Of a stretch of DNA of 31,665 bases, positions 1 through 31,665 are shown one piece after another. This DNA is from an archaeon (GTDB taxonomy: Archaea; Nanobdellota; Nanobdellia; Pacearchaeales; GW2011-AR1). Positions within the stretch are counted from its first letter, which is position 1. Every line of letters begins with the position of its first letter. The stretch covers positions 1-31,665 of the forward strand of contig JBAXMY010000001.1 in assembly GCA_037134055.1 (NCBI GenBank), written 5' to 3'. A program made the translations under genes and the position numbers. The notes beneath the pieces are model-generated. The model was not told where the DNA came from and did no database searches. It saw only the letters and a list, made by a program, of their open reading frames with translations.

Positions 1-432
1 CAGGGCATATTTACTGCATTCCCTTCCCAACTCCATGGACACAACCTTTGATGGCTTGCCAGTCTTGGCAATAACAACTGAGAATGGAGCAACTCCGGCA
101 AATAAAACTAAAACTTTCTCACCCTTTTTTACCATTTTTGCAATCTCTGCTCTTTCACTGCTTAGTCTAGGAGAAAAGTAACAGGTATCAACATTAAATC
201 TAAAGAAGCAGCCATTCTCTCTGTATATTGCCTCCTTTGTCTTTTCACCAAGGATGAATTTACCCTTGTGTGTTCTTAATCTGCCTTTAAATTTTCCCGA
301 CTTTTCCAATACCGTTCGCACCTGTTCATGGGTCTTTAGAAAACTCCTGGCTTCCTTCAATTTCTTGCTTTTGGAAGTTCCCCTAGGAAATTTGAATAGC
401 ACTATGTTGCCAAGTAAATCATAACTAGCCAT
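1..432 (-). CDS. trm5: Trm5/TYW2-family tRNA methyltransferase, runs off the window start (partial)
   Basis: Not in the ORF track. Hand translation from ATG 432: MASYDLLGNIVLFKF...YRENGCFFRFNVDTCYFSPRLSSER...VLVLFAGVAPFS. This matches the Trm5 D2/D3 hallmarks (xDxxGxI, ENGxxF, YFSPRL, SAM motif I). TATA-like TATTTAAG at -29. Confidence 0.85.
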   Translation of the reverse strand, partial: MASYDLLGNIVLFKFPRGTSKSKKLKEARSFLKTHEQVRTVLEKSGKFKGRLRTHKGKFILGEKTKEAIYRENGCFFRFNVDTCYFSPRLSSERAEIAKMVKKGEKVLVLFAGVAPFSVVIAKTGKPSKVVSMELGRECSKYAL

Positions 433-486
433 ATTAAAAAGAATAAAATCTCCCTTAAATAGCTATTCCCCAACGCAAAGGGGGTG

Positions 487-512
487 TTAAATGTTTCCCA
501 AGAAACATTTAA
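487..512. repeat. Perfect 11-bp inverted repeat TTAAATGTTTC-ccaa-GAAACATTTAA
   Basis: Read directly from the divergent intergenic region; the right arm overlaps the TATA-like TTTAAATA (508-515). Confidence 0.8.
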
Positions 513-548
513 ATATGAAATCCCCTAGCTAATACTAGGAAGAGGAAA

Positions 549-809
549 ATGACAGGAAAAATTCTAGGATACATTGTAACGCTCATAGGTTTAGCAGGAT
601 TTGCATTCACCTTCGATGTAGTAAATGCAGCAATCAAAGTGCCAGGCATATCATTAATAGGAAAAACGCCCCTGACCGTCGTCAGCCTTATAATAATAGC
701 ATTGGGATTGTTTCTTGTTATACAGGTTGGTGGAAGCAGCAAACAGCCAAAGGAAGTTCCAATTTATCACGGCGATAAGGTAGTCGGATTTAGAAGATTG
801 GGTAAATAA
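549..809 (+). CDS. Small two-TM membrane protein with basic C-terminal EVPIY...VVGFRR tail
   Basis: 86-aa ORF, two hydrophobic segments, purine-rich AGAGG just before the ATG. Confidence 0.8.
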   Translation: MTGKILGYIVTLIGLAGFAFTFDVVNAAIKVPGISLIGKTPLTVVSLIIIALGLFLVIQVGGSSKQPKEVPIYHGDKVVGFRRLGK

Positions 810-855
810 TCACATATAGTTTTTAATTTCTTTAAGAATACGTTAATAGCTCATT

Positions 856-1665
856 TTATCTTACGCCCTTTACGCCAAGCTCTCTTAAGCGATCCTTTAT
901 TCTCGTAATCTGATCCTGTGCATACTGGCTTCCCGTTGAAGCATACACCTGTTCAGACTTATCCAATTCACTTAGTAGAGAGATTATTGTTCTGTCATGA
1001 ATAAACCTTTCCGCCTTTCTTATTTCGTGCAAACTGAAATAAACTGATATTTGTCTGTCCATGAACACTGCCAAAACTGCAAGAACTAAGGTACCACCAT
1101 AAATCTGATTTCCAAGTGATGATAATTCAGAAAATCTATTAAACCAGAGTATGCAGAAGACCAACAGGAATAACGCCCAGGCCACTCTTCTTCCGGCTGA
1201 ATGATTCATCGTTTTATGAATGAACCAGAACATAATCAAAAATGGAAGCAAGGTAACTAGTACAATTCCGAGAGTATTGTAGGGTAGCAAAACAGATTCA
1301 GTTAGATTATTTTCAGAAATAAACCTCATTGATAAAATTGATATAATTACTGAAATTGTTGTGATAACTCCTGGCTGTTTCTTAAATTGTGGAACTTGAG
1401 TCAGAGCAAACTTCAAAACAATAATCAGAAGTAAAAACAACAGAACCTTTGCAAAGAAAAAGTCGGTAGTGGAATATTGCCCAAATGCCGCCCCCAGGAT
1501 GGGTGTAGCAACATCCTGCATCCCCCTAATTGCCGTATCAACAAATCCTCCTATATTTCCAGAGCCAAATCCCGAATATGAATATGCACTGACGGAAGAT
1601 ATCAAAAGCACTAGTGAAAATGCAAACAAGCCCAGTATACCTATTCCTCTCTTTGTTCTATTCAT
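856..1665 (-). CDS. Multi-pass membrane protein with signal peptide (paralog of 1781..2524)
   Basis: The track start at 1743 is TTG. ATG 1665 (MNRTKRGIGILG...VSA) has TTTTTAAA at -29. Several TM helices and a charged C-terminal helix. Confidence 0.85.
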   Translation of the reverse strand: MNRTKRGIGILGLFAFSLVLLISSVSAYSYSGFGSGNIGGFVDTAIRGMQDVATPILGAAFGQYSTTDFFFAKVLLFLLLIIVLKFALTQVPQFKKQPGVITTISVIISILSMRFISENNLTESVLLPYNTLGIVLVTLLPFLIMFWFIHKTMNHSAGRRVAWALFLLVFCILWFNRFSELSSLGNQIYGGTLVLAVLAVFMDRQISVYFSLHEIRKAERFIHDRTIISLLSELDKSEQVYASTGSQYAQDQITRIKDRLRELGVKGVR

Positions 1666-1751
1666 ATATCTTAGAGATAAATCAAGTTTAAAAAAGTTCG
1701 CAAAAACTGAATTAAACAGCGCACCACATAGATATCCTTTCAAAGGGAAAG

Positions 1752-1759
1752 TTTTTAAA
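1752..1759 (+). promoter_or_regulatory. TATA box for 1781..2524
   Basis: TTTTTAAA at -29..-22 from the ATG, preceded by purine-rich GGGAAAG (BRE-like). Confidence 0.65.
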
Positions 1760-1780
1760 CTAAATACCTCCTAATATATC

Positions 1781-2524
1781 ATGAAAAAAGTGAACAGGGG
1801 CGTTCTTGCAGTTCTTTTAATCTCATCCCTATTGATGATCTCATCGATAGTTTTGGTTAGTGGAGCCATAGAAGGACTTAATCTTGGATCCTCACAAATT
1901 CTTAATAATCTAGCAAATGGTACTATCGCTGGATGGGTGGCCAAACTGATATTCTTCCTAATTGTAATGGTTGTGATAATACTTGTACTGGGGAATATAC
2001 TTGGAGTAAATAATCGTGGATGGGTAATTCTACTTTCAGGATTAATTTCTTTCCTGGCAACTGCATATCTAACTCCTGCAGAAGTATTATCAGTTTTAAC
2101 TTCCTATGAAGCGCTAGGATTAACAATAACTTCATTAATTCCAATAGCTCTTATAACCGGACTTTCATATCAAGCAGCAACTGCACCTGTGCAAGGTGGT
2201 GGGAGAGTCAGATTGATAATGCTTCAACATTTTGCTTGGATAATGTTTGGACTTTATTCTCTTTATAAATTAGGATATGCTCTACTTTCCACAGATGTCT
2301 ATAATGGATGGGTGCTGTTAATTCTAATGGGTGTTACAATTTATGCTGCAATTCTGGCAATCTTTAATCCGGCGCTTGTAAGAATCGTAGCCCGTAGATT
2401 TTTAGATGCTGAAGATGAAGCAGCAAATGTGCAAGTTAATCGAGCAGTTAGAGGTGCACGAGCACTTGCTAATGCTGAACAGGGATTAGCTGGAAATAGT
2501 CAAGGTACTGGAGAATTTGGGTAA
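1781..2524 (+). CDS. Multi-pass membrane protein with signal peptide (paralog of 856..1665)
   Basis: 247 aa; shares the AKxxxFL...ISxL...LxxYxxLGxxxxxLxP pattern with the divergent neighbour. Confidence 0.85.
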   Translation: MKKVNRGVLAVLLISSLLMISSIVLVSGAIEGLNLGSSQILNNLANGTIAGWVAKLIFFLIVMVVIILVLGNILGVNNRGWVILLSGLISFLATAYLTPAEVLSVLTSYEALGLTITSLIPIALITGLSYQAATAPVQGGGRVRLIMLQHFAWIMFGLYSLYKLGYALLSTDVYNGWVLLILMGVTIYAAILAIFNPALVRIVARRFLDAEDEAANVQVNRAVRGARALANAEQGLAGNSQGTGEFG

Positions 2525-2544
2525 TTTTTGTTACACTATAAACC

Positions 2545-2552
2545 TTTAAAAA
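2545..2552 (+). promoter_or_regulatory. TATA box for 2574..3260
   Basis: AAACC-TTTAAAAA at -29..-22. Confidence 0.7.
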
Positions 2553-2573
2553 TTGCATTAACTAATTAAATAC

Positions 2574-3260
2574 ATGAAAAAGAGTGTTCTTCTTGTATGT
2601 ATCATACTTTCTCTTTTAACTCTAAGTCTCTTTTCCAATTTTGCTCATGCAGCTACCACCCCCTCATCTTCCCAAGAGCTGATTTCCAATCAGCTTGGAA
2701 TAGATCCTGCATCCATACCTCAAAGTCCAGAAGACATTAAAGACAAATATCTTAACCAAGAATGGGGGAAAATTATTGACAGCACACCCATAATTGGTCC
2801 AGTTAATATATTTCTAAAAACAAATGACTCCGCCCTATTTGTAGAATACTTCCTTTTTGCTGAAGCATATACTTTCACACTAACGTTCATTCTTATTTTT
2901 GTTTTCTGGCTCTTCGCAATTACATTAACCTCTGACTTGCTGAGAGCTTCTGGATTCCTCAAAGGTGGAGTTTCGCTGTTTGTTGGACTCGGAGTAGCAG
3001 TTATAATCGCACAAATCGGATTACTAAGATTCATCACCTCTGGAATTATCAACTTCATAACTAGGCAAGAAAATGTATGGTGGAGAATAGTTCTCTGGAT
3101 AATCATACTTGTAGCGATCATAGCATTCTACTATCTGAAAAAACTTATAGCAGATTACCTACTTAAGGCAAGAACTGAAGATCAGAAAGCATCCGTAGAA
3201 AGAAGGGTGAAGAAAATCGAGATAACTGAGGAAAGTCAGAAAAAAGCAGAGAAATTATAA
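2574..3260 (+). CDS. Membrane protein: signal peptide, short external domain, three TM helices, charged tail
   Basis: 228-aa ORF beginning MKKSV...FAHA; hydrophobic segments in the C-terminal half. Confidence 0.85.
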   Translation: MKKSVLLVCIILSLLTLSLFSNFAHAATTPSSSQELISNQLGIDPASIPQSPEDIKDKYLNQEWGKIIDSTPIIGPVNIFLKTNDSALFVEYFLFAEAYTFTLTFILIFVFWLFAITLTSDLLRASGFLKGGVSLFVGLGVAVIIAQIGLLRFITSGIINFITRQENVWWRIVLWIIILVAIIAFYYLKKLIADYLLKARTEDQKASVERRVKKIEITEESQKKAEKL

Positions 3261-3896
3261 CTACTTAGACTCTCCAGACAAAGACTGCATCATCCTTCTC
3301 ATTATGCCTGAGCTAATCCCTCTCTCAGTTCCTTCAGCCATGGCTTCCTCTTTCTCTGCAGTTTGTTTTGCAAAACTTGTAAGATTCAAAATAATCATAA
3401 ATGCCAAAACAATTACCACTAAAATCAGTATTAAGTTAAATAAATCGTACTGCTGTAAAAATGTTACAAACCTACCTAAATCAAATAGGGTTTCTGCCGC
3501 AGTTAGAAAACCCCCAGTCATTCCAATGAGGGATGTAATCAGAAAAGAAAGTAGCCAAACAAGCCCATTTTTATTAAATATGAGTTGTGCTAAAACTTTT
3601 ATAAGAACGATAGCCATAGCCCAGAGGCAAACGAGAATTACAAACATACTTAATTTCATATCATAATTATTCAAACCAAAGAAAATTGCTGAGATTACTC
3701 TAAGTGACTCAGGTACCTGGAGATCATAGCTCATTACCTTATTCGAACCATCTCTAAATCCTAAGGTTGGAGAAGCACTTGTACCTGCACTTGTTGTGTC
3801 CAGAGGCACAACATCCGCATCCTGTCCAACAATGTCTGCTGACACCATTCCCAGCAAAAGCACAAGGAACACCAGTGCAAAAACGCTCTTTTTCAT
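3261..3896 (-). CDS. Membrane protein (probable paralog of 2574..3260)
   Basis: 211-aa ORF beginning MKKSV...MVSA; same TM layout; its stop abuts the convergent stop with no gap. Confidence 0.85.
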   Translation of the reverse strand: MKKSVFALVFLVLLLGMVSADIVGQDADVVPLDTTSAGTSASPTLGFRDGSNKVMSYDLQVPESLRVISAIFFGLNNYDMKLSMFVILVCLWAMAIVLIKVLAQLIFNKNGLVWLLSFLITSLIGMTGGFLTAAETLFDLGRFVTFLQQYDLFNLILILVVIVLAFMIILNLTSFAKQTAEKEEAMAEGTERGISSGIMRRMMQSLSGESK

Positions 3897-3918
3897 ACCA
3901 TCTATAAAATAATCTAAT

Positions 3919-4149
3919 TTAAATTACTTTCGTGCCCGTTCCCATTGCCTTTTTCTTTCTTTCCTCTGCCAATCTAATAAGAATTGCTCTACCTTCCTCG
4001 CTAATTTCTAAATTCTTATAAAATCGAGCAGCCATGTCAAACTGCGCGTTGATAAAGGTTGTGTGTTCTTCTTTCCAGCCATCTGGATTTGCCTTCACAA
4101 ATTCTGCCCATCTTTCAACCTGTTCCATGTGCGATTTATCTCTTGCCAT
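3919..4149 (-). CDS. Small helical protein coupled to the upstream nucleotidyltransferase (possible TA partner)
   Basis: 76 aa; ATG lies 1 nt after the stop of 4151..4711. Confidence 0.75.
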   Translation of the reverse strand: MARDKSHMEQVERWAEFVKANPDGWKEEHTTFINAQFDMAARFYKNLEISEEGRAILIRLAEERKKKAMGTGTKVI

Positions 4150-4150
4150 T

Positions 4151-4711
4151 TTAATTTAACCTCAACTTTCGTATTTTATCTTTTACATCATTTATAAGTT
4201 TTTCATCTAGCTTGTCCTTATAAATTATTCTCAAATGTCTTGCATCCTCCATATCCTTATCAGACTTAAGTAGCTCTTCCTTAAATGCAATATTACTTTC
4301 GATTGTTGAAAACCACACATCTAGTCTGGTAAATGGGAATTTCTGTCGCATTTTTATCTGCATCTCATCCAATTCATCTTTTGCAAACTTAACCTCCATC
4401 TCGGGAGGAAATGTTGTGCCCTTTCTGACATATCTAACGCTTATCCCCCTATTCAAATAATCATACACCTCTTCTGGAATTGAACTCTGTAGGCAATCAA
4501 ACTTCTTTTTCAACTCCGAATGTATGATGAGAAATTTTGATAAATCTACCTTTTCCATAATCATGTCTATATCTTCAGTTCCTCTTGTTCTTGCATGAGC
4601 TATTGCAACAAATCCGGAAACAATAATATATTTTGCATGTTTATTAACTATATCGCAAAAAGAAGTCGTAAACTCATCCAATATATTTCGGTCACCTATC
4701 TGTCTTTCCAT
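4151..4711 (-). CDS. Minimal pol-beta-superfamily nucleotidyltransferase
   Basis: YIIVSGFVAIAHARTRGTEDIDMI fits the hG[GS]xAxxxxGxxRxTxDhD signature; AATATATA at -29. Confidence 0.75.
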   Translation of the reverse strand: MERQIGDRNILDEFTTSFCDIVNKHAKYIIVSGFVAIAHARTRGTEDIDMIMEKVDLSKFLIIHSELKKKFDCLQSSIPEEVYDYLNRGISVRYVRKGTTFPPEMEVKFAKDELDEMQIKMRQKFPFTRLDVWFSTIESNIAFKEELLKSDKDMEDARHLRIIYKDKLDEKLINDVKDKIRKLRLN

Positions 4712-4751
4712 ACCCTTTCTAGTTAAATCAAGTATATATTATTTTCTCTAA

Positions 4752-5228
4752 TTAAAACAAGAAGACTAAACCACCAATGGAAATCAGAATAATATAAAAT
4801 ATCCACTTAGATACATGCTCTCTGAATGTACCTGGCTGAGTGATTATATTGAACATATAATAAACACTAACTAAAATTAACACCGATACGAAATACAAAA
4901 CAGCAAATACCTTTGAAGCAAAAGCCAGCACCATTAGTCCAGTTGCATTCAAAAACAAGATATATCCTAAATTATTTGTAAACCATCCGAATTTATCCCA
5001 GATGGAATGACTTCTCCCATATCCCATCTTGGCATAGCTAAGACTTGCAAACAAAATCAGAGGAATAGCTAAAACCATCTGCAAAACCATGTATTGATTT
5101 ATCTTGCCAGAACCAAAAGCCCAAATGATTGACAAAACTGTGAAAAGACTTCCCATCAAAAAAGAATTTATATGCAATCTAGATTCTGCCTTCTGAGGAT
5201 TCTCACCATATCCCGACTTATCACCCAT
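4752..5228 (-). CDS. Hypothetical five-TM membrane protein
   Basis: Strongly hydrophobic. TATTTAAA at -29 from ATG 5228 favours it over 5234. Confidence 0.8.
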   Translation of the reverse strand: MGDKSGYGENPQKAESRLHINSFLMGSLFTVLSIIWAFGSGKINQYMVLQMVLAIPLILFASLSYAKMGYGRSHSIWDKFGWFTNNLGYILFLNATGLMVLAFASKVFAVLYFVSVLILVSVYYMFNIITQPGTFREHVSKWIFYIILISIGGLVFLF

Positions 5229-5262
5229 GCCCATTCAAAACAAAATCAGTTTAAATAATCTT

Positions 5263-6270
5263 CTAGAACAGTGTCCTCTGCGCACCTTGCTTTTTTAATT
5301 CCCTCAACTTTTCCAATTGCTTTTCCACTCTTTCCAGAGAAAACTCATGTCTATCAACAAGAATTTCCTTTACCTTCGCCTCATTAATATTGGGAAACTC
5401 GACTTGCAATTTTCTATCCACATTGGGCTTCTTGAATATCTCAAATATATCCTGCCAATTGAAATCCATTCTACCTTCAACTTCCTTGAAAATGGAGAAG
5501 GGATATTTTTTCTGCTGTACCAAAGACAGAGCCTTCTTTGGTCCTATTCCCCTCACTCCTCCAGGATTGAAGTCCGTTCCAACGAGAATTGCCAGACAGA
5601 TTAGCTGATCGCTATCAATTCGTAGTTCATTCAATACTTTTTCATATTCTATTATCTCTGGAGAAATGTATATCGTTCCCGAACGCGTTTTCCTTGTCCT
5701 AGATAGAGTCACATTCTGAATAAGACGAGAACCAATAACCAGCGCATCATAATCCTGCGAAGCTACGGCATATGCCTGTCCATCCTGCACAAGTGCAGAT
5801 GCCTGCATTTCTCCTTCTCCAGGAGCTTGCACAACTGCAATACCCAACGCCTCAAGTAATTCCTTACTCTCGGCAATCATTACACTATCAAGCCTGCTCA
5901 GAGAAGCACCATACTTACCCATGGCATCCACATCTTCCTCATCCTTTGCCTCTTCATACTTCTCACGCATTGCCGCTCTTGCCTCTTGGCGCATTTCCTG
6001 CGTCTTTCCCTTCAGAGGATTATACGCTCCATCAAATACATAAATTAATTTTATTCCCTCAGCAAGCAAAGCCATATTCCTATAGAAAAGTCCTGACAGA
6101 TGACTTGTTACCCTACCCTGAGAATCCATCAACGATGTGCCGTCTGCCTGTCTTATTGAAGAAAGAAACTGATATAGCGCATTAAATGCATCTACAGCAA
6201 TCGTCTTTCCCTTTAATTCCTTAAACTCTATTGCCTTCCTAGGAACAATGTCTCCTATCTGTAAGCCCAT
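5263..6270 (-). CDS. fen: Flap endonuclease 1
   Basis: MGLQIGDI start, AVDAFNALYQFLSSIRQADG, VFDG, EGEMQA, SQDYDAL, LVGTDFNPGG H3TH, C-terminal QRTLF. TATAAATA at -29 supports ATG 6270. Confidence 0.97.
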   Translation of the reverse strand: MGLQIGDIVPRKAIEFKELKGKTIAVDAFNALYQFLSSIRQADGTSLMDSQGRVTSHLSGLFYRNMALLAEGIKLIYVFDGAYNPLKGKTQEMRQEARAAMREKYEEAKDEEDVDAMGKYGASLSRLDSVMIAESKELLEALGIAVVQAPGEGEMQASALVQDGQAYAVASQDYDALVIGSRLIQNVTLSRTRKTRSGTIYISPEIIEYEKVLNELRIDSDQLICLAILVGTDFNPGGVRGIGPKKALSLVQQKKYPFSIFKEVEGRMDFNWQDIFEIFKKPNVDRKLQVEFPNINEAKVKEILVDRHEFSLERVEKQLEKLRELKKQGAQRTLF

Positions 6271-6291
6271 TACTATATAGGACAACCAGGT

Positions 6292-6299
6292 TATTTATA
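6292..6299 (-). promoter_or_regulatory. TATA box for fen, overlapping the upstream stop codon
   Basis: TATAAATA at -29..-22 from ATG 6270. Confidence 0.75.
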
Positions 6300-7266
6300 G
6301 CTTATGAGCCTTTCTTGAACGCCAGAAATAGAAAAATCCTGCAATTAGGCATGCAACAATCAGAACGATGTAGCTTCCCCCGGTATTTGACGCATCAGAC
6401 ACTACAAACCCAGTAAAATTGCCCATAAAAAACAACAAAGAAAAAGAAACAAAGAAGATTGCAGCCGTAGCAGCAATTTTCTCCAAACCCTGTCGTTTAG
6501 TACTTGTTTGCTCCCTTCTTTCAGGCATGCCATAAATGGGATCCGCTCTAAAATATCTATATCTCAGCTCCTTATCAGACATTTCAAATAATTCGGGGAG
6601 TTTTACCTTTGACAAATCCAGTTTTGATGCGTATTTGTAAGGCCTATAATGGATAAGCATCCTATTTCGCACATCCACATCTTCCTCAAAACCCATCGCA
6701 CGTGCAACATCTGAAAGTTGTTCTGCCAATTTTTCATTTCCACCCTTTCTTGCCTCACCCACCGTCTTTAAAAGAACACGATATTTATTTCTGATAAATG
6801 AAGAGCCACGTTCATTCAAAACCTTACCGAGAGAGTCATAAACTCTATCGAATGAGGGCTCACCATTCGGAAATAGTTTCTTTCTTTTTTCTTCAGGTAA
6901 TCCTAGATAAGCTATTTTTCTCCCAACAAATCCCAGAAACTCTTCAGAATGAAGTTCCTTAGTATTGATATAATGCCCAAGATTACCTACTTTCTTTGCT
7001 CTGACAAAATGTGCCAGCTCTTCACCCATTGATTCCGTAACATCTCCAACACCCATTTCACGATTAACTGCAATTCTATTCTTTACCATGTTGTAGTCCA
7101 TTACTTTTTTCTTACTAAACACCAATTTTGGAAACTGATTCTCTGGAATGCCAAATTCCTGGGAAAATATTGCTTTCTGTTCATCATACACCCTTTGGAC
7201 AAATGCCTTGCCTTTATTATTTAACTTAGAAATTGGCTTACTGCCTTTAATAAAATCTTCTTCCAT
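6295..7266 (-). CDS. EExxH zincin-like domain protein with C-terminal two-TM tail
   Basis: E82-E-L-A-H86, S-E-E109-F, H206-x-x-x-Y210; homologous by eye to the C-terminus of 9931..13689. Tail: LEKIAA...GNFTGFVV...FFYFWR. TATTTATA at -29. Confidence 0.85.
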   Translation of the reverse strand: MEEDFIKGSKPISKLNNKGKAFVQRVYDEQKAIFSQEFGIPENQFPKLVFSKKKVMDYNMVKNRIAVNREMGVGDVTESMGEELAHFVRAKKVGNLGHYINTKELHSEEFLGFVGRKIAYLGLPEEKRKKLFPNGEPSFDRVYDSLGKVLNERGSSFIRNKYRVLLKTVGEARKGGNEKLAEQLSDVARAMGFEEDVDVRNRMLIHYRPYKYASKLDLSKVKLPELFEMSDKELRYRYFRADPIYGMPERREQTSTKRQGLEKIAATAAIFFVSFSLLFFMGNFTGFVVSDASNTGGSYIVLIVACLIAGFFYFWRSRKAHKL

Positions 7267-7321
7267 CTAATCAATAGATAAAAGCAATATAAATATGTTT
7301 TCTAAATAGAATGATAATTAT

Positions 7322-7864
7322 TTAATTTCCTACAGAATTATAAAAATCAAAAACACCCTGTTCAACTCTGCCTGAAGGCACTTTCTTAACAACAACATCT
7401 GGAGACAGAACGATTTCACCAGCCAATTTACTCCGCCCATGTAATATTGCAACTGGAGCATTCTTTGTTGAAGCGCGATAATCTTCAAACATTTTAAGAA
7501 GTTCTGCCACATTATTTGCAACATACCCGGATAGAGCACAACTGTCATCAGAACGCACATCCTCCATGTATGGATGTCTTGAATCTTGATAGAACCTAGA
7601 TTTTGGCATGCTCTCTCCCCTTTTCATGGGCATGAATGAAGCATAAAATATCTGATTCTCCCTCGTATAGTCGGAAGGACCTTTGTGTCCTTCATATCTT
7701 ATAACAACATTTCTTTCACCAGCTTCCAAAGCTTGTCTTGCAAAATAGTCCGATATAACATCACTAAAGAAAAATTTTACGCCATGACTTCTGCCAGTCT
7801 GATCTGGTGCTTCCAGTTTACTTGGCTTGCCTTCTCTTGATCTTTTTGATTTGCCCTTGGTCAT
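7322..7864 (-). CDS. Hypothetical soluble protein
   Basis: 180-aa ORF, ATG 1 nt after the upstream stop; no motif recognised. Confidence 0.75.
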   Translation of the reverse strand: MTKGKSKRSREGKPSKLEAPDQTGRSHGVKFFFSDVISDYFARQALEAGERNVVIRYEGHKGPSDYTRENQIFYASFMPMKRGESMPKSRFYQDSRHPYMEDVRSDDSCALSGYVANNVAELLKMFEDYRASTKNAPVAILHGRSKLAGEIVLSPDVVVKKVPSGRVEQGVFDFYNSVGN

Positions 7865-7865
7865 T

Positions 7866-8399
7866 TTATTTTAATCCGTCAAACTGAGCAATGAAATCTC
7901 TCAGTGACTTCCCATTTAATATTTCTTCTAAAAATTCTTGAGGAACTTCATCTTCTTCCAACTCACCAATCATTATTCTTCTAAAAGAAGGATCTCCGAC
8001 CATGGCTCTAACAACAGTTTTAGCTTTATATTTATCAAATTTTCCAGATTCCAGAGCCCTGAGCCTTTCCCCCACATCAACTAGAGAAGCAACCTCAATC
8101 ATCGCACCCATCTCTGAAGTTGATCCTGGAGTTTTACCATTTTCATATATTTTCAAGAATTCCTTTGAAACGAAAGGCTTAACACGATCCTTAAATCCAG
8201 CTAATACTTCAGATTTATCTGGAAGTTCAAATGTTTTTAGAACATCTTCCCTATATCTGTGTCCAACTGGAAGTTTCGAAGCTCGATCTAATCGTTCATA
8301 GATGTAATCCGCATTCTGCATACCCTTCTGAGAACATCGATATACAACTCTAGGGCTCAATACCTTACTATCTACCAAATCTAACAATTCAGTTGTCAT
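7866..8399 (-). CDS. Hypothetical soluble, acidic, helical protein
   Basis: 177-aa ORF, ATG 1 nt after the upstream stop; no motif recognised. Confidence 0.75.
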   Translation of the reverse strand: MTTELLDLVDSKVLSPRVVYRCSQKGMQNADYIYERLDRASKLPVGHRYREDVLKTFELPDKSEVLAGFKDRVKPFVSKEFLKIYENGKTPGSTSEMGAMIEVASLVDVGERLRALESGKFDKYKAKTVVRAMVGDPSFRRIMIGELEEDEVPQEFLEEILNGKSLRDFIAQFDGLK

Positions 8400-8400
8400 T

Positions 8401-8652
8401 CTAGTTATGTCTCCTGTCTTTTCTGTTCAATTCGGCAAGAGTTGCGGAAGCAATTATTGCAGAACCGAGAGTTGCAATTTCATAAAAACTACCCATTCCC
8501 CTATGATTATATACATTGCCAATGGAATACTTTGCACCTTCAACGGGAGAAGAGTCTCTAATCGTATTAACCACCCTAACTGCCAAATCTACCGTTCCGC
8601 AAGCTATGCTAAGGCCTATAACCGTTGCAGCCAATGTTTTTCCTAGTCCCAT
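8401..8652 (-). CDS. Small protein with two hydrophobic helices (paralog of 8778..9038)
   Basis: 83 aa; GTVDLAVRVVN...YNHRG; AGGA 5 nt before the ATG and TTTAAATA further upstream. Confidence 0.75.
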   Translation of the reverse strand: MGLGKTLAATVIGLSIACGTVDLAVRVVNTIRDSSPVEGAKYSIGNVYNHRGMGSFYEIATLGSAIIASATLAELNRKDRRHN

Positions 8653-8777
8653 GTTTTTCCTATAAAAATCTCACTAAATGCCAATATTTAAACCTTTCTA
8701 ATTGTTACCACCACGGAGTAACATGATATATGAATATTATTAAATTGGATAAAAAATATAAAAAATTAAAGAATCGT

Positions 8778-9038
8778 TCAGTATTCCCTCTTTTTGCTTG
8801 TAGCATTGATGGCAATACTTGCACCCGCAACTGCAGTAATCAAACTAAGTCCATTTCCATGAAGACCTTCATGCTTGTATGGGTTCAAAGAAGCCTTTTC
8901 CCTGAATTCCTCAGCCGGCATTTCATATCTATGGGCATGATCCTGAACCATGTTGTAGGTCCTTACTCCCAGGTCGATTGTACCAGTTGCTAGCACATAT
9001 CCTAGAGCGCCTATTGCGATGTTTTGTAGTGTGTTCAT
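8778..9038 (-). CDS. Small protein with two hydrophobic helices (paralog of 8401..8652)
   Basis: The track start at 9080 is TTG. ATG 9038 (MNTLQ) follows AGGAGG at 9058-9053 and aligns with the paralog: GTIDLGVRTYN...YKHEG. Confidence 0.75.
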   Translation of the reverse strand: MNTLQNIAIGALGYVLATGTIDLGVRTYNMVQDHAHRYEMPAEEFREKASLNPYKHEGLHGNGLSLITAVAGASIAINATSKKREY

Positions 9039-9173
9039 TGTCTTTTTTTCATCCTCCTTTCTACTTCTCCCAGGTGACAAAGATAGATGTTAATTTACCC
9101 TAAAATATAAGGGTATCACATGTAAAACCTATACCTCCTCGGCCCTGGAAAGGTCCAATAAACACCAACAAAC

Positions 9174-9181
9174 TATAAAAA
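9174..9181 (+). promoter_or_regulatory. TATA box for the pilin-like / giant-protein operon
   Basis: AAAC-TATAAAAA lies at -29..-22 from ATG 9203, not from 9188. Confidence 0.7.
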
Positions 9182-9202
9182 TCCAAAATGCCCATAGAAT
9201 GT

Positions 9203-9934
9203 ATGAATAAACAAGGTCAGATAGCTATTTTTGTTATTGTTGCCATAGCCGTCGTCATTATAATTATGGGCCTCTTCCTATTTGTGAATCGAGGACCTTC
9301 TACAAATGCGTCCTTGTCTTCAGATACCTCAAAAGTCAAAGAATATGTACAACAATGTATTAATCAAAGACAAATTGACGCCATCAGGATTGTTGGATTG
9401 CAGGGAGGATATATAGTTCTACCTGACAACTATTTAGATACGGGGCTCTACCAAGTTGCCTATGGACAATCTTTGGGCCAAAATACTCTTCCTTCAAAAG
9501 AAAAAATTGCCAGAGAAATATCATCCTACATTGAGTATACGTCCCCTGGATGCATAAATCAAGATAAATTTTTCACAATGGATATATCGCCCGGAGAAGC
9601 AAATGTAAACACAACAATAAGCAACGGAAAAATAACTTCCAGAATGATATTTCCAATATCTGTCACAAAGGAAAACTCCACTTCAATTGTTGGAGCAAAT
9701 TATGAATCCACTGTTAATGTTAGATTCGACGAAATTTACTCTTTCGCACAGGGGATTGTCAAAAAACAGATTGCTGATTCTAAATATATCGATATGACCT
9801 ATCTTTCCAGTTCAAAGTTTAAAGTGGGCATCGTACCATTTGATAATAAAACTACTACTTTTACGATAATTGATGATTCCTCTAGGATTGAAAATATATC
9901 CTATTCCTTCCAATTTGCGAGCGTGATAAAATGA
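9203..9934 (+). CDS. Type IV pilin-like (class III signal peptide) surface protein
   Basis: MNKQG/QIAIFVIVAIAVVIIIMGLFLF followed by a helical then beta-rich body with two Cys; ATGA overlap with the next gene. Confidence 0.7.
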   Translation: MNKQGQIAIFVIVAIAVVIIIMGLFLFVNRGPSTNASLSSDTSKVKEYVQQCINQRQIDAIRIVGLQGGYIVLPDNYLDTGLYQVAYGQSLGQNTLPSKEKIAREISSYIEYTSPGCINQDKFFTMDISPGEANVNTTISNGKITSRMIFPISVTKENSTSIVGANYESTVNVRFDEIYSFAQGIVKKQIADSKYIDMTYLSSSKFKVGIVPFDNKTTTFTIIDDSSRIENISYSFQFASVIK

Positions 9935-12900
9935 TAATGAAAAATAAATTCTTAGTGATATCATCCATTTTCATATTTATAATAATCGTTCAGATTGGCA
10001 TAATGAGCGCAGCAACAACTAGTACAACTCCAGACCCACAAACTACACCTTCAACTCAACAAACTTCTGCAACACAAACAAAAACAACTTCGAATGCAGA
10101 TGACACAATTGTTCCTGAAGGATATACTAAAAAAGGAGACCTCTACGAATGCAGGGGTGCCAAAGACCCGTTAGTATTAAATGGCATCAAGGTTTATGCT
10201 GAAAAGGGGAGCACCATCAAGTATTCAAAGGGAAATTTTGAGATTACTGGAAAAATAAATCAGATAGAATCTGGAAAAACAGTTCTAAAAGATATAACTG
10301 ATGCACAGCTGCAGATAGTATCTAATGAAATCGTCATGGCATCATTCACTGCCGCAGAGAAAGGAGATTACTCTTTTAATTACAACGCACAAGATTTTAA
10401 GTTCTCAGTTGACAAAGGCGGCAAAGTGTATTTCAACCCAAGGGTAAATGAAATTGGAGGAAAAGATACCTCTTTTGATTTCACGAATGCCAATAAAGAA
10501 ACTCAGTCCTTCAAATCTTCTGGAAACTTTGCAGCCAAACTGGAAAATGGAAGAGTGTCCAGAGCAGCCACTGATAGTGGAAGAATTGAATTTACAGACA
10601 GTAGTGGGAAAAAATATTCAGCTCAAGACATATACTTTGATGGAAAACAAGATCTTTCACAAACAAAGGGCTCTGCCATTTCAATAAACGGAAATGAAAT
10701 CCTCTTTAAAGGAATGGCGAGGTTAGATGGCACAGAATCATCTAAGATAAGTTACTCTGGTTTAAGCTCAGATATGTTGACAAAATATGATTCAGAAAAG
10801 AATTCATTTGAATGTGCCCAGGGAAATGCAAAGATTACAAATACGGGAAAGGAATTTCTTCTTGAAAACGGACAGATTAAAACACCAACTGGAGAACCAT
10901 CTAAAGATATCAAAGAAATGCAATTGGCCTATGCAACAAAATCCACTCCAAGCCAGAATCTGGCAGTTTACAATGATATGGATGGCGTAAAGATATATGC
11001 AGAAAAAGACGGACAAACCAAAGCAGGAATACGAGATGGACAATACATTACTTCATATGGTATTTTCGCAACACAAGAGTCCATGGCCAATTATGGTCAA
11101 CAAGTACTGGATAATCAAAGAAAAATTCTAGAAGATAAAATCTCTTCAGTCAGTAACGTGTTAGATACTAATTATGATGCTCTTTCTCCTTCTGAAAGAA
11201 ATGCTTTGAAATATCAATTAGCTGCTCTATATGCAGAAGGAACAACGGATTTTGATGACTATGGAAAAGAGAAGTATAATCAACTTCAATCATTAACAAA
11301 GGAATTGGCAGCCAGTCCTGAATATTCCTCCCTTGCCTTAGGTTTAGAAAGAAATGCGCAATTTAATCTTGGTAAGTACGAGGATGTCTATGAAAACCTG
11401 CAAGAGAGTATGAAAAACGCAAAGGATGTAGCAACCAGAACACAAGTTGATGCAGACTTCGCCAGATATTATACAGATATGCGAAACCCTAATGCAGACC
11501 CTCCAAAGGCATACACTTATTTGTCCGATGCAGTTCGTTCTGATCCAAACAATAAAGTATTAAAAAATGCCCAAAGACAAATGGCGATTGCACTATTCAA
11601 ATATGATGGCGAAATTGCTCAAAATATGCAAGAACAAGCAGCAAGTTCTTATGAAACTGATCAGCTGGTTACTAGCAATGATGAATATGCGGAAATGTGG
11701 AAAGCACTTTCGCCAACAAACTATAAAATTGGTTTGACTTCGGCATACTTAGCTCTTGGAACAGATTATATGCAGAATAAAGAAATAAACTTTGAGAATT
11801 TCATGAAATCTCAAAGCGAAAACAAACGCGGAGATGATTATGTTTCATATCTATTGGGAAAAAAAGAAAATGGAGATTACAAATATTCTTTTGAGGAAAT
11901 TATAAACTTTAAGCCGAGAGACTACATGGAAGTGCTTGGAGTTTCCTCAGACAAGGCTATTGCAATCCAAAGTTATGTGGCTAACACTCTCCAAACAAAT
12001 AATGGACAATTTATTAAAAGTGGTGGAGCTGGTAAGTTTTCAGCCGATTTCGTGAACGATCTTTCATTTTTAGATAGTTGGGGGGTAAAAGCGTTAGGAG
12101 GTGCTACATCTCCTCTCGCCACTACAGCTACACTTGGCCCAGTAGCCTTAGCTCCTGGAAGTTTTGGGATATCTGCAGCTACCGGATGGAGAGCAATTAC
12201 GGGTGCAAGCGAGATTACTGGTGGAACAACAGTTTCAGAAGCATTGATATCTGGTTTAGCCAGCAGATCAGCTTTGGCAAATGGTGCGATTACTTCAATA
12301 TCTGAAGCTAGCGCTGCGATGAGTAACGCGGGCAAGAGCTTATTGATAACTAAAGCTAGTTTTGGCAGTACGGCCGCAGACCTAACAGTTGGAGCTGCAG
12401 GTCTTGCAGGAGATGTTGGGGTAGGTACCGCTGCAGGTCTTGCTATTCAAGCTACTGTGCCAGGTCCGGCTGGAGAAATGTTGTCTATGCTTGTTGTTCC
12501 GGGACAGATGAAGGGTCTTTCTAAGGAAGGTGCATCCTTGCTTAGTTCTGAACTCAAACAAGAAGCTCGAGCAGGTCTAAAAGATATAATTCCAGGCACA
12601 AAACTCGGCGAGTTTAGTCTAGTTTTCGAAGATGCCTCTGCTGCTGAAAAAATGTTAAAAAATACTAAAATATTCGGCGCTCATACATCAGATCCAATGA
12701 GAGTTTATCAAACTGGTGATATGGAACTTCTTTTGACCGAAATTGCTGGTCAAGATAATGCGCTCTCAGCAAAATTCTATTCTAGGAATCTAGCCAACCT
12801 AGATTCTGTCTCGGGTTTAACAAGTGCAGAAGCGAGAGCTGAAGCATTTACAGCTAGTAGAATGCTTGATGGTCCAAACGGAGAATTGAATCGTGTACTT

Positions 12901-13689
12901 TTCGCACAAGTTACTGATGATGCTGCAGCAACTGCTGAGAGACTTTGGGAACCAATATTATCTAGAGGAGCCGCGCAAGCAGACGCAGTTTCAGTCAAAC
13001 AATTAGGAGTGGAAGGTGAAAAAAGAGTACAAGTGCTATACGAGTTAATGAAGTTACGATTTGCAGAGAAAACTGGTATGCCTGTTGAATCAATGCCTAA
13101 TTTACAGTTTGGTGGGCCAACCGCATATAGTCGAATGAGTCATAGAATGACGATTGATTCAAATCAACCAATGTCAGAGATTGTGGAGAGCTTAGCAGAA
13201 GAGCTTGGACATTCCATACGTTGGGTTAAAAATCCAATCCCATTTAAACCTAGAACTGGAGAAGTTTCTGATGAGTTTGTTGGCTGGATGAGTAGAGAGC
13301 TTGCTTATGAAGATCCATATTTGAGAAAGTTTTTCGTTCGTGAACCTTCGATATCTTACGAATTTAATGGAAAATCGTTTAAAGAACTCATTAGTGGATA
13401 TTCAGAAGAGATAAGATATTTGAAGGGGAAAAAAGTAGAATATACAGAACGTCTATCTGAACCGGACATTTCTCTAGCTGACAAAGTAGATTATGGAAAA
13501 CGATTAAAAGAAACAGAAAAAGACTTAATAGATGAAGTTAGAGGTTTTAACCACGTTATAGGTTATTGGTCTAGTGGTAGTTTGCGTATAACAGACTTAA
13601 GTGCTCAAGATATACGATTATTATACGAAACATCCGGACAAAACTTAGTTTCTAAGTACATTCAACCATATATTAAATATGCAAAATAA
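9931..13689 (+). CDS. 1252-aa exported modular protein with C-terminal EExxH zincin-like domain (polymorphic-toxin-like)
   Basis: Signal peptide, Thr/Gln/Pro linker, beta-rich region, helical TPR-like region, Gly/Ala hydrophobic segment (aa ~717-858), then E1090-E-L-G-H1094, S-D-E1115-F and H1208-x-x-x-Y1212. Confidence 0.85.
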   Translation: MIMKNKFLVISSIFIFIIIVQIGIMSAATTSTTPDPQTTPSTQQTSATQTKTTSNADDTIVPEGYTKKGDLYECRGAKDPLVLNGIKVYAEKGSTIKYSKGNFEITGKINQIESGKTVLKDITDAQLQIVSNEIVMASFTAAEKGDYSFNYNAQDFKFSVDKGGKVYFNPRVNEIGGKDTSFDFTNANKETQSFKSSGNFAAKLENGRVSRAATDSGRIEFTDSSGKKYSAQDIYFDGKQDLSQTKGSAISINGNEILFKGMARLDGTESSKISYSGLSSDMLTKYDSEKNSFECAQGNAKITNTGKEFLLENGQIKTPTGEPSKDIKEMQLAYATKSTPSQNLAVYNDMDGVKIYAEKDGQTKAGIRDGQYITSYGIFATQESMANYGQQVLDNQRKILEDKISSVSNVLDTNYDALSPSERNALKYQLAALYAEGTTDFDDYGKEKYNQLQSLTKELAASPEYSSLALGLERNAQFNLGKYEDVYENLQESMKNAKDVATRTQVDADFARYYTDMRNPNADPPKAYTYLSDAVRSDPNNKVLKNAQRQMAIALFKYDGEIAQNMQEQAASSYETDQLVTSNDEYAEMWKALSPTNYKIGLTSAYLALGTDYMQNKEINFENFMKSQSENKRGDDYVSYLLGKKENGDYKYSFEEIINFKPRDYMEVLGVSSDKAIAIQSYVANTLQTNNGQFIKSGGAGKFSADFVNDLSFLDSWGVKALGGATSPLATTATLGPVALAPGSFGISAATGWRAITGASEITGGTTVSEALISGLASRSALANGAITSISEASAAMSNAGKSLLITKASFGSTAADLTVGAAGLAGDVGVGTAAGLAIQATVPGPAGEMLSMLVVPGQMKGLSKEGASLLSSELKQEARAGLKDIIPGTKLGEFSLVFEDASAAEKMLKNTKIFGAHTSDPMRVYQTGDMELLLTEIAGQDNALSAKFYSRNLANLDSVSGLTSAEARAEAFTASRMLDGPNGELNRVLFAQVTDDAAATAERLWEPILSRGAAQADAVSVKQLGVEGEKRVQVLYELMKLRFAEKTGMPVESMPNLQFGGPTAYSRMSHRMTIDSNQPMSEIVESLAEELGHSIRWVKNPIPFKPRTGEVSDEFVGWMSRELAYEDPYLRKFFVREPSISYEFNGKSFKELISGYSEEIRYLKGKKVEYTERLSEPDISLADKVDYGKRLKETEKDLIDEVRGFNHVIGYWSSGSLRITDLSAQDIRLLYETSGQNLVSKYIQPYIKYAK

Positions 13690-13714
13690 ACAATAATAAG
13701 CAAAAATAACAACC

Positions 13715-13722
13715 TATAAAAA
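13715..13722 (+). promoter_or_regulatory. TATA box for polB
   Basis: AACC-TATAAAAA at -29..-22. Confidence 0.75.
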
Positions 13723-13743
13723 TCTCCCCAACCATCTAGAAGA

Positions 13744-16140
13744 ATGACGAGCATTAAAGGATTCATTGTGCAGGCAGACTATCAGATAATTGACGACAAA
13801 ACCTATGTACAACTATTTGGAAGACTGGAAAATGGCCAATCATTTGCCACAGTCAACAAAGTCAAGCCATACATGTTCATAGCTGAGAAAGAACTAAAGA
13901 AAGCCAACAAACTTCTCAGCAAATATGAAACAGAAAAAACCTCGTTGAAAACATTCGCAGGGGAAAAAGTCATAAAAATAAGTCATGACCTTCAAGCAGA
14001 GCTAGGAAAACTAGCATCCGCACTTCACAAACTTGATATTCCAACCTATGAATCGGATATCAAGCCACATACGCGATTCATAATTGACCAGGACCTTTTA
14101 GGAAGCCTAGAAATTCAAGGCGAATACGACCCTTCTGAGAAAGTCGACCGCGTCTATAGGGAAGCTAAAATCAAGCAAAGTGATTACAAACCAAATTTGA
14201 AAACTCTATCCCTGGATATAGAAACTGACGGGCAGACAAAGAAACTTCTCTGCATCGGCTTGTATGCACCAGGATATAAGCAAACATTTATGATTACCAA
14301 CCAAAAACTGCGGGAAACCGTTTCATGCAAGAATGAAACCGACTGCCTTCTCAAGTTTAAAGAAGCAATAAACAAATTTGATCCAGACATTATCACCGGA
14401 TGGAATGTCATTGACTTTGATATGAAGTACCTACAAGATTTATTCAAAGAAAATAGAATTCCGTTTGACATTGGAAGAACGAATGCAGAAGCCAAGACAA
14501 GAATTGAAGATAACTTCTTCCGTTCTTCAAGTATGGACATTCCTGGAAGAATGGTCCTTGATGGATTGAATATGATAAAAGACCCATTCATCAAAGAAGC
14601 CCCATCAATAAAAAATGCAGAATTCGAATCCTATAAATTAGAAGATGTCGCCCAGGAAATTCTAGGAAAAGGAAAGATTCTCAAAGGAAAGGGAAGACAC
14701 GATGAAATCTCTCAGCTCTATAAAAAAGACCAGCAAAAACTTGTTGACTACAACATGAAAGACTGTGAACTAGCCTATGAAATTCTTGAAAAAACAAAGA
14801 TGATTGACCTGGCAATAGAGCGTTCGCAATTGGTGGGCCTAGAATTAGACAGGCTAACTGCTTCCATTGCCGCATTCGACTCCCTGTATATAAGAGAAGC
14901 AAGGAAACACGGCTTAGTCTCTCCAAGCACAGTATACGGACAAAAAGATGAACGTCTCAAGGGAGGATATGTCTTTTCTAGCAAGGCAGGAATATTCCGT
15001 AATGTCCTAGTCCTAGACTTCAAATCCCTATACCCTTCAATTATCTGCACATTTAACATAGATCCGGCAGCTCACATTAAAAATAAAAAAGAACTGAAGA
15101 AAGAAAAAGATCCCGTAGAATCTCCAAATAAGGAATATTTCAAGAACCAGGAAGGCATTTTGCCAGGAATAATTGGCAAACTTCATTTTGCAAGAGAAAA
15201 AGCAAAGCAAGAAAAACGAGAACTCTCCAGCTACGCAATAAAAATAATCATGAACTCATTCTGGGGTGTTCTTGCTTCACCAAACTGCAGATATTTCGAT
15301 TTCAACATGGCCAGCTCCATTACGGCATTCGCAAGATGGGCAATCCAAGATACGGCGAAGGAAATTGAAAAATTAGGGTATAAAGTAATTTACAGTGATA
15401 CGGATTCCGTATTCATAGAAACTGGCCTTGACAAAGAAAAGGCAGGCAAACTTGGATATGAAATACAGAATACAATCAATAAGTTCTACCATGACTACGT
15501 GCAGAAGCATTTCAAGAGAAAATCTTTCCTGGAATTGCAATTTGAAAAACACTTCCTCTCTTTAATGATTCCAGGTGTGAGAATGAAGCCAGCAAAGAAG
15601 AAAGCAAGCAAAGAAAAGGAAGAGCCGGAGAAAGAAGTAGAAAAGGTAGCTGCAAAGAAGCGTTACGCCGGACTTCTTTGGAAAAATGGAAAAGAAGAAC
15701 TGCAAATTACTGGCCTGGAAGCAATAAGAGGAGATTGGACAGAAGCCGCGCAGGAATTCCAGAAGGAATTATTGATGAAAACATTCCACAATGAACCTGT
15801 TGAGAAGTTTATTGCGCAATATGTAAAAGACATTCGTGCAGGCAAGATGGATAAACTTCTCATTTACAGAAAATCAATTAGAAAAAATCTGGCAGAATAC
15901 ACGAAGATGACTCCCCCACACGTAAAAGCAGCCCGTCTACTTGATGTATTAGATTCAAATGTAATAGAATACTATATCACAACATCAGGTCCAGAACCAA
16001 TTCAAAAACACACTCACCCTCTGGATTATGACCATTACATAACTAAGCAAATCGCCCCAATTGCCAATCAAGTTCTCTCATTGCTAGGAAAATCCTTTGA
16101 GGATTTATCACAGCCAACTAAACAGGCTAAATTGTTCTAA
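13744..16140 (+). CDS. polB: Family B DNA polymerase, bacterial Pol II-like, with proofreading exonuclease
   Basis: ExoI DIET, ExoII WNVIDFD, ExoIII YNMKD; pol motifs DFKSLYPS, KIIMNSFWG, YSDTDS, KKRYAG; Pol II-like GLEAIRGDWT, PPHVKAAR and GPEP...LDYDHY; C-terminal QAKLF. Confidence 0.97.
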   Translation: MTSIKGFIVQADYQIIDDKTYVQLFGRLENGQSFATVNKVKPYMFIAEKELKKANKLLSKYETEKTSLKTFAGEKVIKISHDLQAELGKLASALHKLDIPTYESDIKPHTRFIIDQDLLGSLEIQGEYDPSEKVDRVYREAKIKQSDYKPNLKTLSLDIETDGQTKKLLCIGLYAPGYKQTFMITNQKLRETVSCKNETDCLLKFKEAINKFDPDIITGWNVIDFDMKYLQDLFKENRIPFDIGRTNAEAKTRIEDNFFRSSSMDIPGRMVLDGLNMIKDPFIKEAPSIKNAEFESYKLEDVAQEILGKGKILKGKGRHDEISQLYKKDQQKLVDYNMKDCELAYEILEKTKMIDLAIERSQLVGLELDRLTASIAAFDSLYIREARKHGLVSPSTVYGQKDERLKGGYVFSSKAGIFRNVLVLDFKSLYPSIICTFNIDPAAHIKNKKELKKEKDPVESPNKEYFKNQEGILPGIIGKLHFAREKAKQEKRELSSYAIKIIMNSFWGVLASPNCRYFDFNMASSITAFARWAIQDTAKEIEKLGYKVIYSDTDSVFIETGLDKEKAGKLGYEIQNTINKFYHDYVQKHFKRKSFLELQFEKHFLSLMIPGVRMKPAKKKASKEKEEPEKEVEKVAAKKRYAGLLWKNGKEELQITGLEAIRGDWTEAAQEFQKELLMKTFHNEPVEKFIAQYVKDIRAGKMDKLLIYRKSIRKNLAEYTKMTPPHVKAARLLDVLDSNVIEYYITTSGPEPIQKHTHPLDYDHYITKQIAPIANQVLSLLGKSFEDLSQPTKQAKLF

Positions 16141-16484
16141 TTCAGAGCTAAAGAGACCTTAATGGCCATATCTACTTTTTTCATTAATTCTGAATTCAAG
16201 AACGAAATCTTCTTTACTACTCTTGATTTATCTATAGTCCTTATTTGATTTGATAAAATAGTAGAATCGTTATTTAAGCCAGATTCTTCACTTTTAACGA
16301 ATACATTTGTTGGATATCCCTTAGTATATATCTTAGAAGTTAATGGAATGACAATTAACAACGGACTAAATCTATTAAAAACATCGTTCTGAACAACTAC
16401 TGCTGGCCTTACTTTGCCCTGTTCACTTCCCCTAACTGGTTCAAAATTAACGAGAAGAATGTCTCCCCTTTTTATCTCCATCAT
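16137..16484 (-). CDS. mazF: MazF/PemK-family endoribonuclease toxin
   Basis: IKRGDILLVNFEPVRGSEQGKVRPAVVVQND...IPLTS...QIRTIDKSR. The start could be 16484 or 16481. Confidence 0.93.
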   Translation of the reverse strand: MMEIKRGDILLVNFEPVRGSEQGKVRPAVVVQNDVFNRFSPLLIVIPLTSKIYTKGYPTNVFVKSEESGLNNDSTILSNQIRTIDKSRVVKKISFLNSELMKKVDMAIKVSLALN

Positions 16485-16728
16485 CTTTCCATTCCCAATC
16501 TAATTCGGCGTCAGTTTGCTCCCACTCGCGATTAATCTCTAACATATCTTCAGCCATAACCTTACATCCTTCAATCATCAGATCTTCCTGTGCCCGCCTT
16601 TTACTTTCTATGGTTTGAATCATTCTGACTATCACATCTTCGTAACTTTCATTGCTTTTCTCCCTCATTCTATCCAAATCATTCTTTACATTGGCTCTAA
16701 GTTGAATGGTGCTTATTTCGTTTTTCAT
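16447..16728 (-). CDS. Antitoxin (RHH-like N-terminus, acidic C-terminus) of the MazF pair
   Basis: Immediately upstream of and overlapping mazF; STIQL...KNDLDRM...SYEDVI; acidic MAEDMLEINREWE segment. Confidence 0.8.
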   Translation of the reverse strand: MKNEISTIQLRANVKNDLDRMREKSNESYEDVIVRMIQTIESKRRAQEDLMIEGCKVMAEDMLEINREWEQTDAELDWEWKDDGDKKGRHSSR

Positions 16729-16772
16729 TATTCTATAGATAAACTATAGTTTAAAGATGTTTCTGTTCCGTT

Positions 16773-17705
16773 CTAACTTAAATTATTCCTAGTCAAAAAC
16801 CAAGCATATGTCTGAGCAAGACCTTCATCGAGGGAAGTCTCAGCCTGCCAACCCAAATGGGCACGTATCTTTCCACAATGCAGGCTTGATTTCATTTGTT
16901 CCCCAGCTCGTCTCTCTCTATATTCTGGTTCAATCTTTTTTTTGAAAAACTTATTCAATTTGCTATAGACCTCAATTATATCAGTTTCCTTGCCCGTACC
17001 AACATTATACACTTCTGAAAGTTCCGAATTCAATGCAAGCAAGTTAGCCTTGGCAACATCTTTCACGAAAACAAAATCCCTGGTCTGTATTCCTCCAAAG
17101 ATAATTGGCTTCTTTCTTGCAAGCAGACTTTCCAAGAATATAGAAATAACTCCTGCCTCTCCTTTTGGATTCTGTCTTGGGCCATACACATTAGAATACC
17201 TTAATACGGTAACTTTCATTCCATGTACCTTGGTGTAATAGTTCAAATACTTCTCAACTGCAAGCTTAGCACAACCATAGGGTGAAACAGGTTCTTCATT
17301 CTCCTCCTCCGGTGTTGGCAAATTTCTAGTATCACCATATATTGCTCCGCCAGTAGATGAGAAAATAAAGTGTTTTACTCCATGCTCCCTGGAAAGTTCA
17401 AGCAAATGCAACGTATGTAAAATATTTATGCGTGCATCTTCCACTGGTTTTTCCAGAGATTTGCGAACATCAATCTGGGCAGCCAGATGATATACAATCT
17501 CAGGTTTTTCCTTCTCAAATATCTCCTTCACGCTATTTTCATCACCCAAGTCTAAATTATAGAAATTGGCTCTAGGATTAACATTCTCTTTCACACCCGT
17601 AGACAAGTTATCCACAACAAACACTCGATGCCCATTTGCAAGAAGCATATCAACAACATGACTTCCTATGAATCCAGCCCCTCCAGTTACAAGTATTTTG
17701 CTCAT
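16773..17705 (-). CDS. galE: NAD-dependent epimerase/dehydratase (UDP-glucose 4-epimerase-like SDR)
   Basis: ILVTGGAGFIGS, HLAAQIDVRKS, FSSTGGAIYG, YGCAK, RYSNVYGPRQ, RDFVFVKD. The exact substrate cannot be determined from sequence. Confidence 0.85.
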   Translation of the reverse strand: MSKILVTGGAGFIGSHVVDMLLANGHRVFVVDNLSTGVKENVNPRANFYNLDLGDENSVKEIFEKEKPEIVYHLAAQIDVRKSLEKPVEDARINILHTLHLLELSREHGVKHFIFSSTGGAIYGDTRNLPTPEEENEEPVSPYGCAKLAVEKYLNYYTKVHGMKVTVLRYSNVYGPRQNPKGEAGVISIFLESLLARKKPIIFGGIQTRDFVFVKDVAKANLLALNSELSEVYNVGTGKETDIIEVYSKLNKFFKKKIEPEYRERRAGEQMKSSLHCGKIRAHLGWQAETSLDEGLAQTYAWFLTRNNLS

Positions 17706-17706
17706 T

Positions 17707-19008
17707 TTAGAGATTACACTTTATAGTCAGAAGTGATTCAAACTTATCCTTTGACAAGTCATATTTTCTAATTGACTCTTCATGATCTTCCCTAAATGCA
17801 CGAATAGATTCTCGAGTAATCAATCCTGCCTCATTGGCCCCCTCTCTTCTAATACATAATTGGGCTGCAGCATGAGCATAATCTAAAATTTCTAGAGAAT
17901 TATAGCCTCCTCTTGCTTCAAGTAGAGTCATTACACCCGTAAATGTGTCTCCAGCCCCATTTTGGTCTACCATTTCTTCTCCTTCAGGTTTAGAACTGCT
18001 AAAACTTGAAACTTTTTGCCAATATAATATTCCATCAGAATCCAGCATGTATACTCCTTCCTTACCCCTAGTAACGTACACCCTTCTCTTTGAACTTCCG
18101 CCTTCAGAACCTTCTAGTATTTTAAGCATCCCCCTATAGAAATCTCTTGACGTCAACTGACTTGCACTTCCTCTATTGGTAAACATTTCCGATTTAGTAA
18201 ATTCAAAGAATTCTTCCTGATTTGAAACATATATCTCTGCTGAATTCACTAGTCTGCATACATCAAGTCCGTTCTTCCTCTCTGCCAACATAGAATTGGT
18301 CACAGCAGCAACAAGATGTGGTTGATTCCCAGATTTTGCAGATTCATCATATCTATCTAATATCCCTTCAAGATAACTCTTATCCTTTACACTATTTACA
18401 ACAAGAAGATCATTGCGTTCAAATCTCAAAAATCTGTCCAACTTTAATCTTAAATCTCCAATTTCTGATTCTTCAAATGGCTTTTCCCTTGAAGTATATG
18501 CAACCCTATCTCCATTGGAACGGAGGCTTATGTTGATGGCATCTCCATCAGTTTTTCTAATCCAATTGTACGAACGATTTGACCTATCAAGTTCTCCATC
18601 AAGAGTATCCCTCACAAATCTATTTAGTTCTGAAACGAGCAATTCTAAACTAATAACTGAACCAAAACTCTGCTCAAGTGTTGCAGCCGCATAATAGTTA
18701 TTTGTGGGGCCTCCTCCAGGTCGAGGAATGCAATTTAGGGATTTGGTCTCGGTTACACCTTCAATCTTATCACTCAGTGTCCAGATAGAATCGTCGGTGA
18801 TATTTTTCTCAAACCGGTTCTCCCTTCCAGCCTTTAAAGTAAGATACATAACTGTACCTCCGACTAGTTTGAGAATTATATCCTCTTTGGGGACAAAAAC
18901 TCCTTTCTTCTTATTTTCATCACTTAAATCAGCCATTCTAGCTAACTCTGATTTATCCAATTTGGCAGTCCAATCTACTACATTTCCTCCAACATAACAT
19001 ATTCTCAT
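17707..19008 (-). CDS. Divergent PfkB/ribokinase-family sugar kinase
   Basis: N-terminal YVGGNVVD, PGGGPTN, NQEEF, VYVTRGKEG and DQNGAGDTF anion-hole motif. Confidence 0.8.
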   Translation of the reverse strand: MRICYVGGNVVDWTAKLDKSELARMADLSDENKKKGVFVPKEDIILKLVGGTVMYLTLKAGRENRFEKNITDDSIWTLSDKIEGVTETKSLNCIPRPGGGPTNNYYAAATLEQSFGSVISLELLVSELNRFVRDTLDGELDRSNRSYNWIRKTDGDAINISLRSNGDRVAYTSREKPFEESEIGDLRLKLDRFLRFERNDLLVVNSVKDKSYLEGILDRYDESAKSGNQPHLVAAVTNSMLAERKNGLDVCRLVNSAEIYVSNQEEFFEFTKSEMFTNRGSASQLTSRDFYRGMLKILEGSEGGSSKRRVYVTRGKEGVYMLDSDGILYWQKVSSFSSSKPEGEEMVDQNGAGDTFTGVMTLLEARGGYNSLEILDYAHAAAQLCIRREGANEAGLITRESIRAFREDHEESIRKYDLSKDKFESLLTIKCNL

Positions 19009-19018
19009 AGTCTATCCC

Positions 19019-19714
19019 TCAACCAGATTCCCACGCTGATTGATTCGCACCAAGTAACTCTCTTCTAGCCCTTACCAACTGGGGATGTGTTTGAATTAAT
19101 TTATAATAGTTTTTAACTAATCTTGGACAATCCTCCATAAACTGGAGATGATTGTCATACCTAATTGCATAGGGGCATGGCTCATCAAATTTCAAATGTT
19201 GTCCAGCAAGAACAACTCTTGTTTGATAGTCCGGTCCGAGGGTTTTAAAGAATTTGTCATACAAATCCCAAACGGGCATCTCCGGAGCCGCCAATTCTTG
19301 TTCCATCCAACTTTCCCCAGAATCGTATTTCTCGATGCTAATTGAGCTGCAATTGGCAACCTGAACTAACAATATCTTCCTGCCTTGCCTTTCTGCTGCA
19401 TGAGCTAATTTTTTTGTAATCTCTAGAGTGCTTGCTTCTAATCCAGAACCCTGGACTAAATACATATCGTGTTCCACATGCTCCAAAAACTTCTGTCTAT
19501 CCTGATCACTTCCTTTTAATTGCATTCCGTCATGCCTCAAAGTGCATGTATCATTGTAAAACTCTTTCACATCGAAAGTAAAATTAGACTCCTGGAATGC
19601 ATCGAGAAGCTGTTGATTTTGTGACAGACATGTAGGCACATCATCTCCATCCACCGTATTCAAATTATTCAAGAAAATTCCGAAGGAAGGAGTTATGATT
19701 CTTTCTTTAGCCAT
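19019..19714 (-). CDS. Hypothetical protein
   Basis: 231-aa ATG ORF, co-oriented with and 10 nt from the kinase gene. Confidence 0.75.
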   Translation of the reverse strand: MAKERIITPSFGIFLNNLNTVDGDDVPTCLSQNQQLLDAFQESNFTFDVKEFYNDTCTLRHDGMQLKGSDQDRQKFLEHVEHDMYLVQGSGLEASTLEITKKLAHAAERQGRKILLVQVANCSSISIEKYDSGESWMEQELAAPEMPVWDLYDKFFKTLGPDYQTRVVLAGQHLKFDEPCPYAIRYDNHLQFMEDCPRLVKNYYKLIQTHPQLVRARRELLGANQSAWESG

Positions 19715-20129
19715 ACACTATAGAATTCCTGGACAGACTTAACAATTATCAATATATTTCCATACCTCGCTATCCTAGTCTATTCCAACTATGCTCGGCT
19801 ATTCGAAATATGGAAGCATATTTCGTATATCTTGTCTTCGTCTAATCCTACAATGTAAACGAACTTTCGCCCACTAATTAATAAAAGATGAGGTGAAAGT
19901 TAGGTCAACCTGCTGATTTTCGAACTAAGAGAACAATTCTGGAAGAATTGAGATAGATACCTCTTATGAGAGATTAACCGACTTCCACAGAGAAGCGCGT
20001 GTGTGAACTAAGAGCCACGCGAGGTATAATTTACTTGAAGAGCTGTTTCGAGCGTAATCGCATTATTTATTAGAATTTATGGCTGGCGAACAATTAGGGT
20101 GGGGGACGGCGCACGCTGTTTTTGGTTAG
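19715..20129. other. Structured non-coding flank (left)
   Basis: No ORF of meaningful length. Perfect hairpins at 19804-19825 (9 bp) and 19934-19950 (7 bp), CGCGTG/CACGCG at 19996-20021, and direct repeat GAACTAAGAG at 19922 and 20005. Confidence 0.6.
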
Positions 20130-21004
20130 TTATTTCCTTTTGAAATAGATAAAACTAGCTATCAAACCAATTGTAAATAAAATTCCGCCTGTCAAATTAC
20201 TCGATGTTTGATTTAAACTGGCAATTACATTACCAGTTATATTTGAAGATAAAAAAAATAAACCTGCGATGAGTCCTGTAACGGCAATTATAGAAAGAAA
20301 GTGAGATGCTAAATTTGCATTTTTCATTCCCACCTTGCGCTTTCTTTCATCTATCGCCTCTTTCATTCTTCTAACTTGTAACAAACCACTGTCTATTCTT
20401 TTTTCTAGTTTTTCATTCTCTTTTCTTCCATCTGCAGTTTGTGGTAAAAGATTAATCGTGTTTATAGCATGTTCATAGCAGTATAGCGCTTTGTTAAGGC
20501 GTCCTTGATCCATGTAACGTTCTCCAGCATAACAATAGAAGCCTGGTGTAGATTGGCTTTTTTTCATTTCGAGTCTTTGGGCTTCGACGAGGTCGTTATC
20601 CGCACCTTTTGTTTTTTCGAGTTTTTCAAGAATTCTTCTAAAGAAACCTTTTTGTATCCCAACTAGCTCATCCGAACTACTGACATTATACGTAGGATTA
20701 GCACTGTCTAAATCATGGTAGCTATGCCTTCTATGTTCTGCTCTTCGAAGCTCTCTTCCAAGTTTTTGTCTGTCATAAAGGTTCAATTCCTGCGGGTCAA
20801 TTGATTTTAAATGGTTCACGGCATTATCTGTAAACTCTTGTGAAAAATATGGCATATCTTTGGCCTCTTTAATTAATTTCCTAACTCGAGGAGATAACCT
20901 TTTTTCTTTTTTATTCATCTCTTTTATAGCAATCATCGATTTAAATTCTTTTGCAAGCGCGCCGTCGGGTGGGGGTTGGTAAATACTGAGCCAGCCATAA
21001 ATTC
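20073..21004. repeat. Inverted repeats flanking the 20130 gene
   Basis: GAATTTATGGCTGGC (20073-20087) and its exact reverse complement (20990-21004); GACGGCGC (20105-20112) and GCGCCGTC (20959-20966); GGGTGGGGG present as a direct repeat at 20097 and 20967. Confidence 0.85.
20130..20918 (-). CDS. Helical (TPR-like) protein with C-terminal two-TM NITGNVI tail
   Basis: AATTTAAA at -29 favours ATG 20918 (MNKKEK). YAGERYMDQGRLNKALYCYEHAI is TPR-like. The tail resembles that of 6295..7266. Confidence 0.85.
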   Translation of the reverse strand: MNKKEKRLSPRVRKLIKEAKDMPYFSQEFTDNAVNHLKSIDPQELNLYDRQKLGRELRRAEHRRHSYHDLDSANPTYNVSSSDELVGIQKGFFRRILEKLEKTKGADNDLVEAQRLEMKKSQSTPGFYCYAGERYMDQGRLNKALYCYEHAINTINLLPQTADGRKENEKLEKRIDSGLLQVRRMKEAIDERKRKVGMKNANLASHFLSIIAVTGLIAGLFFLSSNITGNVIASLNQTSSNLTGGILFTIGLIASFIYFKRK

Positions 21005-21292
21005 CTATTCGTTCTAGTGCGATTTTGTTTAAGCATGATTAGACGTCAGAGCGTCGTCCGCTTTCCGTCCGCTTAAACGAAGCGAGAAACTAAAGCTCGA
21101 AAGTTTTTCTTGCAGGAAGAAAAAGCCGTAGGCTAAATTCTACTTTCGGTTAATCACCATTAACCGCCCTTTTGATGACAAATTTAAAATCTAAAGGCGC
21201 CGATGCCGAGCGCGTTCGGCGCTTCGCGCCTCACTTACTATTGAGGCTATTTTTTTTTGACGTCACAATAGCCAAAAACTATTTTTCTTTTT
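20937..21292. other. Structured GC-rich non-coding flank (right), MITE/REP-like or ncRNA
   Basis: Hairpins at 21104-21124, 21124-21134, 21147-21166, 21205-21220, 21218-21230, 21229-21246 and 21245-21273; CGTCCGCTT tandem at 21055 and 21066. Confidence 0.6.
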
Positions 21293-21598
21293 TTACATGT
21301 ACATTACAAGGCCAGTCATAGCAGCATAACCTAAAATTCTTAGAGATTCAATCTTCAAGAGATTGATTCTTCTATGCCTTGTTTGAGCAAGGCTCTCCTC
21401 ACTAACATTGTTTCTTTCTATTGGAGGTGACCAAAGATGAGAAGTCATATACATTGGTAAAAGAAGAGCAGCAGGATCCATATTCAATTCATAATCTCGA
21501 TTGTATTCATTCACAGTTTCTGCAAAATCCTTTGATTTTTTACTTACAACGCCTGCTAAAACCATGTTCTGAGTTATTGTATCGAACAAACTTGCCAT
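21293..21598 (-). CDS. Small hypothetical protein with hydrophobic C-terminus
   Basis: The track start at 21610 is TTG. ATG 21598 has TTTAAATA at -29. Confidence 0.7.
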   Translation of the reverse strand: MASLFDTITQNMVLAGVVSKKSKDFAETVNEYNRDYELNMDPAALLLPMYMTSHLWSPPIERNNVSEESLAQTRHRRINLLKIESLRILGYAAMTGLVMYM

Positions 21599-21619
21599 GA
21601 AAGTTGTCAAAAACGGGTA

Positions 21620-21627
21620 TATTTAAA
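21620..21627 (-). promoter_or_regulatory. TATA box for 21293..21598
   Basis: TTTAAATA at -29..-22. Confidence 0.7.
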
Positions 21628-21680
21628 CCTTTATTCTAAGAAAACAACAACCTTAAAACCCCACATTTCTCATTAGAATT

Positions 21681-23120
21681 ATGTTAGACTCCAGGATACT
21701 AAATGCATTGACAATCCTAGCTAGAAAGCTCAAGAAATACAAATGGGTACTTATAGGAAGTACGAATCTCGCTGTTCAAGGCGTGGATGTTGCAGCACAC
21801 GACCTAGATATCATGATAGACAGGACTAACATGGAATTCGTTGCACAAGATCTGAAGGAATATGAAAAAAAAGAATTCGAATTCATGGAGAAGGGTCCAT
21901 TCAAGGGATATTACTCAGAATATGAAATAGATGGTGTCAAAGTAGAGATCATGGTTGACTTTGAAATACTTCAAAACAACAACTGGGAAAAATTAAATAC
22001 GAGATTGGAAGAACCAATCATGGTAAATCTTCGTGGATTACTAGTTCCCTGCTCAAGAATAGAAGAACAGCTCAGAGGATATAAACATCTCAATAGAGAC
22101 AAGGACCAAGAGAAAATTGCCAAACTTGAAAATTTCCTTGCCAACCGATCTGAGAAAAAACACAAGTATGAAATGAAGCCTCTTTTCGAGCAAAGAATGC
22201 AAACACTCCTGTCGGATCCTGCTGATTTTGAAAAATTCAAAAAGATTATTCACATGCCTACTCGAAACTTCATAAGATGTAATAATCTCAAGATAACACC
22301 CGATGCATTAATGGAAAGGTTAAATAAAAAGTGGAAAGTTGTTCAACCATTCTCCGATTATCCTGAAATAATGATAATTGAATCGAATTTAGACCCTGGA
22401 GAGCTAGGTTCTTCCCTTGAACACCTTCTTGGATACTACTATGTCCAAGAAATTTCTTCAATGCTATCAATTCTAGCTTTAGATCCAAAACCTGGCGAAC
22501 TTGTTCTAGATATTTGTGCCTCTCCAGGTTCCAAGACTTCCCAAATGGCTGCACGCATGGAGAATCAAGGAACAATAATTGCAAATGATTTTAAAATGGA
22601 CAGAATTGCAATCCTTTCCGCAAACCTGGAACGTTGTGGTGCCATGAACACAATCATAACAAGAAATGATGGCGTGCAATTATGTGAACGCCTGGCCACT
22701 TCATTCAAAAAGTTTGATAAAATACTTCTTGACGCTCCCTGCTCTGGAGAAGGAACCCTGCGTTCGTCCGTTAAAACATTCCTCATGTGGAATCCTAAAG
22801 TTGTGAAGAAATTCGGTCGTCAACAGAAAAAGATGATGGCTTCAGCACTCAAATGCCTTAAAGTTGGAGGAACTCTTGTTTACAGCACTTGCACTCACGC
22901 TCCAGAGGAAGATGAATCAGTAGTAAATTTTGCTCTACGCAATTTTCCAGTTAAACTTGAGACCATTGCATTGCCTTTGAAATGCAGGCCAGGCATTTCT
23001 AAATGGGGAGATGAAACCTTTTTGCCAGAAATTGGTAAATGCTGTCGTATCTATCCCCAGGATAACGATAGCGAAGGATTTTTTGTATCAAAGTTAACAT
23101 TGTTGGAGGAAATAAAATGA
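21681..23120 (+). CDS. Fusion: N-terminal nucleotidyltransferase plus RsmB/RsmF/NOP2-family RNA m5C methyltransferase
   Basis: aa 1-155 contain WVLIGSTNLAVQG...DLDI...VEI. aa ~162-479 contain QEISSML, LDICASPGSKT, LLDAPCSGEG and YSTCT, so both catalytic Cys are present. Confidence 0.9.
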   Translation: MLDSRILNALTILARKLKKYKWVLIGSTNLAVQGVDVAAHDLDIMIDRTNMEFVAQDLKEYEKKEFEFMEKGPFKGYYSEYEIDGVKVEIMVDFEILQNNNWEKLNTRLEEPIMVNLRGLLVPCSRIEEQLRGYKHLNRDKDQEKIAKLENFLANRSEKKHKYEMKPLFEQRMQTLLSDPADFEKFKKIIHMPTRNFIRCNNLKITPDALMERLNKKWKVVQPFSDYPEIMIIESNLDPGELGSSLEHLLGYYYVQEISSMLSILALDPKPGELVLDICASPGSKTSQMAARMENQGTIIANDFKMDRIAILSANLERCGAMNTIITRNDGVQLCERLATSFKKFDKILLDAPCSGEGTLRSSVKTFLMWNPKVVKKFGRQQKKMMASALKCLKVGGTLVYSTCTHAPEEDESVVNFALRNFPVKLETIALPLKCRPGISKWGDETFLPEIGKCCRIYPQDNDSEGFFVSKLTLLEEIK

Positions 23121-23569
23121 GATATCTGAAAAGCAGTGAGAAAAAAGAGATAATGACTGGACTGAAAGAACAATATGGTATAGAAGAAGTTCCCTATTTG
23201 ATATTTGAAGGTGGAAAAGAGAAAACTCGTGCTTTCTCCGGCTCTCTTTCCACAGAAGAGATAGAAGATCTCTGGCAAATTGCTAGAGTTGAGATAATCG
23301 GCATTTACGTTCTAAAGAAAGAAGGAGATTACCGATTAAGTTTCGATGCAACACAGCTTCTTGCAAATAGAATCACAAAGGGAGTTATAGAAATCAATTA
23401 TGAACAACTTAAAAAATGGATGAAAGGTGAAGACTTGGATATAGTTGCACCTAAAGGAACCTATGTTATCAAATACGGGAATGACTTTTTAGGTTGCTGC
23501 AAATCCAATGGCGAAAAGCTTTTCAACTACGTTCCCAAAGATAGAAGAGTGAGAAAGGAGCTAAGATGA
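23117..23569 (+). CDS. RsmF C-terminal / NIP7-like PUA-type RNA-binding protein
   Basis: ATGA overlap with the methylase; WMKGEDL...YVIKYGNDFLGCCK...LFNYVPKDRR resembles the RsmF C-terminal domain. Confidence 0.7.
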   Translation: MRYLKSSEKKEIMTGLKEQYGIEEVPYLIFEGGKEKTRAFSGSLSTEEIEDLWQIARVEIIGIYVLKKEGDYRLSFDATQLLANRITKGVIEINYEQLKKWMKGEDLDIVAPKGTYVIKYGNDFLGCCKSNGEKLFNYVPKDRRVRKELR

Positions 23570-24585
23570 CTGAAAAAAATTACGGCGGACAATCATCCTA
23601 TGGGGCAAAGGGCGCAGTCAGCACTGCAACTAAACCACTTGTGACAAAAAAAACAGTCAAACAAATTAAAGATGATAAACCTCAAGCATTGGATAATGAT
23701 CTAGGCACGGAAGAACAGAATTATATCAAAGCAGGCAAAATTGCAGCCAAAGTCAAAGAATATGTGAAAACAATTGTAAAATCGGGAGTTCCATTATTAG
23801 AAATTGCTGAAAAAATAGAATCTAAAATACAAGAGTTAGGTGGAAAGCCAGCATTCCCCGTCAATTTATCCATAGATACAATTGCAGCACACGCAACCCC
23901 CCTATTCAACGACCAGGAGACTGCCCATGGATTACTAAAAGTAGATCTTGGAGTGCACATTGATGGATGTATTGCCGATACGTCACTCTCATTTGACCTT
24001 GATGGTCTGGAAGAAAATAAAAAACTTATTGAAGCTGCTGAAGCAGCTCTAAAAAAAGCATTGGAAGTAGTAAGACTAGGCATACCTTTGCGAGAGATAG
24101 GACAAGCAATTGAAAAAACAATAAATGAGCACGGCTTTGTCCCAGTACATAATTTGTCTGGGCACTCGCTTTCTCCAAATGTCATCCATGCTGGAATAAC
24201 CATTCCAAATTATGATAATTCTCAAACTATGCCCCTGGAAGAAGGAGCCTATGCAATCGAACCATTCACTACAAATGGGGCTGGCGCCGTCCGTGATGGA
24301 AAACCTTCAACAATCTATTCCCTGGAGAGTGAAGGTGCAGTTCGCGATAACTTCGCCCGTGAAGTTCTAATGTATATTGTAGAAGAATATCAAACCTTGC
24401 CATTCTGCACTCGCTGGCTTGTAAAAAAGTTTGGCACAAGAGCATTGATTGCAGTAAAAAGAATTGAAGAAGCTGGTATCCTTCATTCATACCATCAACT
24501 TATCGAACGCGGTGGAGGAAAGGTCGCCCAGGCAGAACATACAATCCTTATTACGAAGGATAAGAAAATAATTACAACACAATAA
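23566..24585 (+). CDS. map: Methionine aminopeptidase, archaeal type 2
   Basis: AFPVNLS..AAHATP, KVDLGVHIDGCIAD, GHSL...IH, IEPF, QAEHT and the type-2 helical insert. Confidence 0.95.
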   Translation: MTEKNYGGQSSYGAKGAVSTATKPLVTKKTVKQIKDDKPQALDNDLGTEEQNYIKAGKIAAKVKEYVKTIVKSGVPLLEIAEKIESKIQELGGKPAFPVNLSIDTIAAHATPLFNDQETAHGLLKVDLGVHIDGCIADTSLSFDLDGLEENKKLIEAAEAALKKALEVVRLGIPLREIGQAIEKTINEHGFVPVHNLSGHSLSPNVIHAGITIPNYDNSQTMPLEEGAYAIEPFTTNGAGAVRDGKPSTIYSLESEGAVRDNFAREVLMYIVEEYQTLPFCTRWLVKKFGTRALIAVKRIEEAGILHSYHQLIERGGGKVAQAEHTILITKDKKIITTQ

Positions 24586-24616
24586 TCTTTTTATAGTTCC
24601 TTTTAAGAACAAAATT

Positions 24617-25150
24617 ATGGGCAAAATAATCCTTCCGAACACCTATGTTGAAAAGTTAGAATATCCGTTCATTTTCTTAGCAGGACCAATAAGAGATGCC
24701 CCTTCCTGGCATGATGATGCCATAAATACCTTATTTTCCCTCAATAAAGATGTAATGATAGCCTCCCCTGCAAGGAGACTGGACTCGGCGCTAATGAAAT
24801 ACGTTCAACCAGGCAACAACGAAAAATTTCATAGACAGAGAGAATGGGAAAGATATCATTTAGAATTTGCATCCAAAGACGGCGGATCAATAATGTTCTG
24901 GTTACCTAGCGCTGCAAAACATAGCTGCGACAAATCCTATGGTGCAATGACTCGTAAGGAGCTTGGCGATTGGACAACCACTAAAAAATTCAGGCCATCC
25001 ACAAATCTTTGTATCGGAACAGATAATCATTTCTCAGAGATACACACCCTGAGATATGATATATCTCAGGATTTGCCAAATCTTAAAATATTTTCCAGTT
25101 TGGAAGAAACATGCAAAGAGGCGATGAGACTAGCCACTCAAGACCCATAA
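24617..25150 (+). CDS. Nucleoside 2-deoxyribosyltransferase-like protein
   Basis: IFLAGPI...W, SP, QREWERYHL, IMFWLP and TRKELG pattern; TTTTTATA at -29. Confidence 0.75.
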   Translation: MGKIILPNTYVEKLEYPFIFLAGPIRDAPSWHDDAINTLFSLNKDVMIASPARRLDSALMKYVQPGNNEKFHRQREWERYHLEFASKDGGSIMFWLPSAAKHSCDKSYGAMTRKELGDWTTTKKFRPSTNLCIGTDNHFSEIHTLRYDISQDLPNLKIFSSLEETCKEAMRLATQDP

Positions 25151-25151
25151 A

Positions 25152-25511
25152 ATGGAAATGAAAGGGTTAATTTTTGTAAATGGACTCACGCGAGAGATAA
25201 TTGAAGCAAAATTAACAGAGGCAGGAATAAAATATCGAATTCGTGAGAATAAAAGAAGAAATCCATTTGTTAGAGATACTGACATAGAACCTGGAGAGCT
25301 AGTCTACCCGCCATTAATTCGGGAAGAAAGAGATAAACTTGATAGAGAGATAACTAGCCTGTTTGGATTCCCAGAAAGATATCAAAATGGAGACAAATTC
25401 TATTACGGATTCTACAAAATAACCCCAAAGTTCGATAGAACACAATTAGAAGGAAAAATTTCATTTAGAGAGGGATTATTAATGGAAAGAATACACTTTT
25501 ATCCGGCATAA
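25152..25511 (+). CDS. Hypothetical protein
   Basis: 119 aa, ATG 1 nt after the upstream stop; overlaps the convergent cdc48 3' end by 13 nt. Confidence 0.65.
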   Translation: MEMKGLIFVNGLTREIIEAKLTEAGIKYRIRENKRRNPFVRDTDIEPGELVYPPLIREERDKLDREITSLFGFPERYQNGDKFYYGFYKITPKFDRTQLEGKISFREGLLMERIHFYPA

Positions 25512-27835
25512 ATTGGACCCGTTTCCAATCCGGCCTTTGCCTGCTTAAGATATAAATCTTCCATCTTCTTATACATTTTTGCCGTGTCTGGAGACACCGA
25601 TGGCTTTGACTTCTTCAATGCTTCCTCAAAGTCCTCTCTTGATACCACCTTTGCTGTGCCATCTTTTCTCAATGCATTCAATGAAGCTTCTCTCACAAGT
25701 CCTTCAATGTCAGCTCCAACAAATCCCTCTGTTATTTTTACAAGCTCAGCCACATCAACATCCTTGTCAATTGGCGTATTTTTCATATGCACATCAAATA
25801 TTGCTCTCCTACTTCTTTCATCTGGAACATCCACTAAAATAATTCTGTCAAATCTTCCAGGTCGAAGTAATGCGGGATCCAGCATGTCCGGTCTATTTGT
25901 CGCACCAATTATTGTTACGTCCTTCAAACCCTCCAGGCCATCTATTTCCGCAAGCAATTGATTCAAAACACGTTCAGTAACCTTCTGTCCATTATCTCCA
26001 CCTCTTCTTCCAGCCATCGAATCTATCTCATCAAAGAAGATTATGCAAGGAGCAACCTGTCTTGCTCTTTCAAACACTTTCCTAACTCCCTCTTCGGATT
26101 TTCCAACCCACATGCTCAACAAGCTAGGTCCCTTAATGTGAATAAAGTTAGCTTCGCTTTCCTTTGCCACAGCTTTAGCAAGCATCGTCTTACCAGTTCC
26201 AGTAGGACCGTATAGAAGAATTCCTCTTGGTGGGCGTATTCCCAATCTCTTGAATCCTTCAGGATTTTTAAGTGGCCATTCAACTGCTTCCTTTAGACTT
26301 TGTTTTGTTTCTTCAAGTCCTCCAATATCATCCCAACCCACATTTGGCGTTTCGACAAGCACCTCGCGCATTGCACTTGGTCTGACCACACGCAGAGCAT
26401 CATCAAAATCTTCTGCCTTTACAATTATCTTATCAAGAATCTCTTTAGGAATCGCTTCCTCATCATTTATCTTCAAACTTGGCAACAATTTTCTTAGAAC
26501 TGCCATTGCCGCTTCTTTTGTAAGTGCATTCAAATCTGCTCCGACAAAACCATGTGTCTTTCCAGCGAGCATATCTAAATTAACACTCTTGTCCAAGGGC
26601 ATTGTTCTCGTATGAATCTTAAGAATATTTAATCTTCCTGGCTTGTCTGGCACACTAATTTCAACTTCCCTATCAAATCTTCCAGGTCTTCTTAATGCAG
26701 GATCAATTGAATTGACTCTGTTCGTCGCTCCAATTACAACTATCTTTCCCCTACTCTTCAAACCATCCATCATTGTAAGCAATTGGGATACCACACGTCG
26801 TTCAACTTCTCCAGTTACATCTTCCCTCTTTGGAGCAATTGCATCAATCTCGTCAATAAATATAATTGAAGGAGCATTCTTCTCCGCATCTTCAAAAATG
26901 TCCCTAACTTTTTTCTCACTTTCCCCATAGAACTTGCTCATAATTTCTGGTCCATTCAAAAGAATAAAATGCGCAGAAGTTTCATTTGCAACTGCTTTAG
27001 CAAGCAAAGTCTTACCAGTTCCCGGAGGTCCATGAAGAATAACTCCCTTTGGTGGTTCAATACCTAGCTTGTCAAATATCTCTGGATGTTTCAAAGGCAA
27101 TTCAACCATTTCTCTTATTTTTTTAACTTCTTCTGTCAATCCACCAATATCTTCATAGGTTACATCTGGAGCGCTATCTTCAGATATATCTACTGCCTTG
27201 GGATTAAGTATAACTTCAGTATTTTCATTGATTATGCATGCCTGCCCTGGCGAGGTTGAAATAACCATAAACTTAATTTGCTGGAATCCTGAAAAACCCA
27301 TTCCCGCACCGCCAAACAAATCATTCATATCTCCAAAGAAGTCTGGCAATCCTTCACTCATCAAATCTCTTCTTCTCTGTACTCCACCGAGAGAAAGCAC
27401 ATCTCCCTTTGTAACCACACGACCAAGAAGTCCGTTCTTAAACATTTCAGGATCTCCCTGAACCATTATATTTTTCTGCGCAGGAGCAATTCCCACTTTC
27501 TTTGCAGCAACAATCTCTCCCTTTCTAACCAAAACTGCTTCTCCAACTCCAGTCTTTGCATTCTTTCTTATCAGTCCATCAATTCTAATTATTCCCTCAC
27601 CCACGTCCGCAGGATAGGCACGATCAACAATCACTGAAGTTTCCCGGTCACCCTTAACAACAATGATGTCCCCCCTATTCAATCCTAGAGCTTTCATTAC
27701 CTGAGGATCAATTCTTGCAATTCCCTTATATGCATCATCCTGCAATGCCTCGACTACCTTAAGCTTTACTTCTTTTATCTTTCCGTTCTTACTCTCTTTG
27801 CCATTATCTTTTTCGTCTTCTTTTCTATCTGCCAT
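25499..27835 (-). CDS. cdc48: Cdc48/p97/VAT AAA+ ATPase
   Basis: N domain; D1 GPPGTGKT / IDE / ATNR / RRPGRFD; D2 GPTGTGKT / FDE / ATNR / LRPGRFD. Confidence 0.97.
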
Positions 27836-28314
27836 TATGATCTCCTCACCCTTTTAATTCTAAACCCTTTTATTCTTCCATCGGGAGAAGAAAATTCTTC
27901 TCTCGTTTCCTGAACATTATCTTTTCTTTCATTCCTTTCTTCATCTTCATCCTCATCAAACATATCTTCTCCAAAACTTAATCGCAGAGTATCGAAATCC
28001 TCGAAAGCAAGGCTCACCATTTCATCCATCTGCTGTTTCATGTCTCTATGTCTTTCAGTCATAAAATCAACAATCTCCTTAGGAATACTTATGGCATGAC
28101 TATTTCCCACAGTTCTCAACTTAACTTCAAACCTTTTATCTTTCAAATCTTTCATTTGTTCAGAACTATTCAAATCCGCAGGATGAATTATCTTATCCCC
28201 ACACTTGGAACATACAACTGCTCGCAATTCAAACCCGCCCCTATTCACAATGCCTGGCTTCATCTTCACATTGCATTTCTTGCATAGAATTGTCGCATCA
28301 AATATGTCCGTCAT
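27835..28314 (-). CDS. Zn-finger plus AbrB/SpoVT/MazE-type DNA-binding protein
   Basis: CKKC...CSKC followed by VKLRTVGNSHAISIPKEI; acidic tail; TAATG overlap with cdc48. Confidence 0.8.
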   Translation of the reverse strand: MTDIFDATILCKKCNVKMKPGIVNRGGFELRAVVCSKCGDKIIHPADLNSSEQMKDLKDKRFEVKLRTVGNSHAISIPKEIVDFMTERHRDMKQQMDEMVSLAFEDFDTLRLSFGEDMFDEDEDEERNERKDNVQETREEFSSPDGRIKGFRIKRVRRS

Positions 28315-28378
28315 TTTAGTATATGTTTTATGTAGCTATTTTGTGTATATACATTACGTGTATACTAGTATTTAAACT

Positions 28379-28855
28379 TTATGGAAGACGACTATCTTTT
28401 CGTACTTTATTTACCAAATACCAATCTGAATATTTCTCATATATGTGTTTAGGAGAATATCCGATTATCTTTCTTCCCAATCCAAGAGTTTTTTCTCTAA
28501 TTTTATCCTCTTCCCAAACTAAAAATATGTATCCTGCCCGGTCATTACCTGCAGGACCCATGCACAAACCATACCTCTGAAAATCTGAAAGGATATCATC
28601 CCTTAGTTTCATAGGTTTCGGAACAAAAAAATGAACTTTTCCAGATTCTGGCACCTCGACTTTCTTTAGGTAGTATCTTTCTCCAGACCAGTTGGGAAGG
28701 CAATCAAGCACCTGGTAATGTCGAGCTGTATGTTTTTGGATACCCTGGGAGTCAGGATTACATAGAATTGCGCTCACAACATCGCTATTTTCACCTTTAA
28801 TAATATTAAACCTTCCAGGCATACCAAGTGGCACTTCAATCATATTTTCAGCCAT
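28379..28855 (-). CDS. Hypothetical protein
   Basis: 158-aa ATG ORF with TTTAAATA at -29. Confidence 0.75.
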   Translation of the reverse strand: MAENMIEVPLGMPGRFNIIKGENSDVVSAILCNPDSQGIQKHTARHYQVLDCLPNWSGERYYLKKVEVPESGKVHFFVPKPMKLRDDILSDFQRYGLCMGPAGNDRAGYIFLVWEEDKIREKTLGLGRKIIGYSPKHIYEKYSDWYLVNKVRKDSRLP

Positions 28856-28876
28856 ATATCAGATAATAATGTCCAT

Positions 28877-28884
28877 TATTTAAA
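28877..28884 (-). promoter_or_regulatory. TATA box for 28379..28855
   Basis: TTTAAATA at -29..-22. Confidence 0.7.
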
Positions 28885-28938
28885 TCATTACTATATTCAG
28901 TATATAAATCAAAAATACCATAAAAAATCGAAAAAAGA

Positions 28939-28946
28939 TTTATTAA
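28939..28946 (+). promoter_or_regulatory. TATA box for the MFS gene
   Basis: GAAAAAAGA-TTTATTAA at -29..-22. Confidence 0.7.
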
Positions 28947-28967
28947 CGCACTTTATCTAGTGCAATC

Positions 28968-30380
28968 ATGGAACCACAAAAAACCACAAAAACCCTTATC
29001 CAAAACAGATTAAGAGAAAACGCCAGAAAGACAAGTATCAAAGAAGGCTCTGCGGCCTCAGTCATGTCTGGCACTGGAGACAATTTTATCTCTGCATTTG
29101 CCGTGGCCCTCTCCAAGAGTATGCCCGGACAATCAATCTATCTGGCAATCATGGGTTCAATCGCAAGCGTTTTCTCTCCAATTGCCCAACAATTCGGTTC
29201 AAGGCTCATGGAAAAACGTTCCAGAAGAAGCATCGTCGTACCTTTGACGCTTGCACAAGCTTTTACCTGGATTCCCATCGCAATTCTGGCACTTCTAGCC
29301 TGGCAAGGCATTCTTGAAACCTACCTCCCCTATCTGCTGGTAGTATTCTATGGCCTATATGCCATATTTGGTGGCCTTTCAGGACCAGCCTGGTTTTCCT
29401 GGATGGGGGACATAGTAGATGACAAAGATCGCGGACGCTATTTCAGCAAAAGAAATAGAATTGCTGGAACCATATCCCTGACGACATTCCTAATTGCAGG
29501 ATATTTCCTAGATATATTCAAAACTCACGGGCTCGTATTTATCGGCTTCGCAATTCTATTTGGAATTGCATCGAGTGCGAGAATAGTTTCTCACAACTAT
29601 TTCAAGAAGCAATATGAACCTGAATTGAAATTGAAAAAAGAATACTATTTCTCATTCTGGCAATTCCTAAAGAAATATACTAATTTTACGAAATTTGTAA
29701 TATTCCAGTTCCTCTATCACGTGGTCTTCATGTTTGCATCCCCCTTCTTTACAGTTTACATGCTTAACGAATTGAAATATGACTATCTTACATTCACCAT
29801 CTTAGTTACTTCGGGCACTCTTTTCTATCTCATGTTCACTCCACTGGTTGGAAAGTTCTCAGACAAATATGGGAATAAACGTCTTCTTTATCTTGGGGGC
29901 GTTTGCTATGGAATCAGTCTGATACCTTGGTTATTTTTCACCAATGTTTGGGTGCTCATATTTTCCTACCAGATAATCTCGGGTTTGGGAACGGCCGCAT
30001 ATAGCATTGGCACATCCAACTACCTATATGATACCGTAACTCCACAAAGACGTGGGATTTGCGTAGCCTACATGAACATAGGAATCGGCGCAGGAGTTTT
30101 CATTGGAGCAATGCTTGGGGGTTGGGTATTAAACAACATTCATTTCACCTGGATAAACACCTTCCTACTAGTATTTGGCATCTCGGCAGTTCTTAGAATA
30201 CTAGTTCCAGTTATATTTATTCCAAGAATAAAAGAAGTTAAGCCAGTTGCAAATATTCCAGAATTCTCATTCAGCGTAATAAATCCATTTACCCTTCTTG
30301 ATACATCAATAGAATGGTTTAGAGAAGTAATCACGAGGCATAGAGTTTACTTAAAAAAGATAGTTATAAGAAAAAAATAA
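28968..30380 (+). CDS. Major facilitator superfamily transporter
   Basis: About 12 TM segments; GSRLMEKRSRR and GKFSDKYGNKR motif-A loops; D..RGRYFSKR and PQRRG loop motifs. Confidence 0.92.
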   Translation: MEPQKTTKTLIQNRLRENARKTSIKEGSAASVMSGTGDNFISAFAVALSKSMPGQSIYLAIMGSIASVFSPIAQQFGSRLMEKRSRRSIVVPLTLAQAFTWIPIAILALLAWQGILETYLPYLLVVFYGLYAIFGGLSGPAWFSWMGDIVDDKDRGRYFSKRNRIAGTISLTTFLIAGYFLDIFKTHGLVFIGFAILFGIASSARIVSHNYFKKQYEPELKLKKEYYFSFWQFLKKYTNFTKFVIFQFLYHVVFMFASPFFTVYMLNELKYDYLTFTILVTSGTLFYLMFTPLVGKFSDKYGNKRLLYLGGVCYGISLIPWLFFTNVWVLIFSYQIISGLGTAAYSIGTSNYLYDTVTPQRRGICVAYMNIGIGAGVFIGAMLGGWVLNNIHFTWINTFLLVFGISAVLRILVPVIFIPRIKEVKPVANIPEFSFSVINPFTLLDTSIEWFREVITRHRVYLKKIVIRKK

Positions 30381-30392
30381 TCATTCACAACA

Positions 30393-30400
30393 TTTAAAAG
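30393..30400 (+). promoter_or_regulatory. TATA box for 30422..31042
   Basis: TTTAAAAG at -29..-22. Confidence 0.65.
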
Positions 30401-30421
30401 TAAAGCAGCCATACAAACAAT

Positions 30422-31042
30422 ATGTTCTTCAAAAAAAACTCAAAAGAAAATGCAAAATGCAAGAATTGTAATTCATCCATAGCGAGGAGATATCAGTTCT
30501 GTCCACATTGCGGCGTTTCCATGGTTAGTCCAGAACAAGAAATGAAGGAATTTGGTCTTCTGGGTAGAGAAGACACTCCAATGATTCCCATGCAGGAAAA
30601 TGGAATGTTAGACAAAATAATGGGTTCACTTGTTAATAGTTTAATGAAAAATCTTGATAAGCAAATGCGTGAACTAGATTCCCCAGAAGCAATTCCGAGA
30701 GCAACTAGCATAACAATAAAAGTTGGCCAAGATAGGAAAAAAATGTCTAGCATGCCAAAAAAAGTTATGTCTGAAGAAAGAATAAAACATATCTCTTCGC
30801 TCCCTAGAATTGCTGCGAAAACGAATGTTCGCAGACTTGCAGACAAAATTGTTTACGAATTAGAAACCCCTGGAGTCAATTCGAGTGAAAATATATTCGT
30901 TTCAAAGACAGAATCGGGATATGAAATAAAAGCAATAGGCAATGACAAGATGTACGTCAATAGTCTTCCAGTAAATCTCCCAATTAAAAATCTAACAATT
31001 GAAAATAATAAACTTCTTGTAGAATTTAACTCAAAACAGTAA
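30422..31042 (+). CDS. Zinc-ribbon protein with C-terminal Hsp20/alpha-crystallin-like domain
   Basis: CKNC...FCPHCG; Met-rich middle; C-terminal TNVRRLADKIVYELETPGV...EIKA...NKLLVEF. Confidence 0.7.
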   Translation: MFFKKNSKENAKCKNCNSSIARRYQFCPHCGVSMVSPEQEMKEFGLLGREDTPMIPMQENGMLDKIMGSLVNSLMKNLDKQMRELDSPEAIPRATSITIKVGQDRKKMSSMPKKVMSEERIKHISSLPRIAAKTNVRRLADKIVYELETPGVNSSENIFVSKTESGYEIKAIGNDKMYVNSLPVNLPIKNLTIENNKLLVEFNSKQ

Positions 31043-31044
31043 AA

Positions 31045-31118
31045 TGATCGCGCCAGGATTTGAACCTGGGACCCCTGCCTTATCAGAGCAGTGCGCTACC
31101 GGGCTGCGCCACGCGATC
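31045..31118 (-). tRNA. tRNA-Ile(GAU), intron-less, CCA not encoded
   Basis: GATCGCG/CGCGATC acceptor stem, GCGC D-stem, anticodon arm CTGCT-CTGATAA-GGCAG, T-arm CCAGG-TTCAAAT-CCTGG, discriminator A. Confidence 0.97.
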
Positions 31119-31141
31119 TCAACTATCAACAAGAAAGACGA

Positions 31142-31149
31142 TTTATAAA
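31142..31149 (-). promoter_or_regulatory. TATA box for tRNA-Ile
   Basis: TTTATAAA at -31..-24 from G1. Confidence 0.65.
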
Positions 31150-31207
31150 CATTTTTAATTGCAAACGGCCAGGAAAAGATTATTAAATACTGAATATATC
31201 TAAAAGT

Positions 31208-31609
31208 ATGCATCAAAACAAGACAATATGGTTTTTGATTACCTTTAACCTGGTATTTACCGCATTCATAGGAATCTATGAATTTTTCTCTAAAACCACC
31301 GTATGCATACTTGGAAAGGGCTGTGAAATTGTCCAAACCTCGGACTATGCCTCTCTAATGGGTATTAATCTCTCCATTCTGGGAATAATTGCTTTGGCAG
31401 CACTTTTCATCCTCTATGCCCTCTCACTAAAAGAGTATATTCCATATTCATTCTATGTAATTCCATGCTACATTGGCACAATTCTAGCAGCATATTTCAT
31501 TTACCTGCAAGTATATGTAATTCAAGCCCTCTGTACAACCTGCATGATTACAGACGTCGCAATGATTCTCACAGGACTCGTAACTTTAGTCAATCTTCTG
31601 AAAGAATAA
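31208..31609 (+). CDS. Vitamin K epoxide reductase (VKOR) family protein
   Basis: Loop cysteines C-ILGKG-C, VQTSDYA, active-site CTTC and four TM segments. Confidence 0.9.
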   Translation: MHQNKTIWFLITFNLVFTAFIGIYEFFSKTTVCILGKGCEIVQTSDYASLMGINLSILGIIALAALFILYALSLKEYIPYSFYVIPCYIGTILAAYFIYLQVYVIQALCTTCMITDVAMILTGLVTLVNLLKE

Positions 31610-31645
31610 ATAGAAAAACCCTCTAATCTTAAAAAAATTAAGAAA

Positions 31646-31665
31646 GCACCGTTAGTATACCGGTT
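31646..31665 (+). tRNA. Possible 5' end of a tRNA cut by the window edge (identity unknown)
   Basis: GCACCGT-TA-GTAT-A-CC-GG-TT fits positions 1-7, U8, the D-stem, A14 and G18G19. Only 20 nt are visible. Confidence 0.4.

Follow-up and report, generated by a model that had tools for sequence, protein, structure and literature searches.

In bacteria, polymorphic toxin systems of the Pretoxin-HINT type are built around a giant secreted protein that combines a constant body with varying C-terminal tips (Zhang, de Souza, Anantharaman, Iyer and Aravind 2012; PMC3482391). Zincin-type domains (Tox-MPTase1-5) are an established class of such tips, and according to the same 2012 survey polymorphic toxin systems are rare in archaea and limited to some methanogens and haloarchaea (PMC3482391). 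We found no published account of such a system in DPANN archaea and none of the carrier family presented here, the archaeal survey by Makarova et al. 2019 (mBio) being outside that scope. Little is known about how DPANN episymbionts attach to other cells, feed on them or fight them, and the majority of their surface proteins lack an annotation.

The locus under study lies on contig JBAXMY010000001.1 of a genome assembly of the Pacearchaeales (GCA_037134055.1); the window, i.e., the whole stretch of DNA that was analysed, comprises positions 1 to 31,665 of this contig (31,665 nucleotides). An earlier note, made from the letters alone, had described an island between the divergent genes fen and polB, consisting of a pilin-like gene coupled to a giant exported protein with a C-terminal enzyme domain, a free-standing copy of that domain, two paralogous small hydrophobic proteins and two soluble orphans. 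All of these elements are present, at the following positions:

5263..6285, minus strand: fen, flap endonuclease (Pfam XPG_I 1.3e-20, XPG_N 1e-15)
6295..7266, minus strand: free-standing member of the EExxH gluzincin-fold family, 323 aa, the domain occupying residues 1-250
7322..7864, minus strand: putative gene of 180 aa; no relatives found in Pfam, PHROGs, NCBIfam, the related genomes, the module loci or its own genome
7866..8399, minus strand: putative gene for an acidic protein of 177 aa, abutting the preceding frame; no relatives found in Pfam, PHROGs, NCBIfam, the related genomes or the module loci
8401..8652, minus strand: small hydrophobic protein, paralogue 1, 83 aa, helix-loop-helix (translation, hydropathy)
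8778..9038, minus strand: small hydrophobic protein, paralogue 2, ~86 aa (the longest frame would begin at 9080)
9039..9202, no strand: intergenic region between the divergent operons, with A/T-rich TATA-like boxes towards both of them (read from the sequence)
9203..9934, plus strand (alternative start 9188): pilin-like partner with a class-III-type signal, MNKQGQ plus a hydrophobic helix
9931-13689, plus strand: giant, 1252 aa, its ATG overlapping the upstream stop (ATGA)
9931..10005, plus strand: N-terminal signal/anchor of the giant, residues 1-25 (hydropathy 2.79; homologous giants begin alike)
10156..12003, plus strand: carrier body of the giant, residues ~76-691, comprising a beta-rich domain and, after it, a helical region
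12073..12510, plus strand: Gly/Ala/Ser/Thr-rich, charge-poor segment of the giant, residues ~715-860 (composition, hydropathy)
12928..13686, plus strand: tip of the giant, an EExxH gluzincin-fold domain, residues ~1000-1252, with the motif E-E-L-G-H at 1090-1094
13744..16140, plus strand: polB, family B DNA polymerase (Pfam DNA_pol_B 1.6e-37)

The two replication genes are the left and right anchors of a conserved divergent pair. The fen gene is present in 56 of 60 relatives, and in the 24 relatives with fen and polB both on one contig the pair is divergent without exception (24/24), with a spacer of 39-2234 bp (median ~606). Here the gap measures 7458 bp (7.46 kb) and is filled by seven ORFs; polB starts 55 nt past the stop codon of the giant, with no ORF in between. 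A comparison of the small genes in the relatives' spacers with the island ORFs gave no kinship, and a search of the syntenic contigs from the three nearest genera found no island gene other than the 323-aa one. The pilin-like/giant module and four small lineage-specific ORFs sit in a spacer that in relatives is short and occupied by variable small genes, and the variable content that the earlier note had suggested looking for in this interval is indeed observed. Judging from its TATA-like boxes, the divergent intergenic region may serve as the promoter region for both operons; the locus was absent from every RNA run searched.

Following its N-terminal signal, the giant has a conserved carrier body, the part that all related giants, at least nine, have in common. 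Its BLASTP comparisons with nine of them gave E values from 1e-10 to 2e-17, and a profile made from six giants matched residues 99-442 with E 5.7e-36 (envelope 76-691); with this profile, homology to the other giants was not demonstrable past residue ~690. As the query of a word-based search the giant returned only itself, and nothing was obtained with it from the 60 relatives; its family was reached through the partner gene. Weak matches to the N-terminal domain were probably missed in the 60-relative search, the giant being a long query.

The C-termini of the homologous giants differ. Three of them end in the first ~60 positions of Hint and one contains a contiguous Hint followed by ~350 aa, while of the further giants one gave a weak PRTase-CE-like match and another no match. 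Near some relatives we noticed separate, cassette-like ORFs that match the second half of PT-HINT, positions 55-137, with 37-53 bits (cut-off 27.7 bits) and carry different tails thereafter. Comparing the C-termini had been proposed as a check, and they are not the same in all homologous giants, some of which end in Hint/PT-HINT and others in different tips. With its constant N-terminal body and varying C-terminal tip, the carrier family has the architecture of the bacterial polymorphic toxins. As in the bacterial Pretoxin-HINT systems, the carrier relatives have PT-HINT and cassette-like ORFs nearby. Unlike in those systems, the carrier body shows no RHS, filamentous-haemagglutinin or other known repeats, and a pilin-like gene accompanies the carrier in every case. 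The earlier suggestion that this island is assembled as a polymorphic toxin locus is supported in part, with regard to the carrier family and its varying tips. This copy differs from the bacterial systems also in lacking Hint, a downstream immunity gene and cassettes. Specifically, Pfam revealed neither a pre-toxin nor a releasing domain (PT-HINT, PT-VENN, peptidase) in this giant, PF07591 (Hint) was not found in this genome (68.6% complete), no immunity-like gene lies downstream of the giant in the 55 nt before polB, and there is no cassette array in the window, such ORFs being seen in relatives only.

The giant ends in a domain of a previously undescribed family, defined here, which has the gluzincin fold and in which Glu substitutes for the first metal-binding His. 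A full HMMER profile search collected 91 clusters of this family across archaea and bacteria. The domain comprises ~250 aa and has the invariant signature EExxH...E...H..Y; the invariant residues, in the numbering of the 323-aa protein, are E82, E83, H86, R89, E109, G112 and Y210. The metal-binding and catalytic motif HExxH is absent: the 41 aligned members all read EExxH, with Glu at the position of its first His. The AF2 model of the 323-aa protein (pLDDT 91.6, pTM 0.86) points to a zincin fold, as gluzincin catalytic domains account for nearly all of the top 45 structural matches in the PDB, with Z 7-10; the Foldseek E values for the domain are weak (>0.04). The invariant E109, 23 residues past H86, lies on the next predicted helix and is a candidate for the third metal ligand, and the modelled order of a three-stranded sheet, the metal-motif helix and then a Glu-bearing helix is that of the known gluzincins (thermolysin M4, M1 aminopeptidases, M3, M13). 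Unlike these, the EExxH family has R89, H206, R208 and Y210 as family-specific invariant or near-invariant residues as well as a conserved C-terminal ...R-F-F-R...Y motif, and it lacks sequence matches to Pfam or the PDB: no Pfam family was matched, and the family profiles gave no match or a chance match only to PDB sequences. Searches against PHROGs and NCBIfam returned nothing significant, the one hint being a phage metalloprotease family with E 0.089, and a word-based homology search with the 323-aa protein returned only the protein itself. Other members are found in housekeeping neighbourhoods and the longest of them has 711 aa; for these reasons, nothing marks the EExxH family as a toxin family.

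The tip of the giant is a strongly diverged copy of this family. It scored 134 bits against the family profile, which itself includes the tip sequence, and it retains eight invariant family residues (E, E, H, R, E, G, H, Y). Four near-invariant residues are lost, so the tip could be inactive. Its branch length is 4.17 compared with a median of 0.92. In the AF2 model of the giant, the means of 10-residue blocks over the tip domain are mostly 84-97 with two dips to 72-77, and the predicted topology is the same as in the free-standing domain.

Our preferred reading, to which we assign a probability of roughly one half, is that the locus encodes an exported surface module displaying a recruited zincin-like tip to another cell. 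The N-terminal signal would direct the export of the giant, which would then be retained on the cell surface with its pilin-like partner. The tip, which would have been recruited from the housekeeping EExxH family, would be presented to a host or a competitor and have a hydrolase activity there, in all likelihood that of a metallopeptidase. As for the Gly/Ala-rich segment, it may provide a flexible or membrane-active linker. Because this giant has no Hint domain, its tip is probably not released by self-cleavage, as those of its relatives would be. The locus adds to the modular giant carriers, which resemble the bacterial polymorphic toxins, a member whose tip is of another kind, and it may exemplify the recruitment of an effector tip from a housekeeping enzyme family. 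More tentatively, DPANN archaea might possess a polymorphic-effector system of their own, a giant carrier that is partnered by a pilin-like protein and bears exchangeable tips, in which new tips are gained through the capture of neighbouring housekeeping enzymes; the tip here, from a new family of EExxH metalloenzymes common to ultra-small archaea and bacteria, would have been fused without Hint and used against hosts or rivals.

Homologues of the pilin-like partner are 34-41% identical and start with K-R-G-Q, K-R-S-Q or K-K-A-Q followed by a hydrophobic stretch; the partner in the window reads K-Q-G-Q, with an uncharged residue at -2. Apart from that residue, this resembles archaeal type IV pilin-like proteins, which have a short basic N-terminus, Gly/Ser/Ala-Gln and then a hydrophobic helix, with [K/R]-[G/A/S] as the cleavage motif. 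A further likeness is the presence of the assembly machinery in the genome. As the earlier note had proposed to look for a type IV pilus ATPase/TadC system, we searched the genome and found a prepilin peptidase (Peptidase_A24 on C89), assembly ATPases (T2SSE on C38 and C5) and TadC-like proteins (T2SSF on C86 and C16). None of them is linked to the island, and this separation of the partner gene from pilus assembly genes sets it apart from the archaeal type IV pilin-like proteins, as does its globular part, which matches no Pfam pilin family and is characterized by two conserved Cys and the motif I-D-A-I-R-I-V-G-L-Q-G-G-Y. A giant is located directly downstream of the partner in all eight further distinct loci with room for one. 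Partner and giant form a translationally coupled two-gene surface module that is specific to Pacearchaeota/Nanoarchaeota. A complex prediction for residues 34-243 of the partner with residues 60-460 of the giant yielded a score of 0.26 against a mark of 0.32, a value that speaks as little for binding as against it.

The same module could also be a surface apparatus without antagonistic function, used for adhesion or feeding, with the tip as a displayed protease acting on the host envelope or an environmental protein and no toxin being delivered; we regard this as unlikely, while it survives best among the alternatives. DPANN cells depend on hosts, and a protease would serve attachment or nutrient uptake. 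The partner family occurs in 240 of the 251 genomes of the order with several copies per genome (five in this one), and at least four further copies in this genome are each followed by another large secreted protein, which fits a general surface-protein system, as does the absence of both an immunity gene and a releasing domain. Against it stand the closest carriers, which come with Pretoxin-HINT and cassette arrays as is typical of conflict systems, and the very long branch of the tip, which is expected of domains that are newly recruited or caught up in an arms race.

A classical polymorphic toxin locus, in which the gene at 6295-7266 would be a spare toxin cassette and immunity would be conferred by the small hydrophobic and soluble ORFs, is suggested by the occurrence of one domain twice within 7 kb, by the small ORFs nearby and by the polymorphism of the carrier family. 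What makes this quite improbable is the nature of the second copy. The 323-aa protein ends in a C-terminal two-helix membrane segment (residues 264-314, with an N-x-T-G-x-V loop, from hydropathy), and since it lacks a signal peptide its domain is probably cytoplasmic; this arrangement of domain and membrane tail is also the commonest architecture of the EExxH family. In the family tree it is sister to the fen-adjacent P0012 of the nearest genus, G009 (support 97/88), and a second genus, G017, has a fen-linked copy as well, which carries internal stops. With the tip it shares 28% identity over 109 aa in BLASTP (E 2e-10) and 27% over the ~250 aa aligned by MAFFT, and it lacks any carrier stretch able to guide recombination into the giant; a stand-alone, recombining tip cassette is thus not present. 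We therefore rejected the gene as an orphan toxin cassette, being full length, with the usual membrane tail and a fen-adjacent sister in G009. It is a resident neighbour of fen and a normal, membrane-tethered version of the family. The view of the earlier note that it represents an extra copy of the toxin, attractive as it was, is wrong and is corrected here, given the common architecture, the housekeeping neighbourhoods and the fen linkage in two other genera. Nor is the supposed place of the small neighbours in a toxin locus supported: they lie upstream of the module, are encoded on the other strand, and no relatives of them were detected near any other module. The two hydrophobic proteins are paralogous (E 4e-6, 31% over 55 aa). 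The two soluble orphans are open frames and as such putative genes; for the 180-aa frame, the model in the Atlas is of low confidence.

In place of a surface-displayed tip, the giant might be a transmembrane receptor-like protein, with the Gly/Ala-rich segment spanning the membrane, the zincin-like domain in the cytoplasm and the N-terminal part outside as a sensor or adhesin. The free-standing family members, without signal peptide and probably cytoplasmic, would agree with such a topology, and so would the composition of the segment at residues 715-860, in which only 12 of 146 residues are charged and small-xxx-small motifs are numerous. Its hydropathy, however, peaks at 1.3 in a span of 19 residues, compared with 2.8 for the true signal, and even the best stretches include Asp or Glu; by this measure the segment is not hydrophobic enough for a membrane span. 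A similarly placed segment in a relative, with a P-G-P-x-G-E-x-L-S motif (weak match with E 0.03, profile match not significant), precedes Hint, which must lie outside in order to process the exported tip, and we consider the receptor-like topology highly improbable. The tip displayed at the surface remains our preferred reading.

Least probable of all, and hardly credible, is a remnant of an integrated virus or plasmid with genes devoid of a cellular role: the insertion is lineage-specific and consists mostly of ORFans, yet no integrase, tRNA target or above-chance flanking repeat was found (the only tRNA is at 31045), PHROGs gave no significant match, the GC content is like that of the flanks and the module belongs to a chromosomal family found across the order. 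The 19 nt that are repeated at 8659 and 13713 include a TATA-like box, and this repeat is at about chance level. An assembly artefact as the source of the island was ruled out as well, since contigs from the probable source run bridge both junctions and the island was found in a second sample with at least 99% identity; fragments of it also occur in a lake metagenome of another study.

As the earlier note had it, the replication genes fen and polB lie divergently around an island of open reading frames (ORFs). The island comprises a run of five minus-strand ORFs (323, 180, 177, 83 and ~86 aa) and, after it, a plus-strand pair encoding a 243/248-aa protein whose N-terminus is of the pilin type (the partner) and a 1252-aa giant. 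The two genes of the pair are coupled, the ATG of the giant overlapping the stop codon of the partner gene.

5263-6285, minus strand: fen, left anchor, divergent from polB
6295-7266, minus strand: the 323-aa protein
9203-9934, plus strand: the partner gene
9931-13689, plus strand: the giant
13744-16140, plus strand: polB, right anchor, divergent from fen

The window is a complete contig of 31.7 kb, and the genome it belongs to comprises 1.0 Mb at 68.6% completeness. Both junctions of the island are spanned by contigs of the run that is its probable source. The island was also present at ≥99% identity in a second sample and as fragments in a lake metagenome of a different study; none of the RNA runs searched contains the locus. 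GC content did not distinguish the island from its flanks, and neither an integrase, a tRNA nor a meaningful flanking repeat was found there. A 19-nt element (C-C-T-A-T-A-A-A-A-A-T-C-T-C...) occurs at 8659-8677 and 13713-13731 with 17/19 identity, upstream of a frame at 8730 and of polB, respectively; chance alone would give about one repeat of this kind, and it is probably no more than a shared TATA/BRE-like promoter sequence. The frame at 8730-8993 on the plus strand (87 aa, Cys-rich, antisense to the second small hydrophobic gene) has no relatives that we could find and is probably not a gene.

Comparison across relatives, as suggested earlier, revealed a variable interval. Homologues of fen were found in 56 and of polB in 35 of 60 relatives; the two share a contig in 24, where their orientation was always divergent, with gaps of 39-2234 bp (median ~606) against 7458 bp in the window. 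The two closest genera, whose fen is 69-72% identical, have a spacer of ~0.55 kb with one small gene, and the longer spacers of other relatives carry up to five small unrelated ORFs, for none of which a relationship to the island genes was found. The fen-polB interval is thus an insertion site and apparently one where small accessory genes commonly land. Across six of these spacers (L010, L011 and L013-L016), one to five small ORFs vary by genus, and by eye a membrane protein of ~115-145 aa recurs in four relatives (G033, G042, G044 and G051).

The C-terminal domain, or tip, of the giant matches the 323-aa protein (E 2e-10, ~250 alignable residues), and the domain they share is a new gluzincin-fold family, designated EExxH, that corresponds to no known toxin. 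A profile search of 1.84 billion representative proteins returned 91 clusters at E≤1e-3 (23 at ≤1e-10); where names are recorded, they read 'hypothetical protein' of Pacearchaeota and Nanoarchaeia. Most members are free-standing and 220-350 aa long, and a few have an N-terminal extension (longest 711 aa). Many archaeal members share the two-helix tail of the 323-aa protein with its x-T-G-x-x-V loop, and many others end in P-D-Y-S-G-L, usually so for those in bacterial-type contexts, which were seen to lack the membrane tail (P0017, P0102). The neighbourhoods look housekeeping: archaeal copies adjoin LSM, a tRNA synthetase or the RNA polymerase operon, and copies in the bacterial-type contexts adjoin LigA, GatCA, RF1, FtsEX or NusA; the family therefore spans both domains, archaea and bacteria. 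No member matched Pfam and no PDB sequence matched the family. A confident AlphaFold2 model (pLDDT 91.6, pTM 0.86) showed three strands, the EExxH-bearing helix and then a helix bearing E109, and exhaustive structural comparison ranked almost exclusively gluzincin catalytic domains at the top (M1, M3, M4, M13, M2, M32 and MATCAP; Z 7-10), with weak matches to the same superfamily in Foldseek and Atlas searches. The fold and the Glu-helix are therefore those of gluzincins, whereas the first metal-binding His is replaced by Glu in all aligned members. Since E82, E83, H86, R89, E109, G112 and Y210 are invariant across 41 aligned members (H206, R208, A213, R235 and F239 nearly so), catalysis appears plausible.

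The tip is a divergent member, with a branch of 4.17 substitutions per site (median 0.92) and an uncertain placement in the tree. It retains eight family residues (E, E, H, R, E, G, H and Y) and is altered at R208, A213, R235 and F239. In a model of the giant itself the topology of the tip is the same, with 10-residue block means mostly 84-97 over residues ~1020-1250, and the helices at 860-1000 are poorly predicted. By composition and hydropathy, the rest of the giant consists of a signal/anchor (residues 7-25), a Ser/Thr/Pro/Gln-rich linker, a beta-rich part, a helical part and a charge-poor Gly/Ala/Ser/Thr-rich segment (~715-860) preceding the C-terminal region. The possibility that the tip lies in the cytoplasm is unlikely, because the hydrophobicity of this Gly/Ala-rich segment is too low (maximum 1.3, compared with 2.8 for the signal).

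Partner and giant constitute a conserved module whose tips vary. Eight other distinct loci have room for a giant, and in each of them a giant ORF directly follows the partner. They come from metagenomes and two named genomes (a Nanoarchaeota MAG and Pacearchaeota RIFOXYB1_FULL_29_20), and their contexts are unlike that of the module here, e.g., adjoining pyruvate phosphate dikinase. Partner homologues are 34-41% identical and start with K-R-G/S-Q followed by a hydrophobic helix. Complete giants measure 1165, 1246, 1357 and 1977 aa, the others running past contig ends, and genus g62 of the same family has further giants of 1702 and 1522 aa. All match the N-terminal body of the window giant (BLASTP E 1e-10 to 2e-17), as does a profile built from six of them (E 5.7e-36; residues 99-442, envelope 76-691); neither search gave a significant giant-giant match outside this body. 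Of the 251 genomes of the order, 240 contain the partner family, with as many as 10 copies in a genome, some fused into ~630-aa proteins. The genome under study has five, each followed by large secreted proteins with no detectable relationship to the window giant, and its pilus assembly ATPases and TadC-like proteins, which the earlier note had proposed to look for, are on other contigs, as is a prepilin peptidase. At C3:7347-17061 and C39:3951-8591 of this genome, further pilin-like genes precede secreted proteins with lengths of 1312, 569+833 and 666+633 aa. A similar Cys-containing end (K-C-x-D-x-x-G-N-E-P...C) is shared by two of these and an 819-aa protein of locus L048.

The C-termini vary from giant to giant. 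Three giants terminate after the first ~60 positions of a Hint module, and one has a contiguous Hint followed by ~350 aa.

L042:4583-8660: giant truncated within Hint
L045:8691-20193 (= L052, Pacearchaeota RIFOXYB1_FULL_29_20): giant truncated within Hint
L041:1057-5130: giant truncated within Hint
L064:9315-13883, minus strand: carrier (1522-aa giant) with a further differing tip
L061:3514-8622, plus strand: carrier (1702-aa giant) with a further differing tip

Near the truncated giants, separate ORFs combine a hydrophobic N-terminus, Pretoxin-HINT positions 55-137 (37-53 bits, cut-off 27.7) and unrelated tails of 180-300 aa. The giants end in C-F-L-A-G-T ... V-T-M-T-F-V-R-K and a stop (~60 residues), and the missing half, T-x-E-H-P-F ... 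V-H-N-S, is on the separate ORFs, which start pilin-like with M-K-K-R-G; in L052 two of them are frameshifted relative to L045. The arrangement suggests a natural split of Pretoxin-HINT, through which tips might be joined or swapped extracellularly. At the ends of the g62 giants, the 1702-aa protein matches PRTase-CE below threshold (23.9 bits against a cut-off of 27), and the 1522-aa protein (G-G-G-H-I-E-I-F-R...P-L-N-M-V-Q-D-L-I-S-Q-L) resembles the HicA toxin by eye only, with no Pfam match.

Polymorphic toxin systems are characterised by Pretoxin-HINT and tip cassettes, and zincin-type tips are also known from them (PMC3482391). The carrier family likewise has a constant body and variable tips, and the idea of a polymorphic toxin locus is therefore supported in part. 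However, of three defining features tested in the window none was found: no pre-toxin or releasing domain in the giant (Pfam) or in the 68.6% complete genome, no gene between tip and polB, and no tip cassettes. We therefore read the giant as a modular effector that would be displayed at the cell surface and act through its tip, working like a polymorphic toxin carrier, and regard the locus as a candidate rather than a proven member of these systems. The housekeeping EExxH family may have been the source of the tip. The main rival is a non-antagonistic surface protease serving attachment or feeding.

The second copy of the domain, previously taken for an extra toxin, is a resident gene. The best EExxH member of the nearest genus (G009) lies directly downstream of fen, and the 323-aa protein is its sister in the tree (support 97/88). 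We rejected an orphan cassette, as the 323-aa protein is just 27-28% identical to the tip and contains no carrier-derived stretch. Because it lacks a signal peptide and basic residues flank its helix pair on both sides, its domain is probably cytoplasmic. Another relative (G017) has an EExxH copy with internal stops 1.1 kb downstream of fen (C42:3177-3752, L028), broken by TGA and TAG, which may be a pseudogene or reflect sequencing errors. The C-terminal module of the 323-aa protein (helix, N-[LFI]-T-G-x-[VA]-[VI], short loop, second helix, basic end) was noticed at the end of at least five otherwise unrelated proteins of the same genome, counting the 323-aa protein itself.

6295-6510 and 20130-20350 of the window: tail module
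C10:5623-6042, C13:3822-4340 and C44:1896-2579 of the same genome: tail module

It also terminates many archaeal EExxH members, contains an N-x-T glycosylation sequon and may be a membrane-anchoring or sorting signal.

What the first reader, a model, noticed from the sequence alone, without database searches (positions are those of the whole stretch)
6295..20312. Shared C-terminal two-helix 'N-x-T-G-x-V' tail on unrelated proteins: a candidate sorting signal
6295-6486 encodes LEKIAATAAIFFVSFSLLFFMGNFTGFVV...LIAGFFYFWR. 20130-20312 encodes LASHFLSIIAVTGLIAGLFFLSSNITGNVI...LIASFIYFKRK. The layout is the same (TM1-FF-N.TG.V-loop-TM2-YF-basic), but the N-terminal domains differ (zincin-like versus TPR-like) and neither has a signal peptide. 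A constant tail with variable cargo suggests an export, anchoring or processing tag. I recall similar tails in Pacearchaeota proteins but cannot verify that here.
Basis: partly seen in the sequence, partly recalled or inferred. Interest (0 to 1): 0.7.

Follow-up and report, generated by a model that had tools for sequence, protein, structure and literature searches.

The report
Conserved two-helix membrane tail, Pacearchaeota
Two unrelated proteins of a tiny freshwater archaeon (Pacearchaeota/Nanoarchaeota) end in the same ~62-residue module, two membrane helices joined by a near-invariant N-x-T-G-N-V-I loop; the module is real, undescribed and sits on dozens of unrelated signal-peptide-less proteins, so it most likely pins cytoplasmic proteins to the membrane and does not export them.

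Summary
Both tails lie on the minus strand: ORF 6295..7266 (323 aa) and ORF 20130..20936 (268 aa).

- **In this genome:** six clear copies and two degenerate ones.
- **In the wider databases:** a profile of the tails finds 1,864 protein clusters (621 at E<=1e-10) among 1.84 billion. In the best 150 hits the match ends at or near the protein's C-terminus, and the TG is essentially invariant (G 152/152, T 148/152).
- **Annotation:** no Pfam or NCBIfam model covers it, and I found no paper on it.
- **Distribution:** it is nearly confined to one family of Nanoarchaeota. NCBI labels some hits Candidatus Pacearchaeota. It occurs in 68 of 150 other genera of that family and in 1 of 287 genomes elsewhere in the phylum.
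- **Cargo:** the N-terminal domains fall into about 62 groups with no detectable mutual similarity. None of the 152 has a signal peptide or another hydrophobic segment.
- **Topology:** the flanks are basic and the 18-19-residue loop is uncharged, with about two N-glycosylation sequons.

Best reading (about 0.6): an uncleaved, post-translationally inserted hairpin anchor that tethers cytoplasmic domains and exposes a short, probably glycosylated loop. The features that define sortase-type sorting signals were not met: no signal peptide and no co-occurring sortase or archaeosortase. Cleavage and the loop's partner remain untested. The scan's index shows no look-alike on other DNA.

The parts
6295..7266 (-). 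Gene for P0001 (323 aa): zincin-like orphan cargo plus C-terminal hairpin tail
   Evidence: ORF list and translation. Tail scored 92.8 bits by the tail profile.
6508..7266 (-). P0001 cargo, residues 1-253. Hydrophilic, no signal peptide. Paralogue of the last ~240 residues of ORF 9931..13689. Carries EELAH where zincins have HExxH.
   Evidence: BLASTP 2e-10. 27% identity over the whole cargo. No other homologue found in 5.8 billion proteins. ESM Atlas structural neighbours are zincin peptidases at TM 0.54-0.56. Foldseek rows are weak, E>0.7.
6421..6477 (-). P0001 TM1 (IAATAAIFFVSFSLLFFMG)
   Evidence: Translation check; hydrophobicity.
6370..6420 (-). P0001 loop NFTGFVVSDASNTGGSY, holding one N-x-T sequon (NFT) and the TGxVV core
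   Evidence: The matching columns are conserved in 152 tails.
6298..6369 (-). P0001 TM2 (IVLIVACLIAGFFYFW) and basic end RSRKAHKL
   Evidence: Charge statistics.
20130..20936 (-). Gene for P0002 (268 aa; the database copy starts at M7, 262 aa): TPR-like helical cargo plus a near-consensus hairpin tail
   Evidence: Tail scored 100 bits, the best hit of the profile. AlphaFold2 model pLDDT 78.5.
20304..20936 (-). P0002 cargo, residues 1-211. All-helical, basic, with one TPR-like repeat at residues 133-158.
   Evidence: Pfam TPR_2 at 19.6 bits, below the 27-bit cut-off. Relatives with the same cargo reach TPR at E 1.3e-9. The two best AlphaFold DB cluster hits are named TPR proteins.
20244..20303 (-). 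P0002 TM1 (HFLSIIAVTGLIAGLFFLSS), modelled as a continuation of the last cargo helix
   Evidence: The model has a single helix across residues 168-235.
20190..20243 (-). P0002 loop NITGNVIASLNQTSSNLT: three N-x-T sequons, no charged residue
   Evidence: Loop statistics.
20133..20189 (-). P0002 TM2 (GGILFTIGLIASFIYF) and KRK end
   Evidence: The TM2 glycines are near-invariant (G 150/152 and 149/152).
12955..13686 (+). C-terminal ~240 residues of the 1,252-aa ORF 9931..13689: paralogue of the P0001 cargo, with an EELGH motif
   Evidence: This protein has only an N-terminal hydrophobic segment.

Best explanation
The tail is a lineage-specific, modular C-terminal membrane anchor. It consists of a short basic, often x-L-E-x-K, lead-in; TM1 (..AI.G..GGLFFLSS); an 18-19-residue uncharged loop (N-[IL]-T-G-N-V-I-G-x-L-N-Q-T-S-S-N-W-I-G-G); TM2 (VLF.IGL.GAF.YF); and a K/R cluster that ends the protein.

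Proposed mechanism:
1. The cargo is made in the cytoplasm and stays there. This follows from the lack of any signal sequence and from the charge distribution.
2. The two helices emerge only as translation ends. The hairpin is therefore inserted post-translationally, with only the short polar loop crossing the membrane. The likely insertase is the YidC/Oxa1-type DUF106 protein, or SecYEG. This step is inferred; the genome does encode a DUF106/EMC3-type protein.
3. Outside the cell, the loop's conserved N-x-T/S sequons are probably glycosylated by AglB, which the genome encodes. Glycosylation would lock the topology and give all these proteins the same small external face. This step is inferred.
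4. The result is a set of diverse, mostly helical or TPR-like, basic cytoplasmic domains held at the inner face of the membrane.

The loop and the glycine-rich helix faces are much better conserved than anchoring alone needs. They therefore probably contact a common partner or each other. That partner is unknown.
For: Shown by tool results:
- The module is a specific family: 1,864 hits, 621 at E<=1e-10, C-terminal in nearly all of the best 150, with near-invariant N-x-T-G-N.
- In this genome the profile score drops from 88 bits to 15 bits after the six members, so ordinary TM hairpins are not picked up. This profile was built from those six.
- 0 of 152 cargos has a 19-residue window with Kyte-Doolittle hydropathy above 1.6. 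Cargos are K/E/R-rich, with net charge +4.5 per 100 residues and 0.3% Cys.
- Positive-inside pattern: 3.8 K/R in the 12 residues before TM1, 3.3 K/R after TM2, and only 0.11 K/R and 0.15 D/E in the loop. Loop length is 18-19 in 118 of 152.
- Sequons: every loop has at least one. The mean is 1.93 against 0.98 in shuffled loops, and 7.7 per 100 residues against 0.46 in cargos.
- Cargos form 62 BLASTP groups, and hhalign between the largest eight gives probabilities below 17%. Tail identity is the same within and between cargo groups, 48.7% against 47.5%.
- The AlphaFold2 model of P0002 is a helix running into TM1, a short loop and TM2.
- The genome encodes AglB/STT3, archaeal signal peptidase I and a DUF106/EMC3-type insertase.
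- In this genome the core TG[NFY][VAI][VI] occurs 21 times. Twelve follow a hydrophobic segment directly, against a 5.2% background (binomial 7e-11). Three more precede a membrane-anchoring TM of surface proteins. The motif therefore marks the outer membrane face in general.
- One protein (G000 C75:3010-3693) has TM1-NSTGNVV, a ~110-residue domain, then GVTGNVV-TM2-basic. That is the same hairpin with an ectodomain inserted in the loop.
Against: - No experiment or proteomic data exist. Topology, glycosylation and the absence of cleavage are all inferred.
- Conservation of the loop is stronger than anchoring requires, so the main function may lie in the loop and remain unknown.
- P0001's cargo is paralogous to the C-terminal domain of a 1,252-aa protein that has only an N-terminal hydrophobic segment. 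If that protein is secreted, the shared domain would lie outside the cell there, which fits poorly with a cytoplasmic location in P0001.
- Positions V/A-x-G/A/S after TGN fit the -3/-1 rule of signal peptidase I, so processing is possible.
- No clear Get3 homologue was found, and the genome is only 68.6% complete.
Confidence: 0.6

Rival explanations
1. Processing tag cut by signal peptidase I. TM1 would act as an internal signal sequence and the conserved loop as its c-region, with cleavage after V-I-G or after T-G. The hairpin would insert like M13 procoat and then be split into cargo-TM1 (a true tail-anchored protein) and a small glycosylated TM2 peptide.
For: Column counts fit the -3/-1 rule: V/A/T in 146 of 152 and G/A/S in 144 of 152 two positions later. 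The G of TG is invariant. Archaeal signal peptidase I is encoded in the genome. The same TGNV[VI] core follows N-terminal signal-like segments of exported proteins here.
Against: The would-be c-region is about 10 residues, which is long. Ordinary secreted proteins of this genome use A-x-A sites close to the hydrophobic core (sequences). In the N-terminal copies the residue after [VA][VI] is S, V, D, K or D, which mostly breaks the -1 rule. TM2 and its glycines are as conserved as TM1, which suggests the two helices work together.
Confidence: 0.1
2. True sorting signal of the sortase, archaeosortase or rhombosortase kind. An unknown enzyme would recognise N-x-T-G-N-V-I or S-S-N-W-I-G-G before TM2, cut it, and attach or release the cargo (export, vesicle loading or transfer to a host).
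For: The second half of the tail (motif, TM2, K/R end) has the three-part look of such signals. It scores 12-15.4 bits against TIGR01167 LPXTG_anchor, whose cut-off is 15.9. A few type-I surface proteins of this genome carry [FY]-L-T-G-F-V before their last TM. A rhomboid protease is present.
Against: No cargo has a signal peptide (0 of 152), so the cargo never reaches the side of the membrane where such enzymes act. No sortase or archaeosortase is found in this genome. The archaeosortase family passes its cut-off in only 3 of 81 genomes of the family, and only one of those three carries the tail. Usual copy number is 1-2 per genome. No conserved neighbour gene exists. The half-tail profile does not retrieve the surface-protein anchors significantly.
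Confidence: 0.05
3. The hairpin itself is the active part. It would be an oligomerising membrane unit (pore, holin-like or glycine-zipper assembly, or a membrane-shaping element), and the variable cytoplasmic domains would regulate or localise it.
For: The glycines in both helices are near-invariant (IxGxxGG in TM1; GGxLFxxGLxGAF in TM2). Stand-alone versions of 61-81 aa exist. The topology matches two-TM holins. The nearest Pfam families are membrane-hairpin repeats such as DUF308, all below their cut-offs.
Against: Holin models score only E 0.03-0.09. No copy was found in viral contigs, and there is no lysis-gene context. Some short forms may be truncated gene calls on small contigs.
Confidence: 0.12
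4. Chance resemblance of two ordinary transmembrane hairpins.
For: Hydrophobic segments align easily, and the pairwise BLASTP E-value is only 4e-5.
Against: 621 representatives at E<=1e-10, with an invariant TG, fixed loop length and C-terminal position.
Confidence: 0.01

Closest known systems
C-terminal protein-sorting domains (LPXTG/sortase, PEP-CTERM/exosortase, PGF-CTERM/archaeosortase A, GlyGly-CTERM/rhombosortase, MYXO-CTERM/myxosortase; overviews in bioRxiv 10.1101/2023.06.07.544157, PMC11980579, PMC6219818)
   Same: A short, lineage-restricted C-terminal module shared by otherwise unrelated proteins. A signature motif is followed by a hydrophobic helix and a basic cluster at the very end.
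   Different: Those signals sit on proteins with an N-terminal signal peptide, have one helix, co-occur with a dedicated enzyme and usually come in many copies per genome. Here there are two helices, no signal peptide on any of 152 cargos, no co-occurring sortase or archaeosortase, and usually 1-2 copies.
Tail-anchored membrane proteins of eukaryotes and archaea (Get3/TRC40 clients; PMC6593721)
   Same: A cytosolic N-terminal domain without a signal sequence, hydrophobic anchor at the extreme C-terminus, and insertion that must be largely post-translational.
   Different: Tail-anchored proteins are defined by a single C-terminal helix with a few residues beyond it. Here a hairpin returns the C-terminus to the cytoplasm and displays a conserved 18-residue loop. 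No clear Get3 was found in this genome.
Small helical hairpins inserted by YidC/Oxa1-type insertases (M13 procoat, F-ATPase subunit c); named from established knowledge, not from a search here
   Same: Two helices with a short translocated loop and both ends in the cytoplasm. The analogy suggests the insertion route, and the genome encodes a DUF106/EMC3-type insertase.
   Different: No sequence relation. Those are whole small proteins, not a module fused to many cargos.
Pfam DUF308 (PF03729, HdeD-type membrane-hairpin repeat); NCBI names one family member 'DUF308 domain-containing protein'
   Same: A glycine-containing transmembrane hairpin unit.
   Different: The best score is 16.2 bits against a 25-bit cut-off, and it covers TM2 only. 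DUF308 lacks the N-x-T-G-N-V-I loop and is a tandem repeat in polytopic proteins.
Membrane-tethered regulators of DPANN archaea with a two-helix hairpin and an outward sensor loop
   Same: A cytoplasmic N-terminal domain held at the membrane by a C-terminal hairpin whose short external loop is the conserved feature.
   Different: Those have a DNA-binding cargo and a Cys/His/Met loop. Here the cargos are diverse, and the loop is N/S/T/G-rich with glycosylation sequons.

Membership tests
Sortase/exosortase/archaeosortase-type C-terminal sorting signals | Cargo carries an N-terminal signal peptide, so that cargo and motif reach the outer face of the membrane | tested here: not met
   0 of 152 cargos has a 19-residue window with hydropathy above 1.6. 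The N-termini of P0001 and P0002 are hydrophilic.
Sortase/exosortase/archaeosortase-type C-terminal sorting signals | Three-part C-terminus: signature motif, one transmembrane helix, basic cluster | tested here: inconclusive
   The second half (NxTGNVIG...SSNWIGG, TM2, KRK) fits, but a conserved TM1 precedes it. TIGR01167 LPXTG_anchor scores 12-15.4 bits against a 15.9-bit cut-off.
Sortase/exosortase/archaeosortase-type C-terminal sorting signals | Co-occurrence with a dedicated processing enzyme | tested here: not met
   No PF04203 sortase and no PF09721 exosortase/archaeosortase in this genome, which is 68.6% complete. PF09721 passes its cut-off in 3 of 81 family genomes, only one of which carries the tail. 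The genome's only rhomboid is a generic family match.
Sortase/exosortase/archaeosortase-type C-terminal sorting signals | Proteolytic removal of the tail | not testable with these tools
   Needs proteomics or expression.
Tail-anchored (TA) proteins | Cytosolic N-terminal domain without a signal sequence | tested here: met
Tail-anchored (TA) proteins | A single transmembrane helix within about 30-40 residues of the C-terminus, with the C-terminus translocated | tested here: not met
   Two helices, and both flanks are basic: 3.8 and 3.3 K/R.
Pfam DUF308 (PF03729) | Score at or above the gathering cut-off | tested here: not met
   16.2 bits against 25. No Pfam or NCBIfam model reaches its cut-off on any tail.
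Two-TM (class II) holins | Small stand-alone protein in a phage or lysis context that matches a holin family | tested here: not met
   Phage_holin_3_6 at E 0.03-0.09 only. No hit in viral contigs. Cargos reach about 360 aa.
Zincin metallopeptidases (cargo of P0001) | HExxH metal-binding and catalytic motif | tested here: not met
   EELAH in P0001 and EELGH in its paralogue. No Pfam hit at E<=1.
Zincin metallopeptidases (cargo of P0001) | Zincin fold: helix, three-stranded sheet, active-site helix, then a helix carrying the third ligand | tested here: inconclusive
   The AlphaFold2 model has these elements in that order, but pLDDT is 58.8. ESM Atlas neighbours are M1, M48 and Zn_peptidase at TM 0.47-0.56. 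The top Foldseek rows are minigluzincins, IrrE and ArdC, at E>0.7.
TPR repeat proteins (cargo of P0002) | Pfam TPR model at or above its cut-off | tested here: inconclusive
   P0002 scores 19.6 bits against 27. Six of the 150 scanned tail proteins reach TPR_2 at E<=0.001 (best 1.3e-9), and the two best AlphaFold DB cluster hits are named TPR proteins.

The most novel reading that the evidence does not exclude
The tail is a genuine address-and-processing tag of a new kind for proteins without signal peptides. The near-invariant glycosylatable loop would be read at the outer membrane face by AglB, signal peptidase or an unknown partner. That reading would concentrate, clip or hand over a changing set of cytoplasmic effector-like domains at one site, for example the contact zone between these presumed episymbionts and their hosts, or budding vesicles.
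Probability: 0.12. Interest if true: 0.85.

Novelty: new variant of a known kind. Interest (0 to 1): 0.6.

Why it matters
Pacearchaeota and their relatives are abundant, uncultured, tiny-genome archaea, and most of their proteins have no assigned function.

- **Annotation.** This gives a recognisable, testable rule for more than 1,800 protein clusters: an N-x-T-G-N-V-I hairpin at the C-terminus marks a protein that is probably membrane-tethered with its body in the cytoplasm. It defines a domain that the family libraries searched here lack.
- **Biology.** It shows that one lineage has repeatedly fused a single strongly constrained anchor to dozens of unrelated domains. Such strong constraint suggests a common partner at the cell surface.
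- **Experiments.** The conserved sequons offer a simple handle for studying N-glycosylation and membrane insertion in a group where neither has been examined. The module could also serve as a portable anchor for displaying or tethering proteins in archaeal hosts.

Tried and rejected
- **Self-association.** Complex prediction with four copies of the tail gave no verdict (score 0.00, fold confidence under 50). This is no evidence either way.
- **Expression.** No RNA holder was listed for the P0002 locus. The DNA holders are freshwater and lake metagenomes. No reads were laid.
- **The search for related loci.** The 74-row alignment had no stretch conserved enough to search with. The 12-row version returned only 5 genome loci and none in viral contigs.
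- **Cargo homologues.** Searches for homologues of the P0001 cargo and of the giant protein's C-terminal domain returned only the queries themselves.
- **Fold searches.** Foldseek against the PDB gave nothing significant for either model.
- **Literature.** Searches for the motif strings, for DPANN sorting signals and for Nanoarchaeota tail-anchored proteins found nothing relevant.
- **Half-tail profiles.** These did not significantly retrieve the C-terminal anchors of surface proteins. The link between the tail and those anchors therefore rests on the short motif only.
- **Motif in relatives.** In 106 kb of relatives' loci the motif occurred only in tails, but those loci had been selected for tails.
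- **Readings rejected.** Holin, DUF308 member, archaeosortase substrate and viral gene, for the reasons given in the membership rows.

Full report
**1. What is in the window**

ORF 6295..7266 encodes P0001 (323 aa) and ORF 20130..20936 encodes P0002 (268 aa). The quoted peptides are exact.

Both proteins end in the same layout: a basic lead-in, a ~19-residue hydrophobic helix, an uncharged loop that begins N-x-T-G-x-V-[VI], a second hydrophobic helix ending in aromatic residues, and a basic end. The coordinates of every part were checked by translation.

BLASTP aligns only the tails (E=4e-5) and nothing else in the two proteins. Neither protein has a hydrophobic N-terminus. No Pfam or NCBIfam model reaches its cut-off on the tails.

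**2. More than chance, and more than two**

The window lies on contig 1 of a 998-kb, 151-contig assembly with 38.6% GC and 68.6% completeness.

A motif scan and a profile built from the tails find four further full copies on other contigs: C7:13403-14320, C10:5623-6042, C13:3822-4340 and C44:1896-2579. Two degenerate copies, C31:1775-2413 and C61:4938-5342, keep TGNVI or TGNIV. In the genome's six-frame ORF set the profile score falls from 88 bits to 15 bits after the six members. That profile was built from those six, so this drop is not independent evidence.

The independent test is the search of 1.84 billion representative proteins. It returned 1,864 hits at E<=1e-3 and 621 at E<=1e-10. The best 150 are 61 to 422 residues long and carry the match at or near the C-terminus. 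I examined 152 tails: 146 of those hits plus this genome's six. In 138 of them the tail ends exactly at the last residue.

The consensus is K-x-L-E-x-K..AI.G..GGLFFLSS, N-[IL]-T-G-N-V-I-G-x-L-N-Q-T-S-S-N-W-I-G-G, VLF.IGL.GAF.YF, K/R-K/R-K/R. Column counts out of 152 are N 145, T 148, G 152, N 141, and 150 and 149 for two TM2 glycines.

**3. Who has it**

Named database members are labelled Nanoarchaeota archaeon or Candidatus Pacearchaeota archaeon, and almost all are 'hypothetical protein'.

| Sample | Genomes with the tail (E<=1e-5) |
|---|---|
| Phylum-wide, the window's own GTDB family | 6 of 13 |
| Phylum-wide, all other families | 1 of 287 |
| Own family, other genera | 68 of 150 |
| Own family (this genome included), genomes at least 90% complete | 17 of 31 |

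Copy number is usually 1-2 and reaches 6. Many of these genomes are incomplete, so these are 'found' counts, not proofs of absence. No copy was found in IMG/VR viral contigs. DNA holders of the locus are freshwater and lake metagenomes.

**4. The cargo**

- Among the 152 tails examined, cargos range from 0 to 359 residues, with a median of 149.
- None contains a 19-residue window with hydropathy above 1.6, so there is no signal peptide and no further membrane segment.
- Cargos are K/E/R-rich, have a net charge of +4.5 per 100 residues, and contain almost no cysteine.
- The 143 cargos of at least 40 residues fall into 62 single-linkage BLASTP groups.
- Profile-profile comparison of the eight largest groups gives probabilities of 17% or less.
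- Pfam recognises only TPR-type repeats in a few, plus SNAP and MIT once or twice.
- Tail identity is the same within cargo groups (48.7%) and between them (47.5%).

P0002 belongs to the largest group. Its AlphaFold2 model (pLDDT 78.5) is all-helical with a TPR/MIT-like hairpin. Its last helix runs straight into TM1.

P0001's cargo has no relative in the 5.8-billion-protein index except inside this same window. It aligns at 27% identity over its whole length with the last ~240 residues of the 1,252-aa ORF 9931..13689. Both carry E-E-x-x-H where zincins have H-E-x-x-H, followed about 22 residues later by a conserved S-x-E-F. ESM Atlas structural neighbours are zincin peptidases at TM 0.47-0.56. 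The low-confidence AlphaFold2 model has the zincin order of elements, and its non-significant top Foldseek rows are minigluzincins, IrrE and ArdC. 'Zincin-like' is therefore a fair lead for the fold, but the family-defining motif is not met.

**5. Topology and what it implies**

- The 12 residues before TM1 carry 3.8 K/R on average, and the residues after TM2 carry 3.3.
- The loop carries 0.11 K/R and 0.15 D/E, and is 18-19 residues long in 118 of 152 tails.

By the positive-inside rule, both flanks, and hence the cargo, are cytoplasmic and the loop is outside. Moving a 150-360-residue basic domain across the membrane without a signal sequence is not expected.

Every loop has at least one N-x-S/T sequon. 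The mean is 1.93, against 0.98 after shuffling the same loops, and the density is 7.7 per 100 residues against 0.46 in cargos. The genome encodes an AglB/STT3 oligosaccharyltransferase, an archaeal signal peptidase I and a DUF106/EMC3-type (YidC/Oxa1-like) insertase. No clear Get3 was found.

The whole module occupies the last ~60 residues, so it leaves the ribosome only at termination. Insertion must therefore be largely post-translational, with only a short polar loop to translocate. This is the situation of YidC-type hairpin substrates. That step is inference from established knowledge, not a result.

**6. The motif outside the tails**

In this genome TG[NFY][VAI][VI] occurs 21 times in all ORFs of 50 residues or more. 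Twelve occurrences directly follow a hydrophobic segment, against a positional background of 5.2% (binomial 7e-11). These are seven tails, four N-terminal signal-like segments of exported proteins, and one doubtful ORF.

Three more lie 10-25 residues before a membrane-anchoring TM of surface proteins (the last TM in two of them). Two of those surface proteins, C10:683-2248 and C148:701-1339, share [SY]-F-L-T-G-F-V-x-G-x-G...K-x-P-I-S, a TM, then R-F-R.

One protein, C75:3010-3693, reads TM1-NSTGNVV, a ~110-residue domain, then GVTGNVV-TM2-basic. That is the hairpin with an ectodomain inserted in the loop.

The core motif therefore marks the outer membrane face in this organism in general, and the tail looks like the minimal form with no ectodomain. 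Half-tail profiles did not retrieve those surface-protein anchors significantly. This link therefore rests on the motif, not on demonstrated homology, and I could not test it in relatives without bias.

**7. Is it a sorting signal?**

The defining features of sortase-type signals were tested.

| Feature | Result |
|---|---|
| Signal peptide on the cargo | Not met |
| Dedicated enzyme | Not met: no sortase or archaeosortase here; archaeosortase family over its cut-off in 3 of 81 family genomes, only one of which has the tail |
| Single helix | Not met: two helices |
| Conserved neighbouring genes | None around the eight copies here or in two long foreign contigs |

Two things keep a processing reading alive. 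The second half of the tail looks three-part and scores just under the LPXTG_anchor cut-off. The positions after TGN fit the -3/-1 rule of signal peptidase I. Against that, the would-be c-region is long, the N-terminal copies of the motif mostly break the -1 rule, and TM2 is as conserved as TM1.

**8. Verdict**

The feature is real, specific and, as far as Pfam, NCBIfam and the searchable literature go, undescribed.

Most likely (about 0.6) it is an uncleaved hairpin anchor that tethers diverse cytoplasmic domains to the membrane and displays a short, probably N-glycosylated loop. The loop and the glycine faces are more constrained than anchoring needs, which suggests an unknown common partner or self-association. 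A self-association prediction gave no verdict.

Rivals:
- cleavage by signal peptidase I (0.10);
- the hairpin as the active oligomeric unit (0.12);
- a sortase-like system with an unknown enzyme (0.05);
- chance (0.01).

One tension remains. P0001's cargo is paralogous to the end of a giant protein that has only an N-terminal hydrophobic segment. That protein may place the domain outside the cell.

I rate this a new variant of a known kind (modular C-terminal membrane anchors), interest 0.6. The scan's index holds no look-alike on other DNA.

Noticed in passing
window 19715-20129 and 20937-21292, flanking the gene 20130..20936: The P0002 gene sits between two unusually long non-coding flanks (about 415 and 355 nt). 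These carry a perfect 15-nt inverted repeat, 20073-20087 / 20990-21004 (GAATTTATGGCTGGC / GCCAGCCATAAATTC), about 0.002 expected by chance in 2 kb. It could be a terminal repeat of a small cassette or a regulatory feature. Another first-reader note (e1-5287765) lists further nested short repeats here.
   Followed up: partly
window 9931..13689 (+), residues ~1009-1252, and window 6508-7266 (-): The cargo of P0001 is a paralogue (27% identity over ~240 residues) of the C-terminal domain of the neighbouring 1,252-aa protein. Both have EExxH instead of the zincin HExxH, then a conserved S-x-E-F about 22 residues later. Neither has any other homologue in the 5.8-billion-protein index. This may be a zincin-fold family that is inactive or uses different metal ligands.
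   Followed up: partly
window 9931..13689 (+), residues ~715-860: The giant protein has a ~150-residue G/A/S/T-rich low-complexity stretch with glycine-zipper-like runs (e.g. VGAAGLAGDVGVGTAAGLA) between its N-terminal part and the zincin-like end. Only the N-terminus passes a hydropathy threshold, so whether this stretch crosses the membrane is open.
   Followed up: partly
window 9188..9934 (+): The 248-aa protein just upstream of the giant gene overlaps its start. It begins MPIECMNKQGQIAIFVIVAIAVVIIIMGLF, which looks like an archaeal type IV pilin-like (class III) signal: a basic residue, G, Q, then a hydrophobic stretch. Read from the sequence only.
   Followed up: no
window 8401..8652 (-) and 8778..9080 (-): Two adjacent small proteins (83 and 100 aa) look like paralogues. 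They share G-T-[VI]-D-L-[AG]-V-R-x-x-N-x-[IV]-[RQ]-D after a hydrophobic start, and an ...A-x-S-x-x-[RK]-[KR] end. They lie between the P0001 gene cluster and the pilin-like gene.
   Followed up: no
G000 C10:683-2248 (-), C148:701-1339 (-), C75:3010-3693 (+), C17:8464-9411 (+), C25:1204-4203 (+), C37:4042-4485 (+): Exported or surface proteins of the same genome carry the TG[NFY][VA][VI] core right after N-terminal signal-like helices or 10-25 residues before their last helix. Two share a longer C-terminal signature, [SY]FLTGFVxGxG...KxPIS, then a TM, then RFR. This may be a separate C-terminal anchor motif worth its own study.
   Followed up: partly
window 16137..16484 (-) and 16447..16728 (-): An overlapping small gene pair. 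The downstream product begins MMEIKRGDILLVNFEPVRGSEQGKVRPAVVV, which reads like a PemK/MazF-type toxin, with a small upstream antitoxin-like partner. A MazE/PemK pair also lies near a tail gene on a foreign contig (L024). Not tested with a family search.
   Followed up: no
window 31045..31118 (-): tRNA-Ile (anticodon GAT), the only Rfam or ARAGORN hit in the window.
   Followed up: yes

What the first reader, a model, noticed from the sequence alone, without database searches (positions are those of the whole stretch)
6553..13689. One EExxH zincin-like domain in two different delivery formats
aa 19-120 of the 323-aa protein align with aa ~1029-1127 of the 1252-aa protein at about 28 identities per 100 residues by eye: G...VQ..Y...K..F....G.P....P.L.F...Y....R...ES..EEL.H..R...S.EF.G...R..AY. 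Similarity continues through EPS, HxxxY and L.E.S...L...Y. The conserved core (EELxH, a Glu 21-23 residues later, a distal His/Tyr) looks like a gluzincin HExxH..E site with the first His replaced by Glu. Conservation is concentrated on the would-be catalytic residues, which argues for an active enzyme family I cannot name.
Basis: partly seen in the sequence, partly recalled or inferred. Interest (0 to 1): 0.85.

Follow-up and report, generated by a model that had tools for sequence, protein, structure and literature searches.

The report
Unnamed EExxH zinc-protease-like enzyme family
Two genes of an ultra-small (DPANN) archaeon share a protease-like domain whose first metal-binding histidine is always a glutamate, and the domain belongs to an unnamed enzyme family found so far only in ultra-small archaea and bacteria.

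Summary
The 323-aa protein (6295-7266, minus) and the C-terminus of the 1252-aa protein (9931-13689, plus) share a ~240-residue domain: BLASTP 28% identity, E 2e-10. A family profile built without either protein scores them 2.6e-44 and 3.9e-8.

The zincin reading also holds. Both AlphaFold models are confident (pLDDT 92 and 88). Both show helix, three strands, EExxH helix, then Glu helix. All long structural matches are thermolysin-type gluzincins (M3, M1, M4, M2, M32, M13), with Z about 10.

An exhaustive search found 92 cluster representatives and no Pfam, NCBIfam or PDB sequence match. In 89 aligned members the key residues are near-invariant: E82, E83, H86, R89, E109, H206, Y210. None has His at position 82. 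Every host identified is a DPANN archaeon or a CPR bacterium. The family is sparse, in 7 of 401 genomes of the phylum.

"Two delivery formats" is only partly right. The small protein has no export signal and a C-terminal two-helix membrane hairpin, so its domain most likely faces the cytoplasm. Only the giant protein has a signal peptide, and its domain copy is the most divergent in the family. No immunity gene follows it.

Substrate and metal are unknown. I could not measure whether the ligands converge.

The parts
6295..7266 (-). Gene for the 323-aa protein (P0001): EExxH domain followed by a C-terminal membrane hairpin
   Evidence: ORF list and translation. The family profile built without it scores E 2.6e-44.
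6502..7266 (-). EExxH gluzincin-fold domain of P0001 (aa 1-255)
   Evidence: AF2 model pLDDT 92.2, pTM 0.88, with elements in the order H12-38, E47-51, E57-59, E64-68, H73-92, H102-121, then a helical bundle. VIA-align gives Z 8-10 to M3, M1, M4, M2, M32 and M13 gluzincins over about 170-213 residues.
7009..7023 (-). EELAH motif (E82 E83 L A H86), followed by R89 at 7000-7002
   Evidence: Translation. Column counts in the alignment: E82 88/89, E83 88/89, H86 87/88, R89 87/88.
6940..6942 (-). E109, candidate third metal ligand inside the E-F-[FL]-G-x-[LV]-G-R motif on the helix after the EExxH helix
   Evidence: E109 88/89, F110 86/89, G112 89/89. It lies in helix 102-121 of the model.
6637..6651 (-). 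H206-Y-R-P-Y210, distal His/Tyr pair in the C-terminal helical subdomain
   Evidence: H206 84/85 and Y210 85/86. Translation.
6313..6483 (-). C-terminal two-helix membrane hairpin with an N-F-T-G-F-V loop motif (the 'TG-hairpin' tail), aa 262-318
   Evidence: Hydropathy peaks at aa 264-282 and 296-314. Basic residues flank both ends. The same tail is on 43 of 93 family proteins and on at least five other proteins of this genome.
9931..13689 (+). Gene for the 1252-aa protein (P0002): signal peptide, about 690-aa orphan region, Gly/Ala/Ser/Thr-rich segment, linker, EExxH domain at the extreme C-terminus
   Evidence: Translation. No homologue of the N-terminal 1000 residues was found. The start ATG overlaps the stop of the upstream gene as ATGA.
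9931..10011 (+). Signal-peptide-like N-terminus (MIMKNK, 19 hydrophobic residues, MSA)
   Evidence: Hydropathy 2.0-2.8 over aa 1-29. The database gene call (P0096, 1228 aa) starts at Met25 and omits it.
12079..12510 (+). Gly/Ala/Ser/Thr-rich, weakly hydrophobic segment (aa 717-860)
   Evidence: Kyte-Doolittle maximum 1.3 over 19 residues, below the value of a typical membrane helix, with scattered charges. Role unknown.
12943..13686 (+). EExxH gluzincin-fold domain of P0002 (aa 1005-1252)
   Evidence: AF2 model of aa 985-1252: pLDDT 87.6, pTM 0.81, same order of elements. Its long VIA alignments are all to gluzincins or gluzincin-like folds: 3o0y, 3iuk, 3u24, ERAP1, F3, oligoendopeptidase F, thermolysin. 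Family HMM E 3.9e-8. Longest branch in the family tree, 3.77 against a median of 0.82.
13198..13212 (+). EELGH motif (E1090 E1091 L G H1094), followed by R1097 at 13219-13221
13273..13275 (+). E1115 in SDEFVGW, counterpart of E109
13552..13566 (+). H1208-V-I-G-Y1212, probable counterpart of H206/Y210 (the alignment is ambiguous)
   Evidence: Pairwise MAFFT alignment and translation. A4 and the HMM alignment place RGF 1204-1206 on the family RGY instead.
5263..6285 (-). FEN1 flap endonuclease immediately downstream of P0001 (10-bp gap, same strand)
   Evidence: Pfam XPG_N and XPG_I. FEN1 is adjacent to, or one gene from, the EExxH gene in 4 of 9 archaeal loci that have enough flank.
9188..9934 (+). 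248-aa protein with an N-terminal membrane helix, translationally coupled to P0002
   Evidence: ORF and ATGA overlap. No family match.

Best explanation
Both proteins carry a member of an undescribed family of gluzincin-fold metallohydrolases, most likely peptidases. In this family the metal site is Glu-His-Glu: E82 and H86 on the active-site helix and E109 on the next helix. It replaces the canonical His-His-Glu site. E83 is the general base. H206 and Y210 in the helical subdomain would stabilise the transition state, as His and Tyr do in thermolysin-type enzymes. The His-to-Glu change is fixed in the whole family, so it is a functional variant and not decay. By analogy with ZIP8/ZIP14 it may shift metal preference away from Zn towards Mn or Fe, but that step is inference only. 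P0001 is the typical archaeal form: no export signal, with the domain held at the cytoplasmic face of the membrane by a modular C-terminal two-helix hairpin. P0002 is an atypical, fast-evolving copy fused to the C-terminus of a giant signal-peptide protein. There the domain would act outside the cell, either on the protein that carries it (self-processing) or on surface or host material. Shown: homology, fold, residue conservation, domain architectures, taxonomic range. Inferred: metal binding, catalysis, membrane topology, substrate.
For: Homology. Family: 92 representatives in an exhaustive HMM search of 1.84 billion proteins, and EExxH or EExxxH in essentially all of them. Fold: AF2 pLDDT 92.2 and 87.6. 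The order N-terminal helix, three strands, motif helix, Glu helix matches the published definition of the zincin core (PMC5512222). VIA-align against 48,161 PDB chains gives gluzincins as the top 29 hits for P0001 (Z 7.6-10.2, 160-213 residues aligned), and the same families give every long alignment for P0002. Foldseek against PDB, AFDB and the ESM Atlas returns mostly zincin families: ArdC, IrrE, selecase, SprT, M48, DUF6782, DUF885, MATCAP, M1. hhalign against 29 DPANN HtpX sequences is weak (probability 2.7%) but aligns GEEigH on aHElsH in register. In the model H86 lies 6 residues before the end of helix 73-92 and E109 lies 7 after the start of helix 102-121, so in an antiparallel hairpin they sit at the same height (inference). 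Cytoplasmic orientation: no N-terminal hydrophobic segment, and Lys/Arg on both flanks of the hairpin. Tail-less relatives often start with the amphipathic, basic motif MG[LIV]FxWxKKK. Metal analogy: converting EEXXH of SLC39A8 to HEXXH abolishes Mn transport (PMC10457451).
Against: No sequence-level link to any characterised peptidase. All Foldseek E-values are above 0.03. Z of about 10 is only moderately above the tool's stated background of 7-8. No substrate is indicated by any conserved neighbour. A Glu/His/Glu site is not documented for a zincin peptidase in the searchable literature. Topology rests on hydropathy and the positive-inside rule only. The distal His/Tyr assignment in P0002 is ambiguous between alignments.
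Confidence: 0.6

Rival explanations
1. Delivered toxin or effector. The domain would be a toxic enzyme presented in two ways, at the tip of a giant exported protein and as a membrane-inserted small protein. It would be aimed at host or competitor cells, as in polymorphic toxin systems.
For: P0002 has a signal peptide, an orphan N-terminal 1000 residues, a Gly/Ala-rich segment and the enzyme domain at the extreme C-terminus. In CPR relatives the domain is fused to an ADP-ribosyltransferase exoenzyme domain (PF03496), in both orders (P0089, P0028 and the L060 protein). The family is patchy, in 7 of 401 genomes of the phylum and 0 of 27 in the same family. It is shared between DPANN and CPR episymbionts. 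The genes between P0001 and P0002 are orphans.
Against: No immunity-like gene follows P0002, because PolB starts 55 bp downstream. P0001 and about half of the family have no export signal and face the cytoplasm. Their neighbours are housekeeping genes: FEN1, PolB, the RNA polymerase operon, tRNA synthetase, GyrA, FtsH. No recurring small partner gene was found in 28 loci. The hairpin tail is a general anchor carried by unrelated proteins.
Confidence: 0.15
2. Self-processing domain. As proposed for zincin-like domains of polyvalent proteins, the domain would cleave the polypeptide that carries it. It would release or mature the giant protein, or the ART moiety in the CPR fusions, and would not act on foreign substrates.
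For: Zincin-like metallopeptidase domains are the commonest domain of polyvalent proteins, co-occur with ART domains and are predicted to process the multidomain polypeptide (PMC5512222). The domain here is fused to an ART domain and sits at the end of a 1252-aa protein.
Against: Most family members are single-domain proteins with nothing to process in cis. The family matches none of the polyvalent-protein domain models in Pfam. No phage or plasmid context was seen.
Confidence: 0.1
3. DNA-repair-linked protease, in the manner of SprT/Spartan, IrrE/PprI or ArdC.
For: The gene is next to, or one gene from, FEN1 in 4 of 9 archaeal loci, with PolB nearby in 3. In bacteria it is next to or near RuvA in 3 loci, with UvrB in one. 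The best Foldseek hits for the core (residues 20-135) are ArdC, IrrE/PprI and SprT.
Against: Those Foldseek hits are not significant (E 0.3-1) and cover only the minimal zincin core. No DNA-binding domain was found. Most members are membrane-anchored. In 1-Mb genomes a DNA-metabolism gene within a few genes is expected about half the time (my estimate). The FEN1 adjacency may be inherited synteny among related archaea. Other loci show unrelated neighbours.
Confidence: 0.08
4. Catalytically dead pseudo-zincin that serves as a binding or scaffold module.
For: The canonical first metal ligand (His) is missing. No zincin peptidase with EExxH was found in the searchable literature.
Against: The replacement residue and every other catalytic position are 97-100% conserved across 89 sequences that share only about 19% mean column identity. 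That is the pattern of an active site under selection. Dead homologues usually lose these residues unevenly.
Confidence: 0.07

Closest known systems
Thermolysin-type gluzincins, clan MA(E): M4 thermolysin/LasB, M1 aminopeptidases (tricorn F3, LTA4H, ERAP1), M3 oligoendopeptidase F, M2 ACE, M32, M13
   Same: Two-subdomain architecture: a beta-containing N-terminal part with the motif helix, a Glu ligand on the next helix, and a helical C-terminal part carrying His/Tyr. Structural Z 7.5-10.2 over 160-213 residues.
   Different: No detectable sequence similarity. The first ligand is Glu, not His. The domain is much smaller (about 240 aa) and has family-specific motifs: EFFGFLGR, HxRGYxFAS, and a C-terminal FFRxDPDYSGL.
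Minimal zincins: SprT, IrrE/PprI (M78-like), the ArdC metallopeptidase domain, selecase and other minigluzincins, M48 HtpX
   Same: Core of helix, three strands, motif helix and second helix. These are the best Foldseek matches for residues 20-135. HtpX is likewise a membrane-tethered zincin (that it faces the cytoplasm is from my own knowledge). hhalign puts EExxH on its HExxH in register.
   Different: All matches are statistically insignificant. These families have HExxH. HtpX co-occurs with the EExxH gene in 5 of 5 carrier genomes tested, so the new family does not replace it.
Uncharacterised gluzincin-like families: DUF885 (PDB 3o0y, 3iuk, 3u24), DUF6782, Peptidase_MA_2, MATCAP (PF08014)
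   Same: Comparable fold, TM 0.45-0.58 and Z 8.6-9.9.
   Different: No HMM match to any of them, and a different motif.
SLC39A8/ZIP8 and SLC39A14/ZIP14 metal transporters (analogy at motif level only)
   Same: EEXXH stands in place of the family's HEXXH metal-binding motif, and changing it back to HEXXH abolishes Mn transport (PMC10457451).
   Different: Unrelated fold and function: a transmembrane transport pathway, not an enzyme. It only shows that this swap can retune metal selectivity.
Zincin-like metallopeptidase domains of polyvalent proteins and polymorphic toxins
   Same: The zincin core co-occurs with ART domains and with very large proteins (PMC5512222).
   Different: No mobile-element context, no immunity gene, and most members are single-domain cellular proteins.

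Membership tests
Zincin-like metallopeptidase fold (clan MA) | [quoted passage not shown] | tested here: met
   DSSP of both AF2 models. P0001: H12-38, E47-51/57-59/64-68, H73-92, H102-121. P0002 has the same order. Definition read.
Zincin-like metallopeptidase fold (clan MA) | HExxH on the first of the two C-terminal helices | tested here: not met
   The motif is EExxH in all but a handful of the 92 representatives. Two have EExxxH, one has EExxQ, and none has His at the first position.
Gluzincins | Glu third ligand on the helix that follows the motif helix | tested here: met
   E109 is conserved 88/89 and lies in helix 102-121. P0002 has E1115. This was tested at the level of sequence and secondary structure only.
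Gluzincins | The three ligands converge on one metal site, and metal is bound | not testable with these tools
   Model coordinates are not exposed. Complex prediction with Zn was not folded.
Gluzincins | Whole-domain structural similarity to solved members | tested here: met
   VIA-align Z 7.5-10.2 to M3, M1, M4, M2, M32 and M13 over 160-213 residues. The first 29 rows are all gluzincins or gluzincin-like folds. The same families give the long alignments for P0002.
Any named sequence family (Pfam-A, NCBIfam, PDB chains) | Profile match above threshold | tested here: not met
   No Pfam or NCBIfam family is matched by more than 2 of 89 members, and all such matches have E above 0.001. The PDB profile search found only RicA at E 0.28.
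Polymorphic toxin system | Immunity gene immediately downstream of the toxin gene | tested here: not met
   PolB starts 55 bp after the P0002 stop, with no ORF between. No recurring small neighbour in 28 loci.
Polymorphic toxin system | N-terminal export or presentation region with an exchangeable C-terminal toxin domain | tested here: inconclusive
   A signal peptide is present. No homologue of the N-terminal region exists to test whether the C-terminal domain is exchanged.
SprT/Spartan or IrrE-type DNA-linked proteases | HExxH with the family-specific third ligand, plus a DNA-binding or sensor domain | tested here: not met
   No such domain or motif. The only resemblance is a weak Foldseek match of the core.

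The most novel reading that the evidence does not exclude
The fixed Glu-His-Glu site would make this the first zincin-fold hydrolase family built for a metal other than zinc (Mn or Fe). It would have evolved, and been exchanged, specifically among ultra-small episymbionts (DPANN and CPR) living in anoxic waters. The giant protein P0002 would carry a copy of this enzyme to the cell surface or into the host as part of the symbiont-host interface.
Probability: 0.12. Interest if true: 0.85.

Novelty: new variant of a known kind. Interest (0 to 1): 0.6.

Why it matters
Zincin metallopeptidases are defined by HExxH. A whole family that keeps the fold and every other catalytic residue, but has replaced the first metal ligand with Glu in all members, tests how far that site can be changed. 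It also tests whether the change retunes the metal. The family is unnamed in Pfam, NCBIfam and the PDB. In the species-representative genome scan it appeared only in DPANN archaea and CPR bacteria, two groups whose biology is mostly unknown proteins. That makes it a tractable candidate for biochemistry, because the domain is a confidently modelled 240 residues. It is also a marker of gene sharing between the two groups. The fusion to a giant exported protein and to ADP-ribosyltransferases gives testable leads about the symbiont cell surface.

Tried and rejected
1. Complex prediction of P0001 aa 1-255 with Zn was counted but not folded, so it gives no evidence either way.
2. The word-indexed homologue searches found only the query proteins themselves. 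The exhaustive profile search was needed.
3. The search for related loci with the 89-sequence alignment failed for lack of a conserved stretch. A 24-sequence sub-alignment worked.
4. The idea that the family replaces the membrane protease HtpX (M48) came from HtpX not being found in this 68.6%-complete genome. I rejected it because 5 of 5 other carrier genomes also have HtpX.
5. The 177-aa and 180-aa genes upstream of P0001 are not conserved partners or inhibitors. No homologue was found in 200 genomes of the order, and none lies near other family members.
6. Peptidase_MA_2 is too rare in the phylum (2 of 151 genomes) to build a comparison profile.
7. hhalign against HtpX gave the right register but no significance (probability 2.7%).
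8. The ESM Atlas gave nothing for the first 980 residues of P0002.
9. The YebC-side neighbours in the Peribacteria loci L069 and L070 are not RuvA.
10. A literature search for an EExxH peptidase returned only papers on ZIP8/ZIP14 and other ZIP-family zinc transporters.
Full report
**Setting.** The window is archaeal. It encodes FEN1 (5263-6285, minus), a family-B DNA polymerase (13744-16140, plus) and CDC48 (25499-27835, minus), at about 38% G+C. The genome held for it is about 1 Mb in 151 contigs and 68.6% complete. The nearest relatives of the 323-aa protein are annotated Candidatus Pacearchaeota and Nanoarchaeia. So this is a DPANN archaeon.

**The observation.** P0001 (6295-7266, minus, 323 aa) and P0002 (9931-13689, plus, 1252 aa) align by BLASTP over P0001 12-120 and P0002 1022-1126. 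The alignment has 31/109 identities and E 2e-10. I built a family HMM from 87 homologues with both window proteins left out. It scores P0001 at 2.6e-44 and P0002 at 3.9e-8 for a search space of 1.8 billion proteins. The genome holds only these two copies.

**The family.** Pfam, NCBIfam and PDB sequence searches found nothing for either protein or for the family alignment. An exhaustive HMMER search of 1.84 billion cluster representatives found 92 proteins at E <= 1e-3, 23 of them at E <= 1e-10.
- Nearly all carry EExxH.
- In the 89-sequence domain alignment A2, mean column identity is 19%, but the following are nearly invariant: E82 88/89, E83 88/89, H86 87/88, R89 87/88, E109 88/89, F110 86/89, G112 89/89, H206 84/85, Y210 85/86.
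- No member has His at position 82. Two have a one-residue insertion (EExxxH) and one has EExxQ.
- The replacement of the first His by Glu is therefore a fixed property of the family and not a local decay.

**Fold.** With A2 as input, AlphaFold2 models P0001 aa 1-255 at pLDDT 92.2 and pTM 0.88. With a reordered alignment (A4), P0002 aa 985-1252 reaches 87.6 and 0.81.
- Both models show an N-terminal helix, three short strands, a long helix carrying EExxH, a second long helix carrying the conserved Glu, and then a helical bundle carrying His/Tyr. This is the published description of the zincin core with a gluzincin Glu (PMC5512222, read).
- A Foldseek-independent comparison with 48,161 PDB chains gives only gluzincins or gluzincin-like folds for the first 29 rows for P0001. 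They include oligoendopeptidase F (Z 10.2, 213 residues), tricorn F3, puromycin-sensitive aminopeptidase, LTA4 hydrolase, ERAP1, thermolysin, LasB, Dcp, M32 carboxypeptidases, ACE and DUF885.
- For P0002, a long helical hairpin attracts short coiled-coil matches. Every alignment longer than 160 residues is again to these families.
- Foldseek against PDB, AFDB clusters, Swiss-Prot and the ESM Atlas returns mostly zincin families: ArdC, IrrE/PprI, selecase, SprT, M48, DUF4157, DUF6782, DUF885, MATCAP, M1. None is significant (E >= 0.04), and TM scores are at most 0.58.
- A profile-profile comparison with 29 DPANN HtpX (M48) sequences is weak (probability 2.7%), but it aligns GEEigH on aHElsH in register.
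- I conclude that the fold is gluzincin-like and that the family is distant from every described one.
- I could not measure the E82/H86/E109 distances, because coordinates are not returned and the Zn co-folding job was not run. From the secondary structure, E82 and H86 are one helical turn apart. H86 is 6 residues from the end of its helix and E109 is 7 from the start of the next. That spacing is the geometry expected of a converging triad, but this is inference.

**Architectures and topology.** Of 93 proteins, 43 have the domain at the N-terminus followed by two hydrophobic helices. Forty-seven end exactly with the domain, often in ...FFRxDPDYSGL, after N-terminal extensions of 0-430 residues without membrane helices. 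One has the hairpin before the domain.
- The hairpin is itself conserved: LE-K/R, helix, [N/S]-[ILF]-T-G-x-[VI]-[IV], a polar stretch, helix, Lys/Arg.
- Basic residues on both flanks and none in the loop put the loop outside and the enzyme domain inside, by the positive-inside rule (inference).
- The same tail ends the unrelated TPR protein at 20130-20936 and at least four other proteins of this genome. It is a general anchor module and not a device specific to this enzyme.
- At least eight tail-less members begin with MG[LIV]FxWxKKK, which looks like an amphipathic basic membrane-binding helix.
- The family therefore seems to work at the cytoplasmic face of the membrane.
- P0002 is the exception. 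It has a signal-peptide-like N-terminus that the database gene call omits by starting at Met25. Its start overlaps the stop of an upstream gene for a protein with an N-terminal membrane helix. About 690 orphan residues follow, then a Gly/Ala/Ser/Thr-rich segment whose hydropathy (maximum 1.3) is below that of a normal membrane helix, and then the domain.
- In the family tree P0002's domain is by far the longest branch (3.77 against a median of 0.82). P0001 groups with the Pacearchaeota tail-anchored proteins P0003 and P0004. So P0002 is an old or fast-evolving recruit and not a recent duplicate of P0001.

**Distribution and context.** A scan of one genome per prokaryotic species, using the motif EFFGFLGR with tblastn confirmation, found 12 loci. 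All are in CPR bacteria (Saccharibacteria, Staskawiczbacteria, Nomurabacteria, Peribacteria) or DPANN archaea (Woesearchaeota, Nanoarchaeia).
- Within the window's phylum the family profile hits 7 of 401 genomes, and 0 of 27 in the same family.
- Neighbourhoods are mostly housekeeping genes.
- Two adjacencies recur. FEN1 lies next to the gene, or one gene away, in 4 of 9 archaeal loci with adequate flank, with PolB nearby in 3. RuvA lies next to or near the gene in 3 bacterial loci, once together with UvrB.
- In 1-Mb genomes a DNA-metabolism gene within a few genes is common, and the archaeal cases may be inherited synteny. I treat this as a lead only.
- Three CPR proteins fuse the domain to an ADP-ribosyltransferase exoenzyme domain (PF03496), in both orders.
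- The genes between P0001 and P0002 (180, 177, 83, 100 and 248 aa) have no family match. The two I tested, 180 and 177 aa, have no homologue in 200 genomes of the order. No small gene recurs beside family members. Nothing lies between P0002 and PolB.

**Mechanism.** I think the most likely reading is an active metallohydrolase, probably a peptidase, with a Glu-His-Glu metal site, E83 as base and H206/Y210 as transition-state stabilisers. It would be tethered to the inner face of the membrane in P0001 and displayed outside on P0002.
- The metal is open. The only documented parallel for EExxH in place of HExxH that I could find is in ZIP8/ZIP14, where reverting it to HEXXH abolishes Mn transport (PMC10457451). 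That suggests, but does not show, a shift towards Mn or Fe.
- The toxin/effector reading keeps some weight for P0002 and for the ART fusions. It fails the immunity-gene test and does not fit the bulk of the family.
- Self-processing of the carrier protein, a DNA-repair-linked role and a dead scaffold are lesser rivals.

**Verdict.** This is a real, previously unnamed family and a new variant of the gluzincin kind. The 'delivery' framing is largely unsupported. I did not test whether it belongs to this family.

Noticed in passing
window 20130-20936 (-) and 6313-6483 (-); genome contigs C10 5623-6042, C13 3822-4340, C31 1775-2398, C44 1896-2579: A conserved C-terminal two-helix tail ends at least six unrelated proteins of this genome and 43 EExxH-family proteins from other DPANN genomes. 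Its pattern is helix, N-[ILF]-T-G-x-V-I loop, polar Asn/Ser/Thr-rich stretch, helix, Lys/Arg. No NCBIfam or Pfam model matches it. It could be a membrane anchor, a glycosylated loop or a sorting signal.
   Followed up: partly
window 8401-8652 (-) and 8778-9080 (-): Two small neighbouring genes (83 and 100 aa) are paralogues (BLASTP E 2e-7). They share a hydrophobic segment followed by G-T-[VI]-D-L-x-V-R. No family match.
   Followed up: partly
L060 2649-6816, L010 100-2274, L012 147-1787: In CPR bacteria the EExxH domain is fused to an ADP-ribosyltransferase exoenzyme domain (PF03496), in both orders. In Staskawiczbacteria the fusion gene directly follows uvrB and ruvA.
   Followed up: partly
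P0026, P0027, P0030, P0045, P0047, P0082, P0092 (N-termini): Tail-less family members repeatedly begin with MG[LIV]FxW[LK]K[KR][KR], an amphipathic basic N-terminus that may be an alternative way of binding the membrane.
   Followed up: no
window 2574-3260 (+); L058 8427-9170, L063 3334-4041, L064 8077-8811: A 228-250-aa membrane protein (signal peptide plus several helices) recurs within a few kb of the EExxH gene in four archaeal loci.
   Followed up: no
window 9931-10002: The public gene call for the giant protein (1228 aa) starts at Met25 and drops the signal-peptide-like N-terminus. The longer frame starts at an ATG that overlaps the stop of the upstream gene (ATGA).
   Followed up: partly
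whole genome G000: No M48 HtpX gene was found in this genome, although 58 of 61 genomes of the order have one. The genome is only 68.6% complete, so this may be an assembly gap.
   Followed up: partly
L066 5893-6845; L048 (G443:C8): In a Peribacteraceae genome the EExxH gene is split into two ORFs. In one Nanoarchaeota genome the match contains a TAA stop. These may be pseudogenes or sequencing errors.
   Followed up: no
window 7322-8399 (-): The 180-aa and 177-aa genes packed between P0001 and the small paralogues have no family match and no homologue in 200 genomes of the order. The stretch from 7322 to 13689 looks like a lineage-specific insert between the otherwise syntenic FEN1 and PolB genes.
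   Followed up: partly

Follow-up and report, generated by a model that had tools for sequence, protein, structure and literature searches.

A charge-poor junction ahead of exchangeable C-terminal domains in putative exported carriers of DPANN archaea

The means by which DPANN archaea act on their partners are an open question; these organisms live attached to other cells and, to our knowledge, hardly any machinery for secretion or injection can be recognised in them. In the window analysed here (the whole stretch of 31,665 nucleotides, from a tiny symbiotic DPANN-type archaeon), a giant gene codes for an apparently secreted protein, P0001, with a long and nearly uncharged segment in its interior, and the question is what such a segment does there. 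Judged from sequence, it is the junction, charge poor and conserved in position, that precedes the cargo of a polymorphic-effector-like carrier. It offers a concrete, testable element, and uncharged junctions of this kind are confined to exported carriers bearing exchangeable enzyme heads. If membrane active, it would explain how enzymes of a cytoplasmic type (zincin-like, PRTase-like and HINT-linked tips) arrive in the target; if it serves only as a spacer, delivery must be accomplished by something else, such as the pilin-like partner. Each outcome narrows the search for the DPANN delivery step.

Organization of the giant gene and its neighbors

The following features were located, all on the forward strand except the last.

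9188..9934, +, pilin-like gene P0002 (248 aa), upstream, its stop overlapping the start of the giant gene
9931..13689, +, open reading frame of the giant secreted protein P0001 (1252 aa)
9931..10017, +, signal peptide or signal anchor (aa 1-29), KD over 19 residues up to 2.79, with a Thr/Pro/Gln-rich linker next
10072..10881, +, beta-rich N-terminal carrier domain (aa 48-317), common to relatives by homology searches
11068..12078, +, charged, probably helical region (aa ~380-716), helices predicted at low pLDDT only
12079..12504, +, charge-poor Ala/Gly/Ser/Thr-rich junction (aa 717-858), from composition and hydropathy
12505..12675, +, post-junction element (aa 859-915), including EFSLVFEDASAAEKMLK, the last part alignable with relatives
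12676..12957, +, stretch between carrier and zincin-like domain (aa 916-1009), low pLDDT
12958..13686, +, zincin-like EELGH domain (aa 1010-1252), from alignment, fold comparison and pLDDT of 87-97
6295..7266, -, stand-alone EELGH paralogue (323 aa), without signal peptide, with a C-terminal two-helix membrane hairpin

The N-terminal signal or anchor (aa 7-25, KD 2.8, basic n-region) is the sole window of P0001 with transmembrane-grade hydrophobicity, and similar hydrophobic secretion signals are present in the relatives P0018 to P0021. A sequence-only reading of this DNA had placed a TPR-like region upstream of the segment and an enzyme domain just behind it. Neither placement was confirmed: Pfam scans matched no TPR in P0001, where the helices are of low confidence only (among the carriers, a weak TPR_2 match, E 0.047, was seen in P0020 alone), and the zincin-like domain begins at about aa 1010, some 150 residues further downstream. 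Residues E878 and F895 of the post-junction element are invariant in both alignments, A3 and A4, and homologues of aa 916-1009 were sought and none were found. Directly downstream of P0001 there is no immunity-like gene; a family B DNA polymerase gene (PolB) starts there instead, at 13744, 55 nt past the stop.

Composition and hydrophobicity of the junction

The apolar segment had been correctly delimited in the earlier reading; it comprises 142 aa, from WGVKALGG to MLSMLVVPG. Its scarcity of charges was also confirmed, with 11 charged residues in 142 (7.7%) versus 25.6% in the remainder of P0001, and a wider low-charge zone (12% or less) spans aa 675-875. Small residues (G/A/S/T) make up 59% (A 21%, G 16%, S 11%, T 11%) and large hydrophobic ones ca. 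27%. Mean hydropathy is positive in the segment and negative elsewhere. Such a composition is rare in the genome: among 837 open reading frames of at least 150 aa, a comparable window was present in only six, and in only two of them was it hydrophobic rather than a Gly repeat. The local rise in GC (0.449) derives from codon positions 1 and 2 only, and foreign origin of the segment was rejected because its GC3 (0.275) matches the value found elsewhere in the gene (0.266). Recent repeat expansion was likewise discarded because no DNA tandem repeat was found in the segment.

The abundance of small-xxx-small motifs claimed in the same reading does not exceed what the composition alone would give. 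There are 28 [GAS]xxx[GAS] pairs, below the 32.4 ± 3.0 obtained in shuffles of the same residues, and both three-step zippers (7 versus 15) and GxxxG (1 versus 3.5) fall short of expectation. No amphipathic periodicity, helical or beta, was detected in the P0001 segment, and neither glycine-zipper periodicity nor small-xxx-small enrichment was seen in any of the five junctions (P0001 and four relatives).

Hydrophobicity also falls below that of a membrane span. The best 19-residue window of the segment has a KD of 1.30 and contains an Asp, and the junction-region maxima of P0018, P0019 and P0020 lie between 1.10 and 1.32; signal peptides aside, no window in P0001 or the four relatives examined reached 1.6. 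On an insertion-energy scale that is approximate, the best window of the segment sums to ca. +6.6, versus -2.25 for the signal peptide, the only negative sum in P0001; the transmembrane hairpin of the stand-alone EELGH paralogue gives -0.4 to -0.9. An ordinary anchor in the producer membrane, one of the outcomes that would have spoken against the earlier proposal, therefore seems unlikely, as there is no window with transmembrane hydrophobicity.

A family of exported carriers in related genomes

P0001 and the pilin-like gene upstream are, by homology and gene order, members of a small family of exported carriers found in related DPANN genomes. P0001 gave the early impression of a pure orphan, with word-indexed homology searches using aa 680-1252 and aa 30-720 returning only the self-match; this was overturned by carrier relatives sharing its N-terminal part. 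Direct similarity of that domain to P0001 was demonstrated for P0019 (BLASTP E 5e-17) and P0018 (E 9e-12), and a genome search with it recovered a short form in G127 (E 3.4e-22). Exhaustive phmmer with aa 690-1252 gave three matches, all confined to the C-terminal domain. A junction profile run over ca. 450 genomes retrieved only the four known carriers, and P0021 was found through its Hint N-half. Pilin-like homologues lie directly upstream of related carriers in G120 (E 1e-38), G127, G181, G254, G261 and G232; the wider pilin-like family is multicopy and present in 296 of the 301 genomes of the order.

In all five long carriers, hydrophobicity outside the signal peptide, taken over 60-aa windows, peaks at the equivalent position (aa 804, 954, 906, 898 and 909), with KD of 0.78-1.13, 7-13% charge and 33-37% G+A. 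Both short forms possess neither C-terminal cargo nor apolar stretch (maximum KD 0.05 and -0.15). What follows the junction is unrelated from one carrier to another: the EELGH zincin-like domain, a PRTase-CE-like C-terminus (25.6 bits), an unknown domain, and a Hint N-half. A HicA-like end of P0018 was suspected and dropped for want of Pfam support. P0020 and P0021 carry the N-half of a pretoxin-HINT domain and separate HINT-C toxin cassettes, an arrangement typical of polymorphic toxins, with PT-HINT matches at the P0020 locus that exceed the cutoff of 27.7 bits (32.4 and 48.5); at the locus of P0021, the Hint N-half followed by the HINT-C cassette was recognised by sequence. Pre-toxin processing domains and orphan C-terminal cassettes, both present in these two relatives, were not found in P0001 or in the window. 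The Hint domain of these relatives is placed between junction and cargo, ca. 100-150 aa past the junction, and the released cargo therefore need not remain joined to it.

The C-terminal EELGH domain

The last domain of P0001 matches small stand-alone proteins of DPANN archaea over its whole length, with GEELGHxxR and E..EFxG invariant. The zincin HExxH motif is absent, and in its place there is E-E-L-G-H (E1090-E1091-L-G-H1094, nt 13198-13212), invariant in 13 of 13 family members. The best long structural matches were catalytic domains of gluzincins (ERAP1, with Z 9.5, M3, M32, M1 and DUF885), the long alignments against M1, M3 and M32 giving Z of 7.7-9.5, which is a middling range; AFDB matches included DUF4157 (p 0.93) and IrrE-N (p 0.96), with TM below 0.5. 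At most, these comparisons point to a gluzincin-like fold. The stand-alone relatives have no signal peptide, and their hairpin bears positive residues at both cytoplasmic flanks; orthologues of the paralogue in the window adjoin housekeeping genes elsewhere. From this topology, the cargo of P0001 is probably of a cytoplasmic type.

Conservation of the junction

Homology of the segment itself is weak: it relies on position, on collinear low-scoring HSPs (E 0.15 and 0.61), such as the one pairing P0001 704-925 with P0019 903-1093, and on short motifs rather than on statistics, and pairwise alignments of the segment among carriers remain at z of 2.6 or less. The shared motifs are S-x-A-S-A-A-[MLI]-S and S-[FL]-G, with invariant small residues; the junction alignment contains no conserved stretch of 7-10 columns. 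Charge in the junctions of the relatives is 11-17%, above that of P0001, so that extreme apolarity is not conserved. P0001 has in addition an extra G/A-rich stretch (aa ~815-858) with no counterpart in relatives, and in the junction of P0019 the periodicity of an amphipathic helix is clear (z 3.8).

The segment matched nothing in Pfam or NCBIfam, four junctions scanned with hmmscan up to E 10 gave neither PT-TG (PF14449) nor any other pretoxin family, and PDB sequence searches, solved translocation domains included, returned nothing at E < 0.25. Two AlphaFold2 runs yielded no confident fold for the segment (pLDDT 23-46 with the C-domain family alignment, mean of 31.6 with the 4-carrier alignment), and Foldseek with the whole first model retrieved only noise.

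Possible roles of the junction

The segment lies where a shared carrier meets exchangeable enzyme heads and may therefore help to deliver these heads to another cell. That it takes part in membrane interaction or in cargo entry is plausible, if short of probable, and tentatively the best explanation overall is an exported carrier whose junction contacts a membrane and helps the cargo towards the cytoplasm of another cell. The carrier, i.e., the signal peptide, beta-rich domain, helical region and junction common to the relatives, would be exported through Sec, and the part after the junction would be exchangeable, consisting in P0001 of ca. 150 residues plus the EELGH zincin-like domain. The junction would pass the translocon of the producer, probably along with the whole chain, because its hydrophobicity is too weak to stop transfer. 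Once outside, the apolar stretch would touch a membrane, either that of the target cell or the producer surface where separately exported cargo emerges, and this contact would help the C-terminal cargo to be presented or handed on towards the cytoplasm of another cell. Whole-chain export, like any membrane contact or translocation, is something we infer. Several observations count against this reading: the junctions of the relatives are more charged, alignments of the segment are weak and its predicted structure is of low confidence, the P0001 segment has no amphipathic periodicity, none of the five junctions is enriched in small-xxx-small motifs, P0001 is followed by no immunity-like gene, and cargo released by Hint need not remain joined to the junction. 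As for the translocation module put forward in the sequence-only reading, the carrier architecture with exchangeable C-termini speaks for it, while neither zipper periodicity nor any match to a translocation domain or pretoxin family was found.

A junction that is simply soluble, either a helical domain packed through small residues or a semiflexible spacer with no membrane role, is possible, if somewhat doubtful. It would do no more than connect carrier and cargo, or would dock another protein, for instance the pilin-like one; the P0001 copy would simply be one depleted of charges and enlarged by Gly/Ala insertions. The higher charge of the relatives, the helix periodicity of P0019, the conserved small motifs and invariant small residues, the absence of a transmembrane-grade window and the extra stretch restricted to P0001 all fit this explanation. 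However, neither a soluble surface nor a disordered linker would usually combine so large a fraction of large hydrophobic residues with less than 8% charge along 142 aa, the true linker of P0001 (aa 30-60) is rich in Thr/Pro/Gln, and the feature is confined to carriers with cargo.

It is unlikely that the junction is by itself a complete membrane-entry module, inserting, after Sec export, into the membrane of a host or competitor or threading through it, and carrying whichever enzyme head is fused or spliced on into the cytoplasm of that cell. If true, this would represent a delivery route of DPANN episymbionts independent of secretion machines.

Still less probable is a poorly structured "pre-toxin" site of processing or release, at which the C-terminal part would be cleaved after export. 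Polymorphic toxins have been described as carrying pre-toxin regions ahead of their variable toxin domains (PMC3482391), an exposed segment would fit the low pLDDT of the two runs, and the neighbours given by a protein-language-model feature search with the segment alone included PT-TG and LXG clusters (0.82-0.86), to be taken as a lead only. Against this, the hmmscan retrieved no pretoxin family, a dedicated Hint domain is already present further on in the relatives, and neither a protease motif nor conservation of a cleavage site was seen. An ordinary span of the producer membrane that left the EELGH domain facing the cytoplasm, in a receptor-protease layout, would be in keeping with the cytoplasm-facing, membrane-anchored stand-alone relatives and with the P0017 family of the same genome, in which the other G/A-rich hydrophobic region does include true transmembrane helices, but it is very improbable given the KD ceiling, the energy sums of at least +6, the Asp inside the best window and the failure of the P0017-family region profile to match P0001.

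Comparison with known systems

Colicins, diphtheria toxin, the large clostridial toxins and CdiA (FHA-2/pretoxin) have a hydrophobic or uncharged module between the receptor-binding or carrier part and the C-terminal catalytic domain. P0001 resembles them, by description, in the placement of the module, but it differs in lacking a helical hairpin of transmembrane-grade hydrophobicity and any sequence match to a solved chain. The Cys-rich P0017 family likewise has a mid-protein, G/A-rich and nearly uncharged region, of 150-180 aa, with a large part of exported type on either side; the proteins measure ca. 1100-1400 aa. However, this region ends in a genuine transmembrane helix (KD 2.8), which the P0001 segment does not have. 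Homology between the two was rejected, the pairwise z of 3.1 being judged compositional because the family profile gave no match to P0001 (E above 10), also with the bias filter off.

The N-terminal glycine zipper of the T6SS effector Tde1 is reported to permeabilise the target membrane and to be needed for delivery (PMC10240207), a precedent for entry mediated by a Gly-rich apolar element beside a toxin. P0001 is similar in having a Gly-rich, nearly uncharged element in cis with a putative enzymatic domain, but Tde1 has consecutive GxxxG repeats, in contrast to the single GxxxG and lack of zipper periodicity in P0001, which is also far longer and would use another secretion route.

With Sec-dependent polymorphic toxins (Zhang et al. 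2012, PMC3482391), P0001 shares the signal peptide, the conserved N-terminal and central carrier and the unrelated C-termini, and its relatives share the pretoxin-HINT domains and extra C-terminal cassettes. It differs in the DPANN host, the pilin-like operon partner, the absence of a following immunity-like gene and of a HINT domain of its own, and a junction unlike the described pre-toxin families. P0020, the carrier with a split pretoxin-HINT, has in common with P0001 the upstream pilin-like gene, the overall domain order and the apolar junction; there, a Hint N-half is accompanied by separately exported Hint-C cassettes, whereas in P0001 the cargo is fused in frame. A Cys-rich, non-homologous Hint-N carrier (in G252) also has hydrophobic stretches, ca. 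100 aa ahead of its Hint.

Composition and hydrophobicity of the segment

The sequence-only reading had proposed a charge-poor segment within an exported protein, and both parts are borne out. Charged residues make up 11 of the 142 positions (7.7%), against 25.6% in the remainder of the carrier protein P0001. P0001 opens with a signal peptide or anchor of strong hydrophobicity and continues with a Thr/Pro/Gln-rich linker, which marks it as exported.

12079-12504, + strand: apolar segment of 142 residues, aa 717-858 of the 1252-aa ORF 9931-13689 (P0001)

The segment is rich in Ala (21%), Gly (16%), Ser (11%) and Thr (11%), and its mean hydropathy (KD) is above zero in 40-residue windows and below zero in almost all other windows of P0001. 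Such stretches are rare: among 837 ORFs of 150 aa or more in the source genome, 6 have a comparable window (120 aa with charge ≤9% and G+A ≥30%), and four of the six are Gly-repeat proteins. Local GC reaches 0.449, a rise due to codon positions 1 and 2 only; GC3 is 0.275 in the segment versus 0.266 in the remaining gene, and the DNA is therefore native. No tandem repeat was found in it.

The many small-xxx-small motifs remarked on earlier turned out to be an effect of composition, with 28 [GAS]xxx[GAS] pairs where shuffled sequences have 32.4 ± 3.0. Three-step zippers (7 versus 15 expected) and GxxxG (1 versus 3.5 expected) were likewise below expectation, and no helical or beta periodicity was found in the P0001 segment. 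The most hydrophobic 19 residues (aa 821-839, KD 1.30) include one Asp, and rough, approximate insertion-energy sums on the Hessa biological scale are +6.6 or higher. The same rough scale gives -2.25 for the P0001 signal peptide and -0.4 and -0.9 for the membrane hairpin of a paralogue. These values make it unlikely that the segment is an ordinary stop-transfer anchor, and we consider a span of the producer membrane very improbable.

The AlphaFold models (segment pLDDT 23-46 with an alignment of the C-domain only, mean 31.6 with a four-carrier alignment) are too low in confidence to speak for or against any fold. A language-model feature search with the segment alone gave, as leads only, clusters of hypothetical proteins (score 0.90), PT-TG (0.86) and LXG (0.82); hmmscan did not confirm PT-TG or LXG.

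A carrier family with a conserved junction

Word-indexed searches with the N-terminal 700 residues of P0001 gave no match; homologues of its beta-rich N-domain were found by six-frame searches of related genomes. The stop of the upstream gene, encoding the pilin-like P0002, overlaps the P0001 start, and syntenic carrier operons were reached through P0002 homologues. Four further long carriers (P0018-P0021) and two short forms (641 and 593 aa, terminating inside the helical region) were recovered. N-domain similarity to P0001 is clear for P0018 (E 9e-12) and P0019 (E 5e-17), and weak collinear HSPs run over the segment itself (P0001 697-814 with P0018 867-996, E 0.15; P0001 704-925 with P0019 903-1093, E 0.61).

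Long carriers: length, genome, start and properties of the 60-residue junction window, and head
P0001; 1252 aa; source genome; aa 804; KD 0.88, charge 8%, G+A 37%; EELGH zincin-like domain
P0018; 1522 aa; G120; aa 954; KD 0.78, charge 13%, G+A 33%; about 500 residues without family assignment
P0019; 1702 aa; G254; aa 906; KD 0.90, charge 13%, G+A 33%; PRTase-CE-like domain (25.6 bits, just below the cutoff of 27)
P0020; 1165 aa; G261; aa 898; KD 0.83, charge 8%, G+A 33%; first half of a Hint domain
P0021; 1145 aa; G232; aa 909; KD 1.13, charge 7%, G+A 33%; first half of a Hint domain

In each of the long carriers, 60-residue hydrophobicity outside the signal peptide peaks at the junction; in the two short forms the peak KD is only 0.05 and -0.15. 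A short conserved element follows the junction (P0001 aa about 878-915), and beyond it the carrier sequences are unrelated. A PDB sequence search, Pfam and a junction profile added no relatives of the segment. We conclude that, in a family of exported carriers, the segment forms the conserved junction ahead of the cargo, that it is below transmembrane grade, and that it occurs only in members in which a cargo or cargo-attachment domain follows.

The final ~40 residues of the P0019 ORF (L053:1514-6622, +) overlap a convergent gene (L053:6491-7210, -); this end looks like read-through, and the true C-terminus may lie earlier. The P0002 family (9188-9934 in the window; loci L024-L052) is pilin-like, with a class-III-leader-like start and 250 aa, and has members in 296 of the 301 genomes examined from the order; one genome can have up to 9 or more copies. 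Its gene lies directly 5' of a variable exported protein in the inspected loci, in what looks like a general two-gene cassette.

The C-terminal EELGH domain

The segment had been placed just before the enzyme domain, a position that needs correcting, since the domain begins near aa 1010, ~150 residues past it. The window holds a second copy.

6295-7266, - strand: paralogue of the P0001 C-terminal EELGH domain (E 9e-12)

About a dozen small relatives (170-340 aa) come from Pacearchaeota/Nanoarchaeia-type records. All share GEELGHxxR and E..EFxG, most have no signal peptide and a two-helix membrane hairpin at the end, and two are placed among translation and transcription genes. The AlphaFold model of the domain is confident (pLDDT 87-97); in structure comparisons it aligns over the greatest length with catalytic domains of gluzincins (ERAP1, Z 9.5; M3, M32, M1 and DUF885), and it also matches DUF4157 and IrrE-N clusters. 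Pfam did not recognise the domain family. The label zincin-like would thus hold for the predicted fold but not for HExxH, the first His of which is Glu here. In the stand-alone members (P0005-P0016 and the paralogue at 6295-7266, -) the hairpin has an I-T-G-N-V-I-like loop; two adjoin EF-1alpha/EF-2 genes or an RNA polymerase operon, and the family seems confined to DPANN records.

Exchangeable heads

Two ORFs 3' of P0020 each combine their own signal peptide with a second pretoxin-HINT half (32.4 and 48.5 bits, cutoff 27.7), and their tips differ; an MNT-HEPN pair is inserted between ORFs of the locus, and a similar Hint cassette lies 3' of P0021. A conserved carrier, exchangeable heads and HINT processing are the signature of polymorphic toxins (PMC3482391); the carrier family resembles them in the first two, and the relatives P0020 and P0021 have Hint domain halves. 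P0001 itself differs in being without a HINT domain and in having a PolB gene after it instead of an immunity-like gene. A non-homologous Cys-rich carrier ending in a Hint N-half (G252) also has hydrophobic stretches ~100 residues ahead of that domain, a hint that carriers of more than one type have an apolar element close to the cargo end.

At the P0020 locus (L054:5060-8687, G261 C47) the pair, MNT (NTP_transf_2) and HEPN-like, separates the Hint-N carrier from its two cassettes, and the ORF directly after the first cassette (6598-7023) has no family match. The G252 carrier (C12, L094:4832-8680, -; 1282 aa) is unrelated to P0001; two TM-like stretches lie ~100 aa upstream of its Hint half, and cassettes of signal peptide plus Hint-C follow.

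Possible function of the junction

We infer that the heads are cytoplasm-type enzymes; on a Sec-exported chain, such heads would need a route into another cell. Because of this need, and because these carriers have no apolar element other than the junction, a role in membrane contact or cargo entry would, tentatively, be its single most likely function. In the Hint-bearing relatives the Hint domain separates junction from cargo, and as a result the junction may remain on the carrier; alternatively, it might act by holding the carrier end at a membrane surface. The main rival, a soluble helical junction or spacer packed through small residues, is a possible reading somewhat less probable than membrane contact: the junctions of the relatives are more charged (11-17%), that of P0019 gives an amphipathic-helix signal (z 3.8), and sequence conservation of the segment is weak. 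A processing or release site is improbable.

In function the junction would be closest, among described elements, to the pre-toxin or translocation regions that polymorphic toxins have and to the Gly-zipper that serves Tde1 as its entry element (PMC10240207); the segment fails the defining zipper test. It matches none of the described pre-toxin families. The segment is best filed within polymorphic-effector carriers, as a variant new among them. To our knowledge, polymorphic-effector systems are barely documented in DPANN.

Genomic surroundings

The source genome is 1.0 Mb and incomplete (relatives, 0.4-1.6 Mb). Neighbours in the window include a family B DNA polymerase, FEN1-like and CDC48-like genes, and MazF. 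Together with the genome sizes, these genes indicate a DPANN-type archaeon as the source of the window.

16137-16484, - strand: MazF/PemK toxin gene (Pfam E 1.2e-35), directly 3' of polB on the opposite strand

Elsewhere in the genome, P0017 (G000 C3:8125-12060; L003:2126-6061) is a 1312-aa Cys-rich exported protein without a Pfam family, with a central G/A-rich hydrophobic region of 150-180 aa that terminates in a genuine TM helix. Homologues are present in 55 of 61 related genomes, where the genes, of about 1100-1400 aa, often stand in tandem arrays.

Follow-up and report, generated by a model that had tools for sequence, protein, structure and literature searches.

The window, the whole 31,665-nt stretch of archaeal DNA analysed here, stems from a genome assembly that is 68.6% complete and contains a protein gene at 20130 whose flanks (19715-20129 and 20937-21292) are indeed non-coding, as an earlier reading of the sequence alone had claimed. 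This sequence-only reading had also described five nested pairs of exact reverse complements around the gene, and all five are present at the positions it gave, while the span it assigned to the structure was too small: conserved sequence extends from approximately 19836 to approximately 21263. The features of the locus are the following.

21203..21263, no strand: block 2, GC-rich module of hairpins at the outer edge of the locus, towards RsmB; multi-copy
21147..21166, no strand: block 1, palindrome CGGTTAAT-N4-ATTAACCG, junction of the linker end with the start of the 5' arm
20957..21155, minus: 5' arm, 81-87% identical to G128/G394 and 72-74% to G161/G234
21146-21155 (helix T), 21082-21104, 21018-24, 20990-21005 (helix A), 20957-20966 (helix B): helix halves of the 5' arm
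21125-21133: local hairpin GCCGTAGGC in the 5' arm, with a cUACGg loop on the minus strand
21027-21034 paired with 21071-21078: second local hairpin in the 5' arm
20967..20975, plus: GGGTGGGGG in the 5' arm; reads CCCCCACCC on the minus strand and adjoins helix B
20115..20956, minus: cargo compartment of 842 nt, one gene with its own TATA box
20940-20946: TATA box TTTAAAT, 25 nt upstream of the ATG at 20918
20130..20918, minus: cargo gene, 262 aa, with a weak match to TPR and a membrane tail of two helices at the C-terminus
20097..20105, plus: GGGTGGGGG in the 3' arm, in direct orientation relative to the copy in the 5' arm
19972..20114, minus: 3' arm, 83-87% identical to G128, G394 and G161, with pairing and compensatory changes
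20105-20114 (helix B), 20072-20087 (helix A), 20056-62, 20033-53, 19972-19981 (helix T): helix halves of the 3' arm
19876..19971, minus: linker, a conserved extension after the 3' arm that aligns with G128, G232, G161, G281 and G061
19836..19874, minus: apparent start of a second 5' arm, truncated (linker end + GATTAGACGA)

The whole unit consists of arms of about 200 and 145 nt and a linker of about 100 nt, and the arms zip into about 60 base pairs in five to eight separate helices; the helices all differ in sequence, and either arm forms local hairpins of its own. The linker adds two small covarying hairpins (19960-19972 and 19935-19949), and the stretch beyond it resembles what is left of an adjoining cassette: a comparison by eye with the G128 element shows agreement with its 5' junction at about 34 of 38 positions. 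The cargo gene would encode 268 aa if it started at the ATG at 20936; the start set by the gene caller equals that of P0002, and in homologs a TATA box at about -27 matches the position of the one in the window. Among the 200 family genomes compared, the two neighbouring genes (231 and 105 aa) are orphans, and a search for empty sites through synteny yielded none.

The blocks at the outer edge are conserved as well. The left half of the block 1 palindrome overlaps one half of the outermost of the five pairs, and block 1 is kept in G009, G018, G330, G232, G394, G161 and G281. Block 2 reads GGCGC-TTC-GCGCC, GCCTCA...TGAGGC and T9 in this order, aligns with the sequence adjoining the RsmB genes of G009 and G018, and in G281 also stands ahead of the first arm. 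It has extra copies, two on contig C23 and several each in G009 and G018; with this exception the flanks are single copy in the genome of the window and form no repeat family there. The motif GGGTGGGGG is kept in both arms of G128, G330 and G232.

The collinear chain of exactly the five pairs scores 36.2 bits and is the top chain of the 998-kb genome. The runner-up is the processing stem of the 16S rRNA with 34.9 bits, the only structure in the genome that is comparable; an insertion sequence with terminal repeats on a contaminant contig reaches 31.9, and the best chain of a mirror-repeat control 25.1. A single inverted match of 15 nt is commonplace, with about a dozen at spacings of 300-3000 nt in this genome, and local alignment of the flanks by itself gives p ~0.008. 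Co-folding of both arms yields -41 kcal/mol, whereas shuffled versions reach -13 +/- 4 (z = -6.9). The top chain score, this co-folding gain and a test in which arms were swapped between species (see below) together reject chance matches. The nested inverted matches are confirmed as real and as belonging to two conserved non-coding arms that base-pair with each other.

The arms are partners and not copies of one another. They had been thought possibly to be two diverged inverted copies of one element, and this did not hold, as a global alignment fails to match them as copies (z = 0.8); when the left flank is aligned, locally or globally, with the reverse-complemented right flank, only the short blocks emerge, and we rejected a diverged inverted duplication. 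A stand-alone structured RNA in each flank was likewise rejected because the arms folded singly are no better than shuffles (z = -0.6 and -0.9).

The suggestion that a long-range fold is under selection is borne out, because the helices show compensatory changes. Such changes occur at 27-28 of 92-98 consensus pairs, a count that comes from only six two-arm loci and hence from few, related sequences. Native arm pairs are 91.4% canonical, whereas pairs swapped between species have a mean of 84.8% and a maximum of 88.3%, with 0 of 265 swaps reaching the native value. In helix A a C-G pair has become U-A in G128; helix T occurs as C-G, U-A and A-U variants; in G330 AAUCGCA has changed to AAUUGCU with the partner changed to match, and in G394 helix B has gone from GCGC/GCGC to GAAA/AUUC. 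The local hairpin of the 5' arm covaries in 10 homologs. G232 has lost helix A, and G330 has it in interrupted form. G281 has an array of two cassettes, in which the arms around one cargo pair best with each other (-29.9 versus -13.4 kcal/mol). The helices are therefore maintained through compensatory substitutions.

A search of related genomes demonstrated that the arms are not private to the window: homologous arms are found in 16 of 401 genomes and 10 of 191 genera, the window's included, i.e. in 15 other genomes and 9 other genera of the same Nanoarchaeota family, at 72-87% identity. Both arms were recovered at six loci in six genera, where they enclose six unrelated cargos of 374-842 nt in either orientation: the TPR/tail-anchored protein of the window, a 141-aa membrane protein, two orphan proteins, a GNAT acetyltransferase and a CN-hydrolase. 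In G128, for example, arms that are 86-87% identical to those of the window enclose the 141-aa gene on the opposite strand, and the 15-mer is found again as an inverted pair. Many of the contigs with the element in G128, G394, G161, G330, G232 and G281 stop close to it. The innermost helix marks the limit of homology between the frames, exactly at its inner ends; in the window, similarity to the other five frames ends at 20114 and 20957. The arms are kept across genera while the cargo is replaced, with exact replacement boundaries, and since the same arms carry six different cargos the gene at 20130 is a passenger, as had been claimed. The further idea that its membrane tail has a part in cargo movement fails, in that other tail-bearing genes lack arms and other cargos lack the tail; the tail has no bearing on the frame.

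The locus is syntenic with the RsmB-like gene, which it adjoins in the window, in G330 and in G281, and whose counterparts in G009 and G018 adjoin remnants of the locus. It can be tandemly arrayed, with arrays in G281 and G061 and with multi-gene cargos. Two genera with RsmB DNA of 66% identity share a 107-nt segment of the arm at 100% identity, and pieces of the arm have thus moved recently between genera. No recombinase lies in the window, in agreement with the sequence-only reading, and none was found beside the arrays in G281 and G061; tyrosine recombinases (PF00589) occur only on other contigs of the genome, among them a XerA-like one on contig C57, and Xer-like recombinases in every genome tested. 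The junctions of an invertible or excisable cassette, another of its proposals, were looked for as circular, inverted or empty forms, of which the contigs of four public runs contain none, at low coverage and in contigs that drop rare variants. The organism is present in freshwater samples (runs X1-X4).

The clamp formed by the arms probably acts as a folded single strand, most likely as RNA. RNA of the minus strand is favoured because the conserved hairpin keeps a cUNCGg tetraloop on that strand: C-G-closed UACG, UUCG and UGCG loops are present on the minus strand in five of the six two-arm frames, four of which have a UNCG-type loop at the same hairpin of the 5' arm, and the 5' arm copies of G234 and G281 have UUCG/UACG there. 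In the window the minus strand folds with -41 and the plus strand with -20 kcal/mol. The counts that could reveal a strand bias are nearly even (21 G-U versus 15 A-C), and the consensus energy is slightly better on the plus strand. Cargos can reach 3.8 kb, which makes a single RNA across both arms less plausible. On balance we put minus-strand RNA at about an even chance and consider single-stranded DNA possible. Known structured RNA families were rejected: the covariance models of Rfam 15 gave no match to the arms at the gathering threshold or at E <= 10, and the SRP and RNase P RNAs are found on other contigs of the genome.

The closest structural likeness within the genome is offered by the rRNA stems. 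The bulge-helix-bulge motif consists of 3-nt bulges flanking a 4-bp helix. In archaeal pre-rRNA, leader and trailer helices with this motif give rise to circular intermediates (PMC7038931, PMC10351888), and like the clamp these stems are long interrupted helices with halves hundreds to thousands of nucleotides apart that enclose a whole gene. The clamp differs in what it encloses, namely a protein gene that has a promoter of its own and may point either way. A strict search found no bulge-helix-bulge motif in register with the nested helices; relaxed forms are possible, since the same search also missed the motif in the genome's own 16S stem.

We consider it somewhat probable, at roughly 0.55, that the window holds one unit of a conserved chromosomal cassette platform of a Nanoarchaeota (DPANN) family, in which a bipartite clamp folds across an exchangeable cassette. 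Two non-coding arms and a linker would bracket a compartment of one or a few ordinary genes with their own promoters, and since the arms zip into helices, the ends of the compartment would be clamped together. The arms may double as recombination handles, the cassettes being swapped by recombination within or at the conserved arms; this could happen through homologous recombination with DNA that has been taken up, or through the action of a host Xer-type recombinase on the GATTAA/TTAATC ends. Candidate functions of the folded clamp are to process, insulate, stabilise or excise the cassette. A role in the expression of the cargo mRNA is not obvious, given a TATA box inside the clamp and cargos in either orientation.

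The integron attC site is a local hairpin of 60-150 nt (R''-L''...L'-R') after each ORF, integron cassettes have one orientation and are mostly promoterless, and Xer bounding sites consist of two 11-bp arms and a spacer of 6-8 bp. The most serious rival to the clamped platform, which we hold to be possible if rather doubtful, is structure- and site-specific recombination of this kind, as in integron attC sites or Xer-dependent dif modules, with an XerA-like enzyme encoded elsewhere cutting the GATTAA/TTAATC palindrome of single-stranded arms to yield circular cassettes. Exact replacement boundaries, cargos in either orientation and tandem arrays would fit, as would Xer-like recombinases in all genomes tested and the repetition of TTAATC at the arm end, the junction and the conserved loop. 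The 5' junction palindrome, CGGTTAAT-N4-ATTAACCG with an 8-4-8 layout, is kept across genera; the 3' junction, however, is not palindromic, the four-run contigs show no circular junction or empty site (at low depth), and arms of about 200 nt with UNCG loops and local hairpins far exceed the core site of a recombinase. Archaea do possess integrons and CALINs, most of them without an adjacent integrase (Ghaly et al. 2022; PMC9668308), and there are real likenesses: a fixed chromosomal platform with arrays of small, exchangeable and unrelated accessory genes, horizontal exchange between lineages, and a non-coding element that, like attC, retains its fold by covariation more than its sequence (PMC9668308). 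Yet IntI and attI are absent from the window and from beside the arrays in G281 and G061, there are no attC-type R/L boxes, and in place of an attC-type local hairpin after the ORF long arms with hairpins of their own stand on opposite sides of the cargo, which lies in both orientations and has its own promoter (TATA at about -27). Dif modules are bounded by inverted sites, have no recombinase of their own and can be moved by the host Xer system (PMC6449649). The pdif modules of Acinetobacter plasmids (PMC6449649, PMC13141974) resemble the clamp units in carrying one or a few genes in either orientation between inverted bounding sites, in forming arrays and in lacking a recombinase, but they are plasmid-borne and bacterial, unlike the chromosomal archaeal locus, and their sites are 28-bp protein-binding sites whereas the clamp arms are long, base-pairing and covarying. 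The use of host Xer is presumed for pdif; a role for Xer at the clamp locus would be a guess from the palindromic junction.

A non-autonomous transposon (foldback element, MITE composite or mobile insertion cassette), with long imperfect terminal inverted repeats and a transposase elsewhere, is unlikely. Its inverted termini could be seen in GATTAACCGA / TCGGTTAATC around a passenger gene without transposase, and the distribution is patchy (16 of 401 genomes). Moreover GGGTGGGG directly adjoins the innermost repeat on either side, in the manner of an 8-bp target duplication (p ~1e-5 for the abutting direct repeat), but frames with different cargos share both, which makes them parts of the frame and not the scar of an insertion; for the same reason we rejected the idea that the cargo is itself a transposon, with GACGGCGC as its terminal repeats and GGGTGGGG as the target duplication. 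Neither terminus (19972, 21155) is flanked by a target-site duplication, the linker, block 1 and block 2 are conserved outside them at a locus syntenic with RsmB, there is one locus per genome, and in the window's genome the arms have no copies at other sites; helices that all differ in sequence and covary are not explained by the binding of one transposase. Less probable still is an invertible, phase-variable segment in which recombination between inverted repeats flips the enclosed gene. The perfect 15-bp inverted repeats recall such a switch, as does a cargo orientation that differs between genomes with respect to the arms, but the cargo promoters lie inside the repeats, so flipping would not switch the cargo; the cargos are different genes and not flips of one, an invertase has no need of multiple nested covarying helices, and the contigs of the four runs, at low depth, contain no inverted joints. 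We regard as very improbable, along with mere chance, a pairing of 5' UTR and 3' UTR that regulates the mRNAs of the cargo gene's family. Locus L018, a 31%-identical homolog without a match in Rfam, does have gene-hugging nested repeats of unrelated sequence, but pairing of this sort is missing from nine other homolog loci (z between -1.1 and +2.1), unrelated genes are found within the same arms, and a normal mRNA would be without the 5' arm because the TATA box lies within the innermost helix. An apparent chain at L039 was discarded, as it falls in neighbouring coding sequence and is absent from the minimum-free-energy fold. Locus L017 shows no difference from the window.

DPANN archaea are host-dependent organisms with minimal genomes, and to our knowledge the gain and shuffling of accessory genes in them is largely unexplained. 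The locus described here unites three features, a covarying frame around a genus-specific gene, a fixed chromosomal site and traces of recent exchange between genera, and arms that bracket different genes in at least six genera point to an undescribed way to hold and swap accessory genes. More tentatively, they may represent a new archaeal cassette class, in which a two-armed RNA or folded single-stranded DNA would clamp the cassette ends and mediate excision, circularisation or exchange; this would amount to an 'inside-out attC' with the cargo sitting in the loop. If the arms act as RNA, they would constitute a large, previously uncatalogued structured RNA with a cargo bay. If they serve as a folding handle for the exchange or processing of cassettes, they would form a device for gene capture unlike integrons, transposons and Xer modules, and would provide DPANN archaea with a platform for the acquisition of accessory genes that operates without an element-encoded recombinase.

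The five exact reverse-complement pairs that the sequence-only reading had placed in nested order around the gene at 20130 (19972-21155) were each recovered at their coordinates, and the flanks (19715-20129 and 20937-21292) are non-coding, without a credible ORF. The genome to which the window belongs as contig C1 (G000) is that of a small-genome archaeon, 998 kb and 68.6% complete, with protein matches pointing to Nanoarchaeota, Woesearchaeota and Pacearchaeota. Since a single inverted match of 15 nt is not unusual in it (~12 such pairs spaced ≤3 kb), scoring was genome-wide and on whole nested chains, built of exact inverted matches in collinear order, against mirror (non-complement) repeats for control. 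The chain of the five pairs ranks first with 36.2 bits, followed by a stem around the 16S rRNA gene on contig C25 (34.9 bits; 16S identity confirmed) and an IS bounded by 20-nt terminal repeats on a contaminant contig of high GC (31.9 bits); the highest-scoring mirror chain reaches 25.1 bits. Joint folding of the two arms gains -41.1 kcal/mol on the cargo gene's strand versus -13.3 +/- 4.0 for shuffles, and only -19.7 kcal/mol on the opposite strand. The nested inverted structure is real and exceptional. The 16S gene (7100-8543 of C25) has a five-helix processing stem (6790-6968 / 8585-8706), where a strict search did not turn up a clean bulge-helix-bulge motif, and the IS contig (C139, 1704 nt, high GC, with an IS-type transposase ORF inside 20-nt perfect terminal repeats) is probably contamination of the bin.

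The locus, read on the minus strand, comprises the following features:

Outside the 5' arm: block 1, a palindrome, CGGTTAAT-N4-ATTAACCG
21203-21263, also outside the 5' arm: block 2, a GC-rich hairpin module of ~55 nt, minus strand ...AAAATAGCC.CAAT...GGCGCGAAGCGCC...
20957-21155: 5' arm
20115-20956: cargo compartment
19972-20114: 3' arm
19876-19971: linker directly after the 3' arm, the same as the linker between units
19836-19874: truncated start of another 5' arm, beyond the linker

Arms, linker and truncated second arm thus explain the whole 415 + 355 nt of 'non-coding flank'. The enclosed ORF (262 aa from the ATG at 20918, 268 aa from that at 20936) encodes a protein with a weak TPR match and a C-terminal two-helix membrane tail that is also present in several unrelated proteins of the genome.

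Searched with ≤1 mismatch in 200 genomes of the same family, the 15-mer of the chain gave 16 matches beyond its own genome versus one for the reversed 15-mer. In G128, a genome of a different genus, it forms an inverted pair 570 nt apart within two arms that are 86-87% identical to those of the window and retain all blocks: the GATTAACCGA terminus, TTTCGAGC, AATCGCA, the 15-mer (U-A in place of C-G in both copies), CCCCCACCC in each arm, and GACGGCGCGC / GTGCGCCGTC. These arms hold a different gene on the opposite strand. Homologs of the 5' arm occur in 16 of 401 genomes and 10 of 191 genera, at one or two per genome, and six loci have both arms.

Cargos of the six loci with both arms (locus; cargo length; gene; orientation)
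Window; 842 nt; TPR/tail gene; sense
G128; 509 nt; 141-aa membrane protein; antisense
G394; 374 nt; 113-aa orphan; sense
G161; 396 nt; 115-aa orphan; antisense
G330; 618 nt; GNAT acetyltransferase; sense
G232; 760 nt; carbon-nitrogen hydrolase; sense

These six complete units are mutually related and all come from metagenome-assembled genomes, in which several contigs end near the element. The loci are similar precisely up to the cargo-facing ends of the innermost helix and no further; in the window these ends are 20114 and 20957. The suggestion that the 20130 gene is a passenger is borne out by the recurrence of the arms around six different cargos; its membrane tail has no bearing on the frame, as other tail-bearing genes are without arms and the other cargos without a tail. 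The motif GGGTGGGG, which touches the innermost repeat on both sides, was considered as the target duplication that a cargo transposon would leave; since motif and innermost repeat are both retained where the cargo is another, they belong to the frame. Many contigs of other genomes begin or end within ~1 kb of an arm, as in G394:C43, G355:C23, G237:C45, G384:C13, G061:C4 and G330:C11, which fits assembly breaks from cargo polymorphism or inverted repeats.

Aligned without their cargos, the six frames yield a consensus of 92-98 pairs, 27-28 of which carry compensatory double changes, so that the covariation expected of a long-range single-stranded DNA or RNA fold is present. Helix T, the outermost, has three different pairs at one position (C-G, U-A, A-U), and at the following position A-U gives way to G-C. 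In a separate helix, AAUUGCU/AGCAAUU replaces AAUCGCA/UGCGAUU in G330; a C-G of helix A is U-A in G128, and two G-C pairs of the innermost helix B are A-U in G394. Over 62 long-range pairs, canonical cells amount to 91.4% with native partners versus a mean of 84.8% (maximum 88.3%) when arms are swapped between species, and none of 265 derangements equals the native pairing. Each arm folded alone is not unusually stable, and in the tandem array of G281 the arms around one cargo reach -29.9 kcal/mol versus -13.4 for adjacent arms of neighbouring units. The covariation tool's own analysis finds two covarying pairs among ten homologs in a local 5'-arm hairpin, GUUUAAGC...GCUUAAAC. Sequences differ from helix to helix; hence it is complementarity that is conserved, not a repeated protein-binding motif. 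Alignment of one arm with the other does not bear out the earlier idea of two diverged inverted copies of one element. Judged from these alignments, the arms pair and selection evidently maintains the pairing.

Two further motifs deserve mention. CCCCCACCC (minus strand; 20097-20105 and 20967-20975) lies unpaired on both sides of an internal loop beside the innermost helix and is conserved at matching positions in G128, G330 and G232; in G281 unit 1 and in L018, a metagenome contig with a homolog of the window's cargo gene, a C-rich 3' copy pairs with a G-rich 5' partner instead. It could be a protein site or, on the plus strand, a split G-quadruplex. TTAATC/GATTAA recurs in all frames (e.g. 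window 21040-21048, 21146-21155, 19972-19981): at both arm termini, at the junction of block 1, and in the best-conserved loop of the 5' arm, where CGTYTAATC is nearly invariant among ten homologs; it is a candidate protein-binding site.

Blocks 1 and 2 adjoin the gene of an RsmB-like methyltransferase in the window, in G009 and in G018; the last two retain only this remnant. The G330 unit lies ~200-400 nt from RsmB; in G281 one gene separates RsmB from two units in tandem, the first arm preceded by block 2 and block 1. A conserved linker connects units. Four genes make up the cargo of the G061 unit, among them those of a methyltransferase, a PLP-dependent decarboxylase and an Lrp/AsnC regulator. 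Block 2, multi-copy in G000 (C23 4087-4142 and 5446-5504) and in other genomes, has copies in G009, G018 and G281 and is 83-93% conserved between genera; on C23 it stands 40-190 nt upstream of genes on the same strand. It may serve as a promoter with a 5' hairpin or, in reverse reading, as a terminator (hairpin + T9). The window genes adjoining the unit (19019-19714 and 21293-21610) are orphans with no homologs in 200 genomes of the family, and the 231-aa one of the two, just past the truncated second arm, may be a former cargo.

A stem specific to the window's gene was suggested by L018 (JGI Ga0268276_1003963, 10.9 kb, with seven intergenic gaps of 280-400 nt). Its cargo homolog, 31% identical, is enclosed by inverted repeats, nested and 13, 18 and 14-16 nt long, that are wholly unlike the window arms in sequence (arm-arm folding z = -8.6), and in both loci a TTTAAAT box ~25-27 nt upstream lies between innermost helix and ATG. 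An ordinary leaderless mRNA therefore begins within the stem in both; nine further homolog loci are without arm-arm pairing (z -1.1 to +2.1), and the outer arm parts of L018 belong to a small family of repeats, a third copy of which lies close by. Regulation particular to this gene is rejected because cargos differ between frames. The L018 family (X1-X3: 1213-1575, 2640-3000, 3808-4195) consists of mosaic blocks with a conserved G-rich 30-mer (GCGTGGGTGGTCGGGGGC...) whose strand is constant even where other blocks are inverted, and its arms may represent a distant second family of such frames. Among the cargo-protein homologs, P0003 and P0005 differ strongly in the N-terminal domain and share an identical 42-residue membrane tail, which suggests that tails are exchanged between genes.

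The clamp would act as a folded single strand. RNA is favoured, with a probability of about 0.5: a short conserved hairpin with C-G-closed UACG/UUCG/UGCG loops occurs in four of six frames and in the 5'-arm copies of G234 and G281, and the confinement of these UNCG-type loops to the strand running from 5' to 3' arm (window minus), together with better window folding there, was counted for RNA. Against RNA, or undecided, are own promoters and both orientations among the cargos, and one cargo 3.8 kb long; wobble and A-C counts are nearly even, and consensus energy is marginally better on the plus strand. To the same side were counted that a strict search gave no bulge-helix-bulge in register with the arm helices, that no Rfam family matches, and that the SRP and RNase P RNAs of these genomes are located elsewhere. 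Single-stranded DNA is the less probable medium.

A transposon is rejected on three counts: no target duplication, conserved and syntenic outside flanks, and single-copy occurrence. An invertible cassette acting as a switch fails because its promoters lie within the segment. As had been noted for the window, no recombinase adjoins the unit at the loci examined; the five genomes tested all have Xer-like tyrosine recombinases on other contigs, and no joints across the locus of the window showed up in contigs of four public runs, which are shallow. Closest among known systems are integron cassettes with attC sites (PMC9668308), dif modules dependent on Xer (PMC6449649) and the processing stems of pre-rRNA. 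By their defining features the locus is neither an integron nor, in a strict motif search, a stem of the pre-rRNA kind; as to Xer-type boundaries, its 5' junction is an 8-4-8 palindrome conserved across genera and its 3' junction is not palindromic. No description of a paired-arm cassette frame was found in the literature searched. What emerges is a frame in two conserved parts that base-pair with each other across a compartment for exchangeable genes; it occupies a syntenic site, is sometimes arrayed, and bears evidence of exchange between lineages. A 107-nt 3'-arm stretch is 100% identical in G281 and G330, which belong to different genera and have only 66% DNA identity in RsmB; with its abrupt ends on both sides, it is a recent recombination tract ending inside the arm. 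Cassettes would be swapped by recombination at the conserved arms.

Follow-up and report, generated by a model that had tools for sequence, protein, structure and literature searches.

A minimal nucleotidyltransferase apparently captured in frame by the leaderless promoter of an archaeal RNA methylase

An uninterrupted open frame of 479 codons, running on the forward strand from the ATG at 21681 to the TGA at 23118-23120 of the contig sequence, joins a small nucleotidyltransferase (NTase) to an RsmF/NOP2-type m5C RNA methylase in an archaeal genome. The reading that we favour, with moderate confidence, is that an accessory NTase was captured by the promoter of the methylase, that an evolutionary accident is the likeliest origin of the fusion and that the two halves are probably independent enzymes. 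The window, by which we mean the whole stretch of DNA that was analysed (31,665 nucleotides), is an entire contig of a genome of approximately 1 Mb (G000) that comprises 151 contigs and is 68.6% complete. Close homologues of the methylase bear the names Nanoarchaeota and Pacearchaeota, which places the archaeon in DPANN. This one metagenome-assembled genome is the source of the fusion protein, whose cluster has a single member. No second copy of the 479-aa protein was on record when other contigs were queried for exact matches, a scan of metagenome contigs with the junction pattern, allowing 4-8 bases at its run of adenines, gave no matches, and a search of metagenome contigs with back-translated residues 1-170 found no relatives. 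The fused frame (21681-23120) would be translated as one chain from a predicted leaderless mRNA; the mass computed from its sequence is 54.9 kDa, in line with the product of ~55 kDa anticipated in the preliminary description of this DNA.

The N-terminal half (residues 1-156; 21681-22148, forward strand) is a complete TM1012-type minimal NTase that has both its own first residue and its natural C-terminal end but no stop codon. It matched the Pfam family PF10706 (ANT(2'')-like NTase) at residues 18-148 with 26.3 bits against a cut-off of 21, and it carries the Pol-beta signature (hG[GS], DxD and a third acidic residue) as IGS at 25-27, D41-L-D43 and E89. Across 59 NTase homologues, G26, S27, D41 and D43 are invariant or nearly so, and every position of this kind in the family is retained in the fusion. 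The complete minimal NTase with a GS...DLD...E arrangement that had been noticed from the letters alone was thus borne out. Its family, fold and GS, DxD and E motifs are common to TM1012 of Thermotoga maritima, a structural-genomics 'putative nucleotidyltransferase' (PDB 2EWR, 2FCL and 4HX0) that was matched in the PDB by sequence with an E value of 6e-15. An AF2 model of the NTase part, made with the 59 homologues, had a pLDDT of 96 and superposed on 2EWR with a TM-score of 0.86 and an rmsd of 1.7 Å at approximately 30% identity. TM1012 stands alone as a protein of ~155-165 aa, and so do nearly all of the 597 homologues detected, whereas the NTase half described here runs on into a methylase. 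Free-standing homologues start at the same first residue and end 2-8 aa past the FL motif. The source genome has one copy of the NTase, and the GC content, GC3 and codon usage of this part are like those of host genes, so the recency of the insertion cannot be dated from composition.

Beyond TM1012, the small Pol-beta-type NTase fold is common to ANT(2'')-Ia, the lincosamide enzyme LnuA, MenT1 and MenT3, and FKRP, at TM-scores of 0.5-0.65 and identities of 13-17%. For the aminoglycoside enzyme ANT(2'')-Ia, the Pfam score is marginal, the identity 13-14% and the TM-score 0.5-0.56, and for the tRNA-targeting toxins MenT1 (TM-score 0.62-0.65) and MenT3 the likeness is at the level of the fold, with 13-14% identity. 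Fold similarity (TM-score 0.55-0.65) is the sole link to the MenT/AbiEii toxins; an adjacent gene of the antitoxin type that accompanies toxins of this kind was not found among 85 neighbours of 23 NTase homologues, and PADLOC gave no defence-system match below an E value of 0.001. The NTase domains of fukutin and FKRP have been modelled with TM1012 as the template (PMC2794190). We treat the resemblances to ANT(2'')-Ia, LnuA, MenT and FKRP as leads to a substrate class only, and not as evidence of membership. The substrates of the nearest characterised NTase relatives are mostly small molecules, and the fold neighbours ANT(2'')-Ia, LnuA and FKRP would likewise point to small-molecule or glycan hydroxyl groups rather than to RNA.

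Residues 158-479 constitute an intact RsmF/NOP2-type m5C RNA methylase, as had also been proposed for this frame. An RsmF-type N-terminal domain (PF17125, RsmF_N; residues 169-257; 22185-22451, forward strand) was detected with 37 bits and is followed by the m5C RNA methyltransferase catalytic domain (PF01189, RsmB/F; residues 265-472; 22473-23096, forward strand), which scored 165 bits against a cut-off of 27 (E 2e-48). TIGR00446 was matched with 264 bits (cut-off 210). The motifs ASPGSKT at 280-286 (SAM motif I), DAPCSG at 351-356 and STCT at 402-405 are kept, and both catalytic cysteines, in the PC of motif IV and the TC of motif VI, are present. The closest solved structure is that of Escherichia coli RsmF/YebU (2FRX, E 3e-53), and the PDB matches, which also include T. 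thermophilus RsmF (3M6U), P. horikoshii PH1374 (1IXK) and M. jannaschii Trm4 (3A4T), range from 3e-53 to 1e-41. The methylase half has the catalytic PF01189 domain, the SAM motif and the cysteines in common with both RsmF/YebU, which methylates 16S rRNA at m5C1407, and the archaeal NOL1/NOP2/Sun proteins, and the N-terminal domain in common with RsmF. However, it scored 242 bits with the RsmF equivalog model NF008898, below the cut-off of 588, and it also fell below the cut-off of the tRNA-C49 equivalog model; its substrate is therefore not assigned from these models. It is the only PF01189 gene detected in the source genome at its present completeness.

In RsmF proper, the N-terminal, catalytic and PUA-like domains lie on one chain, but here the PUA-like part is a separate RNA-binding domain gene of the RsmF type (23117-23569, forward strand; PF13636), which matches positions 367-469 of the 480 in RsmF and whose start overlaps the methylase stop as ATGA. 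It is followed by a methionine aminopeptidase gene (MetAP; PF00557; 23566-24585, forward strand), the last conserved gene of a methylase-PUA-MetAP backbone that recurs in relatives in synteny, with PolB upstream and CDC48 downstream. Both downstream junctions, methylase to PUA and PUA to MetAP, are ATGA overlaps, with GGAGG and AGGAG upstream. The split of the RsmF-type methylase is general in this archaeal order, in which the PUA-like gene (~150 aa) usually comes directly after the methylase gene; it is also separate in L003, L005-L007, L009-L013 and L019, often displaced by inserted genes.

The junction between the two halves, S157-E158 with the methylase N-terminal tail KKHKYEM up to Met165 (22149-22175, forward strand), reads FLANR-SE-KKHKYEMKPLF and stays in frame over a run of six adenines (A6) at 22155-22160. 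A tail of the form K-x-(H/W/Y)-K-Y-E-M-K-P is coding in many methylase homologues that start further upstream, with counterparts such as PEKKWKYEM, ERKKWKYEM and RKHKYEM. NTase homology stops at about R156 and homology to the methylase tail begins at E158, so that a hidden stop and start would not fit between them. A full-length NTase frame is thus joined in frame to the tail of the methylase, and no more than two residues serve as a linker. No flanking direct or inverted repeats that would mark the insertion of a mobile element were found, only short matches at the level of chance. One candidate target-site duplication, 22150-22164 against the 5' leader of G018, was rejected because of its high A content and weak match (17 of 27 bases).

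The sequence ahead of the NTase resembles what relatives have ahead of the methylase. The core of the methylase operon promoter, the 16-mer CAACAACCTTAAAACC (21645-21660, forward strand), ends 20 nt ahead of the ATG at 21681 and includes a TATA-like TTAAAA from 21653, at -28 of this ATG. The closest relative, G018, whose methylase shows 71% identity, has this 16-mer unchanged 21 nt ahead of its methylase ATG. L019 has a version that agrees in 15 of the 16 bases, at a distance of 20 nt from the ATG. In both G000 and G018, the exact 16-mer is present as a single copy. Since both the 16-mer and its spacing match the methylase promoter of relatives, the promoter ahead of the NTase is the methylase's own. 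At L019, a 52-residue in-frame methylase tail begins right after the same promoter. Judged by these matches, the NTase lies behind the leaderless promoter of the methylase and ahead of the methylase body, and the suggestion that an insertion had captured the methylase promoter gained support both from this and from the relatives, which have no NTase at this place.

The leaderless character of the promoter follows a pattern seen throughout the genome. Across the starts of 784 long frames in G000, TATA-like hexamers peak sharply at -29 to -27 of the start codon (389 against a background of ~30), so that about half of the frames have one there. This geometry indicates that G000 is largely leaderless, and the ATG at 21681 conforms to it. 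The preliminary description had placed a TATA ahead of 21681 and none ahead of the internal Met165 (22173), and this held: at Met165 we looked for both a TATA-like hexamer at -29 to -27 and a Shine-Dalgarno (SD) motif, and neither was present. Approximately 89% of internal ATGs likewise have neither signal. GGAGG-type motifs in G000 occur mainly ahead of internal, ATGA-coupled genes (43 of 79); in our own test, ~46% of the ATGA junctions had no SD-like motif.

The sequence of events that we propose is that a complete TM1012-type NTase frame without a stop codon landed between the leaderless promoter and the N-terminal tail of the methylase. Transcription from the captured promoter would begin at or near the ATG at 21681, and translation from this 5'-terminal AUG would give a single polypeptide of 55 kDa with two catalytically intact, probably independent enzymes, of which the methylase half would still work with its separately encoded PUA subunit. 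In a genome with leaderless first genes, a gene dropped behind the promoter would deprive the next gene of its initiation, and in-frame read-through alone would keep the only detected RsmB/F-family methylase of this genome expressed. We infer that the two activities are independent and that selection is the reason for the open frame.

To determine how widely the fusion and its parts occur, we searched for both halves, together and separately. Apart from the fusion itself, the list of the 120 best methylase homologues consists of 119 proteins of 312-446 aa without PF10706. Of 40 related genomes, 36 gave a methylase match that begins near residue 123-181 of the query and lacks the NTase. A 156-aa NTase ahead of the N-terminal tail was seen in no other methylase examined. 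When residues 1-160 were searched among proteins of 263-839 aa, the query alone was returned, and a search with the NTase family profile among longer proteins gave no other protein with PF01189. The search for the same architecture elsewhere, which the preliminary description had advised, thus gave no second case among the 120 best homologues, the 36 relatives or the profile searches, and the NTase-RsmF fusion appears to be a singleton as far as our searches reach, among 5.8 billion clustered proteins.

The NTase itself is sparsely distributed. An exhaustive search of 1.8 billion cluster representatives yielded the 597 homologues, nearly all of 150-170 aa, the best being only 47% identical. 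The few long ones have a class I methyltransferase (P0160), TPR, GNAT, NUDIX, HAD or M29 domain as the partner, and these partners are mutually unrelated. Of 400 genomes of the order, 22 carry the NTase, each time in a frame of 145-220 aa; it was thus found in ~5% of related genomes, as against ~90% for the methylase. In G019 and G021 it lies on another contig than the methylase. No gene family occurred more than twice among the 85 genes neighbouring the NTase. The patchy occurrence and the lack of conserved neighbours mark the NTase as a floating accessory gene.

Several of its settings can be described individually. In G019 (L014, G019:C69, 854-2456), the NTase homologue starts 1 nt after the stop of a PF01170 gene on the same strand, which encodes an RMKL-like methyltransferase of 381 aa. 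In G369 (L036, G369:C26, 1929-5842, reverse strand), a distant homologue of 142 aa with PF10706 is a separate gene between the methylase and MetAP, preceded in the operon by an 80-aa frame, an NYN-domain gene and a 174-aa frame, in that order. The free-standing NTase of G021 (L015, G021:C6, 985-2560) adjoins a tyrosine recombinase gene (281 aa), with a GC-rich element that contains GCGCTTCGGGGC ahead of the NTase; the same 12-mer lies before the NTase of G110 (L025, G110:C4, 2888-2899). This shared 12-mer hints that some NTase copies may travel as cassettes.

A different protein was found fused to the methylase at the same place. In P0024 (446 aa, from a contig of the Logan assembly SRR23086397), an unrelated part of ~110 aa joins the methylase at the same junction, there RKHKYEMKP, and this part has free-standing homologues in G169, G280, G016 and G397, in frames of 130-172 aa (locus L040, 1456-1866). 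P0024 represents a second capture, independent of the first, of an entire small frame. The N-terminal tails of methylase homologues vary from 1 to 125 aa, and 16 of the 120 begin directly at MKPLF. The variation of these tails, the 52-residue tail at L019 and the P0024 fusion speak for an accidental capture that is specific to this lineage. The methylase-PUA-MetAP operon is itself often interrupted, by an MNT/HepT pair, an NYN nuclease, a 2'-5' RNA ligase, a methyltransferase or small frames, and is a hot spot for unrelated small cargo genes. Cargo was seen at L004, L006, L009, L012, L019 (4603-5389) and L036 (3359-4839) and on the contig of P0024.

These observations raise a broader idea, which we hold as tentative and on balance improbable: the first codons of the leaderless methylase gene could be a recurrent capture site for promoterless accessory frames, beside GC-rich cassette arms. 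By this doubtful account, captured frames would be expressed from the resident promoter as N-terminal fusions, and the site would be, by analogy, a counterpart of attI and Pc in integrons. With the same reserve, the NTase and the 110-aa protein of P0024 might then be two snapshots of one process.

It is possible, in principle, that the fusion is instead a selected bifunctional enzyme, in which the methylase and its PUA subunit bring the NTase to tRNA or rRNA and nucleotide addition is coupled to m5C methylation. We regard this as unlikely. The active-site motifs of both halves are intact, MenT1 and MenT3 are among the structural neighbours that follow TM1012, G369 has a homologous NTase as a separate gene in the methylase-MetAP operon, the G019 homologue directly follows an RNA-methylase-like gene and P0160 unites an NTase homologue with a class I methyltransferase, all of which would fit such an enzyme. 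However, the architecture was found once within the reach of our searches, the NTase is rare in related genomes and the methylase common, the neighbours of the NTase are not conserved and its rare fusion partners are mutually unrelated, the MenT likeness is one of fold and comes with no conserved MenT-like partner gene, and the operon takes in many unrelated cargo genes. The earlier proposal that the fusion couples RNA or nucleotide tailing to methylation was not upheld by the single occurrence of the fusion, the patchy distribution of the NTase, its changing neighbours and the mostly small-molecule substrates of its nearest characterised relatives. A fusion that is unique while relatives encode two genes had been named beforehand as an outcome that would speak against the proposal, and on this outcome the coupling idea fails, whereas the open frame stands. 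Two points can nevertheless be held against an accident: an insertion that is precise at both ends of the frame is unusual, and the separate NTase homologue in the same operon of G369 could hint at a functional tie.

The remaining alternatives concern what is made from this locus. A sequence or assembly artefact, in which there are two separate genes and a single-base error masks the NTase stop, could have arisen by a TAG read as GAG at codon 158 or by a run of five adenines (A5) read as A6; either way, we judge it very unlikely. The fusion is a singleton in a fragmented, incomplete metagenome genome, and with A5 a TGA at 22174-22176 would terminate the NTase, overlapping the ATG at 22173 in an ATGA like those of the two downstream junctions; given how many such junctions in G000 have no SD motif, its absence does not exclude a coupled start there. 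Against this, the conserved tail EKKHKYEM does not change frame across the run, there is no space for a stop and a start between about R156 and E158, and a chimaera could have arisen only through two exact joins within a collinear locus; the lack at Met165 of the TATA and SD signals used elsewhere points the same way, with the missing SD being weak evidence. It is also conceivable, but quite unlikely, that the frame is real and the main product is a methylase-only protein, made by internal initiation at Met165 or by cleavage, with an NTase that is dispensable and possibly decaying. A protein starting at Met165 would be a normal methylase, as the 16 homologues that begin at MKPLF indicate, and singleton fusions of this kind look short-lived. 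However, Met165 has neither a TATA at -29 to -27 nor an SD motif before it and in this is like most internal ATGs, and the conservation of all invariant or nearly invariant NTase positions, together with the confidence of the predicted fold, argues against decay.

The resistance protein AAC(6')-Ie/APH(2'')-Ia and the RNA repair pair Pnkp/Hen1, which combines end-healing with methylation, recur in many organisms, and coupling has been shown for them. They are like the NTase-methylase fusion in having two independent transferase activities on one chain or in one operon; the fusion differs from them in having been found once and in showing nothing that would point to a shared substrate. We regard it as a one-off architecture of two known families, with no indication of cooperation between the two activities, which should not be annotated as a new bifunctional RNA-tailing and methylating enzyme. 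It shows clearly, at the level of the sequence, one way in which fusion proteins can come about in leaderless genomes, and the second capture in P0024 suggests a perhaps repeatable route to domain accretion in DPANN archaea. The fusion may also serve as an experimentally convenient handle on the TM1012 family, of which a crystal structure became publicly available in 2005.

Upstream of the methylase promoter lies a conserved GC-rich non-coding element (GCGCTTCGCGCC ... ATTGAGGCTATTTT; 21219-21253, forward strand), which we describe here as context. In the form GCGCTTCGCGCC ... ATTG[T/A]GGCTATTTT, it occurs at this place in four genera: at 21190-21260 of the present contig, at 2790-2850 (reverse strand) in G018 (L003), at 2567-2601 (reverse strand) in G009 (L004) and at 2770-2834 at L019. 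Between the element and the promoter there is a different small frame in this contig than in G018, and none in G009 or at L019; the element is a possible boundary of a neighbouring cassette region. The small frame in this contig (21293-21598, reverse strand; 101 aa) had no match among the families of Pfam, NCBIfam and PADLOC. Under the TATA rule its start is the ATG at 21598 and not the TTG at 21610, as TTTAAATA on the reverse strand is its correctly spaced TATA; 'tatattta' at 21619-21626 is the divergent promoter of this frame and not that of the methylase. A further frame on the reverse strand, with its start region at 20918-20936, encodes a TPR/membrane protein of 268 aa; a TTTAAA at -29 indicates that translation begins with the second ATG (20918, MNKKEK...), which lies 6 codons into the longest frame.
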